Below, one piece after another: positions 1 to 64,000 of a stretch of 64,000 nt of DNA (position 1 is its first letter; each line of letters begins with the position of its first letter). The notes beneath the pieces are model-generated. The model was not told the DNA's origin. It worked only from the letters and a program-made list of their open reading frames with translations, and did not search any database. The translations under genes and the position numbers were made by a program. Source of the stretch: Acidimicrobiales bacterium (GTDB lineage: Bacteria > Actinomycetota > Acidimicrobiia > Acidimicrobiales > JBOGIG01); the NCBI GenBank assembly GCA_050742455.1, contig JBOGIG010000004.1, forward strand, positions 96,613 to 160,612, written 5' to 3'.

Positions 1-199
1 GTCGCTTATCCCCGGTCAGTCCGGAACCGCCGGCCACCACCACCACGGCCAGGATTCCGACCAGGTAGGCCTGGTAGAGGGCTTCGAAGAAGTCCACGTT
101 GGCCAGCCGGCGCCGGCGCCGGGCACGACGCAGGGCCCCAAGAGCCTCTTCGGATGCCGCATAGGACTGGACCAGGGATGCTTCGCCTGAGTACTCCAC
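1..199 (-). CDS. Hypothetical membrane protein, N-terminal fragment (continues past window start)
   Basis: Minus-frame reading from GTG at 199..197 gives VEYSGEASLVQSYAASEEALGALRRARRRRRLANVDFFEALYQAYLVGILAVVVVAGGSGLTGDKR. This is an Arg-rich stretch followed by a hydrophobic helix. GGGAGG lies about 14 nt upstream. It is not in the ORF track because it runs off the window. Confidence 0.35.
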   Translation of the reverse strand, partial: MEYSGEASLVQSYAASEEALGALRRARRRRRLANVDFFEALYQAYLVGILAVVVVAGGSGLTGDKR

Positions 200-209
200 C
201 GGAGAGGGA

Positions 210-1235
210 TCAGCCTCCCGAGACGTCCTGGAGCCTGGACTTGCCCGCCGATATCCACGGCATCATGTCGCGCAGTTGGCGTCCTACCTTCTCCACCGGG
301 TGATCGGCGCCCTGGGCCCGCAACGCCTGATAGTTGGGCCGACCGGCAGCATTCTCGGCCACCCATTCCCGAGCAAAGCTCCCATCTTGGATCTCGGCCA
401 GGATCCGACCCATCTCATCGCGCACCGCCTGGTTGATGATGCGCGGGCCCCGGGTTAGATCGCCGTACTCGGCCGTATCCGAGATGGAAAAGCGCATACC
501 GCCAATTCCCTGCTCGTACATGAGATCGACGATCAGCTTCAGTTCGTGCAGGCACTCGAAATACGCCGACTCAGGCTGATACCCGGCCCCCACCAGGGTC
601 TCGAATCCGGCTTGGACCAGGGCGGTGACACCGCCGCATAGAACCACCTGCTCTCCAAACAGATCGGTCTCGGTCTCCTCGGCAAATGTCGTCTCCAGCA
701 CCCCAGCCCTGGTGGCTCCGATGGCATGCGCGTAGGACAGGGCCAGATCCTTGGCCTTGCCCGAAGCATCCTGGGCCACCGCCACCAGGCTGGGCACCCC
801 ACCGCCCTCGACGTAGGTGCGCCGCACCAGGTGTCCCGGTCCCTTGGGCGCCACCATCGCCACGTCCATGGTGGCGTCGGGATCGATCAGACCGAAGCGG
901 ATGTTGAACCCGTGGGCAAACAGCACTGTGTCCCCGGCCTCCAGGTTGGGGGCGATCTCAGCGTCATAGACCGACTTTTGCTCCGTGTCGGGAAGAAGGA
1001 TCATGACCACGCCCGCCTGGGCACAGGCCCCGGCGATGGAAGTTACCCTGAGCCCGGCCTCGGTGGCCTTGGCTGCCGAGGCCGAGCCGTCACGTAGTCC
1101 CACCACAACGTCGACTCCCGAGTCTCGTAGGTTCAGAGCGTGGGCGTGACCCTGGGACCCGTAGCCGATGACGGCCACCGTCTTGCCGCCGATCAGACCC
1201 GGATCAGCATCCTTTTCGTAGTACATCGTGGCCAT
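210..1235 (-). CDS. ilvC: Ketol-acid reductoisomerase
   Basis: 341 aa. N-terminal Rossmann motif [24 protein letters not shown] and full-length IlvC-like sequence. Sits in ilvB-ilvN-ilvC order. Confidence 0.97.
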
Positions 1236-1238
1236 GTT

Positions 1239-1778
1239 CTATCCAACCTTTCCGGTAACGCTCCGCAGGCGCTGGGCCTGCCTTGCGAGTTTGGGCAGTG
1301 CCACCCGGCCACTGCGCTGTAGTTCGATGATCCCATAGGGTCGCACGAGGTCCTCGAAGTCGTCTATCCGGCCCGGATCACCGGCCAGCTCCACCGTGAC
1401 CTGATCAGTGCCCACAGCCACGATCTTGCCCTCGAAAAGGCCCACCAGCTCTATAATCTGGCTGCGCTGGGCCGGCTCAGCCTTCACTGTGGCCAACATC
1501 AGCTCCCGCTCGGTGGCATCGAGCGGGTCCAGCTCGGATATCTTCACCACGTTGATGAGCTTGAAGAGCTGCTTGGTCATCTGTTCCAGGGTGGCTGACT
1601 CGACGTCGACCACGATGGTGATGCGGCTGAAGGCGGGGTCGTCGGTGGGGGCAACAGTGAGCGAATATATGTTGAACGCCCGCCGGGAGAAGAGACTGGC
1701 CACGCGGGCCAGCACTCCGGCCTTGTTTTCCACAACAACGCTGAGGATGTGATGGCGGGGCGAAGCGATCCGGGCCAT
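1239..1778 (-). CDS. ilvN: Acetolactate synthase small (regulatory) subunit
   Basis: 179 aa. ACT-domain start HILSVVVENKAGVLARVASLFSRRAFNIYSLTV. Start overlaps the ilvB stop by 1 nt. Confidence 0.93.
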   Translation of the reverse strand: MARIASPRHHILSVVVENKAGVLARVASLFSRRAFNIYSLTVAPTDDPAFSRITIVVDVESATLEQMTKQLFKLINVVKISELDPLDATERELMLATVKAEPAQRSQIIELVGLFEGKIVAVGTDQVTVELAGDPGRIDDFEDLVRPYGIIELQRSGRVALPKLARQAQRLRSVTGKVG

Positions 1779-3574
1779 CAGTTCCCTCCCCGGCCGTGGG
1801 TGGGCCCAACCACGATGTCATCGTTCGAGCCCCCGGCCGGAACCATGGGAAACACCTTTTCGCGGGCATCGGTGCGAAAGTCGATCACCACCGGTCGGTC
1901 ATCGATGTGGTTGGCCTTATCGATGGCCGGGCCCACCTCATCGGCGGAGGTCACCCTCATCCCCTCACAGCCCATGGCATTGGCCCATCCCACGTAGTCA
2001 GGAAGGTCGGGAGAGAGATACACCTCGGAGTACCGCTCGTCATAGAACATCTCCTGCCACTGCCGCACCATGCCCAAGTAGGCGTTATTGAGGATGGCGA
2101 TCTTCACCGGTATTCGCTCGGCTGCGGCGGTGACCAGTTCCTGAGCAGTCATCTGGAAGCAACCGTCGCCGTCGACCGCCCACACCATACGATCAGGCCG
2201 TCCCACCTTGGCCCCGATGGCGGCGGGAACGGCGAAGCCCATGGTGCCCAGGCCACCGGAGTTGACCCAGGTGTAGGGATGCTCGAAGCGCCAATACTGG
2301 CTGGTCCACATCTGATGCTGGCCCACTCCGGACACCACGATGGTGTCGTCGGGAGTGGAGTCGCGCAACACCTCGATGACTCCCTGGGGCTTGAGCGAGC
2401 CATCGTCGGACTCGTGCTCATAGACCAGGGGGAACTCCTCCTGCCAAGCCCGGATCTGAGCCATCCATTCCCCCAGCCCGACCCCCGGGCCCTCGGCGCC
2501 ACCATCTTGGCCGGAAGCCGGGACTGCCTGGTCCCCCGCACCTGCCCCCGCCCCTGGTAGGCCCGGATATCCCAGATCAGCCAGGGCCCGGATCAGCTCC
2601 TCGATGACCAAACGGCAGTCGCCCACAATGGGAACGTCGGGTCGGCGTACCTTGCCCAGCTCGGCCGGGTCTATGTCGACGTGAATGATCTTGGCCCCCG
2701 GGGCGAAGGCGGAGACCTTTCCCGTCACCCGGTCATCGAAGCGGCTGCCCAGTGCGATCAGCAGGTCTGCCTTTTGCATGGCGGTCACCGCCGTGTAGTT
2801 CCCGTGCATGCCCGGCATGCCCAAGCACAAGGGATGCGAGTCGGGGAATGCCCCCCTAGCCATCAGCGTGGTCACCACCGGGATGCCGGTTTGCTCGGCC
2901 AGTCCCCTGAGGGCCTCGGCCGCCCGGGCCTTGAGAATCCCGCCCCCGGCATAGATGACCGGACGCCGAGATCGAGAGATGAGGTTGGCCGCCTCCTTGA
3001 TCATCCGGGGGTGGCCCCGGGTCACCGGCTTGTAACCAGGCAGGTCGACCGACTCAGGCCAGTACCACTCCATGGTCTGGTTGGCCACGTCTTTGGGCAC
3101 GTCGATCAGCACGGGGCCCGGACGCCCGGTGGTGGCAACGTGAAAAGCCTCGGCCACCACCCGGGGAATGTCGGCCGCCTCGGTCACCAGCCAGTTGTGC
3201 TTGGTAACGCTCATGGTGATCCCGGTGGTGTCGCACTCCTGAAAGGCATCGGTGCCGATGCTGGACAGGGCCACCTGACCACTCACCACCACCATGGGAA
3301 CAGAGTCCATATAGGCGTCACACAGGGGGGTGACGATGTTGGTAGCGCCCGGACCACTGGTCACAATGGCCACCCCCGGTCGGCCCGTGGCATGGGCATA
3401 ACCCTCGGCCATATGTCCCGCACCCTGCTCATGACGGACCAGGATGTGGCGGATGCTGGAGTCGATGATCGGATCGTATACAGGAAGGATCGCCCCACCA
3501 GGCAGGCCGAACATGACTTCGGTCCCTTGCATCTCCAGACTTTTAATCAGGGCTTGGGCCCCGGTCAGCAACAT
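1778..3574 (-). CDS. ilvB: Acetolactate synthase large subunit (ThDP-dependent)
   Basis: 598 aa. ThDP-enzyme motifs, e.g. [12 protein letters not shown] and [16 protein letters not shown]...[18 protein letters not shown] 6 nt upstream of the ATG at 3574. Confidence 0.96.
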
Positions 3575-3597
3575 GTCAACTCCCCTTGGAAATGAAA

Positions 3598-3698
3598 CGA
3601 CCTCCCGATTGGGAGGTCGAAATGCGCACGCGGCCGGTTGGCTGAACGTGCGCTCAGGTTACGAGTACGAGGGCGGTGGTGTCGGCCATCGCTGCCAT
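3598..3698 (-). promoter_or_regulatory. Candidate ilvB leader peptide plus transcription attenuator
   Basis: Minus-strand mini-ORF 3698..3654 encodes [14 protein letters not shown]. It is followed by stem GCGCACG/CGTGCGC (3653-3647 / 3629-3623). Then comes a 9-bp hairpin CGACCTCCC-aatc-GGGAGGTCG (3619-3598) followed by TTTCATTTCC, ending about 24 nt before the ilvB ATG. Confidence 0.45.
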
Positions 3699-3785
3699 TG
3701 TGACACGTCATCACCCCCACGGCAAGCAGGCCGGCACGCTCGTCACCAGCCGCCCCATCACCGTCCCGCCCGCTCGACCCCGCCG

Positions 3786-3821
3786 CCCCATAACCGTCGG
3801 CCTCCCCATAACCGTCGGGCC
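3786..3821. repeat. 18-bp tandem direct repeat x2, intergenic (ilvD 3' side / ilvB upstream)
   Basis: ccccataaccgtcggcct / ccccataaccgtcgggcc at 3786-3803 and 3804-3821. Confidence 0.8.
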
Positions 3822-3845
3822 GCCCCGTCCCGGGGGGGCAGGGGC

Positions 3846-5582
3846 TCAGGCTTGCGTGATGGCGCCGCGCTCGGCTCCGGTGACCAGGCGGGCGAACTTG
3901 GCCAAGGCCCCGGTGGCATAGCGCGGCGGAGGCGCTTTCCATCCCAGCCGGCGCCGGGCCAGTTCGTCCTCGTCCACGTCCAGCGCGATGGTGCGAGCCT
4001 CGACATCGACGATGATGCGATCACCATCGGCCACCAAGGCGATGGGGCCGGACTCGAAGGCTTCGGGAGCAACGTGGCCGATGCAGAACCCGTGCGTTCC
4101 CCCCGAGAACCGACCATCGGTGATCAGGGCACAGTCGGCTCCCCGGCCGGCTCCCTTCATAGCGCCCGTCACAGCCAGCATTTCGCGCATTCCCGGACCA
4201 CCCTTGGGACCCTCATAGCGGATGACGACCACGCTGCCCGGCTCGATGCCGCCGGCGAGGATCACCTCCATGGCCGCGTCCTCCCCGTCGAAGACCCGGG
4301 CCGGGCCGTCGAAGTTCGGTTGGTCGATACCGGCCACCTTGACCACCGCACCCTTGGGGGCCAAAGAGCCGGTCAGCACCGCAATCCCGCCGTCGACATG
4401 GATGGGATCGGCCATGGAATGAACTACTTCGCCGTCGGGCCCGGGGGGGTCCAGGTCGGCCAGGTTCTCCGCCATGGTGCGGCCGGTAACGGTGAGGCAG
4501 TCCCCGTCGATCAGGCCGGCCGACAGAAGTTCCCTGAGCACCACCGGGACGCCTCCGATCCGATCCAGGTCGCTCATGTGGTACTTGCCGTGGGGCTTGG
4601 TGTCGGCCAGATGGGGAACCCGTCTTCCCACCTTGTTGAAGTCATTCAACTCCAGCTCCACCCTGGCCTCGTTGGCCAGGGCCAGAAGGTGCAAGACGGC
4701 GTTGGTAGACCCCCCGAGGGCCATGACGATGGCGATGGCATTCTCGAAGGCCGCCCGGGTCATGATCTGGCGAGGTCGCAGGCCGGTGGCCAGCAGTCCC
4801 ATTACCGCTTCGCCGCTCGCCCGAGCGAAGGCGTCCCGCCGCTGATCGGGGGCAGGCGGCGAAGAGCTCCCCGGGAGGGCCATGCCGATTGCCTCGGCTA
4901 CAGAAGCCATGGTGTTGGCCGTGAACATCCCAGCGCAGCTCCCGATGGTCGGACAGGCGTGGGTCTCGATGAGGGCGAGCTCGGCATCGCTCAGCGCCCC
5001 GGTGGCATGTGCCCCGACCGCCTCGAACACGCTCGTGATGTCGAGTGCCCTCTCGGCCCGCCCGGTCTCGGGATCGGCAGGCAGACGCCCGGGCAGGATC
5101 GAACCCCCGTAGAGGAACACGCTGGGCAGGTCCAGGCGGGCCGCAGCCATCAGCATCCCGGGCAGGGACTTGTCGCATCCGGCCAGGCACACCAGGGCAT
5201 CGAAGCGTTCGGCGTGCATCATGATCTCCACCGAATCGGCGATGATCTCCCGGCTGACCAACGACGCCCGCATGCCCTCGTGGCCCATGGAAATGCCGTC
5301 GGAGATGGCGATCGTCACGAATTCGATGGGGAAGCCACCGGCATCGCGCACCCCTTGCTTGGCCTCTTTCGCCAGGCGAGCCAAAGGCATGTTGCACGGT
5401 GTCACCTCGTTCCACGAGGAGGCCACCCCAACCTGGGATTTGCCCCAGTCATCGTCTCCCATCCCGGTGGCCCGCAGCATCGCCCGAGCCGGGGCCCGCC
5501 GAGGGCCGTCGGTGACTTCACGACTACGCGGCTTGGTATCAGGTAGCAAACCGGGATCCGGGGTTGGAGGTGTGGCGGCCAT
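3846..5582 (-). CDS. ilvD: Dihydroxy-acid dehydratase
   Basis: The C-terminal 578 aa of the 751-aa ORF are IlvD-like ([30 protein letters not shown]). Start set at ATG 5582 (MAATPPT...). The longer ORF would run through the divergent gene at 5605. Confidence 0.96.
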
Positions 5583-5604
5583 CGACAAAGCGTAACCTGG
5601 TGCA

Positions 5605-6681
5605 ATGCTCCTCGAATCCCTCGAAGTGGACCCCGTCGAACTCCACGCTCGCACCGGTTGGGCCCTCAAACCCGAAGGTCTGTGCAAGGGCCCGGTTTGT
5701 GCTCCGCTTCCCCCCGAGGCCCTAACCAACAGCAGGATCAAGGCCGACACCCTGGTCCAACGCCTGGGCATGGCGCTGGTGGCCGACGAGGAGCATGGCC
5801 GCTGGGCACTGGGGCCCGAGAGCGGAGGCCGGGCCCTCACCACAGCCCAAGCCCCCGACCTGGAGCTGCCGAGGCTGGACGGCACAATGTTCCGCCTCTC
5901 ATCGCTGCGTGGCCACAAGGTCGTCGTCGCCGCCTGGGCCTCGTGGTGAGGTTGTCGCGCTGACCTGCCCGTGTGGCAGGCACTCAGGACAGAATTGTTC
6001 CCCCAAGGCCTCGAAATAGTCACTGTCGCCCTCGACACCGGTGGCCCCGAAGCCGTGCGGGAGTGGATAGAAGCGGCCCAGCCCGACCATCCCAGCCTCA
6101 TCGACGCTGCTCATGTCACCGATGCCCTGCTGGGCTTTGTCAACGTCCCCAATGCGGTGTGGATCGATGAGCAAGGGATCCTGGTGCGACCGGCGCATGT
6201 GGCCCAAGTCCAGCGCTCCGCCTTGCGGGACATGGACATTCCCGACGGTCTGCCAGAGCGCCTGCACGACATGTTGACCGAGGTCAAGAAGATCAACGAC
6301 GTCTCGGATCGCTACGTGCCCGCCCTGCGGGACTGGGTGGCCAACGGGGCGGCCAGCCCCTTCGCGCTCGGCCCCGACGAGGTCGTGGCTCGTTCCCAAC
6401 CCCGGCCGATCGAAACATCCCAGGCGGCCGCGAATTTCGAATTGGGACAGGAGCTGTGGCGGGCAGGTGAACGCCAGGCCGCCGTGAAGTTCTTCCGCCG
6501 GGCTCACGAGCTGGCGCCGCAGAACTGGACCTACAAGCGCCAGGCCTGGACGCTTGCCTCCACCCACGAGGGCGAAGCCAGCGACTTGATGCAAGGTCCT
6601 ACCGACTCCTACGACGGCAACTGGCTCGACGACGTCCGCGCCATCGGCGCCGACCACTACTACGAGCCGTTGGACTTCTAG
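5605..6681 (+). CDS. Thioredoxin-fold (TlpA/ResA/AhpC-TSA-like) protein with in-frame TGA at 5947-5949; candidate selenoprotein
   Basis: ORFs 5605..5949 and 5971..6681 are in the same frame, separated by TGA plus 7 sense codons. Read-through gives [62 protein letters not shown]. The TGA therefore sits where the first redox Cys of WCxxC redoxins lies. The downstream piece has no RBS of its own. Confidence 0.7.
5960..5987 (+). promoter_or_regulatory. SECIS-like stem-loop downstream of the in-frame TGA
   Basis: Lower stem ctga (5960-5963)/tcag (5984-5987) and upper stem cctgcc (5964-5969)/ggcagg (5975-5980), with apical loop cgtgt (5970-5974) and a 3-nt bulge cac. The stem starts 10 nt after the TGA. 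The apical loop starts 20 nt after it and contains G and U. Confidence 0.5.
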
Positions 6682-6804
6682 GCAAAACTCTCCCCTACTA
6701 GGAGTTCGTGGGCTTCTACGCCAACCTCTCGCCCCGCTGTGCACGAGCCACGGTCAAGTAGTACAAATCTATTGGTGGTCTCCGGCGAAGGATTGGATGG
6801 GCCC

Positions 6805-8691
6805 ATGACCAACACAGTCACCGAGAAGCAGTCCCGAGAGCTGGCCGAGAAGTCCCGCCAGACCGAATGGGACAAGCCGAGCTTCGGCAAAGAGTTGTTC
6901 CTGGGACGATTTCGGCTCGATCTCATCGAACCCCACCCTGTGCCCGATGCAGACGACACCCGTCGCGGCGAGGAGTTCCTGGCCAAGCTGGCGGCCTTTC
7001 TCCAAGAGGAGGTCGATCCGGCCGAGATCGAGCGGGAGGCCAAGATCCCTGAGGGCGTGATCAAGGGTCTTTGCCGGCTCGGGGCCCTCGGCATGAACAT
7101 TCCCACCGAGTATGGCGGCCTCGGTCTCAGCCACCTGCACTACGGACGGGCGCTGGCCCTGGCCGGAACCTGGCATTCGTCCATCCCGACCCTGCTATCG
7201 GCGCACCAGTCCATCGGCGTGCCCGAGCCACTGAAGGCATTCGGGTCGGAGGAGCAAAAGCGCAAGTACCTGCCTCAAGTAGCGACCGACAAGATCAGTG
7301 CCTTCCTGCTCACCGAACCCGACGTGGGCAGTGACCCGGCTCGGATGCACACCACGGCTACTCCGACCGAAGAAGGCGCTGCCTACCTGCTCAACGGCGT
7401 CAAGCTTTGGACCACCAATGGGGTCATCGCCGACTTGCTGGTCGTCATGGCCGCCGTCCCCAAATCCGAAGGGCATAAGGGCGGCATCAGCGCTTTCATC
7501 GTGGATGCCCACGCCCCGGGAGTGGAAGTCTTGCACCGCAACCAGTTCATGGGGCTGCGGGGAATCGAGAACGGGGTCACCCGGTTCGACAACGTGCGGG
7601 TGCCAGTCGAGGACCTGATCGGCCAGGAAGGCCGAGGCCTCAAGATCGCCCTGCAAACGCTCAACACCGGTCGGCTGTCCCTACCGGCCACGTGCGTCGG
7701 GTCGGTCAAATGGTGCGTGAAAATGGCCCGGGAGTGGGCGGCGGCCCGTGTGCAATGGGGCCAGCCCGTCGGGAAGCACGAAGCGGTGGCCAAGAAACTG
7801 GCATTCATGGCTGGCACCGCCTTTGCCGTTGAAGCGGTCTCGGACCTGTCTTGTTTGATGGCCGACGAGGACCGCCACGACATCCGCATCGAAGCTGCCC
7901 TGGCCAAGCTGTTCTGCTCCGAGATGGCTTGGCAGGTGGCCGACGAGTTGGTTCAGATCAGGGGGGGTCGGGGATTCGAGACCGCGGCGTCGTTACGGGC
8001 TCGCGGCGAGAGGGCGGTGGGCGCCGAGCAAGTCCTGCGAGACATGCGCATCAACCGGATCTTCGAAGGTTCCTCCGAGATCATGAAGTTGCTCATAGCG
8101 CGCGAGGCGGTCGACCAGCATCTGTCGGTTGCCGGCGATCTAATCGACCACGACGCCGATGCCAAGACCAAAGCCAAGGCGGCGGCTAGAGCTTCCAAGT
8201 TCTATGCCCGATGGCTGCCGGAGCTGGCCGTTGGCGAAGGCGACAACCCCGGCGCATTTCGCCAATTCGGTTCGCTCGGTAAGGACCTCCGCTATGTCGA
8301 GAGGTCGTCCCGCAAGCTGGCCCGCAACACCTTCTACGCCATGTCCCGGTGGCAAGGGGCCATGGAGCGCAAGCAGGCGTTTCTCGGCCGGGTGGTGGAC
8401 ATCGGCGCCGAGCTGTGGGCCATCAGTGCCGTGGTGGTCCGTGCCCGGATGTTGGACACGCCGGAAGCGACTGAGCTGGCCGAGCTGTTCTGCCTGCAGT
8501 CCCGCCGCCGGGTGGACCAGGCCTTCCACGACCTGTGGCACAACGACGACAAAGAGGAGTACCAGGCAGCCCTCCAAATTCTCGAAGGGCGCTATACGTT
8601 TCTCGAAGAAGGGATCCTCGATCCCTCGGGCGACGACCCTTTGATCTCGAGTTCCGGCCAGCCGGCCCACGCCGGCGATGAACCGGGTTAA
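6805..8691 (+). CDS. Acyl-CoA dehydrogenase family protein (long form with C-terminal extension)
   Basis: ACAD-like sequence (SAFLLTEPDVGSDPA, GGRGFE, RINRIFEGSSEIM). Start set at ATG 6805 with GAAGGA about 13 nt upstream. The track ORF begins at 6739. Confidence 0.9.
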   Translation: MTNTVTEKQSRELAEKSRQTEWDKPSFGKELFLGRFRLDLIEPHPVPDADDTRRGEEFLAKLAAFLQEEVDPAEIEREAKIPEGVIKGLCRLGALGMNIPTEYGGLGLSHLHYGRALALAGTWHSSIPTLLSAHQSIGVPEPLKAFGSEEQKRKYLPQVATDKISAFLLTEPDVGSDPARMHTTATPTEEGAAYLLNGVKLWTTNGVIADLLVVMAAVPKSEGHKGGISAFIVDAHAPGVEVLHRNQFMGLRGIENGVTRFDNVRVPVEDLIGQEGRGLKIALQTLNTGRLSLPATCVGSVKWCVKMAREWAAARVQWGQPVGKHEAVAKKLAFMAGTAFAVEAVSDLSCLMADEDRHDIRIEAALAKLFCSEMAWQVADELVQIRGGRGFETAASLRARGERAVGAEQVLRDMRINRIFEGSSEIMKLLIAREAVDQHLSVAGDLIDHDADAKTKAKAAARASKFYARWLPELAVGEGDNPGAFRQFGSLGKDLRYVERSSRKLARNTFYAMSRWQGAMERKQAFLGRVVDIGAELWAISAVVVRARMLDTPEATELAELFCLQSRRRVDQAFHDLWHNDDKEEYQAALQILEGRYTFLEEGILDPSGDDPLISSSGQPAHAGDEPG

Positions 8692-8692
8692 C

Positions 8693-10204
8693 TCAGGCCA
8701 CTGCTCCCCCGGCCTCGCGCCTCAGGGCTTCGTTGACCAGTTTCCCATTGGCCCGCCCGCTGGTGGCCTTCATTACCTGTCCCACCAGGAAACCGGTCAC
8801 CTGCGCCTCACCGGTCCTGAAACGTTCCCACTCGGACGGGTGGGCGGCGATCACCGCGGCCACCGCATCATCGAGTGAGGCGTCGCTGAGCGCCTCGAAG
8901 CCCCTGGCCCGAGCGATGTCAGCCGGGTCCCCCCCCGATTCCAACATGACCGAGAGCACATCCTTGGCCTGGGTCGGGCTCAGGGCGCCGCTGACCTCCA
9001 TGTTCACCAGGGCGGCAAATTGCTTGGGCTCCAACCGGCTCGCTCCATCGGCGTTGGCCGCAGCCTCGTTGGCCGCCCGGTTGAGGGTCACCCGGGCGTC
9101 GGCCCCAGCTGCTGTGGCGTCCAGAACCAGTTGATCCAGGCCCAGATCCACGACGGTCGCCACCTGGGAACGGGTCTTGTGGTCCAGCCCGGCAGTGTCG
9201 CCATCACCTCGGAGTGTTGCTGTCACCAGGGCCCGGCGCTCGGCCGGCATCGGTCCCAGGTCGACCAGGGACCGCTGTTGGAAGGCCTCATCGGGGACCA
9301 GAGGGACCAGGTCCGGCTCGGGAAAGTACCGGTAGTCGTAGGCCTCCTCCTTGGACCGCATGGCCGAGGTGACACCGGCCGCCTCGTCCCAGTGCCGGGT
9401 CTGTTGGGCAATCGCCTCACCGCCCTGGAGCAGTTCCGCCTGGCGGGCGGCCTCGTACTCGATGGCCCGGCCCAGACTGCGTAGCGAATTCATGTTCTTG
9501 ATCTCGCAGCGGGTCCCGAACTCGGTCTCGCCTGCCCTGCGCATGGACACGTTCGCATCGACGCGGAGCGACCCCTCTTCCATCTTGCCGTCCGAGGCAC
9601 CGGTGGCGACCAGGATCGAGCGCAACTCGCTTACGTAGGCCCGGGCGTCGGCGGCCGAGCGCAAATCAGGGGCACTGACGATCTCGACCAGGGGAACTCC
9701 GGCTCGGTTGTAGTCCACCAGGGAGTGGGTCGCGCCGCTTATGCGTCCATCTCCCCCCATGTGAGAAGTCTTTCCCGTGTCCTCTTCCATGTGAGCCCGC
9801 TCAATGCGGATTCGGCGCCCATCGAGGAGTTCCAGCCATCCGTTTACATTGATGGGCTCGTCGTACTGGCTGATCTGGTAGTCCTTGGGCATGTCGGGAT
9901 AGAAGTAGTTCTTGCGATGGAACACAGAAGGACGCACCTCGCAGTGCAGGGCGTGGCCGATCCTCACCGCCAGCTCCACCGCCCGGGCATTGAGAACAGG
10001 CAGGGAGCCGGGCAGGCCCAGGCATACCGGGCACACATTGGTGTTGGGTGGCGAGCCGAATTGATTGGCACAGGAGCAGAAAAGTTTGGTGGCGGTAGCG
10101 AGCTCGCAGTGCACCTCCAGACCGATCACCATCTCCCAACCCTCCCCGGAGTTGGGTGCCTCGCTGGAGTTGGGATCCTCCCTGGAACTGATGTCCCCGC
10201 TCAT
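8693..10204 (-). CDS. gatB: Asp/Glu-tRNA amidotransferase subunit B
   Basis: 503 aa with [20 protein letters not shown] and a GatB/YqeY C-terminus. ATGA start/stop overlap with gatA. Confidence 0.96.
10148..10201. repeat. Degenerate 18-bp tandem repeat (about 3 units) in the gatB N-terminal codons
   Basis: Units ggagttgggtgcctcgct / ggagttgggatcctccct / ggaactgatgtccccgct. They encode ...[12 protein letters not shown]... in GatB. Confidence 0.55.
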
Positions 10205-11658
10205 ATGGCCTCGGAGGGTGAGACAGGGGACGGGGCGAGAGTCTCCAGGGCCGCTCCGACTTGGAACATGATTTCCTCGCCCAATGCCGGGGCCATGACC
10301 TGGACCCCCACCGGCATCCCGTCATCCCCCGTGCCGAAGGGGATGCTCATGGCCGGATGGCCGGCCAGGTTCGATGGGATGGTGCACACGTCCGACAGGT
10401 ACATGGCCATGGGGTCGGACACCTTGGCCCCGAAGGCAAAGGCCGTGGTGGGGGCGGTGGGCGAGATCAACACGTCAAAACGGCGGTAGAGCTCATCGAA
10501 GGCCCGGATGATAAGGGTTCGCACTCGCTGGGCCTGCCCGTAGTAGGCGTCGTAGTACCCGGCCGAGAGGGCGTATGTGCCGAGCATTATGCGTCGCTTT
10601 ACCTCAGGCCCGAATCCGGCACTGCGGGTGGCCACGTTCATCTGGGCCACGTCGGCGCCGTCCACCCGCAGCCCGTAGCGCACGCCGTCGTAGCGGGACA
10701 GATTGGAAGACGCTTCGGCAGGGGCGATCAAGTAGTAGGCCGACAAGCCCCAAATAGCCGCCGGCATCGATACTTCCTCCACCTTGGCTCCGGCCCCGGC
10801 CAATAGCTCGCAGGCCTGGCGGGCGCGGCGGGCCACGTCGTCGTCCACCGTCGCCACCAACTCGCTGACCAACCCCACCCTGACGCCGTCCACTCCCCGG
10901 CCCAACACCTCGACCAGGTCGGGAAAGGGCCGGTCCAGGCAGGTCGAGTCGGCCGGGTCGGGACCGGCGATGGAACCGAGCACCGCTGCGGCGTCGGCCA
11001 CATCCGTGGCGATCGGACCGATCTGGTCCAAGGACGAGGCGAAGGCCACCAGGCCATAGCGGGATACCGCCCCGTATGTCGGCTTGACCCCGACGACCCC
11101 GCAAAAGGCGGCCGGCTGGCGAATGGACCCGCCGGTATCCGATCCCAGTGCGACGGGAGTAAGCCCCGCTGCCACGGCTGCGGCGCTGCCGCCACTGGAT
11201 CCTCCCGGCACCCGCTCATGGTCATGGGGGTTGCGGGTGGGGCCGAAGGCAGAGTTCTCAGTGGACGACCCCATGGCGAATTCGTCAAGGTTGGTCTTTC
11301 CCACCATCACCGCACCTGCCTCCGCCAACCGGGCAACAGCGGTGGCGTCATAGGGGGGCCTCCAGCCCTCCAGGATCCTTGACGAGCAGGTGGTAGGGAT
11401 CCCCCTGGTACACATGTTGTCCTTGATCGCCACCGGCACCCCGGCCAGGATGCCGGGGTCCTCACCCGCCGCCACCCGGCGATCCACGGCGTCGGCGGCT
11501 TCCAGGGCCGCCTCGGGGGTCAACAGGTTAAAGGCGTGGATCCCCGATTGGCTCTCGCCGTCGCCGGCCAGGGCGGCCAGCGCCTCCTCAGTCACCGATC
11601 GGGCCGACCGATGGCCGGATCGGACCGATCGGGCAATGTCGAGCGCGGTCATGCCCAT
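10201..11658 (-). CDS. gatA: Asp/Glu-tRNA amidotransferase subunit A (amidase)
   Basis: Amidase signature [14 protein letters not shown]. Start set at Met 11658 (or 11652), just downstream of the gatC stop. The 562-aa track ORF extends through gatC. Confidence 0.95.
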
Positions 11659-11683
11659 AACGAAGTCGGTAGGACTCGTTGTC

Positions 11684-11986
11684 TCACTGAGGCCCGGCCC
11701 CGATGCGCGGTACGGAAAAGCGGTCGCTCTCCACACAAGGGGCCTGGCCCAACACTTCCGAGCGGTCCAAACCGGGGCGGGGGCGGTCGGCCCGCAGGAC
11801 ATTGTGCACCGGTAGAGGGTGGGCGGTGGGGGTAACGCCGGCGGTGTCGAGACCGGCAACGTCGGCGGCATGATCGAGCACGGCGCCAAGTTGCGCGGCG
11901 TAGATCTCGAGTTCCTCGGGGGGAATGTCCAGGCGAGCCAGCTTGGCCACGTGAGCCACGTCGGCTGCGGTGATCCGAGGCGCCAT
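11684..11986 (-). CDS. gatC: Asp/Glu-tRNA amidotransferase subunit C
   Basis: 100 aa. [35 protein letters not shown] is GatC-like. First gene of the gatCAB order. Confidence 0.9.
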
Positions 11987-12047
11987 CAGGGTTTACCTAG
12001 GGGACAGGCGGCCGGCGCCGTCAGGGAAGTCACCTCCAGATCGTATG

Positions 12048-12785
12048 TCAGGCCGGCACTGGCTCAAACCGGACCAGCATCTTGTCGATCCTGTCCTGTT
12101 CCAGCACTGTGACGTTGGGGTCCAACCTGCGCACAGCCGCCACCAAGGCCATCACTGCCCGAGCCTCGTCTGAGGCCACCGCCCCCAGGAAACGGCGCAG
12201 GAACAGACCTCGTCCGGCTCCGGCTACAGCCCGATTCAACCAATTGCCGGGAAGCTGTGAGGTGGCCATGATGAGCCAGGTCTGTGCCACATCGGCTCCG
12301 GGAGGACCCGCGCCGGCGTTGGTCCAGTCGATGACCATCGGCCCGGCCTGGGTCATCATGACATTGCCCGGATGCAGGTCGAGATGCAACAGGGCATCAC
12401 CGGGACCGAAGGGCCGAGGCATGCCGGGTGGGGCCGGAATGTGACTCAGCTGCTCGTGGAGACGAGCCAGGATTCGAGGCAGGGCGCCGATCTCCCACGG
12501 CCTGGACCCGACCCGATCGAGCATCGTCGGGCCGTGAACGAATTCCATGACCATATCGGTGCCCTCCTGGGCCACGACCTGGGGAACGGGAAAGCCATGG
12601 CTACGGGCGTAGATCATGACCTCGGCCTCCCGCTTGACCAGTTCCTGGACCCGGGGATCTTGGGGCTCGTTGGTGCGGAATCGACGCAGAACGTGGTCAG
12701 CCCCGTACTGGTAGACGTCAGCGCTGCGCCCCGATCCGACCAATGGTCCGACCCGCCCAGGGTCAGGGACTTCGAAGTCAGTCAT
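12048..12785 (-). CDS. Phosphotransferase (aminoglycoside/choline-kinase-like, APH family) protein
   Basis: 245 aa. Brenner-type catalytic loop LHLDLHPGNVMM followed by VIDWTNAG. Confidence 0.8.
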   Translation of the reverse strand: MTDFEVPDPGRVGPLVGSGRSADVYQYGADHVLRRFRTNEPQDPRVQELVKREAEVMIYARSHGFPVPQVVAQEGTDMVMEFVHGPTMLDRVGSRPWEIGALPRILARLHEQLSHIPAPPGMPRPFGPGDALLHLDLHPGNVMMTQAGPMVIDWTNAGAGPPGADVAQTWLIMATSQLPGNWLNRAVAGAGRGLFLRRFLGAVASDEARAVMALVAAVRRLDPNVTVLEQDRIDKMLVRFEPVPA

Positions 12786-12793
12786 CGGCGCCG

Positions 12794-13240
12794 CTACCAG
12801 GCGTAGCCGGCCCGACGGACCAACTCACGGGAGTACTTGACCCGGGCTGCGGTGTATATAAGGACGTCGGAATCGTCCCCACCGATGTCCCCGTACTGCG
12901 AAGCGGAAACAGCCAGATCCTCCCACCCCGCTCCTGGGCCCGAAGGCTGCGGAAGGCCCAGGTTCACCCAAGCGCGCTGCGACCGTTCCTGACGGCGGGC
13001 CAGGCGACTGCGCCCGAGCACCACGGACGGCATCGAACCCACCAGCGCCGTGAAAGACGCCCTGGTGCTCACCCCAATGCTGGGTTGGACCAGGCGAAAT
13101 AGGGACTCAGGGGTCGGATGCGAGCTGACCACGGCGCGGCGCACCGGCGGAGGGGCGGGGCGCCCGCGGGCGCCCGGAACGGTCAGAGGTCTGGCTCGGC
13201 GGCGTCTAGCCGCCCCTTCACCCCCCTGGGTAGATGCCAC
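12794..13240 (-). CDS. Hypothetical protein
   Basis: 148-aa ORF tightly packed between the hydrolase and the phosphotransferase. In a 60-nt sample, GC by codon position was pos1 70%, pos2 55%, pos3 75%, which is coding-like. No motif recognised and the start is uncertain. Confidence 0.4.
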   Translation of the reverse strand: MASTQGGEGAARRRRARPLTVPGARGRPAPPPVRRAVVSSHPTPESLFRLVQPSIGVSTRASFTALVGSMPSVVLGRSRLARRQERSQRAWVNLGLPQPSGPGAGWEDLAVSASQYGDIGGDDSDVLIYTAARVKYSRELVRRAGYAW

Positions 13241-13243
13241 CCG

Positions 13244-14020
13244 TCATTCATTCACCAGGGCGGCGCTCCGTTCCTGCCCGGACAGGTACCGGTTCACAAA
13301 GTCCAGGGCGCCGTCCTCGATGACCTGGCGATCAAAATCCAGGGTGGCCACGTGGAAGCTGCGATCCAGCCAGACGCGCTCGACCGATGTTCCGGCCGAT
13401 TGCACCAGGAGGTCCCCCGATTCGCTGGGTACAACGTGGTCCTGGCGGCTGGAAAACAACAGGATCGGACAGGCGATCGACCCCAGGTCAGCACTGAACG
13501 ACTCAACTCCCTCGAACAGCGACAGCAAGGCCCTGAGAGGAGTCTCGGGATAGGCCGACTCGACCACCCCCGGGAAGGCAATGTCGGAGCCGATTCCGGG
13601 GAAGACCTGGGTGCCCGAGGCCAGCGTCTCTCGCACCACCCTGCGGAACTCCTCATGCGGAACCTGTACCAGGGGGTTCACCAGGACCAGGCAGGCAATC
13701 TCGGGATGCCTGATGGCCAGCGCACAGGCCAGTGACCCCCCCATGGACAGACCGGCCACCGCCACCCGAGCACAGCGCGAGGCCAGATGGGCAAGGGCCT
13801 GCTCCGCCGCCCCGAGCCAGTCGCCCCAGCCCAGATCGATCATGTCTGCTACTTCGGTGCCGTGCCCGGGCAGCAGCGGCAACTCCACGCCGTAACCGGC
13901 GCCGGCCAAGGCTTTGGCCAATCCCCTCATTGATCCGGGATTGCCGGTGAAACCGTGCAGGACCAGCACTCCGAGCGGGCCGGCATCCGCCGAGTATGGT
14001 TCGGCTCCCTTGATTATCAT
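13244..14020 (-). CDS. Alpha/beta hydrolase (carboxylesterase / monoacylglycerol-lipase-like)
   Basis: HGFTGNPGSM and nucleophile elbow GLSMGG. Start set at ATG 14020 (MIIKGAEPY), which forms an ATGA overlap with the ferredoxin stop. Confidence 0.85.
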   Translation of the reverse strand: MIIKGAEPYSADAGPLGVLVLHGFTGNPGSMRGLAKALAGAGYGVELPLLPGHGTEVADMIDLGWGDWLGAAEQALAHLASRCARVAVAGLSMGGSLACALAIRHPEIACLVLVNPLVQVPHEEFRRVVRETLASGTQVFPGIGSDIAFPGVVESAYPETPLRALLSLFEGVESFSADLGSIACPILLFSSRQDHVVPSESGDLLVQSAGTSVERVWLDRSFHVATLDFDRQVIEDGALDFVNRYLSGQERSAALVNE

Positions 14021-14400
14021 TTGTAGGGGTCCTCCGGACCGAGTGGCTCGGACCACCAATCCTCGGAAGCCGGCGTCCAACTCGGGTCCTCGTAGATGCA
14101 GTCGACCGGACAAGGATCGAGACACTTGGCGCATCCCGAGCACAGTTCGGGAACGATGATCACGTCAATCCCGTGGTTGAAGATGGCCCCGAACTGGGGC
14201 GGACAATGGCGGAGGCACGTGTCGCAGTTGATGCACTCGGACATCTCTATACGGAACGGAGCGTTCTTCCACTTGGGATTGCGCTCGTGGGTCTCGATGC
14301 GCTCGAGACGAGCCGATCCGACAGGCATTGGGCCATGATATCCAATGCCTCGCCCCGGAATGGTCCGGGGGCGCTGGGCTATGTACTGTCTGGTGGACAA
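14017..14400 (-). CDS. 2x[4Fe-4S] ferredoxin
   Basis: Two cluster motifs, CINCDTCLRHCP and CSGCAKCLDPCP. The start could instead be the internal Met (MPVGSARLE). Confidence 0.85.
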   Translation of the reverse strand: MSTRQYIAQRPRTIPGRGIGYHGPMPVGSARLERIETHERNPKWKNAPFRIEMSECINCDTCLRHCPPQFGAIFNHGIDVIIVPELCSGCAKCLDPCPVDCIYEDPSWTPASEDWWSEPLGPEDPYK

Positions 14401-14453
14401 ATGCCCAGGACCTCTCGAATGGGCCCAAATTCAATGACCACAAGGGAGCTGAG

Positions 14454-14861
14454 ATGGCCAAGTACCCGTTTCTAAGTGACGAATGGATTGCCGAGGCGCG
14501 CAAGCTACGCGAGGAGTTCCGGGGCAATGCCACGCCCCCGGCCCACATGGTCAAGATGAACCAGGTGATCACCGAGGTTCCCTTCGGCTCGGGAACCATC
14601 GACGCCCACATGGACACCACCTCGGGGGAGATGGAGCTGGAATTGGGACACATGGAAGGGGCGGACCTCAAGGTCACTCTCGACTACGGCACGGCCAAGG
14701 CCATATTCATCGAGGGCAACGCCCAGGCCGGAATGCAGGCCTTCATGGCGGGAAGGATCAAGGTGGAGGGCGACATGGCCAAGCTCATGGCCATGCAGGC
14801 GAGCGGAGCGGACCCCGCCGCGGCGGAGATGTCGGCGCGTATCCAAGAGATCACCGAGTAG
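14454..14861 (+). CDS. SCP2 sterol-binding domain protein
   Basis: Start at ATG 14454 (MAKYPFLSDEW) with AAGGGAG upstream. C-terminal MQAFMAGRIKVEGDMAKLMAM is SCP2-like. Confidence 0.8.
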   Translation: MAKYPFLSDEWIAEARKLREEFRGNATPPAHMVKMNQVITEVPFGSGTIDAHMDTTSGEMELELGHMEGADLKVTLDYGTAKAIFIEGNAQAGMQAFMAGRIKVEGDMAKLMAMQASGADPAAAEMSARIQEITE

Positions 14862-16452
14862 CACCCTCCTCGACCTGGCCGACTGCGGCAGCAACCTCGA
14901 GCATGGCCGGATCGGACTTGCGGTCGGCGCTGCGTACAAACAGGGCACAGAGTACGGCCAGGCATGCCACTGCCGCCCCCACCAGGTAGGCATGGCGAAA
15001 TGAGCCCAGCATCCCGGATCGCCCGACCCCTCCCACCTGCACGGTAGACATGATCTGGATCCCGGCCACCACGCCGATCTGGGTCATGAATTGTTGAGCT
15101 GCGCTGGCAATCCCGAGGTCGGCTCGGGCGACGGCGTTGGCCACGCTGGCCGCCACCGAGGGAGAGGCCAGGCCCAGTCCCACGCCGGACAGGGCCAGGG
15201 CCGACTCGATGACCACGATGGGAGAGCCATGGCCCAGTAAGCCGAACATCACCATCGACGCCACCACCGCCAGCCCCCCGGCCACGGCAGCAGACCTCTC
15301 TCCGATGCGCACGGCCATATAACCGGCCACCGGAGCCATGATGGAAAAGGCCAGGGGACGAGCTATAACCAAAAAGCCCGCTTTAGACTCGGAGAACCCG
15401 TAGGCCTTCTCCAACAACAACGGGGCGAGGATGAACCCTCCCATATAGGCAAAGTTGGCAAACACCTGCGTCCCGATAGGAAAGGCAAAGTTGCGCTCGC
15501 GCAGGTAATGGAGAGGTATCAACGGCGCCGTGCTACGCCGTTCGACTCGCACAAAGCACACCATGGCTATCGGACTGAGTGCCAGGGCGATCAAAACGGC
15601 AGGGCTCGACCAACCGAGTACCGGGCCTCGGTTCAGACCGAAGAGCATGGCGGCCACGGCCACGGTGACCCAGGCCACGCCGGGCCAGTCCAGCTTGCGG
15701 GACCGTGCAGCGGCGACCTCTTCTATCGCGTCGGGATCACCGTCTTGGGCCGAGTCACGCAGATCGTGGGCACGACGGGGCAGGATGAGGGCGGCCAGCA
15801 CCAGGGCTGAAAGGCTGAAGGGAATCTGGCCCAGGAACAGCCAGCGCCACCCGAAGGCCTGGATGATCGGCGCCCCCAGCACCACGCCTATTACCGGGCC
15901 GCCGGCGCCGACCAGGGACCAGAATCCCATGGCCTTGACCCGGTCTCCCTTGTCGAAGACCCGCAAGATGAGGGCCATCGAAGCCGCTCCGGTGGCCGCC
16001 CCTTCCAGACCCTCCAGGGTCCGGGCGGCTATCAGTGTTGTCGCATTGGGCGCGGCGGCGGACAGAGCGGCGCACACCACACCTCCGAGCAGGCCCAGCA
16101 GGTAAAGACGTCGATGACCCCACAGGTCACCCGCCTTGCCGAGCAGCGGGGCGGCGATGCCGAAGGAGAGCAGCGGTCCGGTGACGACCCAGGTAAGAGT
16201 GGCCTCGCTCGTGTGGAATTGTTGGGCCACCCGGGGAAGAGCAACCACGAACACCGTGAAGGTGACGTCAATGGAGAACAGGCCCGCCAGCACCGTCCAC
16301 AGAACCCACCATCGGTAGCGGTTGGAGCTGGTGACCTTGCGGGCCATGCGATCCCTGATGAGGAGCGGCCAGGGCACAACCACCACTTCGTCGCCGCCGG
16401 CCGCTCCCAGAGTGAAGTCGTCGTGGTCGAATCCAGGTTGTCGATCGCTCAT
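14851..16452 (-). CDS. MFS transporter (14-TMS drug:H+ antiporter-like)
   Basis: Many hydrophobic segments. The MFS motif LGKAGDLWGHRRLYL lies after TM2. Start set at ATG 16452. The 3' end overlaps the convergent SCP2 gene by 11 nt. Confidence 0.9.
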   Translation of the reverse strand: MSDRQPGFDHDDFTLGAAGGDEVVVVPWPLLIRDRMARKVTSSNRYRWWVLWTVLAGLFSIDVTFTVFVVALPRVAQQFHTSEATLTWVVTGPLLSFGIAAPLLGKAGDLWGHRRLYLLGLLGGVVCAALSAAAPNATTLIAARTLEGLEGAATGAASMALILRVFDKGDRVKAMGFWSLVGAGGPVIGVVLGAPIIQAFGWRWLFLGQIPFSLSALVLAALILPRRAHDLRDSAQDGDPDAIEEVAAARSRKLDWPGVAWVTVAVAAMLFGLNRGPVLGWSSPAVLIALALSPIAMVCFVRVERRSTAPLIPLHYLRERNFAFPIGTQVFANFAYMGGFILAPLLLEKAYGFSESKAGFLVIARPLAFSIMAPVAGYMAVRIGERSAAVAGGLAVVASMVMFGLLGHGSPIVVIESALALSGVGLGLASPSVAASVANAVARADLGIASAAQQFMTQIGVVAGIQIMSTVQVGGVGRSGMLGSFRHAYLVGAAVACLAVLCALFVRSADRKSDPAMLEVAAAVGQVEEGATR

Positions 16453-16475
16453 GGTGCTATCGGGCCAGAAGGTAG

Positions 16476-16552
16476 ACAGGACCCAAGGGGGCGGCGGCAC
16501 CGGCGGTGGCTGGGGAACACCGCCTCAGCAACGCCACCCCCTAGGGTCCTGT
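16476..16552. other. Nested GC-rich inverted repeat in the MFS upstream / SDR downstream spacer
   Basis: Outer arms acaggacccaaggggg (16476-16491) and ccccctagggtcctgt (16537-16552) pair at 15 of 16 positions. Inner stem is ggcggtg (16502-16508) / caccgcc (16518-16524). Confidence 0.35.
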
Positions 16553-16673
16553 TGCACTTCAAACTATATCCGCTCGACCGCGCCGGCGAGTGGAAACGAC
16601 TTCACTGGCGAATATTTCGAGGTGAGGCCGGGTCTAAGTCTGAACCAGGTGACCAATCGGAGGTGACGGCCCC

Positions 16674-17564
16674 TTAAGCCGTGGCCAGGCCCAGCAACTT
16701 GGGCACCTCCTTGGCCAGGTCACCTACGCTCCAGCGATCGTCCTGGTCAATGGATTCGGTGAGGGTCCAGGGCTGGAAATACTGGACCTTGCCCCCCTGG
16801 ACAAAGAACACCTTGCCGTTGGCCGGGCAGTCGGCGGTGGACAGGTAAGCCACCAGCGGCGAAATATTGGCCGGATCCCACACATCGAACTTCCCCGGGT
16901 CACTTGGGGCCTGAACGATGTCACCCAGTCCCGGCGTGGCCTCGGTCATTCGAGTACGTGCCGCCGGGGCGATGGCGTTGACCCGAACTCCATAACGCTT
17001 CAACTCGTCGGCGGCGATGGTGGTGAAGGCGGCGATCCCGGCCTTGGCCGCCCCGTAGTTGGTCTGACCCGGATTGCCCAGAAGACCGGACGTGGAAGAC
17101 GTGTTGACGACGGCGGCGTTTACCGTCTTTCCTGCCTTGGTCTGTTCCCGCCAGTAAGCCGCTGCCCAACGGGTCGGCACAAAATGTCCCTTGAGATGGA
17201 CGTGAATAACCGAGTCCCACTCCTGTTCGGTCATATTGATGAGCACCCGGTCCCTCAGGATGCCGGCGTTGTTCACCAGCACATGCAGGTCCCCGAAGGC
17301 CTCGATGGCCGAGTTGATAAGGCGCTGGCCCCCTTCCCAGTCGGCCACGTTGTCAGCGTTTGCCACCGCTTCGCCGCCCGCCGCCTTTATCTCATCCACC
17401 ACCTGCTGAGCAGGGCTACGGTCGTCCCCCGAGCCATCGATTGCGCCGCCCAGGTCGTTGACCACGACCTTGGCCCCCTCGCCGGCAAACAGCAAGGCGT
17501 GCTCACGGCCTATTCCGCGGCCTGCTCCGGTGATGATTGCTACCCGTCCATCTAGCTCACCCAT
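16674..17564 (-). CDS. Short-chain dehydrogenase/reductase (SDR)
   Basis: TGAGRGIG cofactor motif, NNAG, and catalytic YGAAK. Confidence 0.92.
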   Translation of the reverse strand: MGELDGRVAIITGAGRGIGREHALLFAGEGAKVVVNDLGGAIDGSGDDRSPAQQVVDEIKAAGGEAVANADNVADWEGGQRLINSAIEAFGDLHVLVNNAGILRDRVLINMTEQEWDSVIHVHLKGHFVPTRWAAAYWREQTKAGKTVNAAVVNTSSTSGLLGNPGQTNYGAAKAGIAAFTTIAADELKRYGVRVNAIAPAARTRMTEATPGLGDIVQAPSDPGKFDVWDPANISPLVAYLSTADCPANGKVFFVQGGKVQYFQPWTLTESIDQDDRWSVGDLAKEVPKLLGLATA

Positions 17565-17667
17565 GTGATATTCCTTTCGCCGGCGCCTTCACCGAACCAT
17601 GGCAGGCACTTGACCCGCCGGTCAAGCCGGCCCGGCAGCCAAGCCCGGTCGTCGACCGGATGGTCGG

Positions 17668-17688
17668 GAATCAGATGACGTAGAGGAA

Positions 17689-17703
<15 letters not shown>
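17668..17703. repeat. Perfect 18-bp tandem duplication spanning the kinase stop codon
   Basis: gaatcagatgacgtagag x2 (17668-17685 and 17686-17703). In gene orientation it reads ...LYVI* F LYVI*. Confidence 0.9.
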
Positions 17704-19752
<2,049 letters not shown>

Positions 19753-19761
19753 GGTGCCAGG

Positions 19762-23057
<3,296 letters not shown>

Positions 23058-23106
23058 GCGAGGGTCTCCCGGCGACCAGCCTTTGGCGCCGGGGGTGCCA
23101 CGCCCG

Positions 23107-24249
23107 TCACGATCGGGCCCGTAGGGTCGACACGGCTTGGGGGATGACGCTCAGCGCCAGGTCGATCTCAGCCTCGGTGGTGTTGGCTCCCAAGCTCAGG
23201 CGCAGGCTGGACATGGCCTGCGAAGGGGATATTCCCATGGCCACCAGCACGTGGCTCGGGTCCAGTGCCCCACTGGCACAGGCCGACCCGGCCGAAGCGC
23301 AAATGCCCGCCTCATCCAGGACAACGAGCAATTCCTCGCTCTGAATGCCGTCGAAGCGCAGGTGGGCATGTCCTGAGGTCTTGAAGGCCCGGTCGCCGGT
23401 CTCGATCGAATCGGGGACCCGGGCGAGGAGGCCATCCACCAACCGATCCCGCTGGGCTCGCACCCTCCTTATCGTCTCGGTCCTGGTCTCCACCGTGGCC
23501 TGGGCTGCCGCCGCCATGCCCAGGATGCCCGCCACGTTGTGAGTCCCACTGCGCCGGTCCCGCTCCTGCCCGCCCCCCTTGTGCAGAGGCACCAGCCTGA
23601 CTCCGTCGCGCACCACCAGGGCACCCGCTCCTTGGGGACCCCCGAACTTGTGGGCGCTGACCGACACCAATTGGGCCGGGGAGGCCAATTGGGCCACGTC
23701 CATCCAGGGGAAAGCCTGAACGGCATCGGTGTGCAGTACCGCCCGGGGAGCCAGGCGGCGAACCACTCGGGCCACCTCGGCCAGTGGTTGGATGATGCCT
23801 GTCTCGTTGTTGGCCAACATCACCGAAACCACCGCCACTTCCTCGCCGCCGGCGGCCACATCGCACAACGTGGCGGCCAGAGCGTCGAGGTCGATCAGCC
23901 CATCCAAACCCACCGGTGACACGCGACCCTTGCGGTCCTCGACCACACCCAAGACGGCGTGATGCTCCACTGAGGAACACACAGGCACTCCGCCCCGTTG
24001 ATCGCACACCCCGGAAAGGGCCAGGTTGTCGGACTCAGTCCCTCCCGAAGTGAAGATCACCTCTCCCGGGTGAGCCCCCAAAGCTCGGGCCAGCGTCTGG
24101 CGACCTTCCTCGACCGCCTGGCGGGCCAGGCGGGAAACCGAATGCGAGCCCGAGGAGTTTCCGTAGTGACCCTCCAGCCAGCCCACCATGGCCCGGACGG
24201 CCTCCGGTCGCAGCGGAGTCGTGGCGGCATTGTCGAAGTAGGCAACCAT
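23107..24249 (-). CDS. iscS: Cysteine desulfurase (class V aminotransferase, IscS/NifS-like)
   Basis: YFDNAATTP, PLP-lysine motif SAHKFGGPQG, and active-site Cys loop SAGSACAS. Start set at Met 24249 (MVAYFDN). Confidence 0.92.
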   Translation of the reverse strand: MVAYFDNAATTPLRPEAVRAMVGWLEGHYGNSSGSHSVSRLARQAVEEGRQTLARALGAHPGEVIFTSGGTESDNLALSGVCDQRGGVPVCSSVEHHAVLGVVEDRKGRVSPVGLDGLIDLDALAATLCDVAAGGEEVAVVSVMLANNETGIIQPLAEVARVVRRLAPRAVLHTDAVQAFPWMDVAQLASPAQLVSVSAHKFGGPQGAGALVVRDGVRLVPLHKGGGQERDRRSGTHNVAGILGMAAAAQATVETRTETIRRVRAQRDRLVDGLLARVPDSIETGDRAFKTSGHAHLRFDGIQSEELLVVLDEAGICASAGSACASGALDPSHVLVAMGISPSQAMSSLRLSLGANTTEAEIDLALSVIPQAVSTLRARS

Positions 24250-24357
24250 CTCACCAACAAGGCTAATGGCCACCCCAGGGGCCGGGGACCTGATCAGGCG
24301 CCCACCGGTCATTGGCCGGCCCCGCCCAGGGGATCCGGGCAGGGTGCACATGGCAGG

Positions 24358-24921
24358 TCAGGGCTTGGCCACCATGAGGAAGAAGGCCCCCACGTAGATC
24401 AGATCCACCACGGCCACCGCCCTCGACAACCGGGTGGCCATCTGGGGCAGTACTCCGATATCGGCCGAACCGACGGACTGGGGGGATCGAGCCAGGTCGG
24501 CCAGCAGGCCCTGAAGGCAGGCCTCCCCGGGCCACACAACCCACTCCAATATGGCGGCGGCCAGCACGAAAAGAACCAGTCCGGACCAAACCCAGGGGTC
24601 CTTGAGGCTATATGCCGACGAACTCGTGGCCAATAGGGCGAAGCCAAGAAGGGGCACAAGCCACACCGAGCGGGCCACCAGATTGGGCCCGGGCCGGAAA
24701 AAGGCCACCACTCCGGCCCCGAGCCCCTCGCCAGCCGATCCAGCCGATCCAGCCGATCCAGCCGATCCAGCCGAAGAACTAACCTGCCTACCTTGCCTGC
24801 CTGCTGAAGCGGCGTATTGGCCGGTGACGGCCACCGCACCGAAGCCGAGGATACCGGCCACCACATGGGCGATCAGGATTACCTCGTAGGCGACCGACGA
24901 CGTTCCGAGGGCCCCAGTCAC
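24358..24921 (-). CDS. Integral membrane protein (4 predicted hydrophobic segments), function unknown
   Basis: 187 aa with hydrophobic helices and a loop containing (SAG)n. Confidence 0.6.
   Translation of the reverse strand: MTGALGTSSVAYEVILIAHVVAGILGFGAVAVTGQYAASAGRQGRQVSSSAGSAGSAGSAGSAGEGLGAGVVAFFRPGPNLVARSVWLVPLLGFALLATSSSAYSLKDPWVWSGLVLFVLAAAILEWVVWPGEACLQGLLADLARSPQSVGSADIGVLPQMATRLSRAVAVVDLIYVGAFFLMVAKP
24733..24773. repeat. 9-bp tandem repeat x4 plus a partial unit inside the membrane-protein gene (encodes SAGSAGSAGSAG)
   Basis: agccgatcc x4 (24733-24768), then agccg. Confidence 0.9.
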
Positions 24922-25079
24922 AGTCTTGGCCCCGACTTGGTCAATTGGGATTCAACTGGCCACAAAATGGGTAAAAGTCCTGGTGTCACCGCGTGGGCGC
25001 AATGTGGCGCTAACTTTGAGGACAAATGGAAGATGCCATCAGGCTACGCGGAAGAATTCGGCCAGGTGAGGTCGACTAG

Positions 25080-26063
25080 ATGAGCCAATTGCGCTTGGAC
25101 CCCCTGACCGGTCGGTGGGTGGCAGTCAGTTCGGAGCGGTCGACCCGGCCGTCGGCCTTCGTGCCTAGGGCACTGCCCGTCGAGTTCAACACCACCCGAC
25201 CGTGTCCTTTCTGCCCTGGTAACGAGGAATCCACCCCTCCAGCCCTGGAAACCTACGGCCAATCGGGGGATTGGCTGGTCCGGGTGGTGCCGAACCTGTA
25301 TCCGGCCTTCGAGGGCAGCGACCCGATGGTGGTGACCCATCGCGGTCCGGTCTTCGCCGAGGCCCCGGCCAGCGGGATCCACGAGGTACTGGTCCTTTCC
25401 CCCGAGCACGACAAGGCCTGGGCCGATTTGGAAGACGAGCAGGTCCAACTGGTAATGGCTGCCATCAGGGATCGGGTGGCGACTCACGCTTCGACGCCAG
25501 GGCTGCGCTACAGCCAGGCGATTGTCAACTCCGGTCGTGAAGCCGGCGCCTCATTGGAGCATCCCCACGGCCAGTTGCTCGGGATGAGCTTCGTGCCCCG
25601 GGAATTGGTGGACGAACAAGCGGGCTTCGCCCGATTCGCGGGCGGATGCCTGCTGTGCGCAACGGCCGATGCCGAGGAGAGCGCCCGCCACCGAGTGGTG
25701 CACCTCGACTCCGACACCATCGTGGTCTGCCCCTACTGGAGTGGGACGCCGTTCGAGATGCTCGTTATCCCCCGCGAGCACGACGGCCACCTCCACACGA
25801 GTTCCGGCTCCAGCCTGGACTCGGTCGGACGCTCACTGCGGGCCTCACTTCGCCTGCTGCGGGAACGGGCCGGTGACGTGGCCTACAATCTGGTGTTCCA
25901 CTCTGCTCCCTACCGGGCTACCGAGCCCTACCACTGGCACGTTCACATCTGGCCCAAGCTGACGACCCAGGCCGGCTTCGAGTTGGGAACCGGAGTCCTC
26001 ATCGACATCGTGCCTCCTGAGGAAGCCGCCGCCGAACTAAGGGCAAACGTCGCCTCCGTCTAA
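25080..26063 (+). CDS. galT: Galactose-1-phosphate uridylyltransferase family (GalT-type HIT nucleotidyltransferase)
   Basis: Zn site CPFCPGNE and active site HPHGQL. GGTGAGG RBS upstream of ATG 25080. Confidence 0.88.
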   Translation: MSQLRLDPLTGRWVAVSSERSTRPSAFVPRALPVEFNTTRPCPFCPGNEESTPPALETYGQSGDWLVRVVPNLYPAFEGSDPMVVTHRGPVFAEAPASGIHEVLVLSPEHDKAWADLEDEQVQLVMAAIRDRVATHASTPGLRYSQAIVNSGREAGASLEHPHGQLLGMSFVPRELVDEQAGFARFAGGCLLCATADAEESARHRVVHLDSDTIVVCPYWSGTPFEMLVIPREHDGHLHTSSGSSLDSVGRSLRASLRLLRERAGDVAYNLVFHSAPYRATEPYHWHVHIWPKLTTQAGFELGTGVLIDIVPPEEAAAELRANVASV

Positions 26064-28018
26064 CACTTGGCCTCGGGCCTGATCCATAATACGGCCAGTG
26101 GCGGCAGGGTCAGCTCTGCCGAGCACTTCTGGCCGTGCCAGGGCTTCGATGTGCTTTGCGCCCGGCCCTGATTGCCCACCCCTGACCCACCGAACTCCAC
26201 CGCATCGGTGTTGAGGACCTCGATCCAGCTACCGGACTGGGGCAGCCCAATCCGGTAGTTGTAGCGGACCACGGGCGAGAGGTTCGCCACGCAGGCCAAT
26301 GGAGCTTCACCCTCGGGATCGATGCGAAGGAACGATAAGACATTGGAGCCGGTGTCAGAAGCATCGATCCAGGCGAATCCATCGGGGGCAAAGTCCTGCC
26401 TCCAAAGGGCAGGCGTGTTCCGGTAGGTGTGGTTGAGCGAACGCACCAGGCCGGCCATACCTGGGTCGTTCCAATCCCTTCCCACCCCCAACTCCGAATC
26501 GTGATCCCACTCCCAGCCCGGAGCCAACTCGGTGCCCATGAACACGAGCTTGCGGCCGGGATGAGCCCACATCCAGGCCAGGAGGGCCCGCAGGTTGGCC
26601 CGTTGCTGCCAGTCGTCACCGGGCATCTTGGCCAGCAGGGACTTCTTGCCATGTACAACCTCGTCGTGGGACAGGGGGAGGAGAAACTTCTCGGAGAAGG
26701 CGTAGACCAGGCCGAAGCTGAGTCCGTTCTGATGAAATCGCCGATATATGGGGTCCAGCACAAAATACGCCAAAGTGTCGTGCATCCACCCCATGTTCCA
26801 TTTGAGGTCGAAGCCCAGGCCACCATCGGTCACTGCCCCTGTGACCCCTGGCCAAGCCGTAGATTCCTCGGCCGCGGTCACCGCTCCGGGGATCTCATCG
26901 TGCACGACCTGGTTCAGCTCCCGCAGGAAGTCCACCGCCTCGAGGTCTTCGCGGCCCCCCCGAGCATTTGGGACCCAGGTGCCTGCCGGGCGCGAGTAAT
27001 CCAGGTAGATCATGGAGGCCACAGCGTCTACCCGCAACCCGTCGATGTGGAACTCCTCCAACCAGTACAAGGCATTGGCGATCAAGAAGTTACGCACCTC
27101 ATGGCGACCGTGGTTGAAGACCAGCGTGCCCCAGTCGGGGTGCTCACCCCGCCGGGGGTCGGCGTGCTCGTATAAGGGCGTACCGTCGAAGCGGGCGAGG
27201 GCCCAGTCATCCTTGGGGAAGTGGGCGGGCACCCAGTCCAGGATGACCCCGACACCCGCCTGATGGAAGGCATCCACCAAACCCCGTAGCCCATCAGGAT
27301 GGCCCAGGCGGCCCGTCGGGGCATAATACGAGGTCACCTGGTAGCCCCATGACCCGGCGAATGGGTGCTCGGCCACCGACATCATCTCCACGTGGGTAAA
27401 GCCCAGCGACGCCACGTACTCAGGCAACTCCCGAGCCAGCCCAGTCCAGTCGGGGGGGACGCCGTCGTGCATCCCCCATGACCATGGATGAACCTCGTAG
27501 ACCGACATGGGACGACAATCGACGCGGGATGCGGCTCGAGCCGCCATCCACTGGGCATCCCTCCAGCGATATCTGCTGGGCCCGATAACGATGCTCGCCG
27601 TGGCTGGGGGAACCTCGGCTTCCTGGGCCAACGGATCGGCCCTCAGTTTGAGCTCGCCCGATGGGCCGGTCACGGCGTACTTGTAGCCGGCCCCGACCCC
27701 TACTCCGGGGACAAATCCCTCCCATATGCCCGACGACCCAGGGCGATCTAGGACATGAGAATCCCGATCCCACCCGTTGAAGTCGCCGACCACGCTGACG
27801 CGCGCGGCATTGGGGGCCCAGACCGCAAATTGGGTTCCCTCCACTCCGTCCCGGATGCCCGGTTTGGACCCCAGGGCCTCCCACAGGCGCCAATGCCTAC
27901 CCTCGCCCAGCAAGTGAAGGTCAACCGCGCCGAGAGCCCCTACGGTGCGCGACGAGGTCAAAGGGCCCTGCTCGGCGCGGCCAGGCGTTCCAGGGCGTCC
28001 AAGGGAATATGGGACCAA
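26060..28018 (-). CDS. glgB: 1,4-alpha-glucan branching enzyme
   Basis: GH13 branching-enzyme sequence (GVILDWVPAHF, GLRVDAVASM, AEESTAWP, LPLSHDEVVHGK). As drawn, the 5' end overlaps pep2 by 61 nt, so the true start may be further downstream. Confidence 0.93.
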   Translation of the reverse strand: MVPYSLGRPGTPGRAEQGPLTSSRTVGALGAVDLHLLGEGRHWRLWEALGSKPGIRDGVEGTQFAVWAPNAARVSVVGDFNGWDRDSHVLDRPGSSGIWEGFVPGVGVGAGYKYAVTGPSGELKLRADPLAQEAEVPPATASIVIGPSRYRWRDAQWMAARAASRVDCRPMSVYEVHPWSWGMHDGVPPDWTGLARELPEYVASLGFTHVEMMSVAEHPFAGSWGYQVTSYYAPTGRLGHPDGLRGLVDAFHQAGVGVILDWVPAHFPKDDWALARFDGTPLYEHADPRRGEHPDWGTLVFNHGRHEVRNFLIANALYWLEEFHIDGLRVDAVASMIYLDYSRPAGTWVPNARGGREDLEAVDFLRELNQVVHDEIPGAVTAAEESTAWPGVTGAVTDGGLGFDLKWNMGWMHDTLAYFVLDPIYRRFHQNGLSFGLVYAFSEKFLLPLSHDEVVHGKKSLLAKMPGDDWQQRANLRALLAWMWAHPGRKLVFMGTELAPGWEWDHDSELGVGRDWNDPGMAGLVRSLNHTYRNTPALWRQDFAPDGFAWIDASDTGSNVLSFLRIDPEGEAPLACVANLSPVVRYNYRIGLPQSGSWIEVLNTDAVEFGGSGVGNQGRAQSTSKPWHGQKCSAELTLPPLAVLWIRPEAKC

Positions 28019-29316
28019 TCGGGCCGGTAGGCCTTCTCATACGCCAACTCGTAGGCCGCCTTACCCAGCTCGAAGGCTCGCAGGACGACCAGCACGGCAT
28101 CCGGTTCGCCGCTAACCAGTTCGTCGATTCCCGGAGTGGACAGGTAGCCCCGCAAGAAGCACTCCCGGTTGCGCAACTCCCAACTCAAAGCCAGATTTCC
28201 CAGCTTCTGCCGCCCATCCAGAGCCGATATGGCGGCGTAGTGAAAGGAGCGCAACATGCCGGCCACATCACGCAGGGGGGAACGACGGGCCCGCCGGTCG
28301 TGCAGGGAACGCAGGGGCTCACCTTCGAAGTCCAGGACAAACCAGCCCACCTCGGTGCGCATGGTCTGACCCAGGTGATAGTCGCCGTGGACCCGGCATG
28401 TGACCGAGCAGGACTCAATGCCCATTCGCGCCTCGTCCAAGATGGAGTCAAAGCCGTGCCGATCCAAGTGGGATTCGGGTGATAGCCGCTCCAGAGCGGA
28501 AATGCCGGAGCTGACCTCGTCGAGCCACCGGTGGCGATCGACCTCTTCGGTGCCAAAAGCCTTGGCCAGCCCCAAGTGCATCCGTGCCGTCATGTTGCCC
28601 AAACGTCTCGCTTCGGCCCCGAAGTCGCCTCCGGCATTTTCCGGCTGGAGGCCGGACTGGTACATATCCCTGAGGGAAGTGAGGGCCAAGGCCCATCCCT
28701 CGCTGCCTCCCGCAAGAAATTCCTGGGCAATTGCCAGGTCGTAGCCGAGCCGGTTCCAGGCACCCCGAGGGGCGGCAACGTGGTTGAATCCGACAGCGTC
28801 AAGTCCCATCGTCACCTCGACATCGGGATTCGGACCGGTTTCTACCCGTCGGTACAGCTTGAGGATGACGGCGTCGTCAAAGACCAGCGACGTGTTGGAT
28901 TGCTCTGCCCCCACCAGGCGGACCCGAGTGAACGGATCATTCACCCCCGCCAGCCGAGCCATGCCGAGCGCCAGCTCGTGGTCGGCAGTGGCGTCATAGG
29001 CCATGACCGGTGTCCCATCGATCTCCACCGACCCGAGCACGGCCCAGTCCTGCCCAGCCATCGCCTCCTCGCCCTGGACCAATGGGCGCATACCCACCAG
29101 GACCTGATAGCGAGCTCCTCCCGCCTCGATGACCAGCCAGACCAAGCCGGGCCATCCTGACTCCAGAGTGGCCGACTCGACCACCAACACAGCCCGGGGG
29201 CCGGGCTCGATGGGTTCGGGTGGCCTGGCAAACCAGCGCTGGTGGGCCAAGAAGTCGGGCAGAAGCCTTGCAATCTGGTCTAAGAGAACGGAGGGAACCG
29301 GGGCCGTCGTGCTCAT
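27958..29316 (-). CDS. pep2: Maltokinase (maltose 1-phosphate forming)
   Basis: 452 aa. Kinase-like core (HGDYHLGQ, LDFEGEP). Located between treS and glgB, as in known GlgE-pathway operons. Confidence 0.85.
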   Translation of the reverse strand: MSTTAPVPSVLLDQIARLLPDFLAHQRWFARPPEPIEPGPRAVLVVESATLESGWPGLVWLVIEAGGARYQVLVGMRPLVQGEEAMAGQDWAVLGSVEIDGTPVMAYDATADHELALGMARLAGVNDPFTRVRLVGAEQSNTSLVFDDAVILKLYRRVETGPNPDVEVTMGLDAVGFNHVAAPRGAWNRLGYDLAIAQEFLAGGSEGWALALTSLRDMYQSGLQPENAGGDFGAEARRLGNMTARMHLGLAKAFGTEEVDRHRWLDEVSSGISALERLSPESHLDRHGFDSILDEARMGIESCSVTCRVHGDYHLGQTMRTEVGWFVLDFEGEPLRSLHDRRARRSPLRDVAGMLRSFHYAAISALDGRQKLGNLALSWELRNRECFLRGYLSTPGIDELVSGEPDAVLVVLRAFELGKAAYELAYEKAYRPDWSHIPLDALERLAAPSRAL

Positions 29317-29359
29317 GGCGCTACCAGAGACGCAGCTCTTGGACTCACCAGTTGGATGC

Positions 29360-31168
29360 TCACGGCGTTACCAATTGGAACCAGTAGAAGCTGTATGGGC
29401 CAAGCGTGATGAAGTAGGGCAGCTCCCCAATGGGCGGAAAGGGGACCTTGCCCAACAATTCCACGGGAACTCGACCCGGCCAGCGGTCCAACATCAACTC
29501 GGCAGGCTGGGCGAAGCGACTGAGGTTGACCACACACAAAACCGTGTCGACTTCGGTCTCGGTTCCGGCCTCGGACGCTGTGGCAGCCCGGGCGGTTGGC
29601 GCGCTTGTGGCACCGGCTCGGGCCTCGGTTGCCGGCTGCGAGCGAACGTAAGCCAGCACCGAGGGGTTCTCGGCAGGCAGGACCTCGAAGGTCCCAACGC
29701 CGAAGAGGGGATGCTGGCGACGCACCTCGAGCATTCTTCGCATCCAATGCAGGAAGGAACTGGGGTCCCTGCGCTCCGCCTCGACGTTGATGGCCTGGAA
29801 GCCGTACACCGGGTCCATCAGGGGAGGCAGGTAGAGCTGGGCAAAGTCGGCCCGGGAAAAGCCGGCGTTTCGATCGGGCGTCCACTGCATCGGGGTGCGG
29901 ACCCCGTCCCGGTCCCCCAGGTAGATGTTGTCGCCCATCATGATCTCGTCCCCGTAGTACAAGATGGGGCTGCCTGGCATGGAAAAGAGCAGGGAGTGCA
30001 GCAACTCAGCCACCCGCCGGTCGTTGTCGACGAGGGGGGCCAGGCGACGTCCTATCCCGATGTTTCGCTTCATGCGGGGATCGGCGGCGTACTCGGCGTA
30101 CATGTAGTCCCGCTCGTCCTCGGTCACCATCTCCAGGGTGAGCTCGTCGTGATTGCGCAAGAACGTGCCCCACTGGCAGCCGGGGGGGATGTCAGGCGTC
30201 TGGGCCAGGATCTCGGTAACGGGAAAGCGCTGCTCCCGGCGCACGGCCATGAACACACGGGGCATCACAGGGAAGTGGAAGCACATGTGACACTCATCCC
30301 CATCTCCGAAGTAATCCACCACATCGGCCGGCCACTGATTGGCCTCGGCCAGAAGCACCTTGTTGGGGTGGGAAGCATCCACCTCCTTACGCAATCTCTT
30401 CAGGTACTCATGGGTCTCGGGTAGATTCTCCCCACTTGTGCCGTCCCGCATGTACAGGTAGGGCACCGCATCGAGGCGAAATCCGTCCAGGCCGATGTCG
30501 AGCCAGAACCTGATGACATCGAGCATCGAGTCGGCCACGTTGGCGTTGTCGTAGTTCAGGTCGGGTTGGTGGGAAAAGAAGCGATGCCAGTAGTACTGCT
30601 GGCGCTGGGTATCCCAGGCCCAGTTGGACTTCTCGGTGTCGACGAATATCACCCGCGGTTCAGGCCAGCGCTGGTCGTCATCGCTCCAGGTGTACCAGTC
30701 GGCCTTGTCGTTGATCCGGTCCTGGCGGGACTCCAAGAACCATGGATGCTGATCACTGGTGTGGTTCATCACCATGTCGGCCACGATGCGCAGACCTCGT
30801 CGATGAGCCTCTTCCACCAGCATTACTACGTCCGCTAGGTCCCCGTACTCAGGCAACACGGTGAAGAAGTCCGAGATGTCGTAGCCCCCGTCACGCAATG
30901 GCGACTGGTAGAAGGGCAAGAGCCACAGGCAGTCCACCCCCAGCCACTGCAGGTAGTCGAGCTTGGCCGTCAGCCCGGCCAGGTCACCGGTGCCATCGTC
31001 GTTGGAGTCGAAGAACCCCCGGGTCAACACCTCATAGAAAACTGCCTTGCGGTACCACTGGGGATCGTCGTCCAGGCCGGGATTGCTCGGTGGGATGCCG
31101 CGCCGTCCCGCCCCCGGCGGCGCCGGCTGGGATGGTGAGGGTCCGAAGGTGCGCCGCATGCGACTCAT
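29360..31168 (-). CDS. treS: Trehalose synthase (maltose alpha-D-glucosyltransferase)
   Basis: 602 aa. GH13 motifs (DGYDISD, GFRLDAVPYL, LAEANQWP, FLRNHDELTLE). ATGA overlap with the glgE stop. Confidence 0.94.
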   Translation of the reverse strand: MSRMRRTFGPSPSQPAPPGAGRRGIPPSNPGLDDDPQWYRKAVFYEVLTRGFFDSNDDGTGDLAGLTAKLDYLQWLGVDCLWLLPFYQSPLRDGGYDISDFFTVLPEYGDLADVVMLVEEAHRRGLRIVADMVMNHTSDQHPWFLESRQDRINDKADWYTWSDDDQRWPEPRVIFVDTEKSNWAWDTQRQQYYWHRFFSHQPDLNYDNANVADSMLDVIRFWLDIGLDGFRLDAVPYLYMRDGTSGENLPETHEYLKRLRKEVDASHPNKVLLAEANQWPADVVDYFGDGDECHMCFHFPVMPRVFMAVRREQRFPVTEILAQTPDIPPGCQWGTFLRNHDELTLEMVTEDERDYMYAEYAADPRMKRNIGIGRRLAPLVDNDRRVAELLHSLLFSMPGSPILYYGDEIMMGDNIYLGDRDGVRTPMQWTPDRNAGFSRADFAQLYLPPLMDPVYGFQAINVEAERRDPSSFLHWMRRMLEVRRQHPLFGVGTFEVLPAENPSVLAYVRSQPATEARAGATSAPTARAATASEAGTETEVDTVLCVVNLSRFAQPAELMLDRWPGRVPVELLGKVPFPPIGELPYFITLGPYSFYWFQLVTP

Positions 31169-33027
31169 CGCTTCGCCCCGGGGTAGCGGTCGATGCTGAG
31201 AATGTGGGCCGGTTGAACCGCCGGATCGAGGCTCACATAGGGGTGGCTGCCCTGCCAGTCAAAAGCCCCGCCGCCCAGTTCGTCGCGGACCGTGTACCGC
31301 TCCTCGGGGTCCAGTCCGAGAACGCCTCGGTCAAGGTCCAACACGGCCTCCTGGACGCGATCGGGATCAAGGTTGACCACGATCAGCACCGTGTCAGGCC
31401 CCATCGTGTCAGGCCCCATCGTGTCAGGCCTCAGCACCGTGTCAGACGGGGCGGATTCGTGTTTGGAATACACCAACAAAGCCGGGTTGGGGCTGTGGTG
31501 GAAGGTAACGTTCGAAATGCGATCAAAGACGCGATGGCGGCGGCGGATGGCGTTGACACAGGCGATAAAACCGGCCAGCGAGGCCGGGGCCGACCAATCT
31601 CTGGCCTTTATTTCGTACTTTTCCGAGTTGAGGTACTCCTCGTTGGCCTCGTCTGCCGGCTGATTCTCTCCCAGTTCGTAGCCGGAGTAGATCCCGTAGG
31701 AGGGCGAGAGAGTGGCAGCCAGCACCAGGCGCAGGCGGAAGGCCGAGATGGCGCCATGGCGCAGCACTCCGGCCAGGATGTCGGGGGTGTTGGGCCAAAA
31801 GTTCGGCCGCATGAAATCGGCGGTGGGCCCGTAGGCCAGTTCTTGGACGTAGTCCTTCAGCTCGTCGGCACTGTGACGCCAGGTGAAGTAGGTATAGCTC
31901 TGAGAAAACCCCACTTCGGCCAGCTTGGCCATGACCTTGGGTCGGGTGAAGGCTTCGGCCAGCAGGACCACATCAGGGTGTTCGGCCATCAGGTCGGCTA
32001 TCAGCCACTGCCAGAAGGCCATGGGCTTGGTATGGGGGTTGTCGACCCGGAAGATCTTCACCCCCTTGTTCACCCAGAACTCCAAGATGTCCCGGCACGC
32101 CTGCCACAGGGCCACCCGGTCACTGTCAAGCTCAGGCCAGAAGTTGATGGGGAAGATGTCCTGGTACTTCTTGGGGGGATTCTCGGCATAGGCAATGGTG
32201 CCGTCGGTCCGGTGCCAGTACCACTCAGGGTGCTCGCTCACCCACGGGTGATCGGGCGACGTCTGCAGGGCGAAGTCCAGCGCCACCTGAAGCCCTAGGC
32301 GATCGGCCTCGGCCACGAACCGGTCCAGGTCGTCGAAGGTCCCGAGATCGGGGTGAATGGCGGTATGGCCTCCGGCCGCGCTCCCGATGGCCCAGGGACT
32401 GCCCGGATCCCCGGACCTGGCCTTGAGGGTGTTGCCCGGTCCCTTGCGGGCGGTGCTGCCAATGGGATGGATGGGGGGGAGGTAGACCACGTCAAAGCCC
32501 ATGTCGGCAATGTGGCCCAGCCTGGCCACCGATCCAGCCAGACCGCCTTCCGAGCGTGGAAAGAACTCATACCACGCCCCCCGGGTGGCCAACGGCGGAT
32601 CGACCCTCAAGGCCATCGGCGCCGAAACGGTCAGATCTGCACGGTGGGCGGCCCCGGTACCCTGGTCTGGCCGACCAGGCCCCGTCGGAGCCTTCGAGGC
32701 CCTAGCGGGCGGGGCCGGGAATCTGACCAGATCGCCAACGGCGAACTCCGCGGTCCAGGCCTGGACCACGAATTCGTAAAGACCCACCTGGTCACAGGTG
32801 ATAACCCCCCGCCATGTGTCGTTTCCCGCCTCCACCATTGCGACCTCTTGCCACTCGACTCGCCGCCCTCGCCTGCGCCAGCGGACCGACGCAGCGAGAC
32901 GGTCGTGTCCGTCCTTGTAGATATCGGCCGAAACGGTGACAGGCTCTCCCTGGCAGGCCTTGGCCGGGCCCGCTCCCGAGGGAGTGGCCGGGCGAATCCG
33001 GTCTATGACCACGTGTCCAGTCACCAC
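31165..33027 (-). CDS. glgE: Alpha-1,4-glucan:maltose-1-phosphate maltosyltransferase
   Basis: 620 aa. GlgE-like (WYEFFPRS, VYLPPIHPIG, FRVDNPHTKP). GTG start at 33027. Confidence 0.93.
   Translation of the reverse strand: MVTGHVVIDRIRPATPSGAGPAKACQGEPVTVSADIYKDGHDRLAASVRWRRRGRRVEWQEVAMVEAGNDTWRGVITCDQVGLYEFVVQAWTAEFAVGDLVRFPAPPARASKAPTGPGRPDQGTGAAHRADLTVSAPMALRVDPPLATRGAWYEFFPRSEGGLAGSVARLGHIADMGFDVVYLPPIHPIGSTARKGPGNTLKARSGDPGSPWAIGSAAGGHTAIHPDLGTFDDLDRFVAEADRLGLQVALDFALQTSPDHPWVSEHPEWYWHRTDGTIAYAENPPKKYQDIFPINFWPELDSDRVALWQACRDILEFWVNKGVKIFRVDNPHTKPMAFWQWLIADLMAEHPDVVLLAEAFTRPKVMAKLAEVGFSQSYTYFTWRHSADELKDYVQELAYGPTADFMRPNFWPNTPDILAGVLRHGAISAFRLRLVLAATLSPSYGIYSGYELGENQPADEANEEYLNSEKYEIKARDWSAPASLAGFIACVNAIRRRHRVFDRISNVTFHHSPNPALLVYSKHESAPSDTVLRPDTMGPDTMGPDTVLIVVNLDPDRVQEAVLDLDRGVLGLDPEERYTVRDELGGGAFDWQGSHPYVSLDPAVQPAHILSIDRYPGAKR
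31391..31446. repeat. 15-bp tandem repeat inside glgE (encodes PDTMG PDTMG PDTV)
   Basis: gtgtcaggccccatc x2 (31391-31420), followed by the related gtgtcaggcctcagcaccgtgtcaga. Confidence 0.85.
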
Positions 33028-33056
33028 AGTTGAAACATCACCTAATCTCGTTGCCG

Positions 33057-35645
33057 ATGAAGGCCGACCACAGCTTCACCGTACCCGTCAAGCTTCCCCC
33101 AGCCCTGCAATACCTTTCCCCGTTGTCCACCAACTTACGCTGGTGCTGGGACCGAGCGACTCAGGATGTTTTCAGGTCCATGGATCCCGCGGCCTGGGAG
33201 GCGCATCATGATCCGGTCGGACTGCTGGCCTCGCTCGACGGGGACCGGCTGGAGGACCTGGCCAAAGATGGCGGATTCATGGCCCTGGCCCAGGCGGCCT
33301 GGGACGGGCTCAACCGCTACCTGGCGGGCAGCCCCAGGCTCACCCCAGGTCCGACCCAGACCATGGGATCGGTGGCCTACTTCTCCCCCGAGTTCGGCCT
33401 CACCGAGTCCCTGGCCCAGTACTCGGGCGGCCTGGGAGTACTGGCCGGTGACCACCTCAAGGCGTCGAGCGACCAGGGCTTACCCCTAATCGGTGTGGGC
33501 CTGTGGTACCGGCACGGCTATTTCCGTCAGGGACTGGACGCCCGAGGCTGGCAACAGGAGTACTACCCCGCTCAGAACCCTCACGCCACCGCTCTTCGCC
33601 CTGCTGGGATCGAGCTGATCGAGATCAAGATGGGCGAGTTGTGCCTCCTGGCACAGGTGTGGACCCTGGAGGTGGGCCGCGTCCGCCTGTACCTGCTGGA
33701 CTCCGATGTGGAAGACAATCCGCCCCACCTCCGGCAGGTCACCGACACCCTCTACGGCGGGGACATCGAACACCGTCTGGTCCAAGAGATAACCCTCGGA
33801 ATGGGTGGCATCAAGGCCCTCGAGGCCTTGGGGGAGACGCCCCAGGTCTTTCATTCCAATGAAGGCCATGCCGGGTTCCTCGGACTGGAACGGATCCGGG
33901 GTCTTGTCGAGCGCCATCGTCTCAGCTTCTCCGAGGCCATCGAAGCAGTGCGGGCCGGTACCGTCTTTACCACCCACACGCCTGTGCCCGCCGGGATCGA
34001 CCGGTTCCCCGTCCAGCTCATGGAGAAGTACTTCTCCCAGTGGGCCAGTGACTGCGGGACCACCATGACCGACCTCATGGAACTCGGACACTTCCCCGAG
34101 GACGACGACCATGAGCCCTTCAACATGGCGGTCATGGGGCTTCGCCTGGCCGGCGCGGCCAACGGCGTTTCCCGCCTGCACGGTTCGGTAAGTCGTGAAC
34201 TGTTCTCACCCCTGTGGCCCGGTTTCGATGTCGATGAGGTGCCCATCGGATCGATCACCAACGGGGTGCACGCCCCATCGTGGGTATCCCCGGAGATGGC
34301 CACCTTCCTCGCCGCGACGGTCGGCGACACATGGGCCGGGTCCCCCCACGGCGGGTGGGATGGCTTGACCGCTGCCGACGACGACTCCTTGTGGCGGGTG
34401 CGCCAGGCCGGCCGGCAACGCCTGGTCGACTTCGTGCGGGCACAAGTGGGCGAACCCTTAACGGAGGCAGGACCCCAAGACGGCGCCGAGTCCCTGCTGG
34501 ATCCCGACACGCTCACCGTTTGCTTTGCCCGACGCTTTGCCACCTACAAGCGGGCGACCCTGTTGCTGGCCGACCGCGACAGGCTCCGACGCCTCCTCCT
34601 GCACCCCGATCGGCCAGTCCAGTTCGTTTTTGCGGGCAAGGCCCATCCCGCCGACGAGGAGGGCAAGGAGATGATCCGCCTCATCAGTGATTTTGCCATC
34701 GAGTCCGACGTGATCAGCCGCTTCGTCTTCCTGCCCGATTACGACATCGAAGTGGCCAGAACGCTCTACCAGGGCGCCGACGTGTGGCTGAATACGCCCC
34801 GTCGGCCCATGGAAGCATGCGGAACCAGCGGGGAGAAGGCCGCACTCAACGGGTCGCTCAACCTGTCGGTGCTCGACGGGTGGTGGGACGAGTACTTCAA
34901 CGGCTCCAACGGGTGGGCAGTGCCCACGGCCGGATACTCGGCCGACCTGGAAGGCCGGGACGCTGCCGAGGCCGACGCCGTCTTTCGTATCCTGGAGACC
35001 AAGGTGGCGCCTGCCTTCTACGAACGGTCCGACCCCGGCGGGCGTGGGCTGCCCCATCGCTGGCTGGAGATGGTCCGAGCCAGCTTGCGCAGCTTGGGCC
35101 CTGAGGTTTCGGCTTCTCGCATGGTCAAGGACTACGCCGACAATCTTTACGGCCCGGCCGCGGTCAGGGCCGCTGCCGTGAGCATCGACAGATTCCGGCC
35201 TGCCCGAGAGCTGGCCGGGTGGAAGGCCCAGGCTGGGACTGCTTGGTCAAAGGTGGAAATGGGGCCGACCACTTTGTTGCGGGACCAGGCCGAGCCCATG
35301 GGCCCCATCAAGGTGTCCACCGAGATCCGCCTGGCAGGTCTAGATCCGAATGACATTTCCGTCGAAGCCATACACGGCCCGGTCAATGCCGACGGTAATC
35401 TCGACGATCCCAGGGTCGAGCCCATGACTCCCGATTCTCCCGGGGAAGACCAGCACCTCACCTACCGGTCCACACTGACTCCCAGCCGGGCCGGACCCTA
35501 CGGCATTACGGTGCGAGCCCGGCCCTTCCATCCCGATCTGGGTCGCCCCCCCAGTTCCGGGTTGGCCCCCTGTTTCGGCCCATCTCCTAGCTCCGAGGAG
35601 ATGGCCGGATCGGTCGATCCGACACCGGGACCGGAAGGCGATTAG
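33057..35645 (+). CDS. glgP: Alpha-glucan (glycogen/maltodextrin) phosphorylase, GT35
   Basis: NLRWCWD N-terminus, GGLGVLAGDHLKA, and PLP-site region TSGEKAALNG. ATG 33057 is preferred. The track uses TTG 33030, only 2 nt from the divergent glgE start. Confidence 0.92.
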   Translation: MKADHSFTVPVKLPPALQYLSPLSTNLRWCWDRATQDVFRSMDPAAWEAHHDPVGLLASLDGDRLEDLAKDGGFMALAQAAWDGLNRYLAGSPRLTPGPTQTMGSVAYFSPEFGLTESLAQYSGGLGVLAGDHLKASSDQGLPLIGVGLWYRHGYFRQGLDARGWQQEYYPAQNPHATALRPAGIELIEIKMGELCLLAQVWTLEVGRVRLYLLDSDVEDNPPHLRQVTDTLYGGDIEHRLVQEITLGMGGIKALEALGETPQVFHSNEGHAGFLGLERIRGLVERHRLSFSEAIEAVRAGTVFTTHTPVPAGIDRFPVQLMEKYFSQWASDCGTTMTDLMELGHFPEDDDHEPFNMAVMGLRLAGAANGVSRLHGSVSRELFSPLWPGFDVDEVPIGSITNGVHAPSWVSPEMATFLAATVGDTWAGSPHGGWDGLTAADDDSLWRVRQAGRQRLVDFVRAQVGEPLTEAGPQDGAESLLDPDTLTVCFARRFATYKRATLLLADRDRLRRLLLHPDRPVQFVFAGKAHPADEEGKEMIRLISDFAIESDVISRFVFLPDYDIEVARTLYQGADVWLNTPRRPMEACGTSGEKAALNGSLNLSVLDGWWDEYFNGSNGWAVPTAGYSADLEGRDAAEADAVFRILETKVAPAFYERSDPGGRGLPHRWLEMVRASLRSLGPEVSASRMVKDYADNLYGPAAVRAAAVSIDRFRPARELAGWKAQAGTAWSKVEMGPTTLLRDQAEPMGPIKVSTEIRLAGLDPNDISVEAIHGPVNADGNLDDPRVEPMTPDSPGEDQHLTYRSTLTPSRAGPYGITVRARPFHPDLGRPPSSGLAPCFGPSPSSEEMAGSVDPTPGPEGD

Positions 35646-35680
35646 CTCCGGGGAATCGACTGGTCCATTTGCTCAACGGT

Positions 35681-35712
35681 GGCGCCGCCGGCCCGGCCAG
35701 GCCGGCGGCGCC
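35681..35712. terminator. 13-bp GC hairpin between convergent glgP and the enoyl-CoA hydratase gene
   Basis: ggcgccgccggcc (35681-35693), loop cggcca, ggccggcggcgcc (35700-35712). There is no U-tract, so this would be an actinobacterial I-shaped terminator. Confidence 0.45.
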
Positions 35713-35720
35713 AGGACCCG

Positions 35721-36521
35721 CTACTTGCCGACGAAGGTGGCCTTTCCCGGGCCCTGCGCCAGGAAGGAAGCCACGCCCGCTTGTGCATCGACGGTGGCAA
35801 AGACCTGCTTGAAGCATTCGAGCTCCAGGGCCAAGCCTGCTCGCAGATCCCCATCCAGACCTGCGTCTATGGCCCGCTTGGCCAGCGCGTGGGCCAGCAC
35901 CGGCCCCCGGGCCAGCTCTCCTGCCCATTCCAGCGCCGCCTCCAGAACCGCCTCGGCCTCCGCCTCCCGGCTCGGCCCGGTGATTACCCGGTCCACCAGA
36001 CCAATACTCTCGGCCTCGGTCGCCCCCACCTGGCGACCGGTCAAGATAAGAGCCTTGGCGCGGGCCGGTCCCACCAGTCGGGCCAGACGTTGGGTGCCAC
36101 CTCCTCCGGGGATGATCCCCAGCTGGATCTCGGGCTGACCCATCCGGGCCGACGCGGCCATAACGCGAAAGTCACAAGCCAGGGCCAATTCACAACCGCC
36201 ACCCAAGGCATAGCCGGTGATTGCCGCGATCACGGCCCGAGGCACTTGGGCCAGGGTGTTCAAGGCCCGGTGGAACAACCCCCCGATCTCGCCTGCCCGT
36301 TCGGAGTCGCCGAACTCGGCGATGTCCGCCCCGGCGGCGAAGAGGCGCGGTCCCCCCCACACCACCACCGCCCCGGGTGGGTTGGCTTCCAGGTCCGATG
36401 CGGCCTCGGCAAGCTGGACCAACAAATCGACCGACAAGGCGTTCATCTTGGGCCGGTCCAGGCGAAGTAGCGCCACCCCGTCCGGACGGCGCTGCAACGT
36501 GATGAATTCGGGGCTCATCAC
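35721..36521 (-). CDS. Enoyl-CoA hydratase/isomerase (crotonase family)
   Basis: 266 aa. Crotonase fold sequence (FAAGADI, ITGYALGGGCELALACD, GIIPGGGGTQRL). Confidence 0.9.
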   Translation of the reverse strand: MMSPEFITLQRRPDGVALLRLDRPKMNALSVDLLVQLAEAASDLEANPPGAVVVWGGPRLFAAGADIAEFGDSERAGEIGGLFHRALNTLAQVPRAVIAAITGYALGGGCELALACDFRVMAASARMGQPEIQLGIIPGGGGTQRLARLVGPARAKALILTGRQVGATEAESIGLVDRVITGPSREAEAEAVLEAALEWAGELARGPVLAHALAKRAIDAGLDGDLRAGLALELECFKQVFATVDAQAGVASFLAQGPGKATFVGK

Positions 36522-36548
36522 GCCAAGCTACTCATGACACCGAGCAGG

Positions 36549-36589
36549 AGTCACCTGGCAGTTACATCGCAGTCACCTGGCAGTTACAT
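36549..36589. repeat. Tandem duplication (period 22 bp, 19-bp identical core) spanning the meaB stop codon
   Basis: agtcacctggcagttacat at 36549-36567 and again at 36571-36589, separated by cgc. The meaB TAA lies at 36586..36584. Confidence 0.85.
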
Positions 36590-37654
36590 GGCACCGCCAC
36601 CGTCCTGTCCGGCGCCTTCGGCGACGCTCCTTACGATTTGGCCGGCGGCACGATAGGGATCGAGCCGGCGAGCCATCATCTCCAGGCGGCGGGACTCGAA
36701 TGCCGGACCATCCCACACCCCGAGCGCCCTCTGCTCGAGCAGGCGAATGACGATGCGACGAAGCTCGTCTTCCAGGCGCTTGGCCCGGCGCAGTTCCAAT
36801 GCCCCCGATTCATTGTTGTACAGGCGATGGCGGACGATCTCGGCCCACAACTCGGCCGGTCCCTCATCGTCGGAGGCCACGGTGCGCACGATGGGGGGGC
36901 GCCAGTCCCCCATCAGGGACAGATCCAACATCGACTTCAGGTCCCTCTCGGTCTGGCGCACCCCGGGTCGATCGGCCTTGTTGATCACGAAGATGTCGGC
37001 TATCTCCATGAGGCCTGCCTTGTTGGCCTGCACGGAGTCGCCCCATCCAGGCGTGACCACCACCACGGTGGTGTCGGCGGCTCCGGCCACTTCTACTTCG
37101 ACCTGTCCCACTCCCACCGTTTCCACCAGAACCACAGGAAATCCGACGGCATCGAGGAGTCGGATCGCCTCGGGAACGGCCAGGCTCAGACCTCCGAGGT
37201 GCCCCCGGGTGGCCATGGAACGGATGTACACCCCCTGATCGGTGGCGTGGTCAGCCATGCGCACCCGGTCACCAAGGATTGCTCCGCCCGAGAACGGCGA
37301 CGACGGGTCTACAGCCACGACGGCCACCTGCCCCTCGGTCCGCGCCTGGCTGATGAGGCAGTCGGTCAGGGTTGACTTGCCCGCTCCCGGCGCCCCTGTC
37401 ATCCCTATGGTGTAGGCCCCTCCTCCGAGGGGGTATGCCAGTTCCCCAATCCGACGGGCACGGGGTCCACCCCTCTCCACCCAGGACAGCAGGCGAGCCA
37501 AACTGGCCCGCCGGCCGGCCGCCGCCGACTCGAACAGGTCGACGATCGAGCTTGTGGACGAACCTGTCGTCGATCCATCGACCAAGGTGTCCCTGGCGCC
37601 ATCGATCCCCCCAACAACCGGGCCTTCAGCCCGTTCGACCTCAGGCTCCGACAT
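36584..37654 (-). CDS. meaB: Methylmalonyl-CoA mutase-associated G3E GTPase (MeaB/ArgK)
   Basis: P-loop GMTGAPGAGKST and NKAD specificity motif. Start set at ATG 37654, overlapping the murA 3' end by 14 nt. Confidence 0.9.
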   Translation of the reverse strand: MSEPEVERAEGPVVGGIDGARDTLVDGSTTGSSTSSIVDLFESAAAGRRASLARLLSWVERGGPRARRIGELAYPLGGGAYTIGMTGAPGAGKSTLTDCLISQARTEGQVAVVAVDPSSPFSGGAILGDRVRMADHATDQGVYIRSMATRGHLGGLSLAVPEAIRLLDAVGFPVVLVETVGVGQVEVEVAGAADTTVVVVTPGWGDSVQANKAGLMEIADIFVINKADRPGVRQTERDLKSMLDLSLMGDWRPPIVRTVASDDEGPAELWAEIVRHRLYNNESGALELRRAKRLEDELRRIVIRLLEQRALGVWDGPAFESRRLEMMARRLDPYRAAGQIVRSVAEGAGQDGGGAM

Positions 37655-38987
37655 CGCACGCGACCCTGGTGACATCGGCCCCCAGCGTCGACAGTTTGCC
37701 GGCAAAGTCCTCGTAGCCCCGATCGACGTGGGCCGCTCCCTTCACTTGGGTCTCGCCCGAAGCGGCCAGTCCGGCTAGCACCAGTGCGGTTCCGGCCCGA
37801 ATGTCGCCTGCCGTGACCGAGGCGCCCGCCAGGTGGTCGACCCCTCGGACCACGGCGTGATGGCCCTCGGTGGTGATATCGGCGCCCATGCGTCGGAGCT
37901 CTTCGATGTAGCGGAAGCGCCCAGCGAAGATGTTCTCCGAGACGATCCCAGTTCCCGAGCCCGTGCACATCATGGTCACCATCAACGGCTTGTAATCGGT
38001 AGCCACTCCAGGGTAGGGCAGGGTGGCCACGTCAACGCACGAAATTCGACCGGCAGCACTGGCCCATATCCCTTCGACGTCTGCGCCGCCGGCACCAGCC
38101 GGACCCAGGGCGCCGTCGGGGGGAAGAGGCGAGGTGCCGGTGGATATGGACATCCCCATCTCGCTCAGCTTCTCCAGGAGCATGTCCATGTGTTGGGGAT
38201 TGGCTCCCCCGACAAAGATCTCACCCCCAGCGATCCCCACTGCGGCCAGGTAGGTAGCGGCCTCCACCCGATCGGACACGACTCGGTGATGAGCGGGCCT
38301 GAGAGATCCGACGCCCTCGACCACGAGGCGGGAGGTGCCTTCACCGCTGACCCGGGCACCCATGCCGTTGAGCATCTGGGCCAGATCTACCACCTCGGGT
38401 TCCCGGGCCGAGTTCTCGATGATGGTGGTCCCCTTCGCCAGCACCGCCGCCATCAACAGGTTGTCCGTAGTGGTGTGACTCGGATACTCCAGAACCAGGC
38501 GGGTTCCCTTCAAACCGTCGGCCCTGGCCTCCAGGTACCCAGGCTCTTGGGTGAAGTCCGCCCCCAATGCTTCCAAGCCCCGCAGGTGAAAGTCGATCGG
38601 ACGGTTCCCGAAGTCGTCGCCGCCGGGTTGATGGATCACCGCCCGGCCACAGCGCGCCAGCAACGCCCCGGGCAACACGACCGAAGCCCTCATCCGCTCC
38701 ACGAGGGCGTAGGGGACATCTGGGTTGAGGATCGCCGGCGTATCGATCTGGAGATGGTCCGAGCCCACCCGGTTCACAGTCACACCCATCGTCCCCAACA
38801 GATCGGCCATCACATCCACGTCGCTGATGCGAGGCACGTTGAACAGGTGATGTCGTCCCTCGGCGAGGATGCAGGCCACCATGAGCTTGAGCACCGAATT
38901 CTTGGCCCCGCCCACATGAACCGCTCCGGCGAGCGCAGCACCCGGGCGGACCAGGAACATCTCGGCTCGTTTCATCTGAGAAGTCAC
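37641..38987 (-). CDS. murA: UDP-N-acetylglucosamine 1-carboxyvinyltransferase
   Basis: 448 aa. The MurA fold is recognisable throughout (GAKNSVLKLM, LPYPGVATD). The active-site loop reads PGGDDFGNRPID, i.e. Asp where E. coli has Cys115. Confidence 0.95.
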   Translation of the reverse strand: MTSQMKRAEMFLVRPGAALAGAVHVGGAKNSVLKLMVACILAEGRHHLFNVPRISDVDVMADLLGTMGVTVNRVGSDHLQIDTPAILNPDVPYALVERMRASVVLPGALLARCGRAVIHQPGGDDFGNRPIDFHLRGLEALGADFTQEPGYLEARADGLKGTRLVLEYPSHTTTDNLLMAAVLAKGTTIIENSAREPEVVDLAQMLNGMGARVSGEGTSRLVVEGVGSLRPAHHRVVSDRVEAATYLAAVGIAGGEIFVGGANPQHMDMLLEKLSEMGMSISTGTSPLPPDGALGPAGAGGADVEGIWASAAGRISCVDVATLPYPGVATDYKPLMVTMMCTGSGTGIVSENIFAGRFRYIEELRRMGADITTEGHHAVVRGVDHLAGASVTAGDIRAGTALVLAGLAASGETQVKGAAHVDRGYEDFAGKLSTLGADVTRVACDVGA

Positions 38988-39020
38988 GCCCTCAGTATGG
39001 TCCGCCGACCGGCCCCGCCA

Positions 39021-40991
39021 TCAACTGCCTCGGCTGGGGACGTCAGCGTGGCCCTGGCCGCCACCGACGTTACCGGGGAGGCCGGCCAGGAATGCCTCCA
39101 TACGTTCCAGCTCGTCGACGATGGTGGCAGGGCGCTTCCAACCATGGCCCTCGCCGGGATAGACCACCAGTTCGACCCGTCCCCCGGCGTCCCTCACGGC
39201 CCGGGCCAGGGCCTGGGATTGCTCCAGGGGGACCACGGGATCCTCGGAGCCATGAAGGATCAGCAATGGGGCGGTTATCAGTTGGGCAAAATGCAGGGGT
39301 GATCGGTCCCGGTACACGTCCGCTGCTTGCGGGAGGGGTCCGATGAGGGAGTCGGTGTAATGGGCCTCAAAGCGGTGAGTCCGGGCACGAAGGTCCATGA
39401 GGTCGGCCACCCCGTACAGGTCGATCCCCGCAGCGCACAGCTCAGGATGGTGAGCCATCAGGCTGAGCACGGTCAGGCCGCCCGAGGATCCCCCGACGGG
39501 GACCATGCTCCCGGGTAGGGCCCAGTTCCGCTCCAGAGCGGCGCGCATCCCCCCGGCGGTGTCAGCCACGTCCAAGTCACCCCACCGATGGGTCAGGGAC
39601 TGGGTATAGCGCCGACCCCACCCCGAAGAGCCCCGATGGTCGGGGGCCAGCACCGACCAGCCCCTCTCCAGGAAGTAGGCCAGTCGGGGATTGAACGTCA
39701 CCTGCATCTGTCCCGTTGGGCCACCGTGGAGCCACACCAGCAGCGGGGCCGGATCGTCGCCTCGGGCCCGGTACAGGCGGCCGTGGACCACACCCAGGGA
39801 CGTGCTGGCCGGTGGATCGGATACGGCTGACGGATCGGATACGGCTGACGGATCGGGAGTCACCTCTGCTTCCCATTCCACCAACTCGGGCTCGACCAAC
39901 CCGGCCCCTTCGAAGCCCCCAACCGGTCCTCGAACGACTGGGCGTCGGTGGCGGGTGGCCACATCCAGGACAAAGACCTGAGTCGGTGTAACCGCTCCCG
40001 ATCTCAATCCGGCCAGGTGCGATCCGACCCACGACAATGCGCCGTGCACCCCCCGACCGAGCTCGGTTATCTCTCCATTGTCAAGGGGGGCCAGGCACAG
40101 CCGGCCGAAACCGCCCTCGTTGCGAGCCAGGGCCACCGCCAAAGAGTCGGGCGACCAGGCAAAACTTCTCTGGCCCCCGCCCCAAGTCGGTTCGGCGTGT
40201 TCGAACGCCTCTGCCACAACTGGCCTGGGAGCGGTGGCGCCGCTGCGGTCTGCCACCCAGACATTGGCCCAGCCCCCCGCATCACAGATGTAGGCCAGGT
40301 ATGACCCGTCGGGGGAGTAGCGCGGCTGGCCCAGGCTTTTGCCCGGCCCCCCGGCCGCAATCCACCCCTCTCCTGGTCTGGGATTGTCGCCGTCGGACAA
40401 AAAAGGGGCGACTCGTATGAGACTGGAGTCCCACGCCATGTCGGGGGCGTCCCACTCGTGCCAGGCCAGCTCGGCGCCGTCGGGCGACCATACCGGATCT
40501 AGAGCGAACCGGCCCGAGGACACCTCGGGAGGAGATATAACGGCCGGGCCGGAAACGTGCCCGGAGGTCGATCCGGTCGATACCACTACGACCGATCGAG
40601 TGGCCGCCACGAAGGCCACCCATGCCCCGTCGGGCGACACCGCAGGACACGAAGCATCAAGCGGTTCGGTCAGGGGCCGCGACGGTCCTCCCTCGGCGCG
40701 GACCTCGTGCAGGGCGCCGTCCTGGCCCACATAGATCAGGCCGGTCCCGTCCGGGTACCAGTCGGCAACGGCGCCGGACAATCCATGGGTTCCCACCGGC
40801 GCTGGGTCAGTGGCCACAATGGTTTCCGGCCCTCCTTCAGTGTCAATGACAGCCAGGTAGTTGGTTCCCCCCCAACCCACCAAATAGGCCACGCGGCGCC
40901 CTTCTGGGGAAAGCCGGGGGTCGCCGATGGTCCGTCCCGCCCCGCACATCAAAGCGGTAATGCGCCGACCGCGGGTCATGGCCAACAACAT
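39021..40991 (-). CDS. S9 family serine peptidase (beta-propeller plus alpha/beta hydrolase)
   Basis: C-terminal catalytic domain with HGGPTGQ, nucleophile GGSSGG and ILHGSEDPVVP. The N-terminal half is propeller-like. Confidence 0.88.
   Translation of the reverse strand: MLLAMTRGRRITALMCGAGRTIGDPRLSPEGRRVAYLVGWGGTNYLAVIDTEGGPETIVATDPAPVGTHGLSGAVADWYPDGTGLIYVGQDGALHEVRAEGGPSRPLTEPLDASCPAVSPDGAWVAFVAATRSVVVVSTGSTSGHVSGPAVISPPEVSSGRFALDPVWSPDGAELAWHEWDAPDMAWDSSLIRVAPFLSDGDNPRPGEGWIAAGGPGKSLGQPRYSPDGSYLAYICDAGGWANVWVADRSGATAPRPVVAEAFEHAEPTWGGGQRSFAWSPDSLAVALARNEGGFGRLCLAPLDNGEITELGRGVHGALSWVGSHLAGLRSGAVTPTQVFVLDVATRHRRPVVRGPVGGFEGAGLVEPELVEWEAEVTPDPSAVSDPSAVSDPPASTSLGVVHGRLYRARGDDPAPLLVWLHGGPTGQMQVTFNPRLAYFLERGWSVLAPDHRGSSGWGRRYTQSLTHRWGDLDVADTAGGMRAALERNWALPGSMVPVGGSSGGLTVLSLMAHHPELCAAGIDLYGVADLMDLRARTHRFEAHYTDSLIGPLPQAADVYRDRSPLHFAQLITAPLLILHGSEDPVVPLEQSQALARAVRDAGGRVELVVYPGEGHGWKRPATIVDELERMEAFLAGLPGNVGGGQGHADVPSRGS
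39814..39858. repeat. 18-bp tandem repeat (2.5 units) inside the S9 peptidase gene (encodes DPSAVS DPSAVS DP)
   Basis: ggatcggatacggctgac x2 (39814-39849), then ggatcggga. Confidence 0.9.
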
Positions 40992-41024
40992 ACGGCCGGC
41001 AAGCTTTGAGTAGGGTCATCCCAT

Positions 41025-42020
41025 ATGACGCGACAACGACAAGGGCCTGACCGCAACCTGGCCATGGACCTGGTTCGAGTGACAGAGGCGGCGGCCATGG
41101 CCGCCGGTCGGTGGATGGGTCGGGGCGACAAGGAAGGCGCCGACGGGGCCGCTGTGGACGCCATGCGCATCGTGCTCGCCACTGTGGCCATGGATGGCGT
41201 GGTGGTGATCGGCGAAGGCGAAAAGGACGAAGCTCCAATGCTCTACAACGGTGAGCGCATCGGCGACGGCAGTCCAATGTTGACCGACATCGCCGTCGAT
41301 CCGATCGACGGGACGACCCCTACTGCCATGGGCCGGGGCGGGGCCCTGTCGGTGATCGCCGTCAGCGACCGTGGCACGATGTTCAACCCCGGGCCATGCG
41401 TGTACATGGAAAAGCTGGCCGTGGGGCCCGAGGCGGCGGGCCACATCGATATTTCGCGGTCGCCCACGGACAACCTGATGGCTATCGCCCAGGCGAAGGG
41501 GACTACGGTCAGGAATCTGACGGCCGTGATCCTGGACCGCGAGCGGCACATGGACCTCATCGCCGAAGTGCGCGACGCGGGCGCGCGCATTCGTCTCATT
41601 ACCGATGGCGACGTGGCCGGAGCCATCTCTACTGCGTGGCCCGAGTCCGGCGTTGACGTCCTGTTCGGCATCGGGGGCACGCCCGAGGGGGTGATCTCCG
41701 CCGCCGCCCTCAAGTGCATGGGAGGCGAGATCCAGGGCCGGCTATGGCCTCGCGACGCCGCGGAGCGCAATTCGGCCATGGCCGCCGGGTATGACCTCGA
41801 CGCCATACAAAGCAACGACGATCTGGTGCGAGGAGGAAATTGCTTCTTCGCTGCCACCGGTATCACCGATGGCGAGCTGCTCAACGGGATCCGATACTCG
41901 TCGCGCGGCGCCGCCACCCAATCCCTTGTGATGAGGTCGAAGTCGGGTACCGTGCGACGGATCGACGCCCTGCACCGGCTGGAGAAGCTGGCCGAGTTCT
42001 CGGCCATCGAGTTCGGCTGA
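41025..42020 (+). CDS. glpX: Fructose-1,6-bisphosphatase class II
   Basis: 331 aa. GlpX-like throughout ([32 protein letters not shown]). Confidence 0.95.
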
Positions 42021-42074
42021 CCGCGCCCGCCCAAGTCACCCGGGCTCAGTCGCCCAGCCCTGCGTCGACCAGCC

Positions 42075-44633
42075 TCAGTCGACCAGGGCCTCTCCGTACA
42101 TTTCGGCCCGATCCCGACCGGCGTCCTTGGCCCGGTACACGGCCTGGTCGGCTCTGCGGATCAATTCGTCGGGGCCGTCGGCATAATCGACGGCCACGGC
42201 CACGCCGATGGACACGGTGACCGATACCGGGGCCGCCCCCGCCACCAGGTCAAAGGGGCGGGCAATGACTTCGCCCAGGCGCTTGGCCAGACCCATGGCA
42301 TCGCCGGGCGAGCGCACCTGTTCGCACAGGACCAGGAACTCGTCCCCACCAAAGCGCGCCGCCGTATCCGACTGACGCAGGCAACGGGTGATTCGTTCCG
42401 CCGCCTCGGCCAGCAACGAGTCCCCCACCGAGTGCCCGAAAGCATCATTGACAGCCTTGAATCCGTCCAGGTCCAAGAACAGCACGCCGACCCTAGTCCC
42501 CTGCCGCTTGGCCCGGTCTTGAGCCGCTTCGACCCGAGCGGCAAAGACAGTGCGGTTCACCAATCCGGTCAGGGGGTCGTGGCTGGCCCGGTAGGAAAGC
42601 TCGTCCTGGACCAGCGCCCGCTCCAATGCAACCGCAGCCAGGCGGGTCATGCGGTCCAAGAAGCGCACTTCGTAATCGGGCGGGGGGTCCTCGTCGGCAT
42701 TAACCACGACGATGGCCCCCACCGCCTCTTGGGGACCGTCCCGGCCGTCACCGGTCTGTACCGGTAGTGCCCAGAAGTTCGACCAGCCATAGGCAGTGGC
42801 GGCCAGATCACCGGCTGGCAGGGCGTTGCGGACAAAGCCACCCTGGGCGATGGCCTGGGCCGCGCAAGCCGAGGCCAGGTGATCGGGAATCTTGCCTTGA
42901 CCGGGAGCCAATGAAGCCGCACGACGCGAGGAACGCCCTGTCAGCGGTTGCTCCTCGGACAAGACGATGGCACACACCGAGTTGTACAACTGGCTCTCGA
43001 CCATCTCCGACAGCTTGAAGAGGACCGCTTCGAGGGCATCTCCAGAAGTGATGCTGCCCATGACTTCGGCCACGGCGCCGGACATGTCCCCGTCCCGCTT
43101 GGACTCGGTGATGTCCCGGCAGGAAAATGCCACACCGGCCACGTCAGGATCGTCGAGCAGGTTGACGGCCAAAGATTCGATGTAGCGGGAGGAACCATCG
43201 GCATGGCACAGCCTCAACACCTCCCGAACCGACGGCCCGCCCGGAGCTGCGACGATCTGTGCCATCCATCGGTGGGCAAGATCTCTGTCGTCGGCATTTA
43301 CGATCTCGATCCAATCTTCACCGACGATCTCGTGGTCCGGCCTGCCAAGAGTCTCGAATACGGCGGGACTGGCATACTGCACTATGCCGTCGCCCCTCAC
43401 GATCAGGACCATGTCGTAGAGATTCTCCACCAGCGAGGAAAATCGTCGCTCAGCGAACTGACGGCGGCCTTCTGCCTCGACTAGGGCCGTGACATCTCTG
43501 AGAGTAAAGGTGAGGCCACCAACCGCCGGATCATCAAGCATGTTTACGCCGGCCCCATCGATCAGGCGCCACCCCCCGTGGTTGTCGGAAACCCGGAAAC
43601 TGAAGTTGAGGGCCGCCCCCGGTGTGGCCCGCAGCTGCTCCACCATGTCGGCCAGGTCGGCCAGGTCGTCGGCATGAACGAAGCGGGCATGGGGGAACCG
43701 GTCGATCTCGTCGGGGTTCCAGCCGAACACGGTGGCGGCTGATGGGCTGATATAGGTCGGCCTGCCGCTTTCATCTACGATGACGATAACGTCGGAAATG
43801 TTCTGGACCAGGGCCTTGAACCGCGAGTCCTGGTGGGCCAAGGACTCCTCTATGGCGGCCTGGTCGGAGATGTCTCGGATGACCAGGACCACGCCGTCGA
43901 CAAATGGGTCGTCGGCCAGCAGGGTGCCGGTTATCAGGCACGTTCGCCAGTTGCCATCCTTATCCAGGGCACGGCAGCGCAGCGCCCTGGCCCGTCCGGG
44001 ACGCTCGAAGCACCAGGAGAGTATGTCGTTGACCAACGCAAGGTCGTCGGGATGGACGAAGGACGAGAGATCCCGGGTGGTGACGTCGTCAGTCGTCCAC
44101 CCGAACACCCTCTCGACCGAGGGACTGGAATAGGTCAACTTGGAGTCCCGGCCCAGGACCATGATCACATCGGAGATGTTCTCCACCAGCGACTGGTTGC
44201 GCCCTTCCCGGAGGGTTAGCTCCTCTTGGGTGGTCAGCCGAAGGGTGGCGTCCTCGGCCAGCACGACGATGACCGGCTCGGCCCCGCCGGCCAGCACCCC
44301 CACGCTGGTCTGTACCGGCAGCCAACTGGCGTCCGGCCGCAAATATCGGACATCCTGGATGAAATGGGTCAAATCACCCGAAATGAGTTGATCCAACAGG
44401 CGCCTATTTTCAGCAATATCATCAGGATGGACCAGATCAATCAAGCCACATCCCAGTAATTGCTCCAAGCTATAGCCGACCAGGTGGCAAAAGGCATCGT
44501 TGGCCGAGACAATGCGGCCATCGATGCTGGTAGTGGCTACTCCCAGGCTGATGCGGGCAAAAACCACCCCCAGCATCTCCCCTAAGAAGCCGTCGCCAAG
44601 GCCGGACTGGCCCTGGCGGTCGAATTGGCTCAT
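42075..44633 (-). CDS. Sensor diguanylate cyclase (multiple PAS, GAF-like region, GGDEF)
   Basis: 852 aa. Repeated PAS-like segments. C-terminal GGDEF domain with RQSD-TAARF-GGDEF, i.e. an I-site RxxD five residues before GGDEF. Confidence 0.9.
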   Translation of the reverse strand: MSQFDRQGQSGLGDGFLGEMLGVVFARISLGVATTSIDGRIVSANDAFCHLVGYSLEQLLGCGLIDLVHPDDIAENRRLLDQLISGDLTHFIQDVRYLRPDASWLPVQTSVGVLAGGAEPVIVVLAEDATLRLTTQEELTLREGRNQSLVENISDVIMVLGRDSKLTYSSPSVERVFGWTTDDVTTRDLSSFVHPDDLALVNDILSWCFERPGRARALRCRALDKDGNWRTCLITGTLLADDPFVDGVVLVIRDISDQAAIEESLAHQDSRFKALVQNISDVIVIVDESGRPTYISPSAATVFGWNPDEIDRFPHARFVHADDLADLADMVEQLRATPGAALNFSFRVSDNHGGWRLIDGAGVNMLDDPAVGGLTFTLRDVTALVEAEGRRQFAERRFSSLVENLYDMVLIVRGDGIVQYASPAVFETLGRPDHEIVGEDWIEIVNADDRDLAHRWMAQIVAAPGGPSVREVLRLCHADGSSRYIESLAVNLLDDPDVAGVAFSCRDITESKRDGDMSGAVAEVMGSITSGDALEAVLFKLSEMVESQLYNSVCAIVLSEEQPLTGRSSRRAASLAPGQGKIPDHLASACAAQAIAQGGFVRNALPAGDLAATAYGWSNFWALPVQTGDGRDGPQEAVGAIVVVNADEDPPPDYEVRFLDRMTRLAAVALERALVQDELSYRASHDPLTGLVNRTVFAARVEAAQDRAKRQGTRVGVLFLDLDGFKAVNDAFGHSVGDSLLAEAAERITRCLRQSDTAARFGGDEFLVLCEQVRSPGDAMGLAKRLGEVIARPFDLVAGAAPVSVTVSIGVAVAVDYADGPDELIRRADQAVYRAKDAGRDRAEMYGEALVD

Positions 44634-44787
44634 CTTTGATATCCCCGATACTCCGCCAAATGGCGCCTATCGCCCCGTTCAGATATTTCGACGCGATGGG
44701 ACAAGTGACCTTTCAATTGTGGCCAGGACACTCTGCACTCATACATGCAACCACACAAGATCCTCAGGTCAAACGATCAGGCATGTC

Positions 44788-45840
44788 TTAGCTTCGACCC
44801 GAATGCTCCGATACTTGAACCGCCCGAGTCATTAGAACACAGTCGTCGCCCGCTGTCGTACCGGCCGCCATCCCCGACCGGTGGAAACCCCGTCCGATCA
44901 GGAACTTCTCCATTCGGGTGCCACCCTGGACCAGCGCCGTGACGACAACCGAATCAGACGGGGACCTCGCTCGCGAACCACAGCGCGCTGCCCAGGCCTC
45001 CACTTCGACCAACAGGGCCGATCCGATGCCCTGGCCCAGTCGGTCGGGGCTGACAATCAGGTGCTCCAAATGCAGGCCCCAATGACCCCACTGGGTCCGC
45101 GCCACCCCGACGAGGCTCTTTTCCCTGCGGGCCATGAATGTGTACGAGGACACAAGGCTGGTCTCGGGTGGAACTGCCCCCGCTACCTGACCCGGGGCCG
45201 GGCCGGGCCAGGTGGGGGTCCCCGCAATCCGAGCCGTCGCCTCGACCCAGTCCGTGACGCCGGGATCGGGCCGGACGGCGCCTGTTAGCTCCAACTCCAG
45301 GCCACCGCGGGCCCGGACTACGGGCGGGGCCAGGGCAAAGTCAGCGACGCTGGTCCACACGCGGTCGGCGCCAAGCCGGAGCAGATGGACCGTCTCGATC
45401 ACCACCGTTGTCCTATAGCCATCCAGCGCAGTCAGGATCCCGGGGATCCGATCCGGTGCGACCTGGTCGGCGATCGTGACGTGGGGGACAAATGCTCGGG
45501 AATCCGGACGGTACAGGGGTCCGGCCAGCAGGGCCTGGCGCAGCCGGCCCAGGGCGGAAGGAGCGACCTCGGTGGAGGCTAGGGACTCGGAAACGGCCAG
45601 GTAAACGACCGGATTGTCGGGCCAGAAGGTGGACACCGGGCCCAGTTCCAGGGGAGGCAGCACCGTGGAGGCCGCCACATGGGCGATGTCCTCGATGGCC
45701 AGATCGAACTGGTCGGGCGAGACGTTGACGGGGGGAACCAACGTTATGTGGGGCGGGATGCGGTCCAGGGATGGGGCACTCAGGGACCGACGCAGCCCGT
45801 TGACTTCGTCGGACACGGGCCGGGGCAGGACGAGGGCCAC
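44788..45840 (-). CDS. 2H-phosphoesterase (LigT-like) / GNAT acetyltransferase fusion protein
   Basis: N-terminal half carries two HxT motifs (PPHITLVPP and VPHVTIAD). C-terminal half has the GNAT core RLGQGIGSALLVEVEAWA. GTG start at 45840. Confidence 0.7.
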   Translation of the reverse strand: MALVLPRPVSDEVNGLRRSLSAPSLDRIPPHITLVPPVNVSPDQFDLAIEDIAHVAASTVLPPLELGPVSTFWPDNPVVYLAVSESLASTEVAPSALGRLRQALLAGPLYRPDSRAFVPHVTIADQVAPDRIPGILTALDGYRTTVVIETVHLLRLGADRVWTSVADFALAPPVVRARGGLELELTGAVRPDPGVTDWVEATARIAGTPTWPGPAPGQVAGAVPPETSLVSSYTFMARREKSLVGVARTQWGHWGLHLEHLIVSPDRLGQGIGSALLVEVEAWAARCGSRARSPSDSVVVTALVQGGTRMEKFLIGRGFHRSGMAAGTTAGDDCVLMTRAVQVSEHSGRS

Positions 45841-45874
45841 GCCCAGGCGTACCCGGGCCGTCAGTTCACCTCTG

Positions 45875-45946
45875 CCAGATCAGACCGACGCGGCAGATCA
45901 GACCGGCGAGTCAGATCAGATCGGCGAGTCAGATCAGACCGACGAG
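45875..45946. repeat. 18-bp tandem repeat x4 starting in the last atpC codons and extending into the spacer
   Basis: Units cagatcagaccgacgcgg / cagatcagaccggcgagt / cagatcagatcggcgagt / cagatcagaccgacgagg. On the gene strand every unit carries an in-frame TGA (SSV* SD SPI* SD SPV* SA ASV*). Confidence 0.9.
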
Positions 45947-46331
45947 GCGGCATCGATGCGGGCCTGGGCCCGAGCTCGGGCCTGTTCGATCTCCTCTTCC
46001 TCGCCCTCCACCTCGGGCGATGCGTCCAACGCCGTCATCCGGGCCCGGGCCCGGCCGACGTCGATCTCGCCGGACAGCTCGGCCACTTCGGCCATGACCG
46101 CCAGGCGACCTGCGTCCATGCGGACGAACCCACCATGCACGGCAGCGCGCTCCTCGGATCCATCCTCCTTGATGAACCGCACCACGCTTGGGACCAATTG
46201 GGCAACGAAGGGGGCATGGTTGGCCAAAAAGGCCGACTCCCCCTCCACGGTGCGAAGAGCGACCATCTCGGTTTCGCCTTCGAAAAGCACACGCTCAGGA
46301 GTCACCAGCTCGGAGGCAAAGGTGGCCGCCA

Positions 46332-46332
<1 letters not shown>
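45934..46332 (-). CDS. atpC: F1 ATP synthase subunit epsilon
   Basis: 132 aa, with an epsilon-like beta-sandwich followed by helices. 1-nt start overlap with the atpD stop. Confidence 0.93.
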
Positions 46333-48804
<2,472 letters not shown>

Positions 48805-48807
48805 GGC

Positions 48808-50331
48808 CTATAAGTCCTGTCCCCGGTCGAAGCCTTCCTTGAACTTGTCAATGGCCTTGGCCAGCTCCGCCTCGTCCCCCAGGTTGCCCGTGGTGCGAAT
48901 CTGCTCCAGAAGTTGGGGGTGGCTGGAATGCAGGAACTCCGTAAGCTCGGCCTCGAAGCGCCGGACCTGTCCCACCGGAACATCGTCGGTGTATCCGTTG
49001 GTTCCGGCGAAGATCACCACCACCTGCTCCTCGACGGCGACCGGGGCGTTCTGGCCCTGCTTGAGCAGCTCCGTCAGGCGGTAGCCCCGATCAAGCTGGG
49101 CCTGGGAGATCTTGTCCAGCTCCGAGCCGAACGTGGCAAACGCCTCCAGCTCCCGGAACTGGGCCAGATCGAGCTTGAGCGTGCCCGACACCGACCGCAT
49201 GGCTTTGATCTGAGCAGCTCCACCCACCCGGGACACAGAAATGCCGACGTTGATGGCTGGGCGCACGCCGGCATAGAACAGTTCCGACTCCAGATACACC
49301 TGACCGTCGGTGATCGAGATCACGTTGGTCGGGATGTAGGCCGACACGTCCCCAGCCTTGGTCTCAATGATCGGCAGAGCGGTGAGCGATCCACCTCCCC
49401 GGGCATCGGACAGCTTGGCGGCCCGTTCCAACAACCGGCTGTGCAGGTAGAACACGTCACCCGGGTAGGCCTCGCGACCGGGGGGACGGCGAAGCAACAG
49501 GGACAACTGGCGGTAGGCCTCGGCCTGCTTGGACAGGTCGTCGTAAACGATCAGGCAGTGCTCGCCGTTCTCCATCCAGTGCTGGCCCATTGCGCAACCT
49601 GCATAGGGGGCCAGGTACTTGAACGGTGCGGCATCCGATGCCGGGGCGGCCACCACCACGGTGTAGTCCAGGGCCCCGTGCTGGGCCAGAGTGGCTACCG
49701 TCTGGGCCACCGATGAACCCTTCTGGCCGATGGCCACATATACGCACTTCACCCCCAGCCCCTTCTGGTTGATGATGGTGTCCACGGCGACCGTGGTCTT
49801 GCCCGTCTTGCGGTCGCCGATGATCAGCTCCCGCTGGCCTCGCCCGATCGGGGTCATGGAGTCAATGGCCTTGATGCCGGTCTGGAGGGGTTCGGACACA
49901 GGCTGGCGGTCCACGATGCCGGGCGCCTGGACCTCTAAGCGCCGGAGCTGGGCATCGGCGATGGGGCCCTTGCCGTCGATCGGTTCGCCCAAGGCATTGA
50001 CGGTGCGGCCCAACAGCGAGTCCCCTACCGGTACCGACAGGATCCGTCCGGTGGCTCGAACCGACTGCTCCTCCGACAGGTGCTCGTCACTACCCAGGAT
50101 GACGGCGCCGATGGTGTCCTCATCCAGGTTGAGGGCCAAACCAAGTGTTCCGTCCTCGAACTCCAAGAGCTCGTTGACAGCGGCATTGGGCAGGCCCGAG
50201 ACCCGGGCTATACCATCGCCCACCACCAGGATCCGGCCCACCTGCTCGGTGGAGACCTCGGGCGTATAGTCCGAGACGTGACGGCGAAGGGCAGCCGATA
50301 TCTCGTCAGCGCTGATAGTCAGTTCGGCCAT
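48808..50331 (-). CDS. atpA: F1 ATP synthase subunit alpha
   Basis: 507 aa. Walker A GDRKTGKT. Alpha-like throughout. Confidence 0.98.
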
Positions 50332-51336
50332 TTAATTGGGTTCCTTTGCTTTGCCGGTCGCCCCTTCGGGGCCCAAAAGATGTTCTCGCAACTGATCGAG
50401 GCGGTGGCGGGCGCTGGCATCGATAACCACGTCTCCGACCTCGACCACAACTCCCCCGAGCAGCGCTGGGTCGATGGTGACCTGGAGTTCGGTGGGCAGG
50501 CCCGACAGGAGTTGCAGGGCCGCTGCCAGGCTGGACCGCTCCTCCGGTCCGATCTCTTCGGCCGCCTGGACCCTGGCCACCCTCCAGCCCCGAGCCTCGG
50601 CCACCTGTTCGGCCAGGAAGTCAAGGGACCCGACTACATCGCGGGCCCGACTCCTCAGGGCCTCGCATACCAATGCCAGCGTGGCATCGGCGACCTTGCC
50701 GGCCAGGAGACCCCGGACCAGATCCTGGCGGTCGGCCAGAGATCGGCCCGTCTCCGACAGCGCTTGGCACAGGGAAGCATCAGCCTCGACGATCCGAGCG
50801 AAGCGAAATAGCTCGTCCTCCACTTCGTCGAGCTGGGACTTGTGAGGCAGGGCCTCCAATACCGCGGCGGCGTAGCCGGCCATCATGGCCCGGGCCATCG
50901 ACCGGCCCGGTGATCTCTCGTCGAGCCCATGACCGGTCTCGGCCATGTGCCGAGCCAGCTCGGCCACCCCGTGGATGGACTCCCCGAAGGAGCCCGGCCT
51001 TTCCCGAGACACGATACGCACCAACAGGCGCAATCCAGACGCCGAGATCTTGGCGGCGAAAAGATCCTCGACCACCGAGCGTCGGCTGGCACCCGTAAGT
51101 GAATTGTCCCCCAGCCCCGTTGCCAGACCGTCGCTGGTGGTCCACAGGTGGGCCAGGTGGGCCAGCTCGTCGGCCAACTCGGACAGGGAGCCGACCTCTG
51201 GTTCGGTCAGGTCGCCACCGGGCGCCGATGACCCAGACCCTGTCGATGGACCAGACCCCGTCGATGGCCCAGATCCCAAAGGCGAACCTACCCCGTCCAT
51301 TACGGCGGTGGCGTATCCGGCCAAGTCCGGGTTCAC
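50332..51336 (-). CDS. atpH: F1 ATP synthase subunit delta (OSCP) with duplicated N-terminal domain
   Basis: C-terminus is delta-like (IDPALLGGVVVEVGDVVIDASARHRLDQL). Two consecutive copies of the delta N-domain pattern begin at LAGYATAVMDG... and MAGYAAAVLEA... Start is uncertain: GTG 51336 avoids overlap with atpF, while the track ATG 51450 overlaps it by 77 nt. Confidence 0.8.
   Translation of the reverse strand: MNPDLAGYATAVMDGVGSPLGSGPSTGSGPSTGSGSSAPGGDLTEPEVGSLSELADELAHLAHLWTTSDGLATGLGDNSLTGASRRSVVEDLFAAKISASGLRLLVRIVSRERPGSFGESIHGVAELARHMAETGHGLDERSPGRSMARAMMAGYAAAVLEALPHKSQLDEVEDELFRFARIVEADASLCQALSETGRSLADRQDLVRGLLAGKVADATLALVCEALRSRARDVVGSLDFLAEQVAEARGWRVARVQAAEEIGPEERSSLAAALQLLSGLPTELQVTIDPALLGGVVVEVGDVVIDASARHRLDQLREHLLGPEGATGKAKEPN
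51233..51276. repeat. 18-bp tandem repeat (about 2.5 units) inside atpH (encodes GSGPST GSGPST GS)
   Basis: ccagaccctgtcgatgga / ccagaccccgtcgatggc / ccagatccc... Confidence 0.85.
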
Positions 51337-51373
51337 TGCCGGCTCATCGAGATCGGGCGCAAGCCTGGCAAGG

Positions 51374-51895
51374 TCAGCCTCGCTCTGCCGGCGTTGCTGC
51401 CCGTAGGGCGGCCACTGCTTCGTCGATGAGGTCACGATGACCGGCGGCATCGACCTCGCGACCTATGACTCGAGCGGCGGCCGCCAGGACCAGGGTTCCG
51501 ACTTGTGTCGTGATCTCATCGGTGGCCCTTTGGCGGGCCAGTGAGATCTCGGCTTGGGCCCCGCCCACCAGGCGTTCGTACTCCGCCTGTCCGCGAGCCT
51601 GGCCTTCGATGCGCACCGTCTCGGCCGTCTGGTTGGCCTGTGCCGTTATCTCCCGGGCGTGGGTCCGGGCCTCGTCCAAGATGGCTTGGCGTTGGGCCTT
51701 GGTGTCATCGGCCTCCGCCCGCGCCGCATCGGCCGCGGCCAACGAGGAGCGGATCAGTTCCTGTCGGTCGTTCATGGCTTTGTTGATGGGGGGCAGGATT
51801 ACCTTGGCCACGACTATCAGGACAATCACAAAGGCAATGATCTCGATGATGAAGGTGCCGTTGGGGACCAAGAAGTTGCTTGTGGCGATGAACAT
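51374..51895 (-). CDS. atpF: Fo ATP synthase subunit b
   Basis: 173 aa. A single N-terminal TM helix followed by a long Ala/Arg/Glu-rich helix. Confidence 0.9.
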   Translation of the reverse strand: MFIATSNFLVPNGTFIIEIIAFVIVLIVVAKVILPPINKAMNDRQELIRSSLAAADAARAEADDTKAQRQAILDEARTHAREITAQANQTAETVRIEGQARGQAEYERLVGGAQAEISLARQRATDEITTQVGTLVLAAAARVIGREVDAAGHRDLIDEAVAALRAATPAERG

Positions 51896-51954
51896 GTCAG
51901 CTTGCCTCGCTAGTTCCTAGGGCTTCCCGCCGGCAAAGCAGGAGGCAATGAGTC

Positions 51955-52221
51955 CTACTTCTTGTACAGGGAGAACACGAACAAGGCGGTAAAGGCCAGG
52001 TTGATGAAGTACATGGCCTCCACCAGACCCACGGTCAGGAACATGATCGTGAACAGGCGGCCTTGAGACTCGGGCTGGCGGGCCACACCGGCAATTGTCT
52101 GGCTGCCGGCCAGGCCGTCACCCACGGCCGCGCCGATGGCCCCTCCGCCGAGCGCAAGCCCGCCGCCGACCATGGCGCCGGCCAGCTTGACCGCTTCCGC
52201 CATCGATTGGGTCTGTGCCAT
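51955..52221 (-). CDS. atpE: Fo ATP synthase subunit c
   Basis: 88 aa. Two-helix hairpin with GxGxGxG packing ([12 protein letters not shown]), loop ARQPE, and carboxylate in VGLVEAMYF. Confidence 0.93.
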
Positions 52222-52310
52222 CAGGTTGCTCCTTTTGGTTTCTGTTGATCTGGTTGTAAGAGATGCGAATAGTTGGGCCGGTCCAGGTGAACCGGGGAGC
52301 CGGTCGATGC

Positions 52311-53078
52311 CTAGTGGGCCTCGGACATGGCTGCTTCAAAGTACAAAATGGTGAGCAGGGCAAAGATGAAAGCCTGGATGGCCCCGATGAACAGGTCGAA
52401 GAGCTTCCACACAGGGTTGATGACCAGCACCACGACGCTGCCGATGGGGATGCGGGAAATCTCCCACACTCCGAGGGCGGCGATCAGGGCCAGGAGGAGT
52501 CCTCCCGACAGCAGGTTCCCGAAGAGCCGGAGGGCCAGGGTGATCGGTTTGGTCAGCTCCTCGACGACGTTGATGGGAAAGAGAAAAGCGAAGGGTTGGA
52601 AGTAATGCTTGAAATAGCCCTTGAGGCCCCGGGTCCTGATCGAGGCAATGTGGACGAGAACGATGACAAAGATCGCCATGGCCAAAGGAAGGTTGATGTC
52701 CCCGGTGGGGGCGGCCAGCCACTCGTACTTACTGCCCAAACCCAGGGCTTCGAAGAAGTTGGCCACCAGGATGAAGACGAACAGGGAAATTGCCAGGGGA
52801 ACGATGGAGGCTCCCCGCGGACCGATGGAGGATTCGACCTGGTTGCTGACGCTGGAGGTGATCATCTCCCAAAAGAGCTGGAGCTTGCCCGGCAACCCGC
52901 TCGTGGCCCGGGAACGCATGGCCAGACCGAGTCCGATGACCACCACCATGGCCGCCCCGGTGGCCCACACCGTGTCGAGATTGACCGATAGGCCGCCGAC
53001 CTTCTTGACCACGTGCTCGCCCACGCTGATATCGGAGGCCAGCAGGCGGGGCGACAACCCCAATCCAAAAGCACTCAT
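52311..53078 (-). CDS. atpB: Fo ATP synthase subunit a
   Basis: 255 aa. Conserved Arg helix [13 protein letters not shown]. Confidence 0.95.
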
Positions 53079-53497
53079 CAGGCGGTCTCCTCGGTGGCCC
53101 GGCCGGCCCGCAACATCGAAGCGGTGACGTTGGCCAGCAAGAGGAACTGAAACACGGCTAGGCCGATGAGCGCTCCGAACCCGACCTGGGGTATCAACAC
53201 CAGCAGGGCCACGGCAAAGGCACTCAAAAAGCCGAGACGGACCAAGGTGTTGAGGGCCAGTGGACGCCGCTTTTCTTCACGCTCGGACCGGCTCACCTTG
53301 CCGACGGCGTCGCTGATCATTCGAAAGTTCCCAAGTGCCAGTCCCAGGCCCACGCACACGCCCAACCCGACCAGCACGTAGCCAGCCAGGGCCAGACCGA
53401 CCAGCGCCGCCACTCCGAGGGCCAGGGAGCCCACAGCCGTGCGCCGGGCCACGGAGGACAATTGAGGCAGGGAGAGGATCGAGAATTGTTGGATCAT
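53078..53497 (-). CDS. atpI: ATP synthase protein I-like membrane protein
   Basis: 139 aa hydrophobic protein immediately upstream of atpB with a 1-nt overlap. Call is based on position and topology only. Confidence 0.6.
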   Translation of the reverse strand: MIQQFSILSLPQLSSVARRTAVGSLALGVAALVGLALAGYVLVGLGVCVGLGLALGNFRMISDAVGKVSRSEREEKRRPLALNTLVRLGFLSAFAVALLVLIPQVGFGALIGLAVFQFLLLANVTASMLRAGRATEETA

Positions 53498-53559
53498 GGG
53501 TTCTCAGAACGGTCGGGGCGCCGGCGCACCGGTGCGGACTGGGCCAGTGGCGTAAGTGG

Positions 53560-53763
53560 TCACAGGTACTTGCGGGCCTGGCGAACGGTGGTCGCCACGG
53601 CCATCAACACTCCCAATCCGAGCCCGCAGAAGGTGCCAGCGGGGCTCGTCCCCATCCAGTCGTCCACCAAGAAGCCCAGTCCCACTCCGCCCCCCACCGA
53701 CAGGGCCGACGCCATTCCCATCGACAGCAGATCGAACAGTCTTGGTGATGGCTTTTCGTCCAT
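53560..53763 (-). CDS. AtpZ/AtpI-family small membrane protein
   Basis: About 67 aa from Met 53763 (MDEKPSPRLFDLLSMGMASALSVGGGVGLGFLVDDW...), forming a two-helix small protein at the head of the atp operon. Confidence 0.5.
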   Translation of the reverse strand: MDEKPSPRLFDLLSMGMASALSVGGGVGLGFLVDDWMGTSPAGTFCGLGLGVLMAVATTVRQARKYL

Positions 53764-53865
53764 TCCCCACCTCGTTACCTGACGAAGAGGCACCCAACAC
53801 GGCGGTCATCATGGCATCGCCGGATCGACCAGCGCAAAACGAGAAAGGGCATCTCAGCTCGGCGA

Positions 53866-55014
53866 TCAGGCCTGTTTGGTGGGTTCTTCCAGCCCAGCCC
53901 CCAGCTCCGCCTCCGCCGAGAGGTCTCTTACATTGCGACGCAGGCCAGGGTGGAGCAGCGTGTAGAGGGCCACCCCCAGTCCGGCCACACCAAAGGGGAT
54001 GAAGGCGTTTCCCCGATGGGTGAAAGTTGGATAGAGGACAAAGCCCGACAGCAGTGCCGTCCATGCCCACAGAATGAGAACGGCGCGGCGCGGGCCGTGG
54101 CCAAGGCGAACCAAGCGGTGGTGCAAGTGATCCTTGTCCGCGCCCGACACCTCGGTGCGTCTCGCCGCCCGGCGCACGATGGCAAAGAGGGTGTCGAGGA
54201 TGGGAACCCCGAGAATGAAAAACGGGATGAACAGCGGAGCGAAGAAGAAATACGTGTCACCGCTGACCTGAGAGCTGCGCCCACCCACCACCATGGTGGA
54301 AGCGGCCATGAGCAGTCCCAGGAACATGGCCCCGGCGTCTCCCATGAACACCTTGGCCGGATGAAAGTTATGGGGCAGGAATCCGATGCACACCCCACAG
54401 GCGATGATGGCCACCAAGGGCCCGATGTTGTTGCCGCTCAGTTGACCGATGTGGCCCAGGTGAAAGCTGTACAGGAAGAAAGCCCCGGCGGCAATGGCGA
54501 TGATGCCCGCCGCCAGGCCATCCAGGCCGTCAATGAGATTGACGGCATTGGCGATCATCGCCACCCACACGGCGGTCAGCAATGGGGTGACATTGGCGGA
54601 TAGGACGATGACCCCCGCAAAGGGGACTTTGAAGAAAAACATGGTCACGCCCAGGAAGTAAAGGACGCTGGCGGCCACAACCTGTCCGGCCAGCTTGGCC
54701 GGAGCCGACACCTCCCGCAGGTCGTCCAAGAGACCCACCCCCAATATGACGGCGGCTCCAAGCACCACTCCCAAGGGTTCGGAGGAATTGGAGAAGATGC
54801 TTTTGAAGTATGGAATCTGGGATGCCACCACCATGGCCAAAAGGAAGGCCAGGAACATGGCCACCCCACCGATGGTGGGCGTCGGTCGCTTGTGGACCCG
54901 GCGGGCGTCGGGCATGACGATGGCGCCAAAGTGAACGGCCATCCGTCGCACCGGGAATGTGAGCAGGTAAGTGGCCAGCGCGGCCACACCCAGAACTAGG
55001 GCATAGTCGCCCAC
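53866..55014 (-). CDS. wecA: UDP-GlcNAc:undecaprenyl-phosphate GlcNAc-1-phosphate transferase (MraY/WecA family)
   Basis: 382 aa polytopic protein. GT4-family motifs NAVNLIDGLDGLA and MGDAGAMFLG. Occupies the same position as rfe in the mycobacterial block. Confidence 0.9.
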   Translation of the reverse strand: MGDYALVLGVAALATYLLTFPVRRMAVHFGAIVMPDARRVHKRPTPTIGGVAMFLAFLLAMVVASQIPYFKSIFSNSSEPLGVVLGAAVILGVGLLDDLREVSAPAKLAGQVVAASVLYFLGVTMFFFKVPFAGVIVLSANVTPLLTAVWVAMIANAVNLIDGLDGLAAGIIAIAAGAFFLYSFHLGHIGQLSGNNIGPLVAIIACGVCIGFLPHNFHPAKVFMGDAGAMFLGLLMAASTMVVGGRSSQVSGDTYFFFAPLFIPFFILGVPILDTLFAIVRRAARRTEVSGADKDHLHHRLVRLGHGPRRAVLILWAWTALLSGFVLYPTFTHRGNAFIPFGVAGLGVALYTLLHPGLRRNVRDLSAEAELGAGLEEPTKQA

Positions 55015-56358
55015 TCAGACCCTGTCGCCGAGGGACCCGTAGGGGACGAACTTGGAGCACAAGATGGCCACTTCGTCACGAATGGCGGCCAGTTCGGGTC
55101 CGGGTACCGCCGGGTCGGCTCCGCTGGCGGCCAGGGCCCCGGCTATGACCAGGCTTCGAGCGATCAGCCCGGCCACGGCCACCATCTCATCTGGTCCCAT
55201 GCCGGCAGTGGTCACTGCGGCCGTGCCCAACCGCAGGCCACTGGTCACGAAGGGGGAGCGAGGATCACCGGGGATCTGATTGCGGTTGCACACGATGCCC
55301 GCCTTTTCCAGTGCCACCTGGGCTGCCTTGCCCGTCAGGTCGGAGTCGAATGAACGCAGGTCCAGGAGCATCAGATGATTGTCCGTTCCCCCCGAGACCA
55401 ATCGGAAGCCCTCCTCGGCCAACCCAGAGGCCAGGGCCTTGGCATTGGCCACCACCGAGGCGGCGTAGCGGGCGAATCCGGGTTCGGCTGCCTCTTTGAA
55501 GCCGACGGCCTTGGCCGCGATCACGTGGTCCAAGGGTCCTCCCTGAAGTCCGGGGAAGACGGCCTTGTCGATGGCGCCGGCCAGGTCGGCCCGACACAGG
55601 ATCACCCCGCCCCGGGGACCGCGCAGGGTCTTGTGAGTGGTCAGGGTAACCACGTCGGCGTATGGCACGGGGTTGGGGTGAACGCCTCCGGCGATGAGGC
55701 CGGCCACGTGGGCCGCGTCGAACATGAATAGTGCGCCGACCTCGTCGGCAATCTCGCGGAATGCGACGGGGTCGATGATCCGGGGGTAGGCGGTGGCCCC
55801 CGCCACGATCAGCTTGGGCCTTTCGGCCCGGGCCAGGGCGGCCACCTGGTCCATGTCGATGCGTTCTCCTCCCCCCTGCGCCGTCACCGGGGTCACGCCA
55901 TAGCCCACGAAGCGGTACAGGCGTCCGCTGGCGTTGACCGGGGACCCGTGAGTCAGGTGACCACCCTGGTCCAGGCGCATCGCCAGGACAGTGTCACCCG
56001 GTTCCAGGAGGGCCAGGTAGGCAGCCATGTTGGCGTTGGCCCCGGAATGGGGTTGCACGTTGGCGTGGTCGGCTCCGAAGAGGGAGCGGGCCCGGTCCCG
56101 GCACAAGTCCTCGATCTGGTCGGCAAACTGGTTGCCGCCGTAGTAGCGCTTGGACGGGTAGCCCTCGGAATACTTGTTGGTGAGCACGCTGCCGGTCGCC
56201 GAAATCACTGCCGGGGAGGTGAAGTTCTCGGAGGCGATCAACTGCAGGGTGGTGTTCTCCCGCTCCAGCTCGGCGGCCAGGATGGCCTCCACGGCGGGAT
56301 CGTCCAAGGGACCAGCGAACGTGCCGGGAATGCAACCTTGCTGTCGGTCGGAATTCAT
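55015..56358 (-). CDS. glyA: Serine hydroxymethyltransferase
   Basis: 447 aa. [12 protein letters not shown] and PLP site [12 protein letters not shown]. Confidence 0.97.
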
Positions 56359-56367
56359 TTCCTTATT

Positions 56368-56985
56368 CTACGAGAGGCTCGCCGGCCACACCGATTCCAC
56401 CCGCTCCCAGGCCACTGCCCCCTCTCTCAGACAGCTGGGTGGCCTGGTGCGACAGTCCACCACCGTAGAAGCCAGACCATCGCAGCGCCCTCCGTCGACC
56501 ACCAGGGCCAGACCCGCTCCGAATATCCGCCTGATGCCAGAAGCGTCGGGCGGGGTTGGTTGGCCATGGATGTTGGCACTGGTTACGGCCAGGGGTCCGA
56601 GTGCGGCGCACAGTCGGCGAACCCCGTCGTGGGACGGACATCTCACGCCCACACTCTCCGAGCTGGAGCCCAGGTTCCAATCCAGACCCACCCGTCTCGA
56701 CAGCACGAGGGTCAACGCTCCGGGCCAGAACTCCCGGGCCAGTAGGTCCACGGGATGGGGCCAGTCCAAGGCCAAGGCACGGGCCTGGGCCGCGTCGGCT
56801 ACCAAGACCGCCACATCCACGGAGGGCGAGCGCTCCTTGAGCTCGAACAGGCGGGCCACCGCAGACTCCGAGGAGGCCAGTGCGGCCAGGCCGTAGACGG
56901 TGTCGGTCGGAAGGCCCACCACCTGTCCTGACCCGAGGAGAACGCCCGCTTCCTCAAACCCTTTGCCTTCCGGAACCCGAGTCAT
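56368..56985 (-). CDS. tsaC: L-threonylcarbamoyladenylate synthase (YrdC/Sua5 domain only)
   Basis: Start at ATG 56985 (ATGA overlap with the prmC stop). Motifs GLPTDTVYGLAA and SANIHGQP. The 352-aa track ORF is an upstream extension running through prmC. Confidence 0.88.
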   Translation of the reverse strand: MTRVPEGKGFEEAGVLLGSGQVVGLPTDTVYGLAALASSESAVARLFELKERSPSVDVAVLVADAAQARALALDWPHPVDLLAREFWPGALTLVLSRRVGLDWNLGSSSESVGVRCPSHDGVRRLCAALGPLAVTSANIHGQPTPPDASGIRRIFGAGLALVVDGGRCDGLASTVVDCRTRPPSCLREGAVAWERVESVWPASLS

Positions 56986-57863
56986 GCCAGCCGGGACACC
57001 AGCGAGCGCGGACGATGGGCCAGATCGGGACGGACCTCGACAAAGTCGAATCCGGCCTGGCGGGCCAGATCGGCAGCAGGTTGGGCCTGGCTTGGGGCGA
57101 TCTCGACCACCAGGGCGCCAGGACGGGCTAGCCAATGCGGCGCCTGGGAGATCACATGGGCGATGGCCTCTAGGCCGCTTGGCCCCGGGACCAGGGCAGT
57201 TGCGGGCTCCCAGGCTGCCACTTCGGGGGACAGCGTGGCGGCCTCGGCTTGACTCACGTAAGGGGGGTTGGACACCACCACGTCGACGCGACCTCGGATC
57301 TCCGCGGGCAGGGGCTCGAACCACGATCCCCTCAGGACGTGGGCCCGCTGCCTGGCGGTGAGGTCCAGTTCGGCCAAGTTCTCGCCGGCCAGGGCCAGCG
57401 CATCGGGGGAAATATCCACGGCCCAAACCTGCGACGAAGGGGCCTCGGTCAACACCGACCAGGCGATGGCCCCCGATCCCGTCCCGAGGTCGACCACCAC
57501 TCGCCCGGACAGGCGGGCCAGCTCGGCCAGGGCTTCCTCAGTGACCTGTTCAGTCTCCGGTCGGGGGATCAGGGCCCGCTTATCCACCCTGAGATCCAGG
57601 TGGCGAAATCCCCAGCGGCCGAGGATGTACTGAAGGGGCTCACCACCGAGGCGCCGGTCGAGCATGGCTCTTGCAGACTCCCGCGATGGCCCCTCGACCC
57701 GATCGTCGAGCACGCTGGTCCACTCCGACCCCGAGAGACGAGACGCCCACTGCACGATGCGACGGGCATCGAGCTCCGATCCAAGCTCTTTGGCAGCCTG
57801 GACCCACAGCTGTCGCCAGGTTCCCTCATCCATCGCCCGGTCAGGACCGCTCGGTCTCACCAC
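56982..57863 (-). CDS. prmC: Release-factor glutamine N5-methyltransferase
   Basis: SAM motif VVDLGTGSGAI and catalytic VVSNPPYV. The start is either GTG 57863 or ATG 57833. Confidence 0.92.
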   Translation of the reverse strand: MVRPSGPDRAMDEGTWRQLWVQAAKELGSELDARRIVQWASRLSGSEWTSVLDDRVEGPSRESARAMLDRRLGGEPLQYILGRWGFRHLDLRVDKRALIPRPETEQVTEEALAELARLSGRVVVDLGTGSGAIAWSVLTEAPSSQVWAVDISPDALALAGENLAELDLTARQRAHVLRGSWFEPLPAEIRGRVDVVVSNPPYVSQAEAATLSPEVAAWEPATALVPGPSGLEAIAHVISQAPHWLARPGALVVEIAPSQAQPAADLARQAGFDFVEVRPDLAHRPRSLVSRLA

Positions 57864-58914
57864 TCAGCTGGCGGGCCCTCTCGTCGGCCAGGGCGGCGTC
57901 GCTGAGCTCGTCCAGGGCCCCGAGCAGGACCCGGTCGAGCTTGTGCAGGGTCAGGCCAATTCGATGATCCGTCACCCGGTTGTCCTTGAAGTTGTAGGTA
58001 CGGATCTTCTCCGATCGACCGCCACCCCCCACCTGGGAACGACGCTGCTCGGACAGCTCGGCGGCCTGGCGGTCCTGCTCGGCCTTCAACAGGCGAGCCC
58101 GCAACACCTGCATGGCCTTGGCTCGGTTTTGTATTTGGCTCTTCTCGTCCTGCATGGCCACCACGATCCCGGTGGGCAGGTGAGTGATGCGCACGGCGGA
58201 ATCGGTGGTGTTGACCGACTGACCCCCCGGCCCGGTCGATCGGTAAACGTCGACCTTGAGGTCGTTGGGATCCAGGGCAACGTCCACCTCCTCGGCCTCG
58301 GGAAGGACCGTCACCGTTGCCGAGGAGGTGTGGATGCGACCCTGGGACTCGGTTACCGGCACCCTTTGCACCCGGTGCGGTCCTCCTTCGAACTTCATGC
58401 GGCGCCAGGCATCGTCGCCCCTGAGGATGAAGGTGATCTCGTTGTAACCACCACGCTCGGACGGGTCGGATCCGAGGGCCTCCATCTTCCAGCCCATGCG
58501 TGAGGCGTAGTGGGTGTACATGTCGTAGAGGTCCTTGGCGAAAAGGTTGGCCTCCTCGCCCCCCTCTGCCCCCCTGATCTCGACTATGACTCCCTTGCCG
58601 TCGTTGGGATCCGTCGGCAACAACAACAACTTGATGTCGGCCTCGGCCTGCTCCAACCGGGCCTGGGCGTCATCGACTTCGGCCCGCATCGATTCCCGAT
58701 CCTCGGGTCCGGCGTCGGCTGACATCTCCCGAGCCGCCTCCAGATCACCTTGGGCCGCCCTCAGCGCCCGTATGGCCACGACGATGGTCTCCAGCTGCTT
58801 GTGGCGGCGCGAAAGATCACGCACCAGGTTCTGATCGGAAAGCACCACCGGATCGCTCAACTGGGCCACAACCTCGCCGTGTTCGGCCTCCAGGTCATCC
58901 AGGCGTTCGATCAC
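57841..58914 (-). CDS. prfA: Peptide chain release factor 1
   Basis: GGQ motif (STGPGGQSVNTT) and PVT tripeptide (RVQRVPVTESQGRIHTS). Start set at GTG 58914, giving about 357 aa (typical RF1 length). The track ORF extends to 59061. Confidence 0.93.
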   Translation of the reverse strand: MIERLDDLEAEHGEVVAQLSDPVVLSDQNLVRDLSRRHKQLETIVVAIRALRAAQGDLEAAREMSADAGPEDRESMRAEVDDAQARLEQAEADIKLLLLPTDPNDGKGVIVEIRGAEGGEEANLFAKDLYDMYTHYASRMGWKMEALGSDPSERGGYNEITFILRGDDAWRRMKFEGGPHRVQRVPVTESQGRIHTSSATVTVLPEAEEVDVALDPNDLKVDVYRSTGPGGQSVNTTDSAVRITHLPTGIVVAMQDEKSQIQNRAKAMQVLRARLLKAEQDRQAAELSEQRRSQVGGGGRSEKIRTYNFKDNRVTDHRIGLTLHKLDRVLLGALDELSDAALADERARQLSGETERS

Positions 58915-59000
58915 CCGGCCCAGGCTACCGGCCCCCTGGGCCGTCCCGTCCGTGTCCTGTGCGCAGGCGCCCCGGCCAGCCGAAAGGGGCAGGCAGGCGA

Positions 59001-59963
59001 TCAGGACCGCTTCAGGTCCCGCCAATGTGTCGGGACCAGCCGCACTTGAGCGGGCGAACACAGGGCCTGTGCCATCCGGCGGGTGTTGGGGTGGTCATCG
59101 CCCTCGGGCACGACGATCCACAACTCAACCGCCTGCCCCACAGTGGACCGCGCCCGGGCTGCCAGATCGGCAGCGGCGGGCACCAGGTCGGGATCCACGC
59201 CCACCGAGCAAACCACCGCCACTGCAGGGCCCGAGCCGCGCAGACCCAAGCAGGCGGCCGGAGCACGGGAACCCAGATCGGGGCGGGACACGGTGCCGGG
59301 CAACGGAGCCAGGATGCCTGGGGCATCCGGACCGAGCAGCTCGGGTAGGGCCATGATCACGGACCGAAGCCAACGCTCAGGGGCCAGCTGGTTGGCCGGA
59401 TGGGCCGGCAGCCCCATCCGGCGCCAGCGTCTGACCACATGAAGGGCCTTAGCCAGCGCAGAGGCCGGGTCGTAGTGGCCCTCGACCAAGCTGCGCAGTT
59501 CCCGGTCGTAACGGCCCACGCCGACGTCGAGGACCCATTGATCATCCCTGGAGATCACCCGGGCCACTTCGAGACCCAGATACTCGGCTCGAACCGAACC
59601 CTCTTCGACCACCGCCTCTGCCCCAGAGCCCTCGATCATCTCCACCCAAGCCAGGGCCGGGGCCGGGGCCTCGGCTTCGACAGCCAGATCCGATTCCTGA
59701 GCCTCGACCGGCAGGATAACGGACGATTCCCCCGTCAGCTGCCACACCTTGGGACACGGTACGAAATATTTAGCCTTGCGGGCCAGGTCGCCCGCACCAG
59801 GATCGACCAGGATATCCAGTTCGTCCACCCCTTCGGAGTGGCCCCAGGCCAGCGCCGGACCCATGGCCCGTTCCGGGCCGTGGGTGACCAGGAACCATCC
59901 GCGTGACTGCCGCAGTGCCACGGCGGCATTCACCGCCCCGACCCGCAGGCTTCGCGCCAGCAC
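59001..59963 (-). CDS. Hypothetical protein, no recognisable family
   Basis: The frame is open from 60176, which overlaps rpmE. Plausible non-overlapping starts are GTG 59963, TTG 59993 and CTG 60041. In a 60-nt sample, GC by codon position was pos1 80%, pos2 55%, pos3 75%, which is coding-like. No catalytic motif identified. Confidence 0.5.
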   Translation of the reverse strand: MLARSLRVGAVNAAVALRQSRGWFLVTHGPERAMGPALAWGHSEGVDELDILVDPGAGDLARKAKYFVPCPKVWQLTGESSVILPVEAQESDLAVEAEAPAPALAWVEMIEGSGAEAVVEEGSVRAEYLGLEVARVISRDDQWVLDVGVGRYDRELRSLVEGHYDPASALAKALHVVRRWRRMGLPAHPANQLAPERWLRSVIMALPELLGPDAPGILAPLPGTVSRPDLGSRAPAACLGLRGSGPAVAVVCSVGVDPDLVPAAADLAARARSTVGQAVELWIVVPEGDDHPNTRRMAQALCSPAQVRLVPTHWRDLKRS

Positions 59964-60048
59964 AGGCTCACCGCCCCAGTGCCGGCCTACCAAGCTCGAC
60001 AGCCTGGCCGCGGCCAGGCTGTCGGATCGGATCTGTTGCAGAGCGCGA

Positions 60049-60270
60049 TTACTTCGTCGAGGGCGTCCCGGGGCGTCGGCCGTAACGGCGCTCGAAGCGC
60101 TCCACCCGCCCCCCGGTGTCGACCAGCTTCTGCTTGCCGGTGTAAAAGGGGTGGCACTCGTTGCACAGCTCGACATGCAGGTCCTGCTTGGTCGAGCGAG
60201 TGGTGAAGGTGCTTCCGCAGGAACAGCGCACCGAGGCTTCGGTGTAGTTGGGGTGGATGTCGGTCTTCAT
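60049..60270 (-). CDS. rpmE: 50S ribosomal protein L31 (Zn-ribbon type)
   Basis: [47 protein letters not shown]. The CxC...CxxC pattern and the HPFYTG motif are present. Confidence 0.95.
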
Positions 60271-60347
60271 GGCTCTCCTATTATATGGACGCCTGGTCCT
60301 GTCCAGACTTTGGGGACCCGCAGCCTTCGATCCCGGACGGATCACGC

Positions 60348-62384
60348 TCAGACTCCGGGCCCCTTGGCGATCTCGGCCAGAAAGTCCTCGTTGCCCGCCG
60401 TAGTCTTGATCTTGTCCATGAGCAGCTCCAACCCGGCTGCCGCCGTGCCCTCGCTGCCCAGGGCGCTAAGGACCCGGCGCAATTTCCATACCTGGGCCAG
60501 CTGGGAGCGATCGAACAACAGCTCCTCGTGGCGGGTGGAGCTGGCATTGACGTCAATGGCCGGGTAGATACGCCGCTCGGCCAGGCGACGGTCCAGACGA
60601 AGTTCCATGTTGCCCGTGCCCTTGAACTCCTCGAAGATGACCTCGTCCATGCGGCTACCGGTCTCCACTAGGGCAGTGGCGAGGATGGTGAGAGAACCAC
60701 CTTCTTCGATGTTGCGAGCGGAACCGAAGAACTTCTTTGGCGGGTAAAGAGCGCCGGAATCCACCCCGCCGGACATGATGCGCCCAGTGGCCGGTTGGGC
60801 CAGGTTGTAGGCCCGGGCCAGGCGGGTAATCCCGTCCAGGACTATGACCACATCGCGGCCCTGCTCCACTAGTCGCTTGGCTCTTTCGATGGCGAGTTCG
60901 GCCACCAGGGTGTGCTCCTCCGATGGTCGGTCGAAGGTCGAGGCGATGACCTCGCCCTTGACCGATCGCCTCATGTCGGTGACTTCCTCGGGGCGCTCAT
61001 CGACCAACAGGACCATGAGATGGACGTCGGGATTGTTGGCTTCGATTGAGTGGGCAATCTGCTTGAGGACGGTGGTCTTTCCCGCCTTGGGGGGGGAAAC
61101 GATAAGCCCTCGCTGACCCTTGCCAATGGGAGATAGCAGATCGACGATCCTGGCCGTCATGTTGGCCGAATCGCCAGGGACTTCGAGACTGAGGCGCGAG
61201 TCGGGGAACAAGGGGGTCAGGTCCTCGAATCGGGGTCGGCTCTTGGCGTCCTCGATTGACATGGAGTTGACACTGTCAATGCGCAGCATGGCTGGGTAGC
61301 GTTCGCTGGCCCCCGCCGGCCTGCACTCCCCCACCAGGTAATCGCCCTTGCGCAGGGCAAAGCGGCGCACCTGGCTGATGGAAATGTAGACGTCGTTGGC
61401 GTTGGGCAGGAAACCCTTGGTCCGCAAGAACCCGTAACCCTCGTCCCTCAGGTCCAAGAGTCCCTCGACGGCCACCGGCTCGCCCTGGAATGCGGCTTCG
61501 GCGCCGGCGCCCTGCAGATCACGATCGCCGCCCCCGCCGCCCGGGCTGTTACCGCCCCCCGAGGACCGATCTCGGCCCCGACGCCGCCGATTCTTCCGAT
61601 TGCCCGGTTCCACCGAACCCTCGAAATTGCCCGCCTGGTTGTTGCGTTGGCCACCGGCCGTCTGCCCCTGGCTCTGATTGGATCCCTGGTTCTGATTGGA
61701 TCCCTGGTTCTGATTGCGCTGGCTGGGCCCACTCTGGCGTCCGTTGCCGGAACGTCCCCCACCCTGAACCTGATGGGTATCGGGCGACGACGGCGATCCA
61801 TTCGCTCCACCGGCGCCGCCCCCATCCAACCCGTCCCGGACCAGTTCGGCGGCGGCGTTGGAACCGGCCTTTCCGGCCTCTACGCCGTTAGACGGGGCAG
61901 GAGCCCTCACCGGCCGATCGTTACCCGATAACCCTGCAGGCATGGTTGCCTGCGACTCCGGATCCTTTGCGCCGTTCAACGACGAACCCGGTGAAGAGAT
62001 CCCGCCACCAAGAAGGGAAGGCGGATCGATACTGGCTTGCGGCTCAGATCCAACTTTGGCCTCACCATGGCCATCCCCGTCGGCGCCGGCCCGACCGTTC
62101 AGGATTGTTCCATCCTGGCCGGTCCCGTCCTCGGTGGCTTTGGCCTTGGACACTCGGGGTTTGCGCGTCCGAGCCGGCGTGACGGGCGGCTCTGATGCCG
62201 TCGCAACGCTTCCCCCGTCTTCGTGAACCGGATGTACCCCCGTGGCTAGCAAGATCTGATCGATGATGTCAGCCTTCTTGGCCCGGGCTCCGGGTTTGAG
62301 GGCCATGGCCCCGGCAATGGCGTGTAGTTCATCACGCTCTTTGGATTCGAGAACCGATCGTTCGATCTGTGGTTCTGCGCTCAC
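60348..62384 (-). CDS. rho: Transcription termination factor Rho with a long Gly/Asn/Gln/Ser-rich N-terminal insertion
   Basis: Walker A PPKAGKT. RNA-binding and ATPase domains are Rho-like. Start set at GTG 62384 ([24 protein letters not shown]) with GAGG upstream. The track ORF starts at 62408. Confidence 0.95.
61664..61720. repeat. 18-bp tandem repeat (about 3 units) inside the rho insertion (encodes [16 protein letters not shown])
   Basis: ctgattggatccctggtt x2 (61673-61708), with related flanking partial units. Confidence 0.85.
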
Positions 62385-62709
62385 AGTGCACCTCGCTTGC
62401 TCGCACACTCAGAAGCAAATAGTTGGAAGGAAAACGCACACACTGGGCCCGGATCCGCCCCGGTTCTGCTCGAACTGCCTCGAAGGATTCTTTGGAAGGT
62501 CCCCGAGAGCGGCACCGAACGTGCCCCCTGCCTGCACACCTCTATTTCCATTGGCCCGGCGACATGAACATCATCGACTGGACCAGGGAAGTAGAGGCTC
62601 CCCAGAACACAGTTGAGTCCGGGGGGGTTCACCAGGTAGATCTGGTGGTGACCGGTCAAAGATTAGCCAATCCACCTGGTCCTGGCAAACCGGGGTCTCG
62701 GGCTGTCGG

Positions 62710-63759
62710 CTAGAGGCCCAACTCCCTGCGCACAGCGTCGTAGCCGGCATCCACCGCCACGGGTACGGCGATCTGGCTGATGGCGACGTCGGGGTCCTTG
62801 AGCCCGTGCCCGGTCAGAACGCAAACCACCGTGGAGCCGGCCGGGATGTCGGACTTGATCAGTCCCGCCACCGAAGCGGCGGACGCCGGCTCGCAAAAAA
62901 CGGACTCCTCCGAAGCCAATAACTTGTACGCCTCCAGTATCTCTTCGTCGCTCACGGCCGAGATCGATCCACCGCTCTCGGCGGCGGCCGCCGTGGCCCC
63001 GTACCAAGAAGCCGGCTTGCCGATTCTTATGGCGGTGGCCACGGTCTCGGGATTGTCGATGGGGTGACCGGCGACGATGGGTGCAGCTCCCGCCGCTTGG
63101 AACCCCAGCATGGCCGGAAGCTTGGTGGAATGACCGGCTTGCTTGTACTGGAGATAACCCCGCCAGTAGGCCGTAATATTCCCGGCGTTGCCCACCGGGA
63201 TGCAGACGAAGTCAGGGGCGTCGCCGAGAACGTCAACAATCTCGAAGGCGCCGGTCTTCTGTCCTTCTATGCGATGCGGGTTGACGGAGTTGACCACGGT
63301 GACAGCAGCTCGCTGTCCCAGTTCTCGCACGATGTCCAAGGCATCGTCGAAGTTGCCCCGGATCTGGAGCACCCGGGCCCCGTGAACGAGGGCCTGGGCC
63401 AGTTTCCCGAGCGCTATGTAGCCTTCAGGGATGAGCACGACGCAGGTCAACCCGGCCCGAGCCGAATATGCGGCGGCCGACGCCGAGGTGTTGCCCGTCG
63501 AGGCGCACACGACCGCCTTGGCCCCATCTTCCAAGGCCTTGGTGATGGCCATGGTCATACCCCGGTCCTTGAACGAGCCGGTGGGATTCAGGCCCTCCAC
63601 TTTGAGATAGACATCGGCGCCCATCCGATCCGAAAGGCGTGGGGCCTTCAGCAATGGGGTCGCCCCTTCGCCGAGGCTAACCACCGGGGTGTCGGGTGAG
63701 ACATCGAAGAATGGGCGGTACTCCTCGATAATCCCTCGCCACCCGAGTCCCGCGCTCAC
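62710..63759 (-). CDS. thrC: Threonine synthase
   Basis: 349 aa. PLP-lysine motif [14 protein letters not shown] overlap with the hom stop. Confidence 0.96.
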
Positions 63760-64000
63760 CGCGATCGACCCCCTTCGCCCTCTCCACCCGCTTCCGACGT
63801 CACCACGCGCAGCAGGCCGCCGATGCGCTCGACACAGGGCTGGAGGCGCAGGCCGCGCAGGGTGGCCTGCATGTCCGATTCCCGGGCCCGGTGGGTAATG
63901 AAGATCAAGCGAGCCTCACCACCCAGGTCGGCCTGCTCCATGGAGCGGATGGACACCCCGTGTTGACCGAAGACGTCGGCCACGGTAGCGAGCACACCGG
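63756..64000 (-). CDS. hom: Homoserine dehydrogenase, C-terminal ACT-domain part (gene continues past window end)
   Basis: [21 protein letters not shown]...ARLIFITH is the Hom regulatory domain. The frame stays open to position 64000. Sits directly upstream of thrC. Confidence 0.85.

Follow-up and report, generated by a model that had tools for sequence, protein, structure and literature searches.

Tandem arrays with small repeat units and an excess of 18-bp duplications in a 64-kb stretch of an uncultured Acidimicrobiales genome

The 64-kb stretch of an uncultured Acidimicrobiales genome analysed here (the window; ~95% coding) carries short head-to-tail arrays that are quite probably ordinary small VNTR/minisatellite loci, born by slippage at microhomologies and filtered by selection, with an added excess of units of 18-19 nt. 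At a TRF score of at least 50, 13 arrays that do not overlap one another are found in the window, whereas 100 dinucleotide-preserving shuffles give 0.42 on average and 2 at most. Head-to-tail repeats with units above ~6 bp, by which VNTR or minisatellite loci are recognized, are thus present far beyond chance; a first-pass annotation of the sequence had proposed a comparison with shuffled controls. All twelve duplications listed in that annotation were found again by TRF, with coordinates agreeing within a few bases. Eight of them have a TRF period of 18 bp, as had been claimed, but the array in the ilvD-ilvB spacer truly has a 19-bp unit. The reported exact copies are also real, at least two being present within five of the 18-bp arrays.

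Array density depends on stringency. At a lax threshold the window holds 2.0 arrays per 10 kb versus about 1.7 in related high-GC Actinomycetota, and the typical density that the annotation had named, jointly with a lack of excess at 18 bp, as speaking against the pattern is indeed found at this setting; with strict filters the window lies only 2-3 times above related genomes. A 14-bp TRF row at 42045-42086, absent from the earlier list, was rejected as a duplication, being an inverted repeat/hairpin (DNA folding z = -4.2). No signal of hairpin or cruciform potential was seen in any true array (DNA folding z -1.2 to +1.2), and Rfam gave no match anywhere in the window.

TRF itself delimits some of the arrays listed below more narrowly, at 10141-10186, 18689-18753, 21896-21998, 31390-31430, 39814-39856, 45876-45948 and 61666-61716. 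The arrays, none of which is assigned to a strand, are the following:
3782..3826, ilvD-ilvB spacer array; intergenic, TRF period 18, 3% indels
10141..10201, gatB array; degenerate 18 bp, ~2.6-3.3 copies, 82% matches (TRF)
17667..17704, pknB-stop array; exact 18-bp duplication, 2 copies + 2 nt
18689..18760, pknB linker array; 18 bp, 3.6-4 copies, (TTVLGD)x4
21742..21771, minor array in ligA; 15 bp x2.0, 86%
21896..22000, ligA junction array; 30 bp x3.4, mnmA stop/ligA start
24731..24774, SAG array; 9 bp x4.9, (SAG)5, loop of a DUF2269 membrane protein
31390..31446, glgE array; 15 bp, 2.7 exact copies plus one degenerate, PDTMG repeats
36549..36593, meaB-stop array; 22-bp duplication, 2.0 copies, 95%, across the stop codon
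39814..39858, S9 peptidase array; exact 18-bp duplication, 2 copies + 7 nt, (DPSAVS)x2
43643..43668, minor array in a PAS-GGDEF gene; 9 bp x2.9, 94%
45875..45948, atpC-stop array; 18 bp x4.1, 87%, beginning at the atpC stop
51145..51165, minor array in atpH; 9 bp x2.3, 100%
51233..51277, atpH array; 18 bp x2.5, 88%, (GSGPST) repeats
61664..61720, rho array; 18 bp x2.8-3.2, (NQNQGS) repeats, in an N-terminal insertion of Rho

Variation among strains and the state in a sister species

The window was compared with two strains, GCA_973994725.1 (a MAG, ~99.9% identical over the full 64 kb) and GCA_050744925.1. Relative to the former, multi-base indels across the full 64 kb occur only in three arrays, and all of them are copy-number changes: the rho array has two units more (+36 bp; L085), the 9-bp SAG array has one unit fewer (-9 bp; L169), and the ilvD-ilvB spacer carries GGGGCGGCCCGACGGTTAT x3.5 (L083), which is 20 bp longer than in the window, where the array reads 19+18+partial after a 1-nt deletion. 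The spacer of GCA_050744925.1 (L084) is the same as that of the window, the glgE copy number is unchanged in L170 and the meaB-stop array is the same in L001. Copy number therefore varies within the species, as in VNTR loci, with 3 of the 13 arrays differing at ~99.9% identity, and the polymorphism that had been suggested as something to look for in related MAGs does exist. It follows from this polymorphism that the arrays can serve as VNTR markers, as had been foreseen, and they are ready strain markers for this uncultured Acidimicrobiales population. They also account for where its short-read assemblies break: the contigs L086 and P0002 end inside the rho array and contig L084 ends inside the array at L083:13997, which fits length heterogeneity within the population. 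A search of JGI metagenomes found no strain-level relatives (the best LigA match was 63% identical), and loci from this source were used solely as background.

A sister species, represented by GCA_054607595.1 and GCA_054610475.1 (65-87% amino-acid identity to the window species), provided about 26 kb of sequence for the array scan. Five window arrays are absent there at readable orthologous sites, namely those of gatB, the pknB stop, the pknB linker, ligA and the 9-bp SAG repeat. The pknB stop has one copy, AACCTGTACGTGATCTGA, while the pknB linker has one TTVVG together with an array of its own (30 bp x2.3) a few codons upstream; the mnmA/ligA junction is without the 30-bp array and carries a 12-bp x3.7 array, and the insertion in Rho is a degenerate NQ/GS-rich stretch. 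Judged from these alignments, the window arrays would represent the derived state at the readable sites, where the sister species has no array or a single copy. The divergence of 65-87% at the amino-acid level hides any ancestral direct repeats at the pknB stop and linker, the two sites with a single copy. Together, the three arrays that vary at ~99.9% identity and the five that are absent from the sister species bear out the earlier view that duplication is active and recent. In the ca. 26 kb of the sister species there are no 18-bp arrays, the units there being 30, 30 and 12 bp, and indels between the sister-species loci and the window species do not peak at 6 aa (of 59 internal gaps, two have this length and neither can be recognised as a duplication).

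Position, reading frame and origin of the arrays

Purifying selection clearly filters which arrays survive. All intragenic units are multiples of three (chance (1/3)^6 = 0.0014), the intragenic arrays sit outside the conserved domain cores as delimited by profile matches, and gene junctions hold 7 of the 13 arrays although the window is ~95% coding (P about 4e-4), all in keeping with the selective filter that the first-pass annotation had proposed. Its statement that 22 bp was the sole unit not divisible by three does not hold, as the 19-bp unit of the ilvD-ilvB spacer, likewise non-coding, is another.

Within genes, the gatB array encodes GatB residues 2-22 and adjoins the gatA stop; the GatB HMM begins at residue 22-23, and the sister-species GatB (488 aa) has a 12-aa gap at this position. 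In PknB, the array (residues 331-355) lies in the linker between the Pkinase domain (18-284) and the PASTA domains, and in the S9 peptidase it occupies residues 378-393, in the linker between the propeller and the catalytic domain (Peptidase_S9, 433-636). The C-terminal domain of GlgE holds its array as an insertion, with a GLGE_C match of 104 residues versus an 87-position profile, and the AtpH (delta subunit) array belongs to an N-terminal extension (residues 58-73; OSCP domain, 193-358).

At the junctions, the duplication at 17667..17704 spans the pknB stop codon (NLYVI* FLYVI*). The read-through frame of the atpC-stop array is SSV*SDSPI*SDSPV*SAASV*, and the TGA in every unit places the copies downstream of the functional stop. 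The 30-bp array at ligA is either a 5' leader or an extension of the LigA N-terminus; the true start codon is probably downstream of it, since homologues align only from residue ~37-46 and the sister-species LigA, of 680 aa, is without it. These cases call for care in annotating gene ends, given the repeat-derived extensions on ligA, gatB and atpH and the duplicated stop codons.

The most likely source of the arrays, we infer, is microhomology-mediated slippage duplication. New duplications would form when, in the course of replication or gap repair, a strand misaligns between short direct repeats (microhomology) separated by a few to about 30 nt, and the two-copy arrays so produced would then grow or shrink via slipped-strand mispairing. 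Nearly all such events would be purged by purifying selection in a ~95%-coding genome, and what survives would be events at gene junctions and those that keep the frame within disordered linkers, loops or terminal extensions; a stop codon within the duplication would leave the protein unaltered. Actinomycetota generally are without MutS/MutL-type repair, and the same presumably applies to the window lineage. The inspection of junctions for microhomology, advised in the annotation, gave a divided answer. Clean arrays close with a partial copy of 5-15 nt (7 nt at 39814, 11 at 18689, 11 at 31390, 13 at 21896 and 8 at 24731), and at 39814 the sequence beyond the 7-nt partial copy is visibly unlike the unit. 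In the three stop-spanning arrays (pknB, atpC and meaB stops), however, the partial copies measure 2 nt or less, so that microhomology is not universal.

The 18-bp excess and competing explanations

That 18 bp is the commonest unit is statistically real within the window when exact duplications are counted without a threshold. The 64 kb contain five exact 18-bp duplications where the rate in 2.37 Mb of relatives predicts 0.27, a ~18 times higher frequency (P = 9e-6), and across units of 12 to 21 bp the relatives fall monotonically (29, 18, 10, 1) where the window has 0, 1, 5, 0 (shift of the spectrum, P = 4e-4); both values exclude the array at L083:13997, and as nominal P-values they overstate the 18-bp case because the window was chosen for showing the pattern. 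Exact arrays with other units are at the background rate (2 observed vs 2.0 expected). The preference for 18-19 nt is also seen where the frame is irrelevant, at the pknB stop, the atpC stop and the 19-bp ilvD-ilvB spacer, and a second lineage, L010 (DAHWOV01), is enriched as well (5 vs 0.23 expected; P about 6e-4 after correction). A walk along contig CDAOJQ010000018.1 gave 24.1 kb of sequence from the window species beyond the window, in which only one 18-bp array lies, a count that fits both the background and the window rates. On balance we lean towards an excess that is real in the window species and reflects a preferred length at the step of misalignment.

A search for hidden, decayed 18-bp arrays or for a repeat substrate spaced at 18 nt was negative: outside the arrays, counts of direct 7-9-mers at lag 18 are not above those at lags 21, 24 and 30, and both ideas were rejected. 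A motif shared by the units was likewise rejected, no 4-mer surviving correction; GATC looked enriched by eye, yet it is common genome-wide (7.3 per kb). Nothing was found in the literature on an 18-bp preference in Actinobacteria.

The preferred reading has to be weighed against one in which the arrays are ordinary VNTRs that cluster at 18 bp through sampling noise and ascertainment, the window having been flagged for looking striking. Two-copy arrays shorter than ~15 bp are hard to spot by eye or by TRF, score-thresholded TRF has its mode at 15-18 in relatives too (18 bp = 11/52 and 8/42), and shuffles likewise show 18 bp in 9 of 42 TRF arrays; the single 18-bp array in the 24 kb outside the window, the lack of any in the sister species, the 19-bp unit behind one of the eight "18-bp" arrays and the unremarkable lag-18 counts outside arrays point the same way. 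The threshold-free counts, the two P-values derived from them and the independent enrichment in L010 speak against noise, which we regard as doubtful but as carrying appreciable weight. It is far harder to see the duplications as footprints of staggered double-strand cuts ~18 nt apart, filled in and rejoined, whether made by a transposase or a nuclease or left as a target-site duplication by the excision of a mobile element. Such cuts predict a sharply fixed length, and copy numbers are close to integers at 17667 (2 + 2 nt), 45876 (4.1) and 36549 (2.0), but most arrays end in 5-15 nt partial copies that the model does not predict, the units are without a shared motif (best 4-mer P = 0.0013 before correction, in ~136 tests), no transposase family is present among the gene calls covering the window, and the 3-5 copies and the +2-unit polymorphism require slippage anyway. 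The arrays are thus unlike target-site duplications, and this origin is highly improbable in any of its forms.

Positive selection might instead keep the arrays for a function, such as hexapeptide repeats that adjust how long a linker is, or repeats with a regulatory role 3' of genes. In other organisms, repeats inside genes can modulate function, and arrays recur in the sister species at the pknB linker and the mnmA/ligA junction. At these shared sites, however, unit sequence and length are unrelated between the species, which indicates tolerance rather than conserved function; the atpC, pknB and meaB arrays are wholly downstream of stop codons, and there is neither a structure signal nor an Rfam match, so that we give this explanation very little chance. 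As to assembly or sequencing artefacts, the data are all metagenome assemblies and contigs do break at some arrays, but the arrays recur in the independent assemblies GCA_973994725.1, GCA_050744925.1 and Logan SRR27067709, their lengths (38-105 bp) are expected to fall within a typical short read, and every intragenic array is in frame, making an artefact scarcely credible.

For the length preference within microhomology-mediated duplication, one tentative and rather unlikely cause would be a ruler: some protein or nucleic acid acting in replication or repair whose footprint fixes the register at 18-19 nt. Its reach would be the window lineage and perhaps a few other Acidimicrobiales, e.g. the L010 genome. 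Candidates are the length of a displaced flap or primer, the footprint of a polymerase or clamp, and one turn of the RecA filament; the latter is about 18.6 nt, a match to 18-19 nt that is numerology only. If true, the spectrum of unit lengths among natural VNTRs would reveal the geometry of the machinery with which an uncultured organism replicates or repairs its DNA. Should the 18-nt preference itself extend to the whole genome, a bacterium would offer a clean natural case of a mutational signature specific to one length, and with it a way to probe the geometry of misalignment.

Comparison with known repeat systems

The phenomenon itself is well-known bacterial VNTR behaviour; the unusual part is the tight clustering of units at 18 bp, which on present evidence is a modest curiosity atop a familiar phenomenon. 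Bacterial VNTR/minisatellite loci serve MLVA typing, with 9-, 15- and 18-bp loci in Mycobacterium and Yersinia. An example from the MLVA typing literature is PMC1479350. Like those loci, the window arrays are head-to-tail, with units of 9-30 bp in 2-5 copies, vary in number of copies among strains that are otherwise nearly identical and are in frame within genes; unlike them, they belong to an uncultured Acidimicrobiales host, concentrate on 18 bp, and lie in core housekeeping genes (rho, pknB, atpH, gatB) and across stops.

In contingency loci of the Moxon type, changes in the number of 1-8 nt units shift the frame or promoter spacing and switch genes on or off. Slippage drives copy-number change there as in the window, but the window units are multiples of three in genes, and the junction arrays, including those with 19- and 22-bp units, leave the coding sequence untouched, unlike in phase variation. 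Mycobacterial interspersed repetitive units (MIRU) form one family of dispersed, mutually related elements, 40-100 bp long. They resemble the window arrays as an actinobacterial VNTR class at gene junctions, whereas the window units are 9-30 bp long, mutually unrelated and without a common motif across loci.

The microhomology-mediated tandem duplications (MTDs) of fission yeast are duplications that arise de novo between short direct repeats, are frequent and reversible, favour long GC-rich microhomology and, in essential genes, are preferentially tolerated when in frame (PMC8639346). Their spacing preference may mirror a protein footprint, e.g. the 150-nt peak reported in yeast, and in E. 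coli MTDs were detected only 1/20 as often as in S. pombe (PMC8639346). In contrast to the subclonal MTDs of yeast, the window events have reached fixation or segregate as polymorphisms in bacterial populations in nature, and their preferred spacing is about 18 nt.

Short tandem arrays in the window

The first-pass annotation had listed at least twelve short head-to-tail duplications in the window. TRF recovered all of them, offset by a few bases at most, and at a score of at least 50 it returned 13 non-overlapping arrays, against a mean of 0.42 and a maximum of 2 in 100 dinucleotide-preserving shuffles at the same threshold; the observation itself is thus correct.

TRF rows in the window (start or range; period; location)
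3782; 18 bp; ilvD-ilvB spacer
10141; 18 bp; GatB residues 2-22, upstream of the HMM start
17667; 18 bp; pknB stop
18689; 18 bp; PknB, linker that joins the kinase domain to the PASTA domains
21896; 30 bp; ligA
24731; 9 bp; loop of the DUF2269 protein
31390; 15 bp; GlgE, loop insertion in the C-terminal domain
36549; 22 bp; meaB stop
39814; 18 bp; S9 peptidase, linker from propeller to catalytic domain
42045-42086; 14 bp; PAS-GGDEF stop, absent from the earlier list
45876; 18 bp; atpC stop
51233; 18 bp; AtpH, N-terminal extension ahead of the OSCP domain
61666; 18 bp; Rho, N-terminal insertion

The units at different loci are unrelated in sequence, and no 4-mer is enriched among them after correction. 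The ilvD-ilvB spacer array, previously given an 18-bp unit, has a true unit of 19 bp (19 bp x3.5 in the near-identical sister strain, MAG GCA_973994725.1), and by comparison one base is missing from the window copy. The 30-bp array assigned to ligA exists, but its intragenic position is doubtful and it probably lies upstream of the true ligA start; LigA homologues begin to align only at residue ~37-46, and LigA of the sister species (GCA_054607595.1 and GCA_054610475.1) has 680 aa and no such array, against 749 aa in the window gene model. The 42045 row was rejected as a duplication. Its sequence forms a strong inverted repeat (GGCCCTGGTCGAC...GTCGACGCAGGGC; folded as DNA, -15.5 kcal/mol with z = -4.2) between the convergent genes PAS-GGDEF and glpX, crossing the stop of the former, and is probably their shared terminator hairpin.

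Array density is not unusual at the lax threshold. With TRF scores of at least 50, the window carries 2.0 arrays per 10 kb; Acidimicrobiia atp loci (0.71 Mb) carry 1.69 and other Actinomycetota (0.70 Mb) 1.75. A strict filter (at least 85% matches, score at least 60) gives 1.72 versus 0.73 and 0.60, and exact duplications of at least 12 bp number 1.09 per 10 kb versus 0.32-0.41; young arrays are therefore about 2-3 times denser in the window. The largest array observed in this species lies about 7 kb before the window start (sister-strain contig CDAOJQ010000018.1, locus L083, 18147-18662, minus strand; 15 bp x20, 84% matches), in a 171-aa ORF where it codes for (A/V)KKAG repeats that follow a hydrophobic N-terminus; the lysine/alanine-rich tail is reminiscent of actinobacterial histone-like proteins.

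Placement, derivation and turnover of the arrays

Exact-protein look-ups assign the window to an uncultured Acidimicrobiales bacterium. All 64 kb are covered by contigs 18 and 52 of the sister strain at about 99.9% identity, with further matches to fragments of GCA_050744925.1 and of the Logan assembly of SRR27067709. AtpD identity to the nearest GTDB species representatives is only 82-86%, and no close relative was found in JGI metagenomes (best LigA match 63%). The sister species was obtained by protein searches (amino acid identity 71% for Rho and 65% for PknB), and a related organism's Logan contig (SRR30877833; LeuA 87%) was also recovered.

The earlier reading, in which duplication is an active process and selection filters its products, holds. 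As regards the filter, every array inside a gene keeps the reading frame, has a unit divisible by three and lies outside conserved domain cores, and the two unit lengths not so divisible (19 and 22 bp) are confined to non-coding sequence. With a coding share of about 95% (summed gene calls), 7 of the 13 arrays fall at junctions between genes (P about 4e-4, the junction target being set generously). In four arrays the repeat runs across a stop codon, and a duplication that contains a stop leaves the protein unaltered (translations NLYVI*FLYVI* at pknB and SSV*SDSPI*SDSPV*SAASV* at atpC). The gene models of ligA (19762-22011), gatB (8693-10204) and atpH (50332-51450) carry repeat-derived N-terminal extensions, GatB having 503 aa versus 488 aa in the sister species; their annotated starts may be too far upstream.

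In the sister species the pknB 3' end carries one copy only, one TTVVG corresponds to the (TTVLGD)x4 of the PknB linker, and the ligA 30-bp, GatB N-terminal and (SAG)5 arrays have no counterpart; in its Rho, the position of the window's (NQNQGS) repeats is taken by a degenerate NQ/GS-rich stretch. By this sequence comparison the window arrays appear to be derived and sited at tolerant places. The sister species has young arrays of its own (GCA_054607595.1 locus L176, 3825-3913, 7888-7931 and 10907-10974): an exact 30-bp x2.3 array in the same PknB linker, a few codons away; one of 12 bp x3.7 where the mnmA stop meets the ligA start, as in the window; and one of 30 bp x2.9 in the spacer between glgB and galT. 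The differences thus indicate rapid turnover, and the sister arrays indicate recurrence, with unrelated units, at no fewer than two shared permissive sites.

Activity of the process is borne out by copy-number polymorphism between strains. Across the whole window, multi-base indels relative to the sister strain are confined to arrays: there the rho array is two units longer (+36 bp), the ilv spacer array has an additional 19-bp unit (+20 bp overall) and the 9-bp (SAG)n array is shorter by one unit (-9 bp), while all other arrays are equal in copy number. Because 3 of 13 arrays changed at roughly 0.1% nucleotide divergence, the per-array rate of length change would exceed the per-site substitution rate by a factor of a few hundred, typical of small VNTRs, and the proposed use as VNTR markers is upheld. 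A short-read contig and a partial Rho protein (L086 and P0002) end inside the rho array, and a GCA_050744925.1 sequence ends inside an 18-bp array just beyond the window; such breaks are suggestive, though no proof, of array lengths varying within the sampled populations. That the arrays are themselves assembly artefacts is unlikely, since the same arrays are present in independent assemblies and arrays of 38-105 bp should fit a typical short read.

Contig 52 of the sister strain and a GCA_050744925.1 contig both end exactly at window 51338, and sister-strain contig 18 begins at 51478 (atpF end/atpH start), so that two independent assemblies break at one 141-bp overlap (51338-51478), with the 18-bp array of atpH some 60 bp away. 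Substitutions relative to the sister strain are clustered, with about 11 in ~180 bp of the gatC region (11784-11966) and about 7, together with a -1/+1 pair of indels that cancel out, in ~90 bp near a 245-aa APH-like gene (12701-12791); the remainder shows about 1 difference per 1-2 kb. These clusters could be recombination patches or local hypervariability.

The 18-bp excess and the origin of the arrays

In kind this is a well-known phenomenon, here in a new and uncultured lineage, and the sole unusual feature is the sharp excess of 18-bp units. The claim that units are mostly 18 bp stands as a statistically real excess in the window, but the mode is partly a detection effect: for two-copy arrays TRF and eye alike need about 15 bp, and frequency drops with length, so TRF gives a mode of 15-18 bp even in relatives and shuffles. 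A threshold-free count of exact duplications (at least two copies) at 12, 15, 18, 21 and 24 bp gave 29, 18, 10, 1 and 5 in 2.37 Mb of relatives and 0, 1, 5, 0 and 0 in the window. The five at 18 bp compare with 0.27 expected (about 18 times background, Poisson P = 9e-6), in a window chosen on account of its 18-bp pattern and thus subject to selection bias; at other periods, exact duplications of at least 12 bp occur at the background rate (2 versus 2.0 expected). Taken alone, the altered unit-length spectrum has P = 4e-4, and units of 18-19 nt also occur at frame-neutral sites (pknB stop, atpC stop and the 19-bp spacer).

In 24.1 kb of the same species outside the window there is one 18-bp array only (L083:13997, x2.6), which is compatible with both the background and the window rate; the other arrays there are 15 bp x20 and 9 bp x5.8, and the mce operon in this sequence has none. 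About 26 kb of the sister species contain no 18-bp array, and the indel spectrum of the window species against sister-species loci lacks a peak at 6 aa. The Acidimicrobiaceae MAG locus DAHWOV010000047.1 is enriched in 18-bp arrays (5 with no more than one mismatch in 21 kb versus 0.23 expected, corrected P about 6e-4) and may share the cause of the bias. This locus is the most repeat-rich relative (15 TRF arrays in 21 kb, 7 of them at period 18) and also carries 12-bp x9.8 and 24-bp x4 arrays. The excess is statistically supported in the window, with no replication yet genome-wide or in the sister species, and we lean towards an 18-19 nt preference as a true lineage property.

Several sources of the 18-nt length were tried and rejected: direct 7-9-mers outside arrays are no commoner at 18 nt than at 21, 24 or 30 nt, and hairpin potential (DNA fold test) and a common unit motif were both negative. 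As to what does set it, flap or primer length, a polymerase footprint and a turn of the RecA filament can be proposed only as speculation.

The clean arrays end in partial copies (7 nt at 39814, 11 at 18689, 11 at 31390, 13 at 21896 and 8 at 24731), and at 39814 the sequence past the partial copy is visibly unlike the unit. Duplication via misalignment between short direct repeats would yield DR-X-DR-X-DR, of which such partial copies are the signature. The closest described process is microhomology-mediated tandem duplication in fission yeast, where a spacing preference reflected the footprint of chromatin (PMC8639346). Target-site-duplication footprints are disfavoured as an alternative, given that most arrays end in partial copies, that the units lack a common motif and that the gene calls covering the window include no transposase family. 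Besides misalignment, a second route of origin is kept in play because three stop-spanning arrays (pknB 17667-17704, meaB 36549-36593 and atpC 45875-45948) have near-integer copies with partial copies of at most 2 nt, versus 5-15 nt in intragenic arrays; this difference may hint at two routes, or at chance (n = 3).
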